The notes: a model not told the origin generated them from the letters alone. Counted from the stretch's first letter, positions 1 to 64,000 are shown. The stretch is 64,000 nucleotides of DNA from Anaeramoeba ignava BMAN (GCA_028826165.1 JAPDFW010000097.1:124001-188000), one strand, 5' to 3'. Translations and numbers: made by a program.

Positions 1-848
1 ATTTTAATTTTAATTCAATTCAAATTTAATTTAATATTTAATTCTATATTTAATTTAATTCAATTCAATTTAATATTTAATATTCAATTCAATATTTAAT
101 TCAATTTAATTCAATTCAATATTTAATTCAATTCAATTCAATTCAATTCAATATTTAATTCAATTCAATTTGATTCAATTTAATTCAAATTTAATTTTAA
201 TTTCAATTCAATTCAATTCAATTTAATTCAATATTTAATATTTAATATTTAATTCAATTCAATATTCAATTCAATATTTAATTCAATTTAATTCAATTCA
301 ATTCAATATTCAATTTAATATTCAATCCAATTCAATTCAATTCAATATTTAATTTAATTCAATTCAATTTAATATTCAATATTTAATTCAATTTTTAATT
401 CAATTCAATTTTTAATTTAATTCAATTCAATATTTAATTTAATTCAATTCAATATTTAATTTAATTCAATTCAATATTTAATATTCAATTTAATTTAATT
501 CAATATTTAATTTAATTCAATATTTAATTTAATTCAATTCAATTTAATTCAATTTAATTCAATATTCAATTTAATTTAATTCAATATTTAATTCAATTCA
601 TTATTTAATTCAATTTAATTCAATATTCAATTCAATTCAATATTTAATTTAATTCAATTCAATTCAATTCAATATTTAATTCAATATTTAATTCAATATT
701 TAATTCAATATTTAATTTAATTCAATTCAATTTAATTCAATTTAATTCAATATAATTTAATTCAATTCAATATTCAATTTAATTCAATTCAATATTCAAT
801 TTAATATTCAATCCAATTCAATTCAATTCAATATTTAATTTAATTCAA
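1..848. repeat. Degenerate (AATTC/AATTT/AATATT)n microsatellite filling the CH-gene intron
   Basis: Directly visible tandem 5-7 bp units. Confidence 0.95.
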
Positions 849-1289
849 AAATGAATTAAAATGGGAAAAGAAAAAATTTTTTTTTAATTTTGATTGTTTT
901 TTTTTTACTGAAGAAATGTTAAATTTTGAAGTAATTCTTGAAGAAGAAAACCATCACAAAAATCATTTGATAAATCTTTACAAGGAATTTCTTTACTAAT
1001 ATTAGTTTTAATCCAATTAAGAAAAACCTTTTTTTTATTTTTTTTTAAATTTTTTTATAAATTTTTTTAATTTAATAAATTTTATAAATGATCTTTAAAT
1101 AAAATAAAAGAAATTAATTGAATTTTATTGATATTTTTTTAGTTAAAGATTTTATTTTTGCTTTTTTTTTATTTATAAAAATTTATACAAATAATTAATC
1201 ATATTAATAATATTAATAATATATTTTTTTTTTACTTTTGGGTTTTTAATTATAATTTCATCTTTCTTTTGATATGTAAGACTTAACAT
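1..1289 (-). CDS. Calponin-homology (CH) domain protein, 5' part (exons 1289-1236 and 1027-909; continues off the left edge after a long intron)
   Basis: Manual splicing (GT donor 1235, AAG acceptor 1028, GT donor 908) gives MLSLTYQKKDEIIIKNPK|VFLNWIKTNISKEIPCKDLSNDFCDGFLLQELLQNL. This matches the CH-domain pattern W...DL..D..DG..L..LL. Not captured by the ORF track. Confidence 0.7.
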
Positions 1290-1340
1290 AAAAGAAATAA
1301 GAAAATAAAAATAAAAAAAGAAAAGAAAAAATAAAAAAAT

Positions 1341-1382
1341 TTTTTTCATTTTTTTTTTCATTTTTTTTTCATTTTTTTTTCA
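1341..1382 (+). promoter_or_regulatory. T-tract-embedded TCATTT initiator-like element (example; present upstream of almost all genes in the window)
   Basis: TTTTTTCATTTTT repeated three times before ATG 1383; the same motif occurs on the coding strand upstream of most other starts. Confidence 0.6.
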
Positions 1383-2656
1383 ATGGGATCAATAGATGTT
1401 TCAAAACAAAGATTTCCATTTTGCATTGTTTGGACACCGATTCCAGTTCTAAGTTGGTTATTTCCATTTATTGGACATGTTGGAATTGGGGATTCTAACG
1501 GAATAATTCATGATTTTGCTGGTCCTTATTATGTTAGAAAAGATAATATGGCTTTTGGAAAACCTACAAAATATTATCAACTCAATCTTTCTTGTTCTCT
1601 TTCTCAATTCCAATCTGCTGTTGAGCAAGCTACTGATGAGTTTTCTCAAACAAATTATAATTTATTATGGAAAAATTGTCATTATTTTGTTGCTCGTGTT
1701 CTTGATATTATTCATTATAAAGTTTATAAATATAAATATAAAAATAAATATAAATATAAATATAAATATAAATATAAATATAAATCTAAAATTAAAATAT
1801 AGATATAAAATTAAAATATAAATACAAATATAAATATAAATAAAAATATAAATATAAATATAAATACAAATATAAATATAAATATAAAATATATAAAATA
1901 TAAATATAAAATAAAATAAAATATAAATATAAATAAATCTAAATATAAAAAATATAAATATAAATATAAAATATAAATATAAATATATAAATATAAATAT
2001 ATAAATATAAATATAAATATAAATATAAATATAAATAAAAAATATATAAATATAAAATATAAATATAAATATAAAATATAAATATAAACATATATAAATA
2101 TAAAATAATATAAAAAATAAATATAAATATAAATATAAATATAAAATAAATAAAACATAAATATAAATATAAATATAAAATATAAAAATATAAATAAATA
2201 TAAATATAATAAATATAAAATATAAATAAATATAAATATAAATATAAATATAAATATAAATATAAATATAAATATAATTATAAATATAAATATAAATATA
2301 AATATAAATATAAATATAAATATAAATATAAATATAAATATAAATATAAATATATATAAATATAAATCAAAATATAAATATAATTATAAATATAAATATA
2401 AATATAAATATAAATATAATTATAAATATAAATATAAATATATAAATATAATTATAATTATAAATATAAATATAAATATTTAATAATTTTTAATTATTAA
2501 AATTAGGATAAAAAAAATTGGTCAAAATTTGCAATGGTGAAAGTTATTATTCAATTAACTAAATTTTCAAAATTTATTAGCTTAAAACATTTCCTTTTAA
2601 GTTATTATGGATTTGCAATTACATTATTATTTTTTCTCTTTTTTTATTCTCGTTAA
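1383..2656 (+). CDS. TMEM222: TMEM222/RTE1-like (DUF778) membrane protein, 2 exons (intron 1722-2506)
   Basis: RFPFCIVWTPIPVLSWLFPFIGHVGI...DFAGPY...FGKPTKY...YNL..NCH.FVA signature. Exon 2 reads DKKNWSKFAMVK... and stops at 2656. Confidence 0.9.
1725..2480. repeat. (TAAATA)n intronic microsatellite
   Basis: Visible tandem hexamer. Confidence 0.95.
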
Positions 2657-2898
2657 TTTGGCAAAAAAAAAAGAGGAAAAGGAAAAGGAAAAAAATTTTT
2701 TTATTCCATTTTTTTTTTGATTAATTTTTTTTTCATTTGAAAATTAGAAATAAATTTAAAAATTTAAATTGAAATTAGAATTGAAATTAAAATTAAAATT
2801 GAAATTTTCTCTTTTTGCTTTATTTGAAAAAAAAATTTTTTTATTATTTTTTTTTTTCATTTTTTTTGTTTTTGTTTGTTTTTTTAATTTTAATTAAA

Positions 2899-5800
2899 AT
2901 GAATTGGATTCTTCGTCGAAAAAAAAAAGAGCAAAAATAAAGATAAAAATAAAAATAAAGATAAAAAAGATAAAAAAGATAAAAATAATGAAAATGAAAA
3001 AGATGAAAATGAAAATGAAAATTCCAAAAATACAAATACTAAGGATAGTAATAACCAAAATAACCAAAATAATCCTTCTGATACAACTCAAACAAATCAA
3101 AATACTGACTCAAAATCAATCAAAGATAGTTCGAAAAAAGAACAAATGCAAAGAGGAAAAATTAATTTATCAAATGATTTTTCTCAAATATTGAAAATAA
3201 AAAAATTATATCTAGAATATTCAAAAATCAAAACATCCAAAAATAATAAAAAAAACACAAAAATTGAACAAGAAGAAATTTTTGGAAAGGTTGTAAATTT
3301 GTTTTATAATAATTTCTGTCTTGATAAATCAACAAAACTATCAGAGTAAATTTTTCCCTTTTAAAAAAATTTTTTCCTTATTTTTTCAATTAAAATCTAT
3401 TTATATTTTTTTTCTTTTAAAACAAAAAAAAAGTTTTGGCTGATTCAACTTTATTATCTTCTTCTTTTGCTTCAAAATTTGTGGAAATTATTGATCAAAA
3501 TTATAAAAAATTATTTGAAAATCCTGAAAAATTATTTGAAATTTTCATTTATGATGATAATAATTTCCATTTCCAACTTCTTTCTTCAATTGAAATACTA
3601 TCATTTTCAAATTCAAATATAATTTTAATGCTTGATTCTCATCTTCCTTCAACAATGATTAAATTAGTTGAAATTTTATCTGAAATTTCGATTAAATTTC
3701 AAGAAAAAGAAGAATGTATATTTTTTTTTTTAAATTTTAAATTTAAATTGAATTTTAAATTGATTTGATTTTTTTTTAGATTTTAATCATTTCCAAATTA
3801 TTCTTTCTTTAATTGAATCAATCCAAATCAATCTCTTTCCTATTAAATCAACTATTTATGAACTTCTTAATTCAAAATCAATTCCAATTTTATTTTTTCT
3901 AATTCAAAAATGTTCAGTTAAAACTAAAATGACCAAGTTATTTTTTGAATCAATCAAGAAAATTATCCACAAATTTATTGAGGTTTGTTTCAATCAAGAA
4001 GTTATCGAGGATTTATCTGAGTCAAACATAATGATTAAACTGCTTGAAATTGCAAATCAATTTACTCAAAATGAAAACGAGTGCAAAATGGAAGTATTTT
4101 TGATCATCATTCAATCCATTTTGGAATCAGCAAAATATTCGCTTAATTTTTTCGATCAATTCGCCTCTTCAAATGGATTCAAAATTCTCCAGAAATATTT
4201 GATTCAAATCATCGTTTCTGTCGAACAATATCAATACACAAAACATCAATTAAATCAAATTATCAATAAATTATTTGATGTTGTTCATGTTGGAAATCTT
4301 ACAGATAATATCACTTCAATTCACGAGCTATCTTCTCAAAAATCCTCTCCAAATTTCAAAACAAGAAATCTAATCCAAAATTACGACTCCTTTAATTTAT
4401 TAGTAAATATTTTTGTTACAATTTCTACTAATCAAGAAATTGATCCTTCCGTATCAGAAAATATTCTTGAAAAAATGCTTGGAATTTATGCTTTTGATCC
4501 TCTGAATTATCACATTTCCAAAAATGAAAACGGATTAGAAAAGATTATCAATCAATTCCCAGCTGTGGATATTAAAACTAAAGTACAAATATTTTAACAT
4601 TTATAAATCAAAAAATAATTCTTTCCATTTATTAATTTCATTTTTCAAAAACAAAAGGAAATGATTTTGAAAATGATTGAATACATCTCTTTATCATGCC
4701 CAAAATTACCAAGAGATGAATTTGGGATCTTGATCCAATTTCTTAAACAAAGTCAAAATAATTTAAATTGGACTGCTTCTGAAATTTCATTGATTTTTCA
4801 GTTATTTAATAAATTCATTGAGTTCGATGCTTCATATAAGGAGTATTTTGTTGAATTGGGACTATTAGATATACATTTCAGTTTTCTTTCGAAAATTGAA
4901 GTCAAAAAGGAAAGTGAAGAAACTGAGGATTCAAAACAAAAAATGGAAAATCAGAAGAATTTATTCCAAATATATATGAATAATTTAATTGCTTTACTTG
5001 ATAAATCCTTTTCGAATTTAAATCAATTTGTGGTGAAAAACGGGATTATGTACATTAAAAAGATCATCAGATTTGAAATTCATAGAGCATCAATATTCAA
5101 ACTACTTCGGCGTTTATTGATGCAAATCCATCTAGATTTGAAATATGAATATTTGCATTCCTTACTCGAATTGATTCAGTCAACTTCAGAAGAAGATATC
5201 AAATTGCAGAAGGATATGCTCCATTTCTTTGTTCTTATGTTTGGCGCAGATGATGTTTTTAAACATCTTTTCCAAAAATGCAACGGTTTTATCATCTATA
5301 TTACTAATATATTTGCGCTTCTTTCGAAAATCAAGAATGTTTCAATGAAGGAAAAATTTGAATTGATTGAAGTTCTTTTTTATGCCTTGATAAAAGCTTT
5401 GATTAATGATCCTGAAAATAGAGAGCATTTCAACTCAAAAGTAGCGCCATATTTAGGTGAATCAGTCAAATTATCAGGCGTATTAAACGATCCTGATTAT
5501 AAATATCAATTATTCATGCTCTTGATTGATTTGTCGGTTGAATCACTTGAATATTTTGATGGGAAATATGAAAAACAAGAATTAGGCAATTTGAGTTATA
5601 TTTCAAATAGTAATAATAATAACAATAACGAGAAAAACCCCAAATCAGAAAATCCTCAACCAAAAATTTTACATCCAGATTCAATCAGTGTTTGTCTGCA
5701 AAATTTGGATAAATTATCCGATGAGCTAAGGATGAAAGTGATGCTGAAAATTCTTGGATTGATTGAACTAAATCTCAAAAATCGACAAATGATGTCAGTT

Positions 5801-8800
5801 ATGTCATCAATATTTGATATTTGTACAATCTATAAGGAGGATTTATATCAACCCAAAAATTCATTTCAAAAAGCGCTGCTTAAATTTATTCGTCTTATCG
5901 GAACAATAAACATACAAGTCCACGAAATCAAAATTTTCATTAGATTGTTTAACACACAAGATCAGGCAGTTTTGGAGAGTCTTTACAACACATTGATTCA
6001 AATGATTAGAGAAGAAAAACAACCTGGATTCATCAGTTTTGATCATGAAACATTGGGATATTCAAACCTGAATATTAAAAATTTCAAAACAGGAAATAAT
6101 TTTTGGCCGCCAGCAAATGGATACTCTTTTTCTTGTTGGTTTAGTGTTGATTCACTTGATGAATTGGAAAAAAATTCATCCGAAAGAAAATTCCACATTT
6201 TCACACTTTCGACAAAAAATAACGAACTAATTGAAACAATTTATATCAAAGAGCAAAGACTCACAATTGAAATTGATCCAAAAACAAAAATAACGATGAA
6301 CAATTATTCATTCACTTCGTTTCATTGGTATCATCTTGTTGTTGTTCATTCAAAGCATCGATTTCACGCGAGCAAAGTATCAATATATGTGGATGGAGTC
6401 AATCATTACACTTGCAAATTAGATTACCCTTCGCAAGTTACATGCGACGAAAATTTAAATGCATATTTAGGAACACCTGAGTTTCTGAAACAGAGATCAA
6501 GAATTGCATGGAAATTGGGTCCATGCTATCTTTATGAACTCCCCTTGTCTCCCGAGGCTGTCAACACGCTGTTTTTGATTGGACCTCATTATAACGGATC
6601 TTTCATCTCTCCAATTTATCAATACCAAATGTATTCTCCAATTAACCATAAACATTTAATTGAGCTCAAAAGCATGGACAGTGTACAGAAAATAAACTCT
6701 GTTGATTTATCCTCAAGTCCTGCTCCTTTATTACATGACAAAATCATCTTTCATTACTCTGCAAATTGTTATGGAAAACTTCTTGAAAAATCGGAAGACA
6801 ATATTCAATATTCGGCTAATAATTTGGCTCAAACTTCAAGTGAAGAAAAAAGAATATATGATAATTCCAAATATATTTCTTCAGATTTTCCCAAAAAAGC
6901 GCCAGAAACAAGGAAAATCCCTGTTTTAGTCAATATATCATCCAAATCAGGAAGACCCTTTGCCTTTTTCAATGGAGAATGCATTTCATTTCGCACAAAC
7001 GGAATCACCAAAGGAATCATGAAGATTGGAGGTGTTCAAGTGATCTTTTTCTTTATCGAAAACTCAAAAACATCCGAATGCTTGAATCTCTCGATAGTAA
7101 TTCTGATGGAATTAATAAACTCGTTGTTTTTCCATTTAAGAGAAATGGAGCGAATTGAAGGATATGAAGTTCTCTCTTATTTTTTGAATATGAAACAGGA
7201 TCTAATCACAACGGAAACAATCAACATTCTTCTGAAATTAGCAGGATTGGATTTAAGAAACAAGAAACACTCCGTTATTTCGAATACTGATGTTGTTTCT
7301 AAGATTTTATTTGATACTACAATATGGAAAAACGTCAAATCAGGATTGAAGGTTTATTTCCTTTCACAACTTTCTTGTTTTATCCTTGATAACGAACACC
7401 ATCTCTTCAATCTTATTCAGCTCAGAAAATGCAATATTGTTGAATTCTTGCTATTTTTCTTAAAACACCTGAGACTTAGAATTAATTCCATAACGGAGAT
7501 TAGAAGCTTTATTGAATTGATACTCCAGCATCGTCCAATTTTACAAAATGAAATTTTTCTTGTTCGCAATTTTATTCTTTCAACAACAATCTCAAAGAAA
7601 ACTGGAAACAAACAATTCCACCAAAACCACAAACTTCAAATTGCCAAAAATAATCACTTGCTGAAAATGGTCTCGAGATTGATCCTTAAATACGAAGACG
7701 ATGATACAAATTTGGAAGCACTTTATCATGTATTTTCACCAGAATTTATATTGCAAATTATTCAGCAGTCAAGATATTCTAAAACAATTACATTGGCGCT
7801 GGAGATTTTGATTCGATTCTTCATTTCACGTCAGCAATATCTCCAAAAATTCAAACAAGCATATGGATTCACAGTCTTGAAATCATTGATTCTTCCTTTC
7901 TTTAAAAAGCAAAATATTTACGGTGCATTATTCTCTTTATTTCTTCGAGTTTTGATTACGAATTATCTTGATTTCAAAATCCAAATACATATAATGAAGG
8001 ATCTTATTAAACAATCAGAAAATTCAAACGAATACCAACCATTAAGTATATATAACATTGACTCTTTGCATCTTATTCTAAGTTTAGTCACAAAGAGTCA
8101 TGAAGAATTTTTGAAAATCAATTTCTACAATATATATTTCAAAAATAATGATGAAGTTGATAACAATAACAATAACAACAGTAATAACAATAACAATTTT
8201 AACGCTGAAGAATTGAATCAATTCCTTTACACAAAAACTAATCCTGTTGTTGATTTTGAAAAAGATCCACAAAAAAATCAGTCTCTCGATGATACTGAAG
8301 ACAGCGAAATGAACGAAGAATATGTTGATTATGAAATTGTTAAGCAATTCCAAAGACAGAATTTGATTTTGATGTTTCTACAGGAATTGTTTTTCCGATC
8401 TCCTCAACTCCAAGAGCATTGCAAATCAAGAGAATTCCTTGATATATTGGTTCACATAATATTTGCAGTTAACCATAAGAATTTATTTGTTAGTTTCCTT
8501 AATTCCAAGCATGAAACTCAAAGCAAACAAGAAAAAGACACAGATTTTTTCGAAAAAGAAAATGTGGATGATGATTATGTTGATAACGAAAATGAAAATT
8601 CAGCAATGGTTGATGAAACTGAACAACTTAGAAAACGATCCAAAAGTCAAGTTATCAACATTTCAATCATCCAAAACCAAGAATTAATGGAAAAGAAAAA
8701 AATCAAATACGGAAAAAGAAGAAGATCCTCAATTCGCTCATTTAGAAATAACCAAGTCATGAATGACCAAAGTATCCAAATAGGAATTTCAGCCGAAACT

Positions 8801-11800
8801 CGAAATACATCCAAAACATTACCCTCTTTCCATAATTTTGCTGCTAAACAAAATGTGATGGCAAATATGTTTTTATTGAATAATCAAACAAGTGGCCAAA
8901 TTTTCCAGTTTTTGAATGAAATCACTTTCCAATCAATGCTTTCAGATACGAAATTCACTCAAATATTTGACGATATTTTCATATCGATCCCGCTCTTTAT
9001 TGATGGAGAGCTCAACAAGTCATTCCAAAAATTGGTGATCACAAACATATTCAAAAAAATTAGAAGATCTATTCGATTCGAATTGATCGAAAAATTTCCA
9101 AGATTTATCAAGAATTTGATTCAGTTTTCTGATTTTCTGATTGAAAAAATACAATTAGATTTATTCTCACTTAATTACACATTTAAGATTGTGAATTTCT
9201 ACATTATGATCATCACCTTCTTTTCTCAAAAAGCCGAGGATCTAAATCTTCCTAAACAAAAAACCAAATCTCAAAAGAAAGCGCTTGCTAATTTCATGAC
9301 AACTGAATCAACTTCCGATATCATTAAATTAAACTACAAAAACGATTCATGCTTTCTTTCATATTATAAAGGATTGGATGAAATTATCATCTATTTACTT
9401 ACAAAATTCAAAGAAAAATCTGACGAAATTTTGTTTGTTTTGGATTTGATAATTAAATATCAAAAAGTTGTCATTTGTAAAAATAACAACAATAGCAGAT
9501 TCATACCTGTATTATGCCATTATTTGTATCAGTACTTGTTCAATTCTAGTACTCATATTTTTGAGAAAGCAGTTTCTTTATGGAAGGCAATTCTACTTAC
9601 CATTCCCGAGTATATTCGACCTTTGTTTTCATACAAAAATACGCGAAACGAAACAAAAAATTATATTGATGGTGGATTTTTGTTTTTGCTCAATGATACT
9701 GCTGAATTCCTCAATATTCTCAAAGGCAAAGAACAAGCTATTGGCGATCTTTTGAAATCATCTCTTCCCAAAAACTTGCCAATAACCAAAGATCCCGTTG
9801 AAAAAAAACTTATAAACGAAGAAAACCGCAAGAAAAATCAACTCAAAATAAGGAAGAAAACAAAGCAAGAAAATGATGAGAAAAACAAACGTTTATTGCA
9901 ATTAGAAGGCTCATTTAATACATTAAGAATTACCGAAAGAGAAGAATATTATAAAAAAAAGTTCCTTCAACTGAATAAAAAACTTAGTTTAGCTTCCCAA
10001 TGGAAAACAATGAAAAAAGAATTGACTCGGGAATTGGGTATTTTTGGGAATGATTGTCCCGATACAAACATTAAATGGAAATGTGATTTGAGAGAAGGTC
10101 CTTTTAGAATGAGGAAAATAATGAGAAGAAATTACTATTTCCAAGATTATCTCCCACACAACATTTCACATAAGGATTTTTTGGAAATGAAGAATGAATT
10201 TATATCAGCATTTGACACTTCAAAAAATCAAGATAATAATATATCCTCAAATCAAGATATTTTAACAAATCAAAATGTACATCAAATCCACAAAACTAAA
10301 AGTCTCAATATTCAAACATTTGACAAACTTTCTATCCCAACACAAACTGAAGCGAAAAAACTTATTTATCAATTGAATAAAATTGATTCAGAAGAGCAAG
10401 TGGATTTTCTTGATGATGTTGAACCAGATAAACCAAATACCAATGAAACAACTTTAAAGGATACCATCAAAAACAATCAAAACAATAACAATCAAAATGA
10501 TGATCAAAATAAAACAACACTTAAAGATCGAGATTCTTTTATTTTATCCAAAAACTTCATGTCAACTTATGAAACATTTGGTTTATTTGAAAATTCACTT
10601 AATAAATTAGCATTTTTAAATGATCAAAGAATAACACAATTTCTTGAACCAGATGAGAAAATTGATCATTTTACAAACACTACACTTATTAATATGCTTG
10701 ATAATAAGAATGGAATAATGTTGATAAGTTCTTCAAATTGTTATTTTATTGAAAATTATTATATTCTTGAAAATGAAGGTTTGTTTGAATTATATAATCT
10801 GGAAGATGTTTTAATAAATGAAAATGAAAATCAAAATGAAAATCAAGATAAAAATGAAAATCAAAATCAAAATGAAAATCAAAATGAAAATGAAAATGAA
10901 AATCAAAATGAAAATCAAAATGAAAATAAAAATGAAAATCAAAATGAAAATAAAAATCAAAATGAAAATCAAAATGAAAATCAAAATGAAAATGAAAATA
11001 AAAATCAAAATGAAAATGAAAATGAAAATGAAAATAAAATTGAAAATAAAATTGAAAATGAAAATGAAAATCAAGAAAATAAAAATAAAAATCAAGAAAA
11101 GAAAAAGAAAAAGAAAAAAGAAAATAAAGAAGATGATATAAATCCTTTCAACATCCCTTCAGATTACTCAACTCTATTCAATAGTCAATGGTTTTTATGG
11201 GCAAATAACATAAGATTCCGAAAATTACCAAAATTTGGAGGAGAACATAAAAAAATAAACAAATCAAATAAAAAAACATTAAATATTCATCATAAATGCT
11301 TAAAATTATCAATGGAAATGATTCAAGATGTTTTAGAACGGAAATATTCATTACAACCGATTGCATTAGAAATTTTCCTTAAAGATGGGATGACATATTT
11401 GTTTTATTTTCCAGGAAAAGAACGAGATAGTGTTTACAATAAAATCAATTCACTTTCATCAGCAAAATTTGGGGATGTAGTTGAAATAGTAGGTGCAAAA
11501 ATGAGCACAACAGAAAATGAGAGTGGATTTGGAATTTTCCGTTCATCACAAACACAAAGATGGCGAAATGGAGAGATTTCCAACTTCCAATATTTAATGC
11601 ATCTCAACACTTTAGCAGGAAGAACTTATAACGATCTTACTCAATATCCGGTTTTCCCATGGATTCTCAAGGATTATAACAGTAAAACACTTGATCTCAA
11701 AAATTCAGAAATTTATCGTGATTTATCTAAGCCAATGGGAGCATTAGATTCAACAAGAGCAGAATATTTCAAGAAAAAATACGAAACTTGGGAAGATAAA

Positions 11801-14035
11801 AATATCCCTAAATTCCATTATGGAACACATTATTCATCTTCCGCTTTGGTTCTTTATTACATGGTTCGATTAGAACCTTTTACACGCAATTTCATCAATC
11901 TCCAAAGTGGCACTTTTGATTATGTAGAAAGATTGTTTCAATCAATTGAGACAACTTTCAAAAGTGCTGCGCTTTCTGATGCAATTAATGTGATGGAATT
12001 GATTCCTGAGTTTTTTTATAATGAGGAATTTCTTCAGAATCAAAACAAATTCCTTCTTGGGAAACACAAATCAGGGAAATTCATTCACGATGTTGAATTA
12101 CCTCCATGGGCAAATAACGATCCTTATGAATTTATCCGGATTCACAGACAAGCGTTAGAAAGTGATTATGTTTCTGAAAATTTGCATAATTGGATCGATT
12201 TGATATTTGGATACAAACAACAAGGAAAATCTGCAGAAGAGGCACTGAATGTTTTCTATTATCTCACTTACGATGGAGCTTTCAATATCAATGAAATCAA
12301 AGACCCAAATATTTTATTCAGTATTTTAACTCAAATTAATAGTTTTGGACAAACTCCAAAACAATTATTTAAAAAACCGCATGTAAAACGACAAATGAGT
12401 AAATTTGGGAAAAAAGTAACATCAAATATCCAAACTTCGATTCAAGAAGATCATACTAAATCAATTCATATTAATAATAGCATTAGCACGAGCACGAATC
12501 AAGAAATAACTCAAAATTCAAATTCGAATGAAATAACTCAAATTTCTCAAAAAAATCAAACAGAATCAAATCAAACAGAAAATTCGGAAAATTCCAATTC
12601 GGAAAAAAGTAGCATTTCACCCAAAAAACTTGGGAATATATCCTTGAAATCTCAATCCACCATTAAAGAAATCAGGGTGAGTTCACCTGATTTGGCAAGT
12701 CCACTTTCAGTGGTAAAATATCGATATGAAAAAATTCGACAAGTTTTTGGAGAAGTTGGTGATATTAAAGTTGGAAGTGGAGAAAAAATATATGCAATTA
12801 GTCGGAACAAACGGTTCATCAAAAATCACTTACCAAAATACATATCATATGATAATTTCGACAATTCAATTCGCATTATAAATCTTCTTGACAACGACAA
12901 AATGATTGGGATTCAAGAAAACATTCATGTTGGAAAAGTAACAGCCGTTGATTCCTCAGAAGATGGGAGTTTGCTGATAACAGGAGGAGATGATTCAGTT
13001 GTGAAAGTGTGGAAAAACAATATTCTGAGCTCGAAAAATTCGCAATCCAATTTTTTCCAAACAAATCAACAATTTAATTCCTTATTGAAAAAACAAGATT
13101 TTTCCCTTTTGAAATGTCTAGATGGACACACAGCAAAAATCACGTGTGTTTCCATTTCTGAAGGATATGGACTTATTGTCAGTGGGTCAAGTGATTGTTT
13201 GTGTATTGTTTGGGATTTATATCGTTTGAGGTTTATAAGACAACTCGAAAAATTTGAAGAGCCAATTGTTTCTGTTTCAATCAATGATATTTCTGGAGAA
13301 ATTGTTGCTTGTAGTCGTGCTTTGATTCGTATTTGGACTATTAATGGAAAGCTTCTTGTTGAAAAATCAATTTTCAAATTTGTTTCTGAAGGCATTTCTA
13401 GTTTATGTATGACACATTTACCTGAATGGAATGATAATCATTTGTATATTACAGGTCATTCAAATGGTTTGGTCAGATTTTGGTCAATTAATAGAGATTA
13501 TTTGAAAGACAGATCATTTGGAAAATCAATAGAAACTTTAAGTGAAAAAATAAGTGAAAAATCAGTTGAAAAATTGAAAGAGGAATTAAAACAAAAACCG
13601 CGTCGAAATTCAGCTGAAATTTTGAATCAACATTTAATTAAAAATTCAAATCAAAACTCAAATCAAAATTCAAATCTTGGATCAACTGATGAATCAACTG
13701 ATGAATTGAATGATGATTTAAATCAATTAATCCAAAAATCAAATCAATCAAATAATGAAAATATTAATAAAGATAATTCAACAATAGATTCAAGTCTTGT
13801 TGAAATTAATACTGATTCAATGGATTCTCTTCGTTCTTTCAATGAACAACAATCTTTATCAAAACAATCTTTATCAAAACATTCTTTTATGATAAGGGAT
13901 TTGAAAATGGTTTATGAAGATACCATTTCAAATTATCAAATTACAAAATTATTTGTTACTGAAAATTTAAAACTTTGTATTGGTGATTCTATTGGAAATG
14001 TTTATGTTCTTCCTTTTTCAAATTTTACTGATTAA
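2899..14035 (+). CDS. Large BEACH-domain protein (LvsA/WDFY3/neurobeachin-like: helical region, ConA-like, PH, BEACH, WD40); introns ~3346-3433, 3716-3779, 4583-4657
   Basis: BEACH motifs RWRNGEISNFQYLMHLNTLAGRTYNDLTQYPVFPW, HYGTHYSS, ELIPEFF, LPPWA, WIDLIFGYKQ, FGQTPKQLF, followed by WD40 repeats. Upstream ORFs join through GT-AG introns. The start at 2899 and the first junction each need a 1-nt correction; 3146 is an alternative start. Confidence 0.9.
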
Positions 14036-14186
14036 TTTTGTTTTATTTTTAAATTTTTTAAAAATAAAACAATTTTGGAATTTTAATTTTTAATTTTTAA
14101 TTTTAATTTTTATTATTTTAATTTTATTTTGGAATTTGGGAAAAAAATAATTTTTTTTTGAGAACTTTTTTGTTTTTTAAAAATTA

Positions 14187-15224
14187 TTATTTCTTTGCAT
14201 AAGAAATTTTCATAAAATATTGATCAGTAATTTGAAAATTTTGAAGAATTGATAAAACTTGAGTTGCTTGTTCTTCTTTTTCAAACTCTACAAAAGCTCT
14301 ACCAGTATTGGAAGGAGGAAGCATTTCCACATTAACAAAACCAATATATCTATATGAAAGTGGTACAAAAGGGTTATTAATATTTTGCTTTTATAGATCA
14401 AGAAAAAATTACTGTTTAAAAATGATCGACATCATCATCTCATTTGCATCAAGTGGAAGATTTTCCACAAAAAGAATATGATTTGGTGTTCCTAGATCTT
14501 CAGGTTCGAGAGAAATATTTTCTACAACTTCTTTTCTTTGATTATTTTCTTGGTTCTTCTTTTCTTTTTTTGGATTTTGTTTTTCTTTTTTTGTTTCATT
14601 TGCTTTTTCTTCTGTGTTTGTTTCTTTTGTTTATTAAGAAAATGAATAAGTAAATTGTGTTTGAAATCGGATAAATTTTTTCCGAATAAAATTTACTTTT
14701 TCTTTTTGAACGCAGAATATTAGGTCTAAAAGTTCCATCAAGTTTTGCAATTGCATAAGATTTTTTTTTTGCAAATTCAATTTTCTTTTTATTTTTATTT
14801 TTATTTAATAAATTTTTTATCAATTTTTTTATTATAAATTTTATTATTTTATACTAAAGGTTTTTGTTGGAAAAGAAATCCTTGCATTTTTCTCTTAGCA
14901 AGAGATGCTGAATTTGTATCTGAGAAAGCAATAAATGCTTGACCTCTCATTTTATTTGTTCTCATTGCAACAATATCATGAATTTTACCAAATTCTGTAA
15001 AGAGTTCATATAATTGAGCGCGAAGTTCTTTTTGAACAATATAATTTAAATATAATTATAATATTAAATATAATTATAATTATAATATTAATTTTAAAAT
15101 TAATTATAATTTTAATAATAATTTTTAATTTTAATTTTTGAATTTTTATACCATTTTTTTTAATTTTTTCATTTATATTATGAATATAAATTGTTTGATT
15201 TGGTCGATTTTCTGGATGTTGCAT
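14187..15224 (-). CDS. U1A/U2B'' (SNF) snRNP two-RRM protein, 5 exons
   Basis: PNQTIYIHNINEKIKK|ELRAQLYELFTEFGKIHDIVAMRTNKMRGQAFIAF, then RRM2 PNHILFVENLP...AFVEF...MKISYAKK*. Four GT-AG introns and one frameshift in the linker near 14545. Confidence 0.9.
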
Positions 15225-15337
15225 TAAAAAAACTTTATAAAAAAATATATTTTATTATTAATAAATTTTTATATTTTAAAAAAAAAGAAAAAAATGAAAA
15301 AAATGAAATTTCAAAAAAAAAAATTAATTATTTTTAT

Positions 15338-18300
15338 TTAATATAAAAAATCATTTTTTTGTCTAATATTTCTGATTAATTCAAAAATTGCGAAAATAAA
15401 ACCAATAACAGTTCCAAAAAGAAAAACACCCAATTCAATAAAAACAGGAATTAAAGTGAGAGATAATTTTGCAATTTTTCCTTCTAAATAAAAAGCAAGT
15501 AAAATAAAGAAAATAAGTAACGGCAAAGCTAAACAAATAAAAGTAATTGACATAATTCTCATATCAAATAGATGCTGACAAGTAGCAAAAATGAAACTGA
15601 AACAAGGAAGGAAAAAAAGAATAAAAAGTGGAATGAAAATGATAAAATAATTTGCTGTCAAATTTCCATTCAATTTAAGTAGCAAAAGAATAAAAAAAGC
15701 ATCCAAAAGAATAATCCAAATATTTATCAAGAAAAGTGAAATGAAGGATTGATTTCGATATGATTCTGCACTGCTAGCAATCATTATGAGGGTAAGAAAG
15801 CCTAGGACTATGAAAATGGGTATAAAAGCAATTTTCCAAGAAAAACTAACAATTCCATCATTTTTTAAACTAACAAATAAAATTGAAAGAACAATTAATT
15901 CAACAAGAGTTGAAAAAAGTGTCAATCCAATTATATCGTCTCTACGGAAAGTGGAATTTGAATCTTGCACAAAAATCATTAGGAAAATAATAATCCCGAA
16001 AATTCCAAATGTAGTAATTGTTGGTGAAAAAATTTTTGTTGTTGTTAAACTTGAAGAATCAGTGTCACGTGCCACTGCCAAAAGTATTAAAGAAGTAATC
16101 AATGCGAAATGGAATAAAGATGCAGAAATTCCCAAAATTGATTCCAATATATGACGCTTTCTCATTCTTTTAGCTATTAGTTTTTGCTGCTCTTTATATT
16201 GTTCATGACGTTCTGCTTTTTCTTTCATCTTCTCCTTAAGTAATTTCATGCGAGAAATTACGCTCTCTCGTGGATCATCAATCAATTTGATGTAATTCTT
16301 CCTTGCTTTTGGAGTAGTGATTTCAACAGGAACAAGTTGACCATCAACTTCCTTTGTTGTTTTCTTATCTGGTTGTACATTGGCATTAGCTGCCCAAGGC
16401 CTAAAAATAAAATGTCCTAATGGAGGATTTGGATTTGTGGTTATGTTATCAATGCCATCTTGGTTATCAAAAACATCATCTTTGACATTGCCATCGACAT
16501 TGGCATTATCCTTTATTTTATCTTCTTTGTTTGATTCTAGAAAAGGTGTATCGATATCAGTGAAAAGTAATCCTTTTTGGTTTTGATTTCTTGAATTTTT
16601 GGAGAAAGATCGTTTTGATATCCAATTAATTCAATGTTTCCAATAGATCTTGAACCTATTATTGGTTGAATGTCTAGTTTATCCCAAATATATAATTTAT
16701 TGTAATTTTTTGCTAAATTTCTCCATAAAGCCTGATCTTGAATTAATTCCCAAAGAGAAACGCATGTTAATCCAAACCGCATTAATTCAGGTGGTGATAA
16801 ATATGTTCCAATTTCCAGAATTACTTTTATATATTTAAATTTAAATTATAAATTATAAATTGAAATTGATTTATAAATTGAAATTATAAATTTTTAAATT
16901 GATTTGTAAATTGAAATTGATTTATAAATTGAAATTGATTTATAAATTGTAAATTGATTTTTAAATTTAAATTGATTTATAAATTGAAATTGATTTGTAA
17001 ATTTTAAATTGATTTGTAAATTGATTTATAAATTGAAATTGATTTATAAATTGAAATTGATTTATAAATTGTAAATTGATTTATAAATTGAAATTGATTT
17101 ATAAATTGAAATTGATTTATAAATTGAAATTGATTTGTAAAAATTAAATTGATTTGTAAATTGATTTATAAATTGAAATTGATTTATAAATTGAAATTGA
17201 TTTATAAATTGAAATTGATTTATAAATTGAAATTGATTTGAAATTTTGTAAATTGATTTATAAATTGAAATTGATTTATAAATTGAAATTGATTTGTAAA
17301 TTGATTTATAAATTGAAATTGATTTATAAATTTAAATTGATTTATAAATTGAAATTGATTTATAAATTGAAATTGATTTGTAAATTGAAATTGATTTATA
17401 AATTGAAATTGATTTATAAATGTAAATTGATTTGTAAATTGATTTATAAATGTAAATTGATTTGTAAATTGATTTATAAATTAATTTGTAAATTGATTTA
17501 TAAATTAATTTGTAAATTGATTTGTAAATTGAAATTGATTTATAAATTGAAATTGATTTATAAATTGAAATTGATTTATAAATTGATTTGTAAAAATTGA
17601 TTTGTAAATTGAAATTGATTTATAAATTGAAATTGATTTATAAATAAATTGGATTTATAAATTTATAAATTGATTTATAAATTGAAAATTGATTTATAAA
17701 TTTGGGGAATTTGATTTATAAATTGAAATTGATTTATAAATTGAAATTGATTTTATAAATTGAAATTGAAATTGATTTATAAATTGAAATTGATTTATAA
17801 ATTGAAATTGATTTATAAATTGAAATTGATTTATAAATTGAAATTGATTTGTAAATTGATTTATAAATTGAAATTGATTTATAAATTGAAATTGATTTAT
17901 AAATTGAAATTGATTTATAAATTGAAATTGATTTATAAATTTGATTTATAAAAAAATAAATTTATTTTGAAATTGAAATTGATTTGTAAATTGATTTATA
18001 AATTGAAATTGATTTATAAATTGAAATTGATTTATAAATTGATTTGTAAATTGAAATTGATTTATAAATTGAAATTGATTTATAAATTGAAATTGATTTA
18101 TAAATTGATTTATAAAATTGAAATTGAAATTGATTTATAAATTGAAATTGATTTATAAATTGAAATTGATTTGTAAATTGAAATTGATTTATAAATTGAA
18201 ATTGATTTATAAATTGAAATTGATTTATAAATTGAAATTGATTTATAAATTGAAATTGATTTATAAATTGAAATTCATTTATAAATTGAAATTGATTTGT

Positions 18301-18913
18301 AAATTGATTTATAAATTGAAATTGATTTATAAATTGAAATTGATTTATAAATTGAAATTGATTTATAAATTGAAATTGATTTATAAATTGAAATTGATTT
18401 ATAAATTGAAATTGATTTATAAATTGAAATTGATTTATAAATTGAAATTGATTTATAAATTGAAATTGATTTATAAATGTAAATTGATTTATAAATTGAA
18501 ATTGATTTTTAAATTGAAATTGAAATTGATTTATAAATTGAAATAAATTGAAATTGATTTATAAATTGATTTGTAAATTGATTTGTAAATTGAAATTGAT
18601 TTATAAATTGATTTGTAAATTGATTTGTAAATTGAAATTGGTTTGTAAATTGAAATTGGTTTGTAAATTAAATTGTAAATTGAAATTCGTTTTTAAATGT
18701 AATTTCATTTATACTCTCTTCAGGTAATTTTTCAAGAATTGTTTCTTGTTCTATTTCTGGAGCTTCATAAATATTATCTGAATTAATAAAAGGACTATCA
18801 ATAAGTTCTTTATATCTTTCATCTGTTATAACATAAACCCCTTTACCAGAAAAAATAACAAATTCATTAGCACCATTATTATTAATAGGAAGATAACGTC
18901 TTCTTCTCATCAT
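15338..18913 (-). CDS. F-box protein with C-terminal multi-pass TMEM185/TMEM60-like membrane domain (intron 16824-18714; frameshift near 16585)
   Basis: The spliced junction gives LEKLPEEIILEIGTYLSPPELMRFGLTCVSLWELIQDQALWR (F-box). The C-terminal region has ~7-8 TM helices with W/Y..IFIP motifs. Confidence 0.75.
16840..18680. repeat. 18-bp minisatellite (TAAATTGAAATTGATTTA)n filling the F-box gene intron
   Basis: Visible tandem unit; source of the spurious KLKLIY ORFs. Confidence 0.95.
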
Positions 18914-19013
18914 TTTTTAATAAATTTAAAATTAAAAAAAAAAGGAAAAAAATGAAGAAAAATATTTTTATTTAATTTCATTTTTTTCATTTTTTTTTTG
19001 CTTTTTTGTTTAA

Positions 19014-19621
19014 ATGGATTTTCAATTTGAATTTCATCAAATTTCAAAGAAATTTATTTAGGACCAGAAATTATAGCAACAAAACAACCAGAAAAATTAG
19101 AAAAATTAGGAATAACACACATTTTAAATATAACACTTGAAGGATTAACTCCATTTCCAGAAAAATTTAAATATAAAACAATCAAAATAGGAGATATTGA
19201 ATCAGCAAACATAAAAGAACATTTTGAAACAGCTTTTCAATTCATTTCAAAAGCGATTGAAAAATCCAAAAAAGTATATGTTCATTGTAATGGGGGAATA
19301 AGTCGATCAGCAACAATTGTTATTTATTTCTTAATGCGTTTTAATAAGATCTCTTTAAAAGATTCATTTGAACTAGTCAAAAAAAAACGACCCGAAATTT
19401 GTCCAAATAAATCTTTTTTTCGTCAATTAATTGAATCTGAAAAAGAACTTTTTAATCCTGAAAATCCTTCTATAACTTATAACGATTATCTTGTTTTGCT
19501 AATTCAACATTCTTTGCCGGATCTTTCTGTAGAACAAATTAAAGAAGCTTTTTTATTGAGTGATCAAGATGTTATTAAAACTGAAACTTTTCTTTTAAAA
19601 AAATATTTTGGATTGAAATAA
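19014..19621 (+). CDS. Dual-specificity protein phosphatase with C-terminal CUE/UBA-like domain
   Basis: IYLG...LGITHILNIT...VYVHCNGGISRSATIVIYFLM...KRPEICPNKSFFRQL. One frameshift near 19048. Confidence 0.88.
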
Positions 19622-19725
19622 ATCCATAATAAAAAATTAAAAAAATTTTTTTATCTGTTTTTCAAAAAATCATTTTTTTCCTTTCTTTTCGTTTTTAGTT
19701 TGAAAATTTTAATTATAAACTTTAA

Positions 19726-21444
19726 ATGGAAGAAGAACAAGAAAATAAAAAAATTAAATCAAAATTTTCCATTTTGGATTCAAAAATTGAATTGGATGAA
19801 ACTGAACAAAAATTATTCACTTTTTTACAACAAGTTATTCAAAGATACAACTTAGGAATTGAACTAAGAGTATCTGGCGGTTGGGTTCGTGATAAAATTC
19901 TAGGCAAATCTTCATCTGATTATGATTTTGTTATAAGCAACTTAAAAATAACTGAATTTGCTCAATTTATAAATCAATTTATGAAGGAAGAATTTGAAAA
20001 GAAAAACAACAGCAATCAGAAAGAAAACAGTGAGGAAACTTCTGAGAAAGAAAAGAAGTTTCGAGATAAAACAATCATCTCAATAAATTCAAATCCGGAA
20101 AAAGGAAAAAATTTAGAAACTGTTCGAATGAAAATTTTTGACAATTGGATCGATTTAACAAATTTTCGCAAAAAATCAACAGATCCAAAAGACAAGGAAT
20201 TTGGAACACCTCTTGTGGATGCGCAGATGAGAGATTTTACTATTAATTCCTTATTTTACAACATCTCAACAAACCAAATTGAAGACTTGACAGGAAAAGG
20301 ATTATCCGATCTTCAAATGCAAACAATAACAACACCTCTTGAACCAGAACAGACTTTTATAGATGATCCGCTGCGTATTTTGAGAGCTATTCGTTTCGCA
20401 ACAAAATATAAATTTAAGATCCATTCAAAAGTGGAATCAGTTATGAAAACCATTGATATACATAAGCAATTTTTGGATCGCATCAGTAGAGAAAGAGTGG
20501 GCACTGAAATTGAAAAAATTATGCTTCTTCCCAATTCACTTTCAGGGTTAATTCACATTTGTAATGCGGCTATGTATCCTATTGTTTTTCTCGGAAAGTT
20601 GGATGAAGAAATTCAAATTTTAAATTTCGTTCATAATTCACTTTTGATTTACCAAGATTTTCTTTCATATTTTTTCCCTCAATTAACAGATCCTTGTGAA
20701 AAATCAATTCTCTATTCTGTTCTTTATCTTCCTTATTTTGATTCCTTTTTGGATGATGGAAAAACTCCTCAAATTTTTAATTCAATGTTTTTATCTTCAA
20801 AATCAACTAAAAAAGATTATAATTATGTTTTCTCTTTATTTCAAGCAATTAAAGAATTTTCTTCTCTTTTTTCGCGTGATATCCATTTAGTTTTCGGAAA
20901 TGTTCTAGATTATAATCAATTTTCAACTTATTTTAATTCTCAAATGAAAATGAAAATGGAAATGGAAATCAATTATTCTGATCCAAAAACAATGGAAAAA
21001 TTTTTTATTCAAAATTCTGATTTTCGAACACTTATTTGTCGTTTTTTAATCAAACATAAAGAAAAATGGATTAAAATTCTATTAATTTCAAATTTATTAG
21101 AAATTGTTAATAATTTTCATCAAATCCAAAAGGAAAACAATTTAAATTTTTTGGAAAGTGTTTCTTCTTTAATGAATATTTATCAAACAATTAAAAATGA
21201 AATATTAAAAATGAATCCAGAAAAGATTTGGAATACAAAACCAATTTTATCAGTAAATTTTTAAATAAATATAATAAATTTAATTAAATAAATTAAATAA
21301 AATAAATAGGGATCGGAAATTATGAAATGTTTAGGAATGAAAAAAGGAAGTTCTTTAATTTCAAAACTTATTAAAGAATTATTAAATTTTCAATTATCAA
21401 AAGAAAAAGAAATTTCAAAAGAAGAAGCAGAAAATTTGGATTAA
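19726..21444 (+). CDS. Class II tRNA nucleotidyltransferase (CCA-adding family); intron 21253-21309
   Basis: LRVSGGWVRDKILG..S.DYD, RDFTINSLFYN, DDPLRILRAIRF and ISRERVG.E motifs. Confidence 0.92.
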
Positions 21445-21646
21445 AAAAAAATATGAAGAATTAAAAAAATAAAAAACAAAATAATTAGAAAATTAAAATG
21501 AAAACGAAAACAAATTATTTTTCTGAAATTGATAAAAAAGAATAAAAAGAAAAAAAACCAAAAATAAAAAACGGAAATTTTTTTGGAAATGAAAAAAATT
21601 AAAAAAAAATTAAAATTAAAAAAAAAGTAAAAAGTAAAAAAGTAAA

Positions 21647-30715
<9,069 letters not shown>

Positions 30716-30943
30716 TTTAATTCAAATTTTCAATTTTTAATTTAATTTTAAAAAATAATAAAAATAATAAGAATAATAATTAAAAAAGAAAAAAAAAAAG
30801 AAAAAATGAAAAAATGAAAAATCTTTTTTCTTTCTTTTTATTTAAAGTTGGAACTCAAAAAGAAAAAAAAAAATAAAAAAAAATAAAAAGAAAAATCATT
30901 TTAAATCAAAATTAGTCATTTTCCATTTATTTTTATTTTATTT

Positions 30944-33561
30944 TTAATCTTCTAAATTATCTAAATCTTCTGGAATTTCCATTTGTTTACAAAAATCACT
31001 TGATTTAATTCCAAATGTTTTATTAACATAACTTTGAACTTCATAAATATTATCAGTCCATCTATTTGCAGCATCTTTTGCAATTTCTGCTTCTTTTTTC
31101 ATTGCAAAAACAACTTCTGGATTTAAAGAACGAAATTTTTCAACTAAAACATTTAATTCATTCACTTTTTCTTCTAAATTTGAAATTTCTTCATCAATAA
31201 GATGTCTTTCTTCCTAATTTTTATAATTTTTTTAAATCAATAAAAAAAAAAAGTGGAATAAAAAAATTTTATTGTTTTTTTTTTACTGTTTCTTCTCTTC
31301 CTGGTCTTAATTCTTCAATTTTTGTTTTATATTCTTCATTACTTTGTTTTGCTTGTTTTAATTTTTTATCAAGTTGTTTTTTCAAATTAATTTTCTAATA
31401 TAAAAATTATAAATAAAATTATAAATAAAATTATAAATAAAATTATAAATAAATTAAATTATAAAAAAATAATCTTTTAAATTAAATAATAAAATTTGCA
31501 AAAATTATAAATTAAATTATAAATAAAAATTATAAATTAAATTATAAATAAAATAATTTTAATTTATAAATTAAATTTTTCTTCTAAATTATAAATAAAA
31601 TTATAAAATAAAAGATATAAATAAAATTATAAATAAAATTATAATTAAAAAATAAATAAAAATTATAAAAAAATTTAAATAAAATTTTTAATAAAATTAT
31701 AAAATAAAATTTAAATAAAATTTTAAATTAAATTTATAAATAAAATTATAAATAAAATTATAAATAAAAATTATAAATAAATTAAATTATAAAAAAATTA
31801 TAAATAAATTATAAATAAAATTATAAATAAAATTATAAATAAAATTATAAATAAAATTATAAATTAAATTATAAATTAAATTATAAATAAAATTATAAAA
31901 TAAAATTATAAATAAAATTATAAATAAAATTATAAATAAAATTATAAATTAAAATTATAAATAAAATTATAAATAAAATTATAAATTAAATTATAAATTA
32001 AATTATAAATTAAATTATAAATAAAATTATAAATAAAATTATAAATAAAATTATAAATAAAATTATAAATAAAATTATAAATAAAATTATAAATAAAATT
32101 ATAAAATAAAATTATAAATTAAATTATAAATTAAAATTATAAATAAAATTAAAAATAAAATTATAAATTAAAATATAAATTATAAATTAAAATTATAAAT
32201 AAAATAAAAAAAATATAAATTAAATTAAATAAATAAATTAAATTATAAATAAAATTATAAATAAAATTATAAATTATAGAATAAAATTATAAATAAAATT
32301 ATAAATAAAATTATAAATAAAATTATAAATAAAAATTATAAATAAAATTATAAATTAAATTATAAATTAAATTATAAATTAAAATTATAAATAAAATTAT
32401 AAATAAAATTATAAATAAAATTATAAATTAAATTAAAATAAATAAAAATAAAATTATAAAATAAAAAATTAAAAATAAAATTATAAATAAAATTATAAAT
32501 AAAATTATAAATAAAATTATAAATTAAATTAAATAAAATAAAATTATAAATAAAATTATAAATAAAATTATAAATAAAAATTATAAATAAAATTATAAAT
32601 TAAAATTATAAATAAAATTATAAATTAAATTATAAATAAAATTATAAATTAAAATTATAAATAAAATTATAAATTAAATTATAAATAAAAAATTATAAAT
32701 AAAATTATAAATTAAAATTATAAATAAAATTATAAATAAAATTATAAATAAAATTATAAATTAAAATTATAAATTAAATTATAAATAAAATTATAAATTA
32801 AAATTATAAATAAAATTATAAATAAAATTATAAAATAAAATTATAAATAAAATTATAAATAAAATTATAAATAAAATTATAAATTAAAATTATAAATTGG
32901 AAATTATAAATAAAATTATAAATAAAATTATAAATAAAATTATAAATTAAAATTATAAATAAAATTATAAATAAAATTATAAATTAAAATTATAAATAAA
33001 ATTATAAATAAAATTATAAAATAAAATTATAAATAAAATTATAAATAAAAAATTATAAAATTAAATTATAAATAAAATTATAAATAAAATTATAAAAAAT
33101 TAAATTATAAAATAAAAATTATAAATAAAATTATAAATTAAATTATAAATAAAATTATAAATAAAATTATAAATAAAATTATAAATAAAATTATAAATTA
33201 AATTATAAATAAAATTATAAATAAAATTATAAATAAAATTATAAATAAAATTATAAATAAAATTATAAATAAAATATAAATTAAATAATAAATAAAATTA
33301 TAATAAATTCTAATCTACATTTTGTTGAATTTTGCTTGGAAAACTCCAATAAAAATTTGATAAACCAATTTTTTCAGTATCAATTAAATTTTCATCAATT
33401 AAATATTGATTTGTTTCTTTTAAAATAGGACCAGAAATAGAAACAGCTTTTGAAACTTGATTTTCAACTTCTTTTGAACTAAAAGCAGTTTTACTTTGAC
33501 GATAAAAATTTAAAAGTTTTTGTCTTTTTTCTTCAGCAGTAACTCTTCCTCTTTTACTCAT
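30944..33561 (-). CDS. MND1: Meiotic nuclear division protein 1, 3 exons
   Basis: MSKRG.VTAEEKRQKLL...EKIGLSNFYWSFPS and C-terminal AKDAANRWTDNIY...IPEDLD. Confidence 0.93.
31400..33302. repeat. (ATAAAATTATAA)n ~12-bp intronic satellite (~1.9 kb) in MND1
   Basis: Visible. Confidence 0.95.
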
Positions 33562-33695
33562 TTTATTTAAATTGAAAAAAAAATAAAAAATGAAAAATGA
33601 AAAATAAAAAATTTTTTAATCTTTTTATAATGTTTGTTTTTTTTTTTTAATTTTTTTTAATTTTTTTTTCTTTTTCATTTTTTTTCTTTTCTTTT

Positions 33696-35204
33696 ATGAT
33701 TCAATTTAATCAAACCTCTCAATTTAAAAATTGGTTTTTTACAAATTCTCAATTAGAGAATCTAAGAAAAAAAACTTATGAAAACTCAATAAAAGAAATT
33801 CTTTCTGTAAAATTTAAAATGAAAATTTTGAATGAAGTTTAAATTTGAATTTTAAACAAAAAAACAAAATAAATAATCAATTCAAAAATGGATTAAAAAT
33901 CAAAATAAAATTGACTAAAATGAAAAAATACAAACATAAAAACTACAAGTTGACAGAATTAGAAAAAAATAAAGAAGAGCTTATTACATTTGAAGAGAAT
34001 CAAGAGTTAATAAATTATTATCAGAAGATCACATATTTTTTATGTTTTGAAGCAGCAAAATTATCACGAAAAATAACGCAAACTGCGTTAATATACTTCA
34101 AAAGATTTTACTTAAATTCAACCGCTATGGATCATGATCCTCTAATAGTCTCAATAGCTGCCATCTTCTTGGCTGCAAAGGTTGAGGACAAACAACAACA
34201 TTCTAATCTCCTTTCTGAAATAGCAAACTATCATTTTCCAAATTTAAAAAAAATATGTTCAAATGAACAAATTCTTTCTTATGAAATTATACTTTTAGAC
34301 TCGCTTAAATTTGATTTGCTTGTTTATTTTCCTTTGCGTTCAGCTTTTGGTTTTCTTTCTGATATGTTTTCTAAATCTTATCTTTCTTTAAAAAGTCAAA
34401 TTGAAATGGATATTGAAAATTTGGATAAAAAAAATCAAATTGTTATAATGTTTTATAATCACTGCAAAGAAATATTCGCCCAGCAGATCATAATGTCTGA
34501 TCTTGTCTTACTCTTTAATCCTGCGCATCTTGCTTTATTTATTATTCATTTGATCGAAAAAAATATGAAAGAAGACCAAAATAAATTTCAAAAGGAAAAT
34601 CAATTTAATTTGAATTTGAATCAATATATTCTTGATATTTTTGGTCAAGATTTTTTCAATCAAATTCAACAAATTTTTTTAGATATTGAAAAGTTTTTTG
34701 ATATTCCTGATTATTTAAAAATTGATTATCAAAAAATGAATGAACGAAATGAAAATGAAAATGAAAATGAAAATCAAAATCAAAATCAAAATCAAAATCA
34801 AAATCAAAATCAAAATCAAAATCAAAATGAAAATGATTCAATTGAAAAAATTTTAGAAAATCTTTTTACAAAAGAACAATGGGAAAGACATAATTTTTTA
34901 AGAATAAAATTGGAAAAATCTCGAAATCCATTTAAAGATCCAAATAGTGAAATGTATTATTTGATTAAATTAAATTTTTAAATATAAATATTAATTTAAT
35001 TAATTAATTAAAAATAGATTCCAAAAAATGAAAGAAAAAGAAAAACTTGAAAAAATGGAAAAATCTAAATCAAAATTTCAAAAAATGGCAGAAAAAGAAG
35101 AAAGAGAATTAAAAGAATTTTTTCAACCAAAAGAAGGAGAAAAAGAAGATGATGAAGATTTTGAATTAAAATTTCAATTTAAAAGAGGAAGAACACAAAA
35201 ATAA
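33696..35204 (+). CDS. CCNH: Cyclin H-like (CAK/TFIIK cyclin), 3 exons
   Basis: N-terminal TSQFKNWFF, ITFEE, TALIYFKRFYLNSTAMDHDP, IFLAAKVED, E..LL..LKFDLLVY.P.R. Confidence 0.85.
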
Positions 35205-35365
35205 AAAAAATAAATTCAGAAAAGAAAAGAAAAAAAAAAAAGATTTTAATTGAGAATTCAAAAAAAAAAAGTGGAATAAAATTCAATGAAAAAAAAATGA
35301 AAAATCAAAGAAAGAAAATTTGATTTTTGATTTTTGATTTTTGATTTTTTGATTTTTGATATAAT

Positions 35366-39651
<4,286 letters not shown>

Positions 39652-39736
39652 GAAAAAAAAATAAAAGGAAAAAAAGGAAAAAAAGGAAAAAAATGAAAAT
39701 TTTTTATTTTAAATTTTTTTTTAAATTGGAAAAAAA

Positions 39737-40582
39737 TTAAACATCAATAAAATTCCATAATTGATTTTCTCCAATAACATCAGAAAAATAAACTGGATAA
39801 ATTGTAACTGGAGCACCTGAATCAAGAGATCCAGAAAAAACAGTTGCACATTTTGTATTTGCTTTTGAAATCAAATAAAAATGATTTTCAACAGGTTGAA
39901 AAACCCAAAGTTGATGGTTTTTATTTTGAAAAGTTTGCTGAACCAAATTTGATCCATCTGGACTTGATTCATCCAACATTGAAAGACAAAGTCCACTTTT
40001 TTTATTAATAATAGCAAATGCCATGTGATTATCAGTTATTTGTAATGCCCATTTTTGACTTGATTTATTAAAAGAATTGGATTGGCAAATTTTTGCATTC
40101 TCATTTTTGGATGAGCCAAAAACATCAAGAACTTTCCCGCTGTTTTGGTTCACAATATATCGATAAGGAATGACTTTCGGAATAAAAATCCAAAGTTGTT
40201 CTGGACTTAAACTTTTTGGAACAAGAGCAACTTGATAATTTTTGGATTTTTCATCAGTTTTTTTTGTGTCAATTTCTAATCCAATTGCAGTTTTTGTTTT
40301 TTTATTCATAATCCTGAATAGAGAATTTTCTTCTTTTTGAATGATCCAGAAATTCCCAGATTTTTTCCCTAAATCTTCAATTTTAAGTGAATTAGATTCA
40401 GCTGATAAACAATAATTTGAACTTGCTGTTAGAATTTTTAATTTTCCATCATGAGGTTCAAATTTCCATAATTGAGAAGTATTTTTCCCATTATTTGCAA
40501 GAATTAATGTTTTTGATTCTGTTGTTTGTAAGAATTTGCCAGTTTCTTGATTTAAAATTTGATAAAGAGCGTTTGATATCAT
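39737..40582 (-). CDS. Tandem ricin-B (beta-trefoil, QxW) lectin, no signal peptide
   Basis: SQLW, EQLW, SQKW, HQLW and NQLW repeats; IVNQNSGKVLDV. Confidence 0.88.
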   Translation of the reverse strand: MISNALYQILNQETGKFLQTTESKTLILANNGKNTSQLWKFEPHDGKLKILTASSNYCLSAESNSLKIEDLGKKSGNFWIIQKEENSLFRIMNKKTKTAIGLEIDTKKTDEKSKNYQVALVPKSLSPEQLWIFIPKVIPYRYIVNQNSGKVLDVFGSSKNENAKICQSNSFNKSSQKWALQITDNHMAFAIINKKSGLCLSMLDESSPDGSNLVQQTFQNKNHQLWVFQPVENHFYLISKANTKCATVFSGSLDSGAPVTIYPVYFSDVIGENQLWNFIDV

Positions 40583-40667
40583 TTCAAAAAGAAAAGAAGA
40601 AAAAAAATGAAAAAAAAAAATTTAAATTAATTTTTATTTTATCTTTATCTTTTTTTTAATTTTGAAA

Positions 40668-43600
40668 ATGTTTTTAAAAAAAAATAAAAAAGCTTTTAAA
40701 GATTGTAAGGCAAACAATATTGATGGAATTGAACATTTTTTGGAAAACGGAGGAAAAGTTAATCTAAAAAATGAAAAATCAGAAACTCTTTTGCATTTGG
40801 CTTGTCAAATTGAAGATCCAAATCAAAACTTAATTGAAATTGTCAAATTACTCATAGATTATAAAGCAGATGTTAATGCCACAACAAACAAAAAATTAAC
40901 ACCTTTACATTTTGCTTGTCAAAGTCAAAATCCAAATGCAATTGAAATTATTATTCATCTTATTGCAAATGGAGCAACAAAACATAATAAAAACAAAGAC
41001 GAAGAAACTCCTTTGCATTTTGCCTGTCAAAAGTCAAAATCCAAATGCAGTTGAAATTGTTAAATTCCTTGTTTCTAATAAAGCAGCAGTCAATGTCAAA
41101 AACAAAGATCAAGAAACTCCTTTGCATTTTGCCTGTAAAAGTCAAAATCCAAATGCAGTTGAAATTGTTAAATCACTTCTTGAAAAAGGAGCAGATATCA
41201 ATGCCAAAAATAAAGAAGAAGAAACCCCTTTGCATTTAGCTTGTGGAAATCAAAATCCAAATCCACTTGAAGTTGTCAAATTCCTTGTTGAAAGAAAAGC
41301 TGATTTTTTTTCCAAAAATAAAAAAACTTATCTGCCTATCCATTTTGCTTGTCAAAGTCAGAATCCAAATGCAATTGATATTGTGAGATTTTTAATTGAG
41401 AATGGAGCTAATGTCAATGCCCCAACAAAAGTCAACACAACTCCTTTGCACTTGGCTTGTCGAAACAAAAATGAAAAATCATTTGAAATTGTGAAGTTTC
41501 TTGTTGAAAAAGGAGCAAATGTGAATTTACCAACAAACATAAATCAAAAAGCATTGCATTGCGTTTGTTATAGCGAAACCCAAAATGAAAAATCATTTGA
41601 GATTGTGAAGTTTCTTGTTGAAAAAGGAGCTTCTGTTAATGTGAAAACCTTGTATGGAAAAGAAACACCTTTGCACTATGCTTGTCAAAGGAATTCATTT
41701 GAAATTGCCAAATTTTTGATTGAAAAAAAAATCGATATTAATGCTGTAAACGATAAAAAGGAAACACCTTTAATTATGCTTTGCAGAAACAAAGATCTGG
41801 ACGGAATTGAAATTATCTCACTTCTTCTTGAAAATGGAGCAAATGTGAATCTAAGAAATAACTCTCTAAATTCACCTTTACATTATCTTTGTCACAACAA
41901 AAGTCCAAATGCAGTTAAAATTATCGAATTTCTCATTCAAAAAGGAGCATCTCTTAATGCCAAAAATGAAACAGGAAATACTCCTTTGCATTTCATTTGT
42001 ATGGATGACAAAAACCCAAAATCATTTGAAATCATTAACTTGCTAATTCAAAGTGGGGCTCAACCTGATATCAAAAATAATAGCGGCGAAACACCTCTAC
42101 AAATCGTTTTCCAAAAAAGTCATGAGGATTTCGATAAAATTTTCAAGCTTCTTATTGAGAAAACCTCTGATATTAATTGGAAAACAAAAGTCAATGAACA
42201 AACACTTTTACATTTTGTTTGCCAAAGAATAAACCCAGATTCAGTTGATATTGTTAGAATCTTGATCCAAAAAAATTCAGATGTGAATTCTAAGGATACC
42301 ACAGATACAACACCGCTACATTATGCTTGCAAACAAGAAAAATCAAATGAGGTTGTTAAACTACTTATTGAAAATGGAGCAAAAGTAAATGTGAAAAACA
42401 ACAAAAAAGAGACACCTTTACATTATGCTTCTCTCAATTCAAACTGCAGCGAAAATGTGAAGTATCTAATTGAAAAAAAAGCCAAAATCAATGAAGCAAG
42501 TGATGGGAAGCAAACTCCTTTGCATTATGCTTGCAATTTGAAAGAAATCCCAATTGAGATTGTGAAACTACTTATTGAAAATGGAGCAAACGTAAATGTT
42601 AAAAATAATAGAAAAGAGACTCCTTTACATTATGTTTGTCGGAATTCGAAATCAATTGAAGCTGTAAAATGCCTAATTGAAAAAAAAGCAAAACTTAATT
42701 GCAAAAATATCTACAAACAAACACCACTACATTATGCTTGTCAATCTAAGAACATAAACCTTGAGGTTGTGAAATTACTTGTCCAAAATGGGGCAAAGGT
42801 GAATGCCAAAACAAATATCAAGTCTACTCCTTTAGATAATGTAAGTATAAAAGAAAATGGACTAGAAGTCGCTCAATTTCTTGTGGCAAATGGTGCTCAA
42901 ATAAAAAAAAAGCCAGGCGACCAACAAAACCTCCTTCATTTTGCTTGTAATCAAGATAAATCACTTGAATTTGTGAAAATTCTTGTTGAAAGAGGTATTG
43001 ATGTTAATGAAAAAAATTATAAGAATGAAACACCTTTGCATATTCTTTGTGGAAAATTAATCAAGTCTGATTCAAAAGAAGTGATGGAATATCTTTTGGA
43101 AAAAGGCGCAAATATTCATCGCAGAAACACAAAAGGAGAAACACCTTTGTTGATTAGTTGCAATCATTCACTTAGTCTTACTAAATTTCTCGTGGAAAAA
43201 GGTGCTAACATAAATGCAGCAAACACAGAAAAACAGACAGCTTTGCATATCGCTTGCCAAAAAAATTATTTGCATTCAATTGTTCAATATTTGATTGAAA
43301 AAGGAATTGATATTAATCTCAAGGATAGAAACGGTCAAACAGCACTTGATATAACACTAGAGAAAAACAACGAGAAAGCAACTCGTCTTCTTTTGATGAA
43401 TGATGCTCTTTGGATTTATTTACAAGAAAAAAAATTGATTCCTCAGACATTGGTTCCTTTAATAAAACAAATCTATTCGTTCAATTATGATTTCCTTAAT
43501 TTGCTAAATTCAGAAGATAATTTTTCTGATTTGACAATTGAATCATTTGATCATAGCAAATTCAATGCTCACAAAATGATTATTCTCTTAAGATTGGATA

Positions 43601-44311
43601 ATGACAAGACGCTTTTCCAAAAATTTATTGATATTTGCTATCAAAAAAAATCAAAAAAAGAAGTGGAAACTGTTTTACATTTTCTTTATACTGGATTTTT
43701 TGATTTGAGGAAAATAACATATGGAACGACAAACAAAGATCTGGAAGAAAAACAAAAGCAAGTTACAGATTTCCTCAAGGAAATTGAATTACATTCAGAT
43801 TGGATTGAATCAAAAAAAGGAAGAAAAGGCGATAAAAAAGATTCTCAAAAATTTTATCCCCAAAAAGGAACCACAACAATCAGAAATCTGGAAGAAAAAG
43901 AAAAGCAAGTTACAGATTTCCTCAAGGAAATTGGCTTAGATTCGAAATGGATTGAATCAAAAAGGAAGAAAAGGGATTATAAAAGATTATGAAAAATTAT
44001 ATCTGGAAGAAGAAACAAAAGATTTTAGGATAATTTGTGAAGAAAAAGAAATTAAAGTTCATAAATTAATATTAATACTCAGAAGTGAGTTATTTAAAGG
44101 AATGTTTCTAAATGTTCAGGATTCCTCAAACAAAGTTCATGATTATTCAAACAAATCTTTTGAAACAATTCATCAATTAATTTATTTCTTTTATCATGAT
44201 GAATTTGAAAAAGAGCACATAAGAAAAAACAATATTGATGAACTTCAAGATGCAAAAGATTATTATCAATTAAATGAAAATTCAATAATTGATTTATTTG
44301 TCAAGAAATGA
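40668..44311 (+). CDS. Ankyrin-repeat (~25 repeats) protein with C-terminal tandem BTB/POZ domains (frameshifts near 41030 and 43960)
   Basis: Repeated TPLHFAC...EIVKFLVEKGA.VN, then SDLTI...FNAHKMII..R and TKDF.I......VHKLIL..RSELFKGMF. Confidence 0.9.
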
Positions 44312-44399
44312 AGTTTCGAAAGAAGATAATATCTTTATTTTTTTAATTTTTTGAAATGAAGAAAAAAAAGAGAAAGAAAAAGGTTTTTTAATTTTAATT

Positions 44400-46206
44400 T
44401 TAATTTTGATTATTAAATTTCTTAATTAATAAATCAAATAAATTTGGATTTGTTTGATTTAATTGAAAATAATCAATTCCAATTTTAATTTCATTAATAA
44501 TTTCTTGTGTAATTTCAATTCCATTTTTAATTTGATTTGAATAAATCCAATATTCAAATATTTGAAATGATTCTTCACTTAATTCACTATAATCTGTAAC
44601 TTTATTTGATTTATCTTCTGTTACAGATAAAAACATTCCTCGATATAATTCACTTCTCATTATTAATATTAATTTTAGGAAATTTATATTTCTTTTCTTT
44701 TCTTTCAATTATAAAATCTTTTTCATTTTCATTTTCATTTAAATAAATTCTTTTCATTGTTTCTTCTATTTTTTCATTTGAATTTATAATTTCTTTAATT
44801 TCAGAATATAATATTGGATTTATTTTGGAACTGTTTGAATAAATCATTTCAAATATTTGATTTGATTCTTTAATTGATTTTTTTGAAATAATTTCTTTAA
44901 GTTTTTCATTTTCATTTTGATTTTGATTTAATCTATATTTCAATATTAATTTATGAGCTGATATTATTTCTCCATTTTCGGTTTTAAATGAAATATTACA
45001 AAATTCTTTTCTTCTAAATAATTTTATCAAATCTTCTTCAAGATTGGAAAAAGAAGGAGGAGAATAATAAAGAAATGATCTGTAAAAACTATCACAAAAA
45101 ATATGATAATTAGAAATATCTTCATTAAATCTTAATTTAGGAAGTTCAATTTGAATTGGAATAAAATGATTATTTGTATCTCCAGTTCCTAATTGACCAT
45201 AATCATTCCATCCAAATCCAATTAATTTTGAATTGTATGTTAACATCAAAGTATGGGAATATCCAACAGAAAAATCAAGAATATTATCATCATTTTCAAA
45301 TAAATATGATTTGATTTCAGTAAATTTATAAGTATTTTGGTTTTTTCCAAGTCCATTATATTGATGATGACCACATGAATAAAGTTTTCTTTTTGGATTT
45401 TCATTTTCATCTTCAATCAAGATTATTGAATTATAAAATCCACATTGAATATCAATTATTTTGCCTTTTGGAATATTTTGGATTTTGGTTAATTTTTGGA
45501 TTTTTGATTCTTCTTTTCTTGATTCTCCTAATCCGAGTTGGCCAAATTCATTATATCCACATCCAAATAATTCTTGATTTGAATTTAAAAGAAAAACATG
45601 TTGTGAAGAATTTCCTGAAAATATTTTAGAAACATTTTTCATCATTAAAATTGGTTTTTCTTCTTTTTTCCATCTTTGAATTGATTCAAAACCAAGTTGA
45701 CCATAATTATTTGAACCAATTCCATAAGCGTTTTGATTTGAAGTTAATAAGTAAACTGATTGAGCACAACAAACAATATCTTCAATTATTCTATCATTTG
45801 TATTTTCAATTAATGATGAAATATTGATAAATTCATTTAGATTTTTTGAATTAATATCTCCTTTTACAAATACATTTCCTTCTTTTGTTAAAATAGCTTC
45901 ATTTTGAACGCCAATAGTTACTTTTTGAATATTTTCTTCAATTTGGATTTTTGAAGGATTTTGATTTGAATCTGTGAAATATTCTAAACTTAAATATTCT
46001 ATTGCTTTTCCATTTTTGAAAAGGAAAATTGTTGATAATATTCCTGATGAAATTTGTTTAATTTCATTTTCATTTTCATTTTCATTTTGATTTTGATTTT
46101 GATTTTGATTTTCAAATTTAAATTGAATTGGTTTTGTTATCATAAAAGATTTATTTTTAATAAGTTTTGGCTTTTGATTTTGACCAAAAAATAAAATTTC
46201 ATTCAT
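44400..46206 (-). CDS. RCC1 beta-propeller + tandem BTB protein, copy 1 (frameshift near 44675)
   Basis: G.N.YGQLG.G RCC1 repeats; FC.ISF......[11 protein letters not shown]; [15 protein letters not shown]. Confidence 0.88.
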
Positions 46207-46259
46207 TTTTGAAAAAGAAAAAAAATGAAAAAATGAAAAAATGAAAATGAAAAAATGGA

Positions 46260-48914
46260 TTAAATATCCAAATCATTTTGAAGATGTTTTTGTTCTTCTT
46301 TGTTTTGATTTTTTGTTCTTTTTCTTTTTTTCTTCTCATAGAAAATAATTCCAATAATAAATGCTGAAATAACAATAATAGGAATAATTATTCCAATAAT
46401 TATTGCTGTTGTTTTTGTTGAATTATCACCAGGTTCATTTGTTGTTGATATTGTAATTGAAGTTGTTGAATTAATTCCTGAATATTCATTAAATGAACAA
46501 TTTAAATCAGCTGATGAATAAATTGAAATTTCATAATAATCTTCTCCTTTTAATCCTAGAACTGAATAATATGTTGTTAAATTTGATAAACAAATTGATG
46601 TTGAATTATAAGTAAATGAATATGCTTTTAATCCACTTGATAAAATTAATGGATCCCAATTACATTCAAATCCATTAATTAATGAATTACAATTTAATGA
46701 AGTAATATTTCCTAATTTAGCTCTTGTTGAAATAATTGAACTAGGTAATCCTAAATATGGTGTTTCACAATTTAAATCTGCACATCCTCTAATTGAAATA
46801 TTATATTCAATATTTCCTGATATTCCACTTATCATTCCAATTACTTCATTTCCACTTAAATAAAGAGATGTGAATTTTTCCCAATTTGTTCCATTATCAA
46901 GTGAAATTGAATAATTATTTGCATTTGTTAATTTTGTGAAATTAAATTCAATTTCTTCAATTTTGGAAATTGTTTCATAAATTGTTGGAGAAGTTAAATT
47001 ATCAGTTGTAATTGAAGTTGATGAAATATATCCACATTTTCCATTTGAATTACATGCTGATATATTGATTTGATATTCTTGATTTGGGAATTGAACTTTA
47101 AATTGTTGATTTGATGATATTGGTTGATAATTTCCTGAATCATTTTGATAAATTGATTGATAAGTAAAATTATAATAAAATGGAATTGAACAATTAATTG
47201 GTTGATTCCAATTACAATTAATATCAATTGAATATGAAATTGAACATGTTAAATTTGTAACTTCTCCAAATATTAATGAAATTGATGATTCAACAGGTTC
47301 TCCTTTATCATCTCCTTCACATTCATGTGTTCTACATCCACAAATTGAAATATTATAATCATTTTCACATTCAAAATTATTCAAAAAATAATCAAGTGAA
47401 GAATTATCAACTGAAATGAAAGATATTAAATCAGGTTGAGATTGAATAAAATAAGAAAGATTATAATGATTAAGATGAGCAATTCCTTCATTGATCTGAA
47501 CATTTGGATAATTCCAAGTAACATTAATTGAATAATTTGAAGGATTTGATAATTGGAAATCTTTTACAGAATCAATTTTTGTTGTTAAATTAATGAAAGA
47601 AGAAGATTCACCACATTTCATTGTTTCATTATCACAAGCTTTGATTTGAATTGGATAATATTCATTTCCAGTAATATTATCATAAATTGAATAATTAAAT
47701 TGTTGATAATAAACATTCTCATCTTTAAGAATTGGATAATCAATATCAATCCAATCATATCCATAATTAATTTGATAAATCAAAGTTAAAGAAAATTCAA
47801 TTTTATCCCAATAACAATCAAATGATGAAAACAAAGATGAACAATTAACAATATTAACTTGAGGAATTAAACTAGCTTCATAAACAAAAACTCGATTTAC
47901 TTCATTAGCTCCAATAACAGTAAAATTCCCATAAATTGAATTACGATATCCAAAATTTAAAACTGAATTGTTTGTCAAATTTTTTTCAAGATTCCAATTT
48001 GTTCCATTATATCTGTAAATAAATACTTGTTTTTCACCATAGGTTCCAATAACAATAACATTTCCATAAATTGAAACAAAATATCCAAAATATGGAATTG
48101 ATTCACTCAAAATTTGTTCAAGATTCCAAATTGTTCCATTATATCTGTAAATAAATGTTTGATTTGAACCATAATTTCCAACAACAATAACATCTTCATA
48201 AACTGAAACACTCCATCCAAAATATGGAACTGATTCACTCAAAATTTGTTCAAGATTCCAAATTGATCCATTATATCTGTAAATAAATGTTTGATTTCCT
48301 TCATAACCTCCAATAACAATAACATCTTCATAAATTGAAACAGGAAATCCAAAATATGGAACTGATTCACTCAAAATTTGTTCAAGATTCCAAATTGATC
48401 CATTATATCTGTAAACAAATGTTTGATTTGCTTTATAATCTCCAACAACAGTAACATTTCCATAAACTGCAACACATCCTGAATATAATTCAGTTGAGTC
48501 ATTCAAATGTTGTTCTTGATTCCAAATTGATCCATTATATCTGTAAATAAATGCTTCATTTGGACAAATCGAACCAATAACAATAACATCTTCATAAATT
48601 GAAACACTCGATCCAAAATCTGAAACTGAAGATTCATTCAAAGTTTGTTCAAGTTCAAAATTTGTTCCATTATATCTGTAAATAAATACTTCTCTTGTTG
48701 GTGGAGATCCAATAACAAGAACATTTTTATAAATTGAAACAAAATATCCAAAATATAAATCGGAAGATCCATTAAATTGGTTTATTAAATTCCAAACCCA
48801 AGCTTCATCTAGCAAAGAATAATATTTTGTTGTTTCTATTTCTTTTAGAATTGATGATGAAATTGATTGAACTAAGAAAATATTGAAAATTAAGAAAAAG
48901 AAAATTAATTTCAT
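46260..48914 (-). CDS. Type I surface protein: signal peptide, FG-GAP-like propeller, several FN3-like domains, TM helix, short basic tail
   Basis: Seven ~39-aa repeats YFG.xVSIY.DVIVIG; W..P...I..YNLSY and Y.ISI.AC FN3 patterns; TM AIIIGIIIPIIVISAFIIGIIFY followed by KKKRKR. Confidence 0.85.
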   Translation of the reverse strand: MKLIFFFLIFNIFLVQSISSSILKEIETTKYYSLLDEAWVWNLINQFNGSSDLYFGYFVSIYKNVLVIGSPPTREVFIYRYNGTNFELEQTLNESSVSDFGSSVSIYEDVIVIGSICPNEAFIYRYNGSIWNQEQHLNDSTELYSGCVAVYGNVTVVGDYKANQTFVYRYNGSIWNLEQILSESVPYFGFPVSIYEDVIVIGGYEGNQTFIYRYNGSIWNLEQILSESVPYFGWSVSVYEDVIVVGNYGSNQTFIYRYNGTIWNLEQILSESIPYFGYFVSIYGNVIVIGTYGEKQVFIYRYNGTNWNLEKNLTNNSVLNFGYRNSIYGNFTVIGANEVNRVFVYEASLIPQVNIVNCSSLFSSFDCYWDKIEFSLTLIYQINYGYDWIDIDYPILKDENVYYQQFNYSIYDNITGNEYYPIQIKACDNETMKCGESSSFINLTTKIDSVKDFQLSNPSNYSINVTWNYPNVQINEGIAHLNHYNLSYFIQSQPDLISFISVDNSSLDYFLNNFECENDYNISICGCRTHECEGDDKGEPVESSISLIFGEVTNLTCSISYSIDINCNWNQPINCSIPFYYNFTYQSIYQNDSGNYQPISSNQQFKVQFPNQEYQINISACNSNGKCGYISSTSITTDNLTSPTIYETISKIEEIEFNFTKLTNANNYSISLDNGTNWEKFTSLYLSGNEVIGMISGISGNIEYNISIRGCADLNCETPYLGLPSSIISTRAKLGNITSLNCNSLINGFECNWDPLILSSGLKAYSFTYNSTSICLSNLTTYYSVLGLKGEDYYEISIYSSADLNCSFNEYSGINSTTSITISTTNEPGDNSTKTTAIIIGIIIPIIVISAFIIGIIFYEKKKRKRTKNQNKEEQKHLQNDLDI

Positions 48915-49168
48915 TTTTTGCTTTTTTTTTTTTTTTAAAACGAAATTGAAAGAAAAAAAATGATTTCTTTAAAATCTAAAACAATTTTCTGGAACTTTTT
49001 TTTTTGATTTTAATTTTAATTTTAATTTTGATTTTAATTTTAATTTTAATTTCAATTTTAAATTTAATTTTAATTTTGATTTTGAATTTTAATTTTAATT
49101 TTAATTTTAAATTTGAATTTTAATTTTGATTTTAATTTTAATTTTAATTTTGATTTTGAATTTTAATT

Positions 49169-50950
49169 TTAATTTTGATTATTAAATTTCTTAATTAATA
49201 AATCAAATAAATTTGGATATGTTTGATTTAATTGAAAATAATCAATTCCAATTTGAATTTCATCGATAATTTCTTGTGTAATTTCAATTTCATCTTTAAT
49301 TTGATTTGAATAAATCCAATATTCTAATATTTGAAATGATTTATTACTTAATTCACTATAATCTGTAACTTTATTTGATTTATCATTTGTTACAGATAAA
49401 AACATTCCTCGATATAATTCACTTCTCATTATTAATATTAATTTGGGAAATTTATATTGTTTTTCTTTTCTTTCAATTATAAAATCTTTTCCATTTTCAT
49501 TTTCATTTAAATAAATTCTTTTCATTGTTTCTTCTATTCTTTCATTTGAATTTATAATTTCTTTAATTTCAGAATATAATATTGGATTTATTTTGGAATT
49601 GTTTGAATAAATCATTTCAAATATTTGATTTGATTCTTTAATTGATTTTTTCGAAATAATTTCTTGAAGTTTTTCAATTTCATCTTGATTTTGATTTAAT
49701 CTATATTTCAATATTAATTTATGAGCTGATATTATTTCTCCATTTTCTGTTTTAAATGAAATATCACAAAATTCTTTTCTTTCAAATAATTTTATCAAAT
49801 CTTCTTCAAGATTGGAAAAAGAAGGAGGAGAATAATAAAGAAATGATCTGTAAAAACTATCACAAAAAATATGATAATTAGAAATATCTTCATTAAATCT
49901 TAATTTAGGAAGTTCAATTTGAATTGGAATAAAATGATTATTTGTATCTCCAGTTCCTAATTGACCATATTCATTCCATCCAAATCCAATTAATTTTGAA
50001 TTGTATGTTAAAATCAAAGTATGGGAATATCCACAAGAAAAATCAAGAATATTATCATCATTTTCAAATAAAGATGATTTGATTTCAGTAAATTTATAAG
50101 TATTTTGATTTTGACCAAGTCCATTATATCGATAATGACCACATGAATAAAGTTTTCTTTTTGCTTTATCATCTTCAATCAAGATTATTGAATGATAAAA
50201 TCCAGATTTTATATCAATTATTTTGCCTTTTGGAATATTTTGGATTTTGGTTAATTTTTGGATTTTTGATTCTTCTTTTCTTGATTCTCCTAATCCAAGT
50301 TGGCCAAATTCATTATCTCCACATCCAAATAATTCTTGATTTGAATTTAAAAGAAAAGCATGTTGTGAAGAATTTCCTGAAAATATTTTAGAAACATTTT
50401 TCATCATTAAAATTGGTTTTTCTTCTTTTTTCCATCTTTGAATTGATTCAAAACCAAGTTGACTATATTCATTTGAACCAATTCCATAAACATTTTGATT
50501 TGAAGTTAATAAGTAAACTGATTGAGCACAACAAACAACATCTTCAATTATTCTATCATTTTTATCTTCAATTAATGATGAAATATTGATAAATTCTTTT
50601 GAATTTTTTGGATTAATATCTTTTCCTTTGGCAAATACATTTCCTTCTATTGTTAAAATAGCTTCATTTTCAACACCAACAGTTGCTTTTTGAATATTTT
50701 CAATTTGAATTTTTAAAGGATTTTGATCTGAATCTGTGAAATATTCTAAACTTAAATATTCTATTGCTTTTCCATTTTTGAAAAGGAAAATTGTTGATAA
50801 TATTCCTGATGAAATTTGTTTAATTTCAATTTCATTTTCATTTTCATTTTCATTTTCAAATTTAAATTGAATTGGTTTTGTTATCATAAAAGATTTATTT
50901 TTAAAAAAAACTGGATTTTCATTTGAACCAAAAAATATAATTTCATTCAT
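49169..50950 (-). CDS. RCC1 + tandem BTB protein, copy 2 (intact, 593 aa)
   Basis: Same motifs as copy 1. Confidence 0.92.
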   Translation of the reverse strand: MNEIIFFGSNENPVFFKNKSFMITKPIQFKFENENENENEIEIKQISSGILSTIFLFKNGKAIEYLSLEYFTDSDQNPLKIQIENIQKATVGVENEAILTIEGNVFAKGKDINPKNSKEFINISSLIEDKNDRIIEDVVCCAQSVYLLTSNQNVYGIGSNEYSQLGFESIQRWKKEEKPILMMKNVSKIFSGNSSQHAFLLNSNQELFGCGDNEFGQLGLGESRKEESKIQKLTKIQNIPKGKIIDIKSGFYHSIILIEDDKAKRKLYSCGHYRYNGLGQNQNTYKFTEIKSSLFENDDNILDFSCGYSHTLILTYNSKLIGFGWNEYGQLGTGDTNNHFIPIQIELPKLRFNEDISNYHIFCDSFYRSFLYYSPPSFSNLEEDLIKLFERKEFCDISFKTENGEIISAHKLILKYRLNQNQDEIEKLQEIISKKSIKESNQIFEMIYSNNSKINPILYSEIKEIINSNERIEETMKRIYLNENENGKDFIIERKEKQYKFPKLILIMRSELYRGMFLSVTNDKSNKVTDYSELSNKSFQILEYWIYSNQIKDEIEITQEIIDEIQIGIDYFQLNQTYPNLFDLLIKKFNNQN

Positions 50951-50984
50951 TTTTGAAAAGAAAAAAATGAAAAATGAATTTTTG

Positions 50985-51257
50985 GAATTTTAATTTTAAT
51001 TTTAATTTTGATTTTAATTTTAATTTTAATTTTAATTTTAATTTTAATTTTAATTTTAATTTTAATTTTGATTTTAATTTTAATTTTAATTTCAATTTTA
51101 ATTTTAATTTTAATTTTAATTTTAATTTTAATTTTAATTTTAATTTTAATTTTGATTTTGATTTTAATTTTGATTTTGATTTTGATTTTAATTTTGATTT
51201 TAATTTGAATTTGAATTTAATTTTAATTTTAATTTTAATTTTTTTTAATTTTAATTT
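50985..51257. repeat. (TTTTAA/TTTTGA)n tract between RCC1-BTB copies; similar tracts at ~48995-49168, ~53075-53162, ~55631-55645
   Basis: Visible; reads (AAAATT)n on the coding strand immediately after each copy's stop. Confidence 0.9.
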
Positions 51258-53039
51258 TAATTTCTTTGATCTTTTCTAAATTTTTCCTGAGTAAATAAAT
51301 GAAATAAATTTGGATATGTTTGATTTAATTGAAAATAATCAATTTTTGTTTAATTTCATCAATAATTTCTTGTGTAATTTCAATTCCATCTTTAATTTGA
51401 TTTGAATAAATCCAATATTCAAATATTTGAAATGATTTATTACTTAATTCACTATAATCTGTAACTTTATTAGATTTATCTTCTGTTACAGATAAAAACA
51501 TTCCTCGATATAATTCAATTCTCATTATTAATATTAATTTAGGAAATTTATATTGTTTTTCTTTTCTTTCAATTATAAAATCTTTTTCTTTTTCTTTTTC
51601 ATTTTCATTTAAATAAATTCTTTTCATTGTTTCTTCTATTTTTTCATTTGAATTTATAATTTCTTTAATTTCAGAATATAATTTTGGATTTGTTTTGGAA
51701 TTATTTGAATAAATCATTTCAAATATTTGATTTGATTCTTTAATTGATTTATTTGAAATAATTTCTTGAAGTTTTTCATTTTGATTTTGATTTAATCTAT
51801 ATTTCAATATTAATTTATGAGCTGATATTATTTCTCCATTTTCGGTTTTAAATGAAATATCACAAAATTCTTTTCTTCTAAATAATTTTATCAAATCTTC
51901 TTCAAGATTGGAAAAAGAAGGAGGATAATAATAAAGAAATGATTTGTTAAATCCACAAAGAACACGATAATTAGAAATATAGAATTTTAATTTAGGAAGT
52001 TCAATTTGAATTGGAATTGATTGTTTTTTTGTATCTCCAGTTCCTAATTGACCATATTCATTCCATCCAAATCCTATTAATTTCCCTTTAGATGTTAAAA
52101 TCAAAGTATGAGCATTTCCAATAGAAAAATCAAGAATATTATCATCATTTTCAAATAAAGATGATTTGATTTCAGTAAATTTATAAGTATTTTGGTTTTG
52201 ACCAAGTCCATTATATTCATGCCTTCCACATGAATAAAGTTTTCTTTTTGGATTTTCATTTTCATCTTCAATCAAAATTATTGAATGAGTAGCTCCACAT
52301 TGAATATCAATTATTTTGCCTTTTGGAATATTTTGGATTTGATTTAATTGCTGAATTGCTTGGATAGCTGTCATTCCTAATCCAAGTTGACCATAAAGAT
52401 TAGATCCGCATCCAAATAATTGTTGTTTTGAATTTAAAAGAAAAACAAATTCTGAAGTATTTCCTGAAAATATTTTAGAAACATTTTTCATCATTAAAAT
52501 TGGTTTTTTTTTTTTTTTAAGTGTTTTATAATCAAAATCAAGTTGACCATAAGCATTTAAACCAATTCTATAAGCATTTCTTTTTGAAGTTAATAAGTAA
52601 ATTGAATTACTTCCAGAAACAACATCTTGAATTATTCTATCATTTGTATCTTCAATTAATGATGAAATATTGATAAATTCATTTGTGTTTTTTGTATTAA
52701 TAACTTTTCCTTTGGCAAATACATTTCCTTCTATTGTTAAAATAGCTTCATTTTGATAACCAGCAGATACTTTTTGAATATTTTCTTCAATTTGGATTTT
52801 TGAAGGATTTTGTTTTGAATCTTTTTCATTTAAATATTCTATTGCTTTTTCATTTTCAAAAAGGAAAATTGTTGAAAAATTTGATGATGAAATTTGTTTA
52901 ATTTGTTTTCATTTTCATTTTCATTTTCATTTTCATTTTCATTTTCAAATTTAAATTGAATTGGTTTTGTTATTTTATTTGGTTCATTTTTGAAAAGTTT
53001 TGGAAATTGATTTCTTCCAAAAAATAAACAATCATTCAT
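51258..53039 (-). CDS. RCC1 + tandem BTB protein, copy 3 (several frameshifts; assembly error or pseudogene)
   Basis: ORFs 52839-53039 and 51325-52494 plus the intervening sequence are collinear with copy 4. Confidence 0.8.
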
Positions 53040-53162
53040 TTTTGAAAAAGAAAAAAATGAAAAAATAATTTTTGAATTTTAATTTTAATTTTGATTTTAA
53101 TTTTGATTTTAATTTTAATTTTAATTTTAATTTTAATTTTAATTTTAATTTTAATTTTAATT

Positions 53163-54944
53163 TTAATTTAATTTTAATTTTTTCTTTTGTCTTTGATCTT
53201 TTCTAAATTTCCTGAGTAATAAATGAAATAAATTTGGATATGTTTGATTTAATTGAAAATAATCAATTTTTTGTTTAAGTTCTGTTATAATTTCTTGTGT
53301 AATTTCAATTCCATCTTTAATTTGATTTGAATAAATCCAATATTCTAATATTTGAAATGATTCTTCACTTAATTCACTATAATCTGTAACTTTATTTGAA
53401 GTATCTTCTGTTACAGATAAAAACATTCCTCGATATAATTCACTTCTCATTGTTAATATTAATTTAGGAAATTTATATTGTTTTTCTTTTCTTTCAATTA
53501 TAAAATCTTTTTCATTTTCATTTTCATTTAAATAAATTCTTTTCATTGTTTCTTCAATTTTTTCATTTGAACTTATAATTTCTTTAATTTCTGAATATAA
53601 TATTGGATTTATTTTGGAATTGTTTGAATAAATCATTTCAAATATTTGATTTGATTCTTTAATTGATCTTTTTGAAATAATTTCTTGAAGTTTTTCATTT
53701 TGATTTTGATTTAATCTATATTTCAATATTAATTTATGAGCTGATATTATTTCTCCATTTTCGGTTTTAAATGAAATATCACAAAATTCTTTTCTTCGAA
53801 ATAGTTTTATCAAATCTTCTTCAAGATTGGAAAAAGAAGGAGGAGAATAATAAAGAAATGATTTGTTAAATCCACAAAGAACACGATAATTAGAAACATA
53901 GAATTTTAATTTAGGAAGTTCAATTTGAATTGGAATTGATTGTTTTTTTGTATCTCCAGTTCCTAATTGACCATATTCATTCCATCCAAATCCAATTAAT
54001 TTCCCTTTAGATGTTAAAATCAAAGTATGAGCATTTCCAATAGAAAAATCAAGAATATTATCATCATTTTCAAATAAAGATGATTTGATTTCAGTAAATT
54101 TATAAGTATTTTGGTTTTGACCAAGTCCATTATATCGATAATATCCACATGAATAAAGTTTTCTTTTTGGATTTTCATTTTGATTTTCAATCAAGATTAT
54201 TGAATGATAAAATCCACATTGAATATCAATTATTTTACCTTTTGGAATATTTTGGATTTTGATTAATTTTTGGATTTCTGTTTCTTTTCTTGATTCTCCT
54301 AATCCAAGTTGGCCAAATTCATTATATCCACATCCAAATAATTCTTGATTTGAATTTAAAAGAAAAACATGTTGTGAAGTATTTCCTGAAAATATTTTAG
54401 AAACATTTTTCATCATTAAAATTGGTTTTTCTGTTTTTTTAATTATTTCAGAATCAAATCCAAATTGACCATAATCATTTGAACCAATTCCATAAGCATT
54501 TTGATTTGAAGTTAATAAGTAAATTGAACTATCTCCAGAAACAATATCTTGAATTATTCTATCATTTTTATCTTCGATTAATGATGAAATATTGATAAAT
54601 TCATTTGTGTTTTTTGGATTTATATCTTCTCCTTTTGCAAATACATTTCCTTCTTTTGTTAAAATAGCTTTGTTTCGATAACCAGCAGTTACTTTTTGAA
54701 TATTTTCTTCAATTTGGATTTTTGAAGGATTTTGTTTTGAATCTTTTTCATTTAAATATTCTATTGCTTTTCCATTTTTAAAAAGGAAAATTGTTGAAAA
54801 ATTTCCTGATGAAATTTGTTTAATTTGTTTTTCATTTTCATTTTCATTTTCAAATTTAAATTGAATTGGTTTTGTTATTTTATTTGATTCATTTTTGAAA
54901 AGTTTTGGAAATTGATTTCTTCCAAAAAATATAATTTCATTCAT
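53163..54944 (-). CDS. RCC1 + tandem BTB protein, copy 4 (intact, 593 aa)
   Basis: Same motifs as copy 1. Confidence 0.92.
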   Translation of the reverse strand: MNEIIFFGRNQFPKLFKNESNKITKPIQFKFENENENEKQIKQISSGNFSTIFLFKNGKAIEYLNEKDSKQNPSKIQIEENIQKVTAGYRNKAILTKEGNVFAKGEDINPKNTNEFINISSLIEDKNDRIIQDIVSGDSSIYLLTSNQNAYGIGSNDYGQFGFDSEIIKKTEKPILMMKNVSKIFSGNTSQHVFLLNSNQELFGCGYNEFGQLGLGESRKETEIQKLIKIQNIPKGKIIDIQCGFYHSIILIENQNENPKRKLYSCGYYRYNGLGQNQNTYKFTEIKSSLFENDDNILDFSIGNAHTLILTSKGKLIGFGWNEYGQLGTGDTKKQSIPIQIELPKLKFYVSNYRVLCGFNKSFLYYSPPSFSNLEEDLIKLFRRKEFCDISFKTENGEIISAHKLILKYRLNQNQNEKLQEIISKRSIKESNQIFEMIYSNNSKINPILYSEIKEIISSNEKIEETMKRIYLNENENEKDFIIERKEKQYKFPKLILTMRSELYRGMFLSVTEDTSNKVTDYSELSEESFQILEYWIYSNQIKDGIEITQEIITELKQKIDYFQLNQTYPNLFHLLLRKFRKDQRQKKKLKLN

Positions 54945-55013
54945 TTTTGAAAAAGAAAAAAATGAAAAAATAATTTTGGATTTTGATTTTTATTTGTGAA
55001 AAAAAGAAGGAAA

Positions 55014-55595
55014 TTATAAAAGAAAACAATTATTTTTTTTTGGTAAATCAGGTTTATTAATGGAAATAAAAGCACGAATAGCTTGTTCAAAAACCAGATC
55101 AACATTAGTTTGAGTGAAAGCAGAACACTCCAAATATTTAAAAGCTTTTATTTCTTTAGCCAAATCACGACCTTGTTGAGAAGTTATGGGAGATGAATCA
55201 ATTTTTTCAAGTTTTTGGATCACATCTTGATTTTCTCTTAAATCCAACTTAGTTCCAACAAGAACAAATGGAACATCTGGGCAGTGATGATGAATTTCTG
55301 GAACCCATTTAATCCAAACATTTTCAAAAGAAGAATGAGAAATCAATGAAAAGCAAATCAAGAAAACAGATGTATGTGGATATGATAGTGGTCTTAATTT
55401 GTCGTAATCATCTTGTCCTGCTGTGTCCCAAAATCCTAATGAAAATGTTTCTCCATCAACTTCTTTATTTACTGAATAATTCTCATATACTGTTGGCATG
55501 TATTCTCCAGGAAATGCTCCCGTTGTGTAAGTTGTTATTAAACTTGTTTTTCCAACTCCTCCATCTCCTACAATTACAAATTTAATTGAATTCAT
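55014..55595 (-). CDS. Rac/Rho-family small GTPase, intronless
   Basis: [39 protein letters not shown], Rho insert, ECSA, CAAX CFLL. Confidence 0.95.
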
Positions 55596-55645
55596 TTTGA
55601 AAAAGAAAAAAATGAAAAAATGATTTTGGAATTTTAATTTTAATT

Positions 55646-57408
55646 TTAATTTTGATTATTAAATTTGTTAATTAATAAATCAAATAAATTTGGATTTGTT
55701 TCATTTAATTGAAAATAATCAATTCCAATTTGAATTTCATTAATTAATTTCTTGTGTAATTTTAATTTCATCTTTAATTTGATTTGAATAAATCCAATAT
55801 TCAAATATTTGAAATGATTTATTACTTAATTCACTATAATCTGTAACTTTATTAGATTTATCTTCTGTTACAGATAAAAACATTCCTCGATATAATTCAC
55901 TTCTCATTATTAATATTAATTTTGGAAATTTATATTTCTTTTCTTTTCTTTCAATTATAAAATCTTTTTCATTTTCTTTTTCATTTAAATAAATTCTTTT
56001 CATTGTTTCTTCAATTTTTTCATTTGAATTTATAATTTCTTTAATTTCAGAATATAATTTTGGATTTATTATTCTGTTTGAATAAATCATTTCAAATATT
56101 TGATTTGATTCTTTAATTAATTTTTTTGAAATAATTTCTTGAAGTTTTTCAATTTCATTTTCATTTTGATTTAATCTATATTTCAATATTAATTTATGAG
56201 CTTCAATTATTTCTCCATTTTCTGGTTTTAAATGAAATATCACAAAATTCTTTTCTTTGAAACAGTTTTATCAGATCTTCTTCAAGATTAGAAAAAGAAG
56301 GAGAATAATAAAGAAATGATTTTCGATATCCACAAGAAATATGATAATTAGAAATATTTTCATTAAATCTTAATTTAGGAAGTTCAATTTGAATTGGAAT
56401 TAATTTGTTATTCGTATCTCCAGTTCCTAATTGACCATAATCATTACCTCCAAATACTATTAATTTTGATTTGGAAGTTAAAATCAAAGTATGATAACTT
56501 CCAACAGAAAAATCAAGAATATTATCATCATTTTCAAATAAAGATGATTTGATTTCAGTAAATTTATATGTATTTTCATATTTGCCAAATCCATTATATT
56601 CAGAATATCCACATGAATAAAGTTTTCTTTTTGGATTTTCATTTTCATTTTCAATCAAGATTATTGAATGAGACATTCCACATTGAATATCAATTATTTT
56701 ACCTTTTGGAATATTTTGGATTTTGATTAATTTTTGGATTTGTGTTGATCTTCCTAATCCAAGTTGACCATAAGCATTATCACCGCATCCAAATAATTCT
56801 TGATTTGGATTTAAAAGAAAAACATGAAATGAAGTATTTCCTGAAAATATTTTAGAAACATTTTTCATCATTAAAATTGGTTTTTTTGTTTTTTTAAGTG
56901 TTTTAGAATCAAAACCAAATTGACCATAAGCATTTGAACCAATTCCATAAGCATTTTGATTTGAAGTTAATAAGTAAATTGAATTATCTCCAGAAACAAC
57001 ATCTTGAATTATTCTATCATTTGTATCTTCAATTAATGATGAAATATTGATAAATTCATTTGTATTTTTTGTATTAATATATTTTCCTTTGGCAAATACA
57101 TTTCCTTCTATTGTTAAAATAGCTTCATTTCGAAAACCAACAGTTACTTTTTGAATATTTTCTTCAATTTGGATTTTTTCAGGATTTTGTTTTGAATATT
57201 CTAAATATTCTATTGCTTTTCCATTTTTAAAAAGGAAAATTGTTGAAAAATAACTTGATGAAATTTTTTTAATTTGTTTTTCATTTTCATTTTCATTTTC
57301 ATTTTCATTTTCAAATTTAAATTGAATTGGTTTTGTTATTATTGTTTCTGGTTTATTTTTGAAAAGTTTTGGATATTTATTTCTTCCAAAAAATAAAATT
57401 TCATTCAT
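55646..57408 (-). CDS. RCC1 + tandem BTB protein, copy 5 (frameshifts near 56225 and 55745)
   Basis: Likely start MNEILFF at 57408; collinear with the other copies to ...FNNQN*. Confidence 0.85.
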
Positions 57409-57472
57409 TTTTGAAAAAGAAAAAAATGAAAAAATAATTTTTGGATTTTTAATTTTAATTATTTTGGTTTTT

Positions 57473-58592
57473 TCAAAAAAATTTTCTTCCAATAATTCTA
57501 ATTCCAAATTCTTCATATTCTTCTTTTAGAATAAACATATTCCCGAAATTTGATAGTGTAGTTATAATTGAACCACCAATCCAAGTTGAAATTGATCTTT
57601 CTGGAGGAGCAGTAACTTTTAATGACATTGTAAGAGGAGCTAAATATTGAATCTCTTTTCGAAGTCTATCCGCAAATCCTGGAAACTGTGATGAACCACC
57701 TGATAAAATAATATTTCCATATAGAAACCTTCTTATATCAACATCACATTTGCTAATTGATTCATAAATAATTTCATGAATCCCTTTTTCTTCAATTCCA
57801 TTTAAAGAAGGGTTGAACAACATTTCAGGACATTTCAATCTTTCATTTCCTATTGTAAAAAAATCTCCATTCATTGATTCATATTTTTTCTCAATCGATT
57901 TTTTTTCGTTTGCATTTTTCATTTCTTCTTCGAAATCATAGGCAATATAACAAAGTTTTTCTTTGATATCACTGGCGATTTTCCTATCAGAAATCGAAAC
58001 AAATGAATGTCCTCTTTCATTGAGCAATCTCATCAAATATTCAGTCAAATCTCTTCCTCCAATATCCATTTTTTTGGTATGAATTGGGATATTAAACCCT
58101 TCATAAATAGGAACAATATAAGAAACTGTTTCTCCAATATCAGCAACAATTCCTGTTGTTCTTCCTGATGCATAAATTGCCAAAATCGAAGAATTTTCCA
58201 GAAACAATGAAGGAAATCCATATTTTTCAAACATTATTTCAGCCATTTTTTCTCTTTTTGATTTTGGATTTAAAGGTGAATCACTTATTAACAGTGTGTG
58301 ATCTTTTGGATCAATTTTCATTTCCTCATAAAAACAATAATCCCATATTTTTTCCATATAATCAAAATTTGTGATGATTCCTTGGTTTATTGGATATTCC
58401 ATATTTAGATTTTCTCTTTTTTTTTCTGCTTCTTTGCCAATATAATATTTTTTTTCTTCTTTTCTCATTTTTTGTAATCCCAATTTTTGTTGCGAAAATT
58501 GTTTTTGGTTGCTCTTCTCCTCCAATGCCTATTTGTATATTTCTTGATCCGTGATGCAAAACAATTGGCAAATTTAAATCAGAATCATCCAT
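57473..58592 (-). CDS. Divergent actin / actin-like protein, intronless (frameshift near 58462)
   Basis: YPINQGIITNFDYMEKIW, PLNPKSKREKMAEIMFE, YASGRTTGIV.DIG, VPIYEG, GGRDLTEYL, DIKEKLCY, LYGNIILSGG, APPER..STWIGGSI. Confidence 0.9.
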
Positions 58593-58648
58593 TTTTTTGA
58601 TATTTTGTAAAGGAAAAAAATGAAAAAAAAAAATTCAATTTTTTCAGA

Positions 58649-59743
58649 TTTCTAATTAAATTTTATTTATATTTAAGTAATATTTTCAATTTTGAAACCT
58701 ATTTTTGAAATAAAATATAAATAATTTATAAATAATTTATATTTTAAATTTTGGAAATAAATTTAATTAAAATATTTAATAATAAAAATATTAATTTCTA
58801 ATTCAATTTTATTTATGTTTTAAGTAATATTTTCAATTTTAAAATCTATTTTTGAAATAAATTATAAATAATTTATAAATAATTTATATTTTAAATTTTG
58901 GAAATAAAATTAATTAAAATATTTAATAATGAAAATATTAATTTCTAATTAAATTTTATTTATATTTTAATAATATTTTCAATTTTAAAACCTATTTTTA
59001 AAATAAATTATAAATAAATTTATAAATAATTTATATTTTAAATTTTGGAAATAAAATTTAATTAAAATATTTAATAATGAAAATATTAATTTCTAATTAA
59101 ATTTTATTTATATTTTAGTAATATTTTCAATTTTGAAACCTATTTTTAAAATAAAATATAAATAATTTATAATTAATTTATATTTTAAATTTTGGAAATA
59201 AAATTAATTAAAATATTTAATAATAAAAATATTAATTTCTAATTCAATTTTATTTATATTTTAAGTAATATTTTCAATTTTAAAATCTATTTTTGAAATA
59301 AAATTATAAATAATTTATAAATTAATTTATATTTTAAATTTTGGAAATAAAATTAATTAAAATATTTAATAATTAAAAATATTAATTTCTAATTCAATTT
59401 TATTTATATTTTAATAATATTTTCAATTTTAAAATCTATTTTTAAAATAAATTATAAATAAATTATAAATAATTTATATTTTAAATTTTGGAAATAAATT
59501 TAATTAAAATATTTAATAATAAAAATATCAATTTCTAATTAAATTTTATTTATATTTAAGTAATATTTTCAATTTTAAATCTATTTTTAAAATAAGTTAT
59601 AAATAAATTATAATTAATTTATATTTTAAATTTTGGAAATAAAATTAATTAAAATATTTAATAATAAAAATATTAATTTCTAATTCAATTTTATTTATAT
59701 TTTAATAATATTTTCAATTTTAAAATCTATTTTTGAAATAAAT
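58649..59743. repeat. Intergenic tandem satellite, ~145-150 bp unit, ~7.5 copies
   Basis: The TCTAATT anchor recurs at 58651, 58797, 58944, 59092, 59238, 59388, 59534 and 59679. Confidence 0.95.
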
Positions 59744-59837
59744 TAGCCAAAATCCTTTTTTCAAATATTTTTTGCTTTTTGAAATTTTTAGATCAAAAAA
59801 GAAAAATTTTTTTTTCATTTTTTTTTCATTTTCTAAA

Positions 59838-62800
59838 ATGGATCTTTTCACAATTATTGAACAAAATCAAATTGAAAAATTAAAAGAAATTAAATTTATT
59901 GAAGAAAAAGAACCACAAACAAAACAAATTCAAGTTCAAAATTCAAAAAAAGAAAAAGAAAAAGAAATCATATTAAATTTTGCTATTATAAAAAAATCAT
60001 CAAAAGAAATGATTGAATTATTAATTGCCAAAGGAGTCAAAACACATTTACAAGATCAAAACGGAAGAAATTCATTGCATATTGCAATTATAAATAATTC
60101 ACCAATTGAAATACTTGATTTATTAATTCAAAAGGGAATTTCAGTCAATTCAACAGATAAACAAAATCAAACATGTTTACATTTTGCTTGTCAAAATAAT
60201 TCATCAATAAAAGTGATTAAATATTTAATTTCAAAAGGAGGTGATATCAATGCAAGAACAAGACAAAATCAAACCATTTTGCATTATGCTTGCAGGAATC
60301 AATCACTTGAAATAATCAAATACCTTGTTTCCAAAAAACTGAATATTCATTCAAAAACAAACTACAATGAAACATTGTTGCATTATGCTTGCCAACATAA
60401 TTCGATTGAAGTGATTGAATATTTGCTTGAAAAAGGACTTGATGTTAATGCAAAAACATTTGGAAAAGAAACAGCTTTGCATTATGCTTGCCAACATAAT
60501 TCGATTGAAGTGATTGAATATTTGCTTGAAAAAGGACTTGATATTAATGAAAAAACAAATTTTAATCAATCAACATTGCATTTGGCATGTCAATATAGTT
60601 CATCAATAGAAGTGATTAAATATTTGATTCAAGAAGGAGTTGATATCAATGCAACAACAAACTCAAACCAAACAGCTTTGCATTATGCTTGTCAAAAAAA
60701 TTCCTCCATCGAAATTCTTAAATATCTTGTTGAGAAGGGAATTGATATTAATGCAAAAACAGCAACTAATCAAAATGCTCTGTTTTATGCTTGTCAAAGC
60801 AAATTATCAATTGAAATAATCAAATTTTTAGTTGAAAAAGGAATTGATGTAAATGCGAAAACAAATTTAAATGAAACCGTTTTGCATATTGCTTGTCAAC
60901 ATAAATTACCATTTGAAACAATCAAATTTTTAGTTGAAAAAGGAATAGATATCAATGCACAAACAAATCAACAAAAAACAGCTTTACATTTTGCTTGTCA
61001 ATATAATGCATCTTTTGAAATTATTAAATTTTTAGTTGAAAAAGGAATAGATATCAATGCACAAACTCGAACAGAACAAACAGCTTTACATTTTGCTTGT
61101 CAATATAATTCATCTTTTGAAATTATTAAATTTTTAATTGAAAAGGGAATAGATATCAAATGCAAAAGCAAGACAAAATCAAACTGTTTTACATTATCTT
61201 TGTCAAAACCCAAATCTCTCATTTGAAGCAATCAAGTTTTTAGTTGAAAAGGGAATTGATATAAATTGCAAAACCAATCAAAATCAAACTGTTTTACATT
61301 ATCTTTGTCAAAATCCAAATGCTCCATTTGAAGTAATCAAATTTTTAGTTGAAAAAGGAATTGATGTAAATGCGAAAACAAATGAAAATGAAACCGTTTT
61401 GCATATTGCTTGTCAACATAAATTACCATTTGAAACAATCAAATTTTTAGTTGAAAAAGGAATAGATATCAATGCACAAACATCTTTCAAACAAACAGCT
61501 TTACATTTTGCTTGTCAATATAATGCATCTTTTGAAATTATCAAATTTTTAATTGAAAAGGGAATAGATATCAATGCAGAAAGCAATTTAAAATACACAG
61601 CTTTACATTTAGCCTTTCAAAACGATTCTTCATTTGAAATTATTAAATTATTACTTTACAAAGGAATTGATATTAATGCAAAAGCATTTCACGAAGAAAG
61701 TGTTCTTCATTTTGCATGTCAATTTAATGCTTCAATTGAGATAATCAAGTATTTAGTTGAGAATGGAGTTGATATTAATGCAAAAACAGCAAGTGGAGAA
61801 ACTGCTTTAGATTATCTTTGCTCAAAGAAACCATCCTTTGAAATTATTCAGTATTTAGTTGAGAAAGGAATTGATCTTCATTCAAAATCAAATCACAATC
61901 ATACATCTTTACATCTAGTTTGCCTTAGCAATCCATCATTTGAAATAATTCGTTATTTGATAGAAAAAGGAGTTGATGTAAATACAAAAACAGAAAGAAA
62001 TGAAACAGCTCTTCATTTCGCATGCCAAAGCAATCCATCATTAGATACTATTAAACTCTTGGTTGGAAAAGCGGTTGATATCAATGCAAAAGCATATCAC
62101 AATGAGACAGCTCTTCATTTCGCTTGCCATTATAAACTCTCTTTTGAAATCATCAAATATCTAATTGAAAGTGGAATCGATATTCATGCCAAAACAGACG
62201 CAAATCAAACTGCTCTCCATTATGCTTGCCAAATTAATCCATCATTTGCAGTCGTTGAATATTTAATTTCAAAAGGAATTGATATTAACCTCAAAACAGC
62301 ATCAAATGAAACACCTTTATCCATTTCAATTCAAAATGGAAATCAGAAACTCGTTCAAATTCTATTAAATAACCAAGCCAATTTTTATGATTTACAAGAA
62401 AAAGAAATCTCAAAAGAATTTCTTGAATCCTTTTTACAAGTTTATTCAATCAATGAAGATTTCAGCAATTTCTTCATTTCAGATGATAATTTTCCTGATT
62501 ATAAAATTGAATCAAATGATTTCTTCAAATTTAATGTTCATAAATTAATTCTATTAACAAGATTTGATAATGATGAAACAATTTTACAAAAATTTATTGA
62601 TATTTGCAAAACAAAATCAAAAGAAGAAGTTCAAATTATCCTAAATTTCCTTTACACAGGCTTTCCCAATTTTGGAGAAATTATTGAAAAATTCCAACAT
62701 CAAATTGAAAAAAATTCCCAAAATGATTCAAAATCAAGTTATTTTTGGGGAGGAAGACAATTTGAAGAGCAAAAAACAATTTTGAGAGAAATTGAACAAA

Positions 62801-63216
62801 ACCAAACTAGAATTGAAGATTTTTTCAAACAAATGGGATTTGATTCAAATTGGATTGAATCCAAAAAAGGAAGAAAAGGAATAATAAAAGATCTTCATCA
62901 ATTATATCAAAATGAATCAACAAAAGATTTTACGATAATTGTTGAGGAAAAAGAAATTAAAGCTCATAAATTGATATTAATAATAAGAAGTGAATTATTC
63001 AAAGGAATGTTTCTAAGTGTTCAAGATTCATCAAATCAAGTTCATGATTATTCAAAGAAATCATTTGAAACAATTAATCAATTAATTTATTTCTTCTATC
63101 ACAATGAATTTGATGAAACAAAAGAAATTACAAAAGAAATTATTCAAGAATTTAAAGGTTTAAAAGATTATTTCCAATTAAATCAACATTCCAAAATTGA
63201 TTTTTCAAAATTTTAA
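59838..63216 (+). CDS. Ankyrin-repeat + tandem BTB protein (frameshift near 61160)
   Basis: TALH(F/Y)ACQ...EIIKFLVEKGIDINA repeats; FNVHKLILLTR and KAHKLILIIRSELFKGMF. Confidence 0.9.
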
Positions 63217-63283
63217 TTTTGATTAATAAAAAATTTTGGATTGAAAATGTTTTTTTTCATTTTTTTACTTACAAAAGAAAATT

Positions 63284-64000
63284 ATGAAAGCTTATTCAAT
63301 AAATAAACCACTATTTATTGCATGTGAAGATAATTCATTAGAGGACTTAAAAAAAGCGATTGAAGATGAATTGAATGTTAATGGAGAAAATTATGGATCT
63401 GAAACACCTTTGCATGTTTGTTGTAAACAAAAAGATCCAAGTATAATTGAATTGATGAAATATCTTATTGAAAAGGGAGCATTTCCAACAAATCTAACTT
63501 CCCAACAAGAAACCCTTTTGCACTATTCTTGTCAATATCAAAATTCAATTGAAATTATCAAGTTTCTTGTTGAAAAAGGTGTTGATTTAAAACAATCAAC
63601 AAAAGAAAGCAAAGAGACAGTTTTGCATTATGCTTGCAAATTCCAAAAAGAAAATCTTCTTGAAGTGATCCAATTTCTTGTTTCAAAAGGAGCTGATGTG
63701 AATGCAAAAACAAAAGATAATGAAACTGTTTTGCATTTTGTTTGTCGATATCAAAATACAATTGAGGCCGTTAAATTTTTGGTTTCCAAAAAAGCAGATT
63801 TGAAAACAAAAACAACCTCTCAAGAATCCATTTTGCATTATGCTTGTAAATATGGCAATTCCTCAGAGATTATCCAATTTCTTATTGAAAAGAAACTTGA
63901 TGTGAATGCAAAAACAAAGGAGAATGAAACTGCTTTGCATTTTGTTTGCCAAAAAGAGAATTCAAGTAAACTTGTCTCTTTACTTCTTGCAAAAAAAGCC
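63284..64000 (+). CDS. Ankyrin-repeat protein, 5' part (runs off the window)
   Basis: MKAYSINKPLFIAC...ETPLHVCC...ETLLHYSCQ...TVLHYACK, open to the edge. Confidence 0.85.
   Translation, partial: MKAYSINKPLFIACEDNSLEDLKKAIEDELNVNGENYGSETPLHVCCKQKDPSIIELMKYLIEKGAFPTNLTSQQETLLHYSCQYQNSIEIIKFLVEKGVDLKQSTKESKETVLHYACKFQKENLLEVIQFLVSKGADVNAKTKDNETVLHFVCRYQNTIEAVKFLVSKKADLKTKTTSQESILHYACKYGNSSEIIQFLIEKKLDVNAKTKENETALHFVCQKENSSKLVSLLLAKKA

Follow-up and report, generated by a model that had tools for sequence, protein, structure and literature searches.

The genome of Anaeramoeba ignava BMAN encodes a lineage-specific superfamily in which heads of several kinds are joined to a C-terminal tail of two BTB domains, and at least 1,546 such tails are found in it. 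The window, that is, the whole 64,000-nucleotide stretch of DNA analysed here, is one local array of many. In about 1,300 young copies (dS around 0.1) the head is a seven-bladed RCC1-like propeller, about 40 loop positions of which are hypervariable and differ in nearly every copy, while scaffold and tail stay conserved; the older copies, at least 245 in number, mostly have ankyrin repeats as their head. The family looks like an inherited library of recognition proteins, which by analogy with known adaptors would probably feed a ubiquitin ligase.

The local array and the genome-wide family

Eight family members lie in the window: five with RCC1 propellers, two full-length ankyrin genes, and one ankyrin gene cut by the window end. 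All of them terminate in a homologous double-BTB tail, that of the third ankyrin gene falling just outside the window, where its BTB2 is 91% identical to that of A2. The original prediction of a variable sensor on a constant tandem-BTB module is thus borne out; both tail peptides that it quoted are found in the window and, as it had also claimed, no family gene needs an intron. The features, in window coordinates, are as follows.

39737-40582, minus strand: ricin-B-type lectin, a neighbour outside the family (Pfam)
40662-44311, plus strand: ankyrin-repeat gene A1 with twin-BTB tail, about 1,216 codons (ORFs; Pfam Ank and BTB; tblastn)
44400-46206, minus strand: RCC1-BTB copy c1, full length (95.6% nucleotide identity to c2)
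46260-48914, minus strand: FG-GAP/fn3 type I membrane protein between c1 and c2, a neighbour outside the family (Pfam, translation)
49006-49176, minus strand: (AAAATY)n hexanucleotide microsatellite, immediately downstream of c2
49169-50950, minus strand: RCC1-BTB copy c2, intact 593-aa ORF; seven-bladed propeller at residues 1-375, twin-BTB tail at residues 380-593 (window 49172-49813) (Pfam; AF2)
50986-51242: similar microsatellite tract between copies
51325-53040, minus strand: RCC1-BTB copy c3, full-length extent, broken
53075-53164: similar microsatellite tract between copies
53163-54944, minus strand: RCC1-BTB copy c4, intact 593-aa ORF; tail at 53205-53846 (Pfam)
55661-57408, minus strand: RCC1-BTB copy c5, full-length extent
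59772-63216, plus strand: ankyrin-repeat gene A2 with twin-BTB tail (tail at 62386-63213), about 1,148 codons (Pfam Ank and BTB)
63287-64000, plus strand: third ankyrin-BTB gene A3, 5' part only, leaving the window

Microsatellite tracts of this sort also flank many family members elsewhere in the genome. The other neighbours are a Ras-superfamily GTPase inside the array and an actin-family gene, both recognised by Pfam, so that the company of lectin, membrane protein, GTPase and actin described in the original prediction is indeed present. However, as the genome holds about one family member per 28 kb, adjacency to these genes has no demonstrated meaning.

The predicted count of five RCC1 and two full-length ankyrin genes with double-BTB ends also stands, but the description of the two ankyrin genes as complete does not, because neither has an uninterrupted ORF as assembled. 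Intact ORFs are seen in two of the five RCC1 copies (c2 and c4), and small frameshifting indels interrupt the five other full-extent genes. In the assembly, c1 carries a single +1 frameshift near 44676 that separates the propeller/BTB1 part from BTB2; c3 has an 11-nt insertion in a (GAAAAT)n coding repeat (a microsatellite) near 52920 and a -1 shift near 51352; and c5 has +1 frameshifts near 56223 and near 55745. A1 is left in three overlapping ORFs by two +1 insertions, near 41028 and near 43965, each in a short run of A, and a similar +1 insertion near 61168 splits A2. These frameshifts may be real or may be errors of the Nanopore assembly. The pieces of broken copies were searched separately and left unjoined.

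Beyond the window, a 29-nt tail motif has 1,301 matches in the 42.8-Mb genome and none in a reversed control, and the matches form tandem arrays with a spacing of about 2 kb on most contigs. A degenerate motif for the other, ankyrin-type tail has 245 matches genome-wide and none in the control; at least 130 ankyrin-type tails are full length, at 54-65% identity. The heads found on the twin-BTB tail comprise ankyrin, RCC1, WD40, G-alpha, ARM and Ras domains. The resulting minimum, from both motifs together, lies far above what had been guessed from the window, and the possibility that the family is small is rejected by this census. The copy number is roughly one tenth of the approximately 14,900 annotated genes, and the family takes up more than 5% of the DNA of the 43-Mb genome. 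The best 120 matches, the query's own entry excepted, are all A. ignava proteins, 65-88% and mostly 77-82% identical. Homology searches were saturated by such A. ignava paralogues. We found no viral relative of the tail in IMG/VR, and a contig lookup returned no contig on record encoding c2. The main text of the genome paper (PMC11550330) mentions neither BTB, RCC1, ankyrin nor ubiquitin, and the portion of its supplements covered here lists neither a count of the family nor expression values for the sampled members.

The twin-BTB tail and its candidate link to Cullin-3

On the intact ORFs c2 and c4, Pfam detects an RCC1 propeller and two BTB matches. The RCC1-type tail scores 25.7 bits (BTB1) and 27.8 bits (BTB2) against PF00651, for which the cut-off is 20.5; in the ankyrin-type tail, BTB2 reaches 52.7-55.7 bits and BTB1 stays below that threshold (19.2 in A1, none in A2). 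The ankyrin-type BTB1 can nonetheless be aligned column by column with the RCC1-type BTB1, and the two kinds of tail are alignable across both BTB halves, with 32-39% identity overall and 45-54% in BTB2. The family profile of BTB1 matches the BTB domain of CP190 (E 4e-5). BTB1 is predicted to be a degenerate domain and BTB2 a complete one.

With a deep alignment, the tail is modelled at a pLDDT of 95.1 and a pTM of 0.88; it folded only under this condition, its pLDDT being a mere 26-47 in full-length AF2 models made with a shallow paralogue alignment. The best solved matches to the whole tail are the single-chain Miz1-BCL6 (Z 15.7, 194 residues) and Miz1-Nac1 (Z 15.1, 188 residues) proteins, with an rmsd of 4.0 Å, whereas single solved BTB domains reach a Z of at most 11.6 (BTB2 matches many at Z 10.6-11.6). 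The model likewise superposes on the predicted tandem-BTB modules of LZTR1, RhoBTB3, At2g04740 and BTBD7, with TM scores of 0.74-0.79 over about 205 residues. As modelled, the two BTB domains would fold back on each other and pack, within one chain, like a classical BTB dimer, making a pseudo-dimer.

A. ignava has one gene for a Cullin-3 (Cul3) orthologue (contig C58, protein P0121, 736 aa, in the form given by the database), the best solved matches of which are Cullin-3 (E 4e-119 vs 2e-101 for Cul4); its other cullins are Cul1-, Cul1/2- or Cul4-like. A profile of BTB2 matches KBTBD4, SPOP and KBTBD2, all Cul3 adaptors, in their BTB domains (E 3e-12 to 1e-9). BTB2 has an invariant acidic residue (D523 in c2) that falls on the Glu of L-K-E in the alignment with KBTBD4; it is Asp and not Glu, and the alignment is ambiguous by one residue. 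The motif at this position is V-Q-D in ankyrin-type tails, V-T-E-D in RCC1-type tails, and V-T-N-D in c2, in which the residue preceding the invariant Asp is Asn instead of Glu. The predicted complex of the c2 tail with residues 1-370 of Cul3 scored 0.74 three times, and one unrelated control scored 0.61, so that the prediction counts neither for nor against binding.

We propose that the variable protein-binding head and the constant twin-BTB tail make these proteins monomeric Cullin-3 substrate receptors, constituting an inherited recognition library, and give this proposal even chances of being right. Each protein would act singly, its variable face binding one target, and BTB2 would dock the receptor to a single Cullin-3, leading to ubiquitylation of the target. 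The invariant acidic residue would take the place that the Glu of the phi-x-E contact loop has in Cul3 adaptors, and the built-in pseudo-dimer would stop more than 1,500 near-identical BTB tails from cross-dimerising. We infer ubiquitylation through Cullin-3 from the analogy of fold and family and from the presence of one Cul3 orthologue.

Alternatively, the library of binding proteins may not act through Cullin-3, the tail serving instead as a scaffold, localisation or effector-docking module, with the targets being sequestered, blocked or relocated. The 3-box/BACK element that strengthens Cul3 binding in solved adaptors is absent after the BTB core, for the proteins stop at the last core helix of BTB2 (helix 202-213 of the 214 residues in the model), which covers positions 1-98 of the 110 in the Pfam BTB domain with no sequence thereafter. 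This ending suits a role apart from Cul3, as do the degenerate BTB1, the poor specificity of the complex prediction, and the burden on one Cul3 of serving more than 1,500 adaptors; furthermore, many BTB proteins are not Cul3 adaptors, among them the BTB-zinc-finger proteins, which prevail among the fold matches. On the other hand, the known families that combine a head with tandem BTB domains are Cul3 adaptors (RhoBTB, PMC10413933 and PMC4931677; LZTR1, PMC8154269), and it is the BTB domains of Cul3 adaptors that give the best profile matches to BTB2, with the invariant acidic residue aligned to the contact-loop position. We consider this alternative doubtful.

Hypervariable propeller loops and selection

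The RCC1 head is recognised by the Pfam models RCC1 (92-103 bits), RCC1_2 (80-99 bits) and WD40_RLD (141-165 bits), and AF2 predicts seven four-stranded blades at a pLDDT of about 90. Entropy averages 0.19 bit over the tail and 0.70 bit over the propeller. Among 114 paralogues, 23 sites with 10-17 residue types yield 113 distinct signatures; at these sites Tyr makes up 17.7% of residues vs 4% in the scaffold, Trp occurs nowhere else, and Ile, Leu and Lys are depleted, which is the opposite of the AT-driven expectation. Between c4 and c2, 26 of the 40 hypervariable sites differ, whereas the remaining propeller differs at 15% of its sites and the tail at 10%. The roughly 40 hypervariable positions are rich in Tyr, Trp, Asp, Asn and Ser. 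By DSSP, each blade has them in the b-c hairpin, just behind strand d, and just ahead of strand a, forming two to three short clusters at the same strand end. By this topology, rather than from coordinates, they are deduced to occupy one face of the predicted propeller. Individual blades have 108-112 distinct signatures per 114, the few shared ones belonging to pairs that are close overall, and this sample clearly supports neither the presence nor the absence of reshuffling of blade cassettes between copies.

A maximum-likelihood codon model (GY+F3X4) gives an omega of 0.12-0.13 for the tail, 0.46-0.48 for the whole propeller, and 1.9-2.05 for the hypervariable codons, which were picked post hoc for their amino-acid entropy in a set that overlapped in part (11 of 19 sequences); for these codons, the likelihood ratio test against omega = 1 yields a 2dlnL of 5.4. 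Since tail and propeller have similar dS (0.08-0.12), conservation of the tail does not merely reflect homogenisation; the tail is under purifying selection. These values, together with the binding-type residue composition of the loop sites, uphold the expectation that diversification is concentrated in the sensor. An earlier Nei-Gojobori omega of 1.06 for the propeller was discarded, being inflated by codon bias at 80% A+T, and the maximum-likelihood estimates were used instead.

A largely non-adaptive or selfish amplification of one RCBTB-like gene (“genomic drift”), through tandem duplication and ectopic recombination, would leave relaxed loops and many dead or silent copies. Several observations fit such a history: the swarm is very young, the microsatellite flanks could drive unequal exchange, whole-propeller omega (0.47) is below 1, and a full-length open frame is absent from 44 of the 150 best-scoring copies (29%, by a tally of matches) and from three of the five RCC1 copies in the window. 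Moreover, F-box superfamilies have been explained in this manner (PMC3030570). As to expression, a transcriptome (EukProt) is listed as the source of none of the 116 database-sourced A. ignava swarm proteins among the best matches, and a transcriptome-derived member is present in 6 of 20 sampled older clusters, which hints at expression of these. However, drift accounts poorly for a tail held by purifying selection after duplication at the same dS as the propeller, for variation that is uneven and confined to defined loop positions of every blade, for loop residues at odds with a mutational pressure towards AT (Tyr, Trp, Asp and Glu up; Ile, Leu and Lys down), or for an omega of about 2 at the hypervariable sites, and we regard it as unlikely. 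It is very improbable that the propellers are catalytic, as RCC1-like guanine-nucleotide exchange factors (GEFs) for the expanded small GTPases of Anaeramoeba with a BTB tail that regulates or localises them: RCC1-like domains do include GEFs, “claret” and “regulator of chromosome condensation” are source names among the matches, the genome paper (PMC11550330) reports expanded membrane-trafficking regulators, and a Ras-family GTPase gene lies inside the array, yet one would expect a catalytic face to be conserved, not hypervariable in almost all copies as one face is here, GTPases could hardly be numerous enough to occupy about 1,300 distinct GEFs, and the same tail also bears ankyrin, WD40 and ARM heads.

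The proposed recognition repertoire and known systems

If the proteins are Cullin-3 substrate receptors, the most natural guess is that their targets would be foreign proteins of viruses, intracellular bacteria or mobile elements, and a role in immunity or symbiont control is a matter of speculation. In its fullest form, the proposal is that the germline holds a library of over 1,500 ubiquitin-ligase receptors, all monomeric, in which a hypervariable, antibody-like propeller face or an ankyrin groove would recognise foreign or selfish proteins and the pseudo-dimer would let the adaptors share one Cullin-3, providing cell-autonomous immunity by recognition and degradation. We advance this version tentatively, as possible rather than probable. 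With an immune library of this kind, the single Cul3 would be a bottleneck, so that expression might be limited to subsets.

Should the family consist of working receptors, it would rank with the largest inherited repertoires for recognition yet known from unicellular eukaryotes. Innate recognition by cullin adaptors, which has been proposed for the MATH-BTB and F-box proteins of nematodes and plants, would then extend to protists, and the immune reading, if true, would add an immune system of a kind undescribed in eukaryotic microbes. The twin-BTB design would gain a testable structural rationale in an internal dimer that prevents cross-dimerisation. The RCC1 propeller is not known to serve as a hypervariable binder elsewhere, and protein engineers could draw on the family as a natural source of binders built on this scaffold. 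More generally, it bears on the dealings of Anaeramoeba with symbionts, prey and viruses, and on how a 43-Mb genome came to devote over one-twentieth of its DNA to one gene.

In architecture and features, the family resembles RCBTB1/RCBTB2 and IBtk (PANTHER “BTK-binding protein-related”), in which an RCC1-like propeller lies N-terminal to two BTB domains; the automatic names given by depositors agree, and the nearest protein-language-model clusters are “Btk-binding protein-related” and “RCC1 and BTB domain-containing protein 1”. IBtk also has ankyrin repeats, and RCBTB1/RCBTB2 and IBtk are reported Cul3 adaptors. These are one to few conserved genes per genome, in contrast to the approximately 1,300 near-identical copies with hypervariable loops in A. 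ignava, the tails of which stop at the BTB core. A head followed by two BTB domains is likewise found in LZTR1, RhoBTB1-3, plant At2g04740/ABTB and BTBD7, the predicted modules of which superpose on the tail model, and a Ras-headed member parallels RhoBTB. RhoBTB binds Cul3 via a BTB domain (PMC10413933), namely BTB1, whereas the complete domain in A. ignava is BTB2. In contrast to the A. ignava family, LZTR1, RhoBTB, At2g04740 and BTBD7 carry BACK domains or extend further at the C-terminus, and none of them forms a hypervariable multigene family. The engineered single-chain Miz1-BCL6 and Miz1-Nac1 POZ heterodimers (PDB 4U2M and 4U2N) share with the tail model two BTB folds in one chain with classical-dimer packing; as artificially tethered transcription-factor domains at 13-16% identity, they inform on arrangement and not on function.

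Two further systems combine related parts in other ways. The RCC1-like domains of HERC5 and HERC6 are fast-evolving, act in mammalian antiviral immunity, and are coupled to a ubiquitin-type ligase (PMC7775381); unlike in A. ignava, the HECT ligase domain is in the same chain, and the few genes form no repertoire. Amoeba-associated Chlamydiae display a massive, lineage-specific expansion of BTB-box and F-box proteins fused to repeat heads, which are candidate bacterial effectors aimed at the host (PMC4209131), whereas the A. ignava family is encoded in the nucleus of the protist.

The MATH-BTB and F-box adaptors of Caenorhabditis and plants form large tandem birth-and-death families with positive selection in the substrate-binding and not the cullin-binding domain, and recognition of foreign proteins has been proposed for them (Thomas 2006, Genome Res 16:1017, as reported in PMC4334554). 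In a similar way, dN/dS in A. ignava is elevated in the hypervariable codons of the head, at sites chosen post hoc, and not in the tail. Instead of MATH, the A. ignava proteins have an RCC1 propeller or ankyrin repeats as their head, their BTB lies at the C-terminus and is doubled into a predicted pseudo-dimer, and the host is a free-living anaerobic protist. The copy number is, to our knowledge, much above that of the MATH-BTB and F-box expansions. The family would be a variant of a kind already known, the expanded and positively selected BTB adaptors.

Twin-BTB genes in the window

The original prediction placed five RCC1 genes and two complete ankyrin genes, all ending in a double BTB module, in this window, and the two peptides that it quoted are both present there. 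The gene count stands, with five and two full-length genes recovered by tblastn, but only two of the five RCC1 copies are intact. In the following list, c1 to c5 are the RCC1-BTB copies and A1 to A3 the ankyrin-BTB genes.

40662-44311, plus strand: A1; +1 insertions in short A runs near 41028 and 43965
44400-46206, minus strand: c1; one +1 frameshift
49006-49176, minus strand: (AAAATY)n tract
49169-50950, minus strand: c2; intact
50986-51242, minus strand: (AAAATY)n tract
51325-53040, minus strand: c3; an 11-nt microsatellite insertion plus a -1
53075-53164, minus strand: (AAAATY)n tract
53163-54944, minus strand: c4; intact
55630-55653, minus strand: (AAAATY)n tract
55661-57408, minus strand: c5; two +1 frameshifts
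59772-63216, plus strand: A2; +1 insertion in a short A run near 61168
from 63287, plus strand: A3; extends beyond the window end (tblastn)

Pfam matches an RCC1 propeller and two BTB domains in each of the intact 593-aa frames and ankyrin repeats with BTB in both long plus-strand genes; no family member was found by tblastn in the first 40 kb of the window. The broken copies have diverged no further than the intact copies (89-96% nucleotide identity), so they are either pseudogenes of very recent origin or errors left in the assembly, which combines Nanopore and Illumina data (PMC11550330). The neighbors originally described were recovered by Pfam as a ricin-B lectin, an FG-GAP/fn3 membrane protein, a Ras-family GTPase, and an actin-family protein. 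The actin-family frame (57473-58525, minus strand) matches its profile from position 32 on and may lack a first exon; an upstream-extended c5 frame (to 57516) overlaps it, and the true c5 start is likely 57408.

On both sides, the RCC1-BTB units are bordered by hexanucleotide (AAAATY)n microsatellites that lie on the same strand and are about 100-250 nt long, and perfect repeats of at least 60 nt lie within 300 nt downstream of about half of 30 other loci (L001-L030). A related (GAAAAT)n repeat encodes 'NENENE' at the N-terminus, where the 11-nt slip disrupts c3. These flanking and coding repeats may drive unequal exchange. The (AAAATY)n repeat also occurs outside the family, in long tracts (22834-23451 and 27173-27372, both minus strand) away from any family gene. 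The window, positions 124001-188000 of contig C98, has a G+C content of 20%, with merely 7-14% at 1-4000 and 30000-40000 versus 20-32% in the coding parts.

Family size and N-terminal heads

A 29-nt motif of the RCC1-type BTB2, searched with up to three mismatches, has 1,301 genome matches and none in the reversed control; they form same-strand tandem arrays with a spacing of about 2 kb on most contigs. A degenerate DNA pattern for R-S-[ED]-L-F-[KR]-G-M-F, which leaves out RCC1-type tails, adds 245 exact matches (none in the control). Together these two motif counts set a minimum of 1,546 tails in this 42.8-Mb, 147-contig genome, or about one every 28 kb. The window cluster is one of many, and no link of its neighbor genes to the family has been demonstrated.

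As a protein query, an intact RCC1-BTB frame gave 1,080 significant matches, the best 120 of which are all from Anaeramoeba ignava BMAN (locus tags M0811_; 65-88% identity, mostly 77-82%), under automatic names such as 'claret isoform a', 'btk-binding protein-related', and 'BTB domain-containing protein'. Each of the 150 protein matches that were scored shares 90-96% identity with the query tail, and 44 of them are without a full-length open frame. An ankyrin-type tail query recovered at least 130 matches that are full-length and 54-65% identical to it. A tail-alignment profile run against 1.84 billion cluster representatives hit 1,851 clusters at E <= 0.001 (190 at E <= 1e-30). A sample of 20 clusters spread over the best 150 comprises 18 from A. 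ignava, one metagenome fragment, and one spider protein. The latter (P0338, 732 aa, Oedothorax gibbosus) contains five BTB stretches; it scores in the range of the A. ignava tails and could be either a true multi-BTB protein or a contaminant of the spider assembly. No tail relatives were found in the viral contigs searched.

The predicted N-terminal partners predominate among 79 representatives (ankyrin in 60, RCC1 in 10), but further heads exist, namely WD40 (2), G-alpha (2), ARM/ZER1-like (2), and Ras (1) (proteins P0241-P0388). In P0376, a 1,742-aa protein annotated as a P-type ATPase, the twin-BTB tail lies mid-protein, possibly through a merged gene model. Transcriptome-derived (EukProt) sequence is present in 6 of the 20 sampled clusters and in none of 116 database-sourced matches to the RCC1-type copies, the latter faintly suggesting that these copies are little expressed or that their transcripts assemble poorly.

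The genome paper reports 32,108 short, extremely AT-rich introns and 612 foreign genes, 4.1% of the total, which implies about 14,900 genes (PMC11550330). Its main text makes no mention of BTB, RCC1, ankyrin, or ubiquitin, and the parts of its supplements consulted give no count for the twin-BTB family; in Supplementary Data 5C, RCC1-type proteins of the sister species are flagged as possibly foreign.

Predicted fold of the tail and its proposed Cullin-3 link

The RCC1-type and ankyrin-type tails are homologous over both halves (32-39% overall identity), sharing F-x-D, H-K-L-I-L, R, and Y positions in BTB1 and a long conserved block in BTB2; the ankyrin-type tail has an additional variable linker of 50-70 residues containing W-I-E-S-K-K-G-R-K-G. 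Both BTB domains of the RCC1-type tail exceed the Pfam cutoff. The tail remained unfolded in prediction when the alignment held paralogues only; 112 diverse tails gave a model with pLDDT 95.1 and pTM 0.88. In this model BTB1 is without the third strand and the loop preceding it, and BTB2 has a complete core, the chain stopping at its last helix. Among solved structures, the whole tail comes closest to two engineered single-chain POZ heterodimers, Miz1-BCL6 (Z 15.7, 194 residues) and Miz1-Nac1 (Z 15.1, 188 residues), with an rmsd of 4.0 A; single BTB domains score clearly lower (Z <= 11.6). The two domains are therefore predicted to pair within one chain in the manner of the classical BTB dimer, an arrangement for which our literature search found no mention. 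The predicted tandem-BTB modules of LZTR1, RhoBTB3, BTBD7, and plant At2g04740, which itself combines ankyrin with two BTB domains, resemble the model at TM 0.74-0.79.

The tail may dock Cul3, by analogy, because the tandem-BTB families RhoBTB and LZTR1 are Cul3 adaptors (PMC10413933, PMC4931677, PMC8154269). In profile comparison, BTB2 matches the BTB domains of KBTBD4, SPOP, and KBTBD2, all Cul3 adaptors, and its invariant Asp aligns, with a one-residue ambiguity, to the contact-loop Glu of such adaptors; 3-box and BACK are absent from the family proteins. The genome encodes one Cul3 orthologue (P0121), on which more than 1,500 BTB proteins would then depend, along with a tandem Cul1 pair, one Cul1/2-like, and four Cul4-like cullins (contigs C57, C58, C64, C71, C74, C109; L051-L059), a notable Cul4 expansion beside a single Cul3. 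The main rival to Cul3 docking is a library of binders acting without Cul3.

A constant tail and a hypervariable propeller

Across 114 annotated paralogues, mean entropy is 0.19 bit in the tail and 0.70 bit in the propeller; 41 sites reach at least 2 bits. At 23 sites of at least 2.6 bits, each with 10-17 residue types, the 114 paralogues show 113 different signatures, the median difference being 20 of 23 sites. Their composition opposes the A+T mutational bias: Tyr makes up 17.7% of hypervariable sites versus 4.0% of the scaffold and Trp 2.0% versus 0, Asp and Glu reach about 9% each, and Ile, Leu, and Lys are depleted. By DSSP of a pLDDT-90 propeller, the sites recur at three places per blade: the G-x-x-H hairpin between strands b and c, the G-x-N-x positions immediately past strand d, and 1-3 residues immediately ahead of strand a. 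The N-terminal strands closing blade 7 keep to this pattern. As these places share one strand end of an antiparallel four-stranded blade, the hypervariable residues should, by strand topology, form one face. Between the intact c2 and c4, 26 of 40 hypervariable sites differ, compared with 15% of the remaining propeller positions and 10% of those in the tail; a crude test gave no clear sign of blade-cassette reshuffling between copies.

In 19 full coding sequences, Nei-Gojobori dS is 0.08-0.12 in every region, so the tail is not specially homogenized. Nei-Gojobori omegas being inflated by codon bias, we cite ML values (GY94+F3x4): 0.12-0.13 for the tail, 0.46-0.48 for the whole propeller, and 1.9-2.05 at 31 hypervariable codons, with tree lengths per codon of 1.3, 4.1, and 35.5. 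The test against omega = 1 (2dlnL = 5.4) is suggestive rather than formal, because the codons were picked by entropy in a set sharing 11 of the 19 sequences. Beside these values stands the rival of largely neutral amplification, followed by that of a GEF family.

The twin-BTB family is best read as a germline library whose binding proteins share a constant tail and act, most likely and by analogy, as monomeric CRL3 substrate receptors. Conceptually nearest are the nematode and plant adaptor families of the MATH-BTB and F-box types, which are positively selected (Thomas 2006, as cited in PMC4334554). The A. ignava family differs from these in its scale and host, in its use of the RCC1 propeller as a hypervariable scaffold, and in its C-terminal, predicted pseudo-dimeric BTB.
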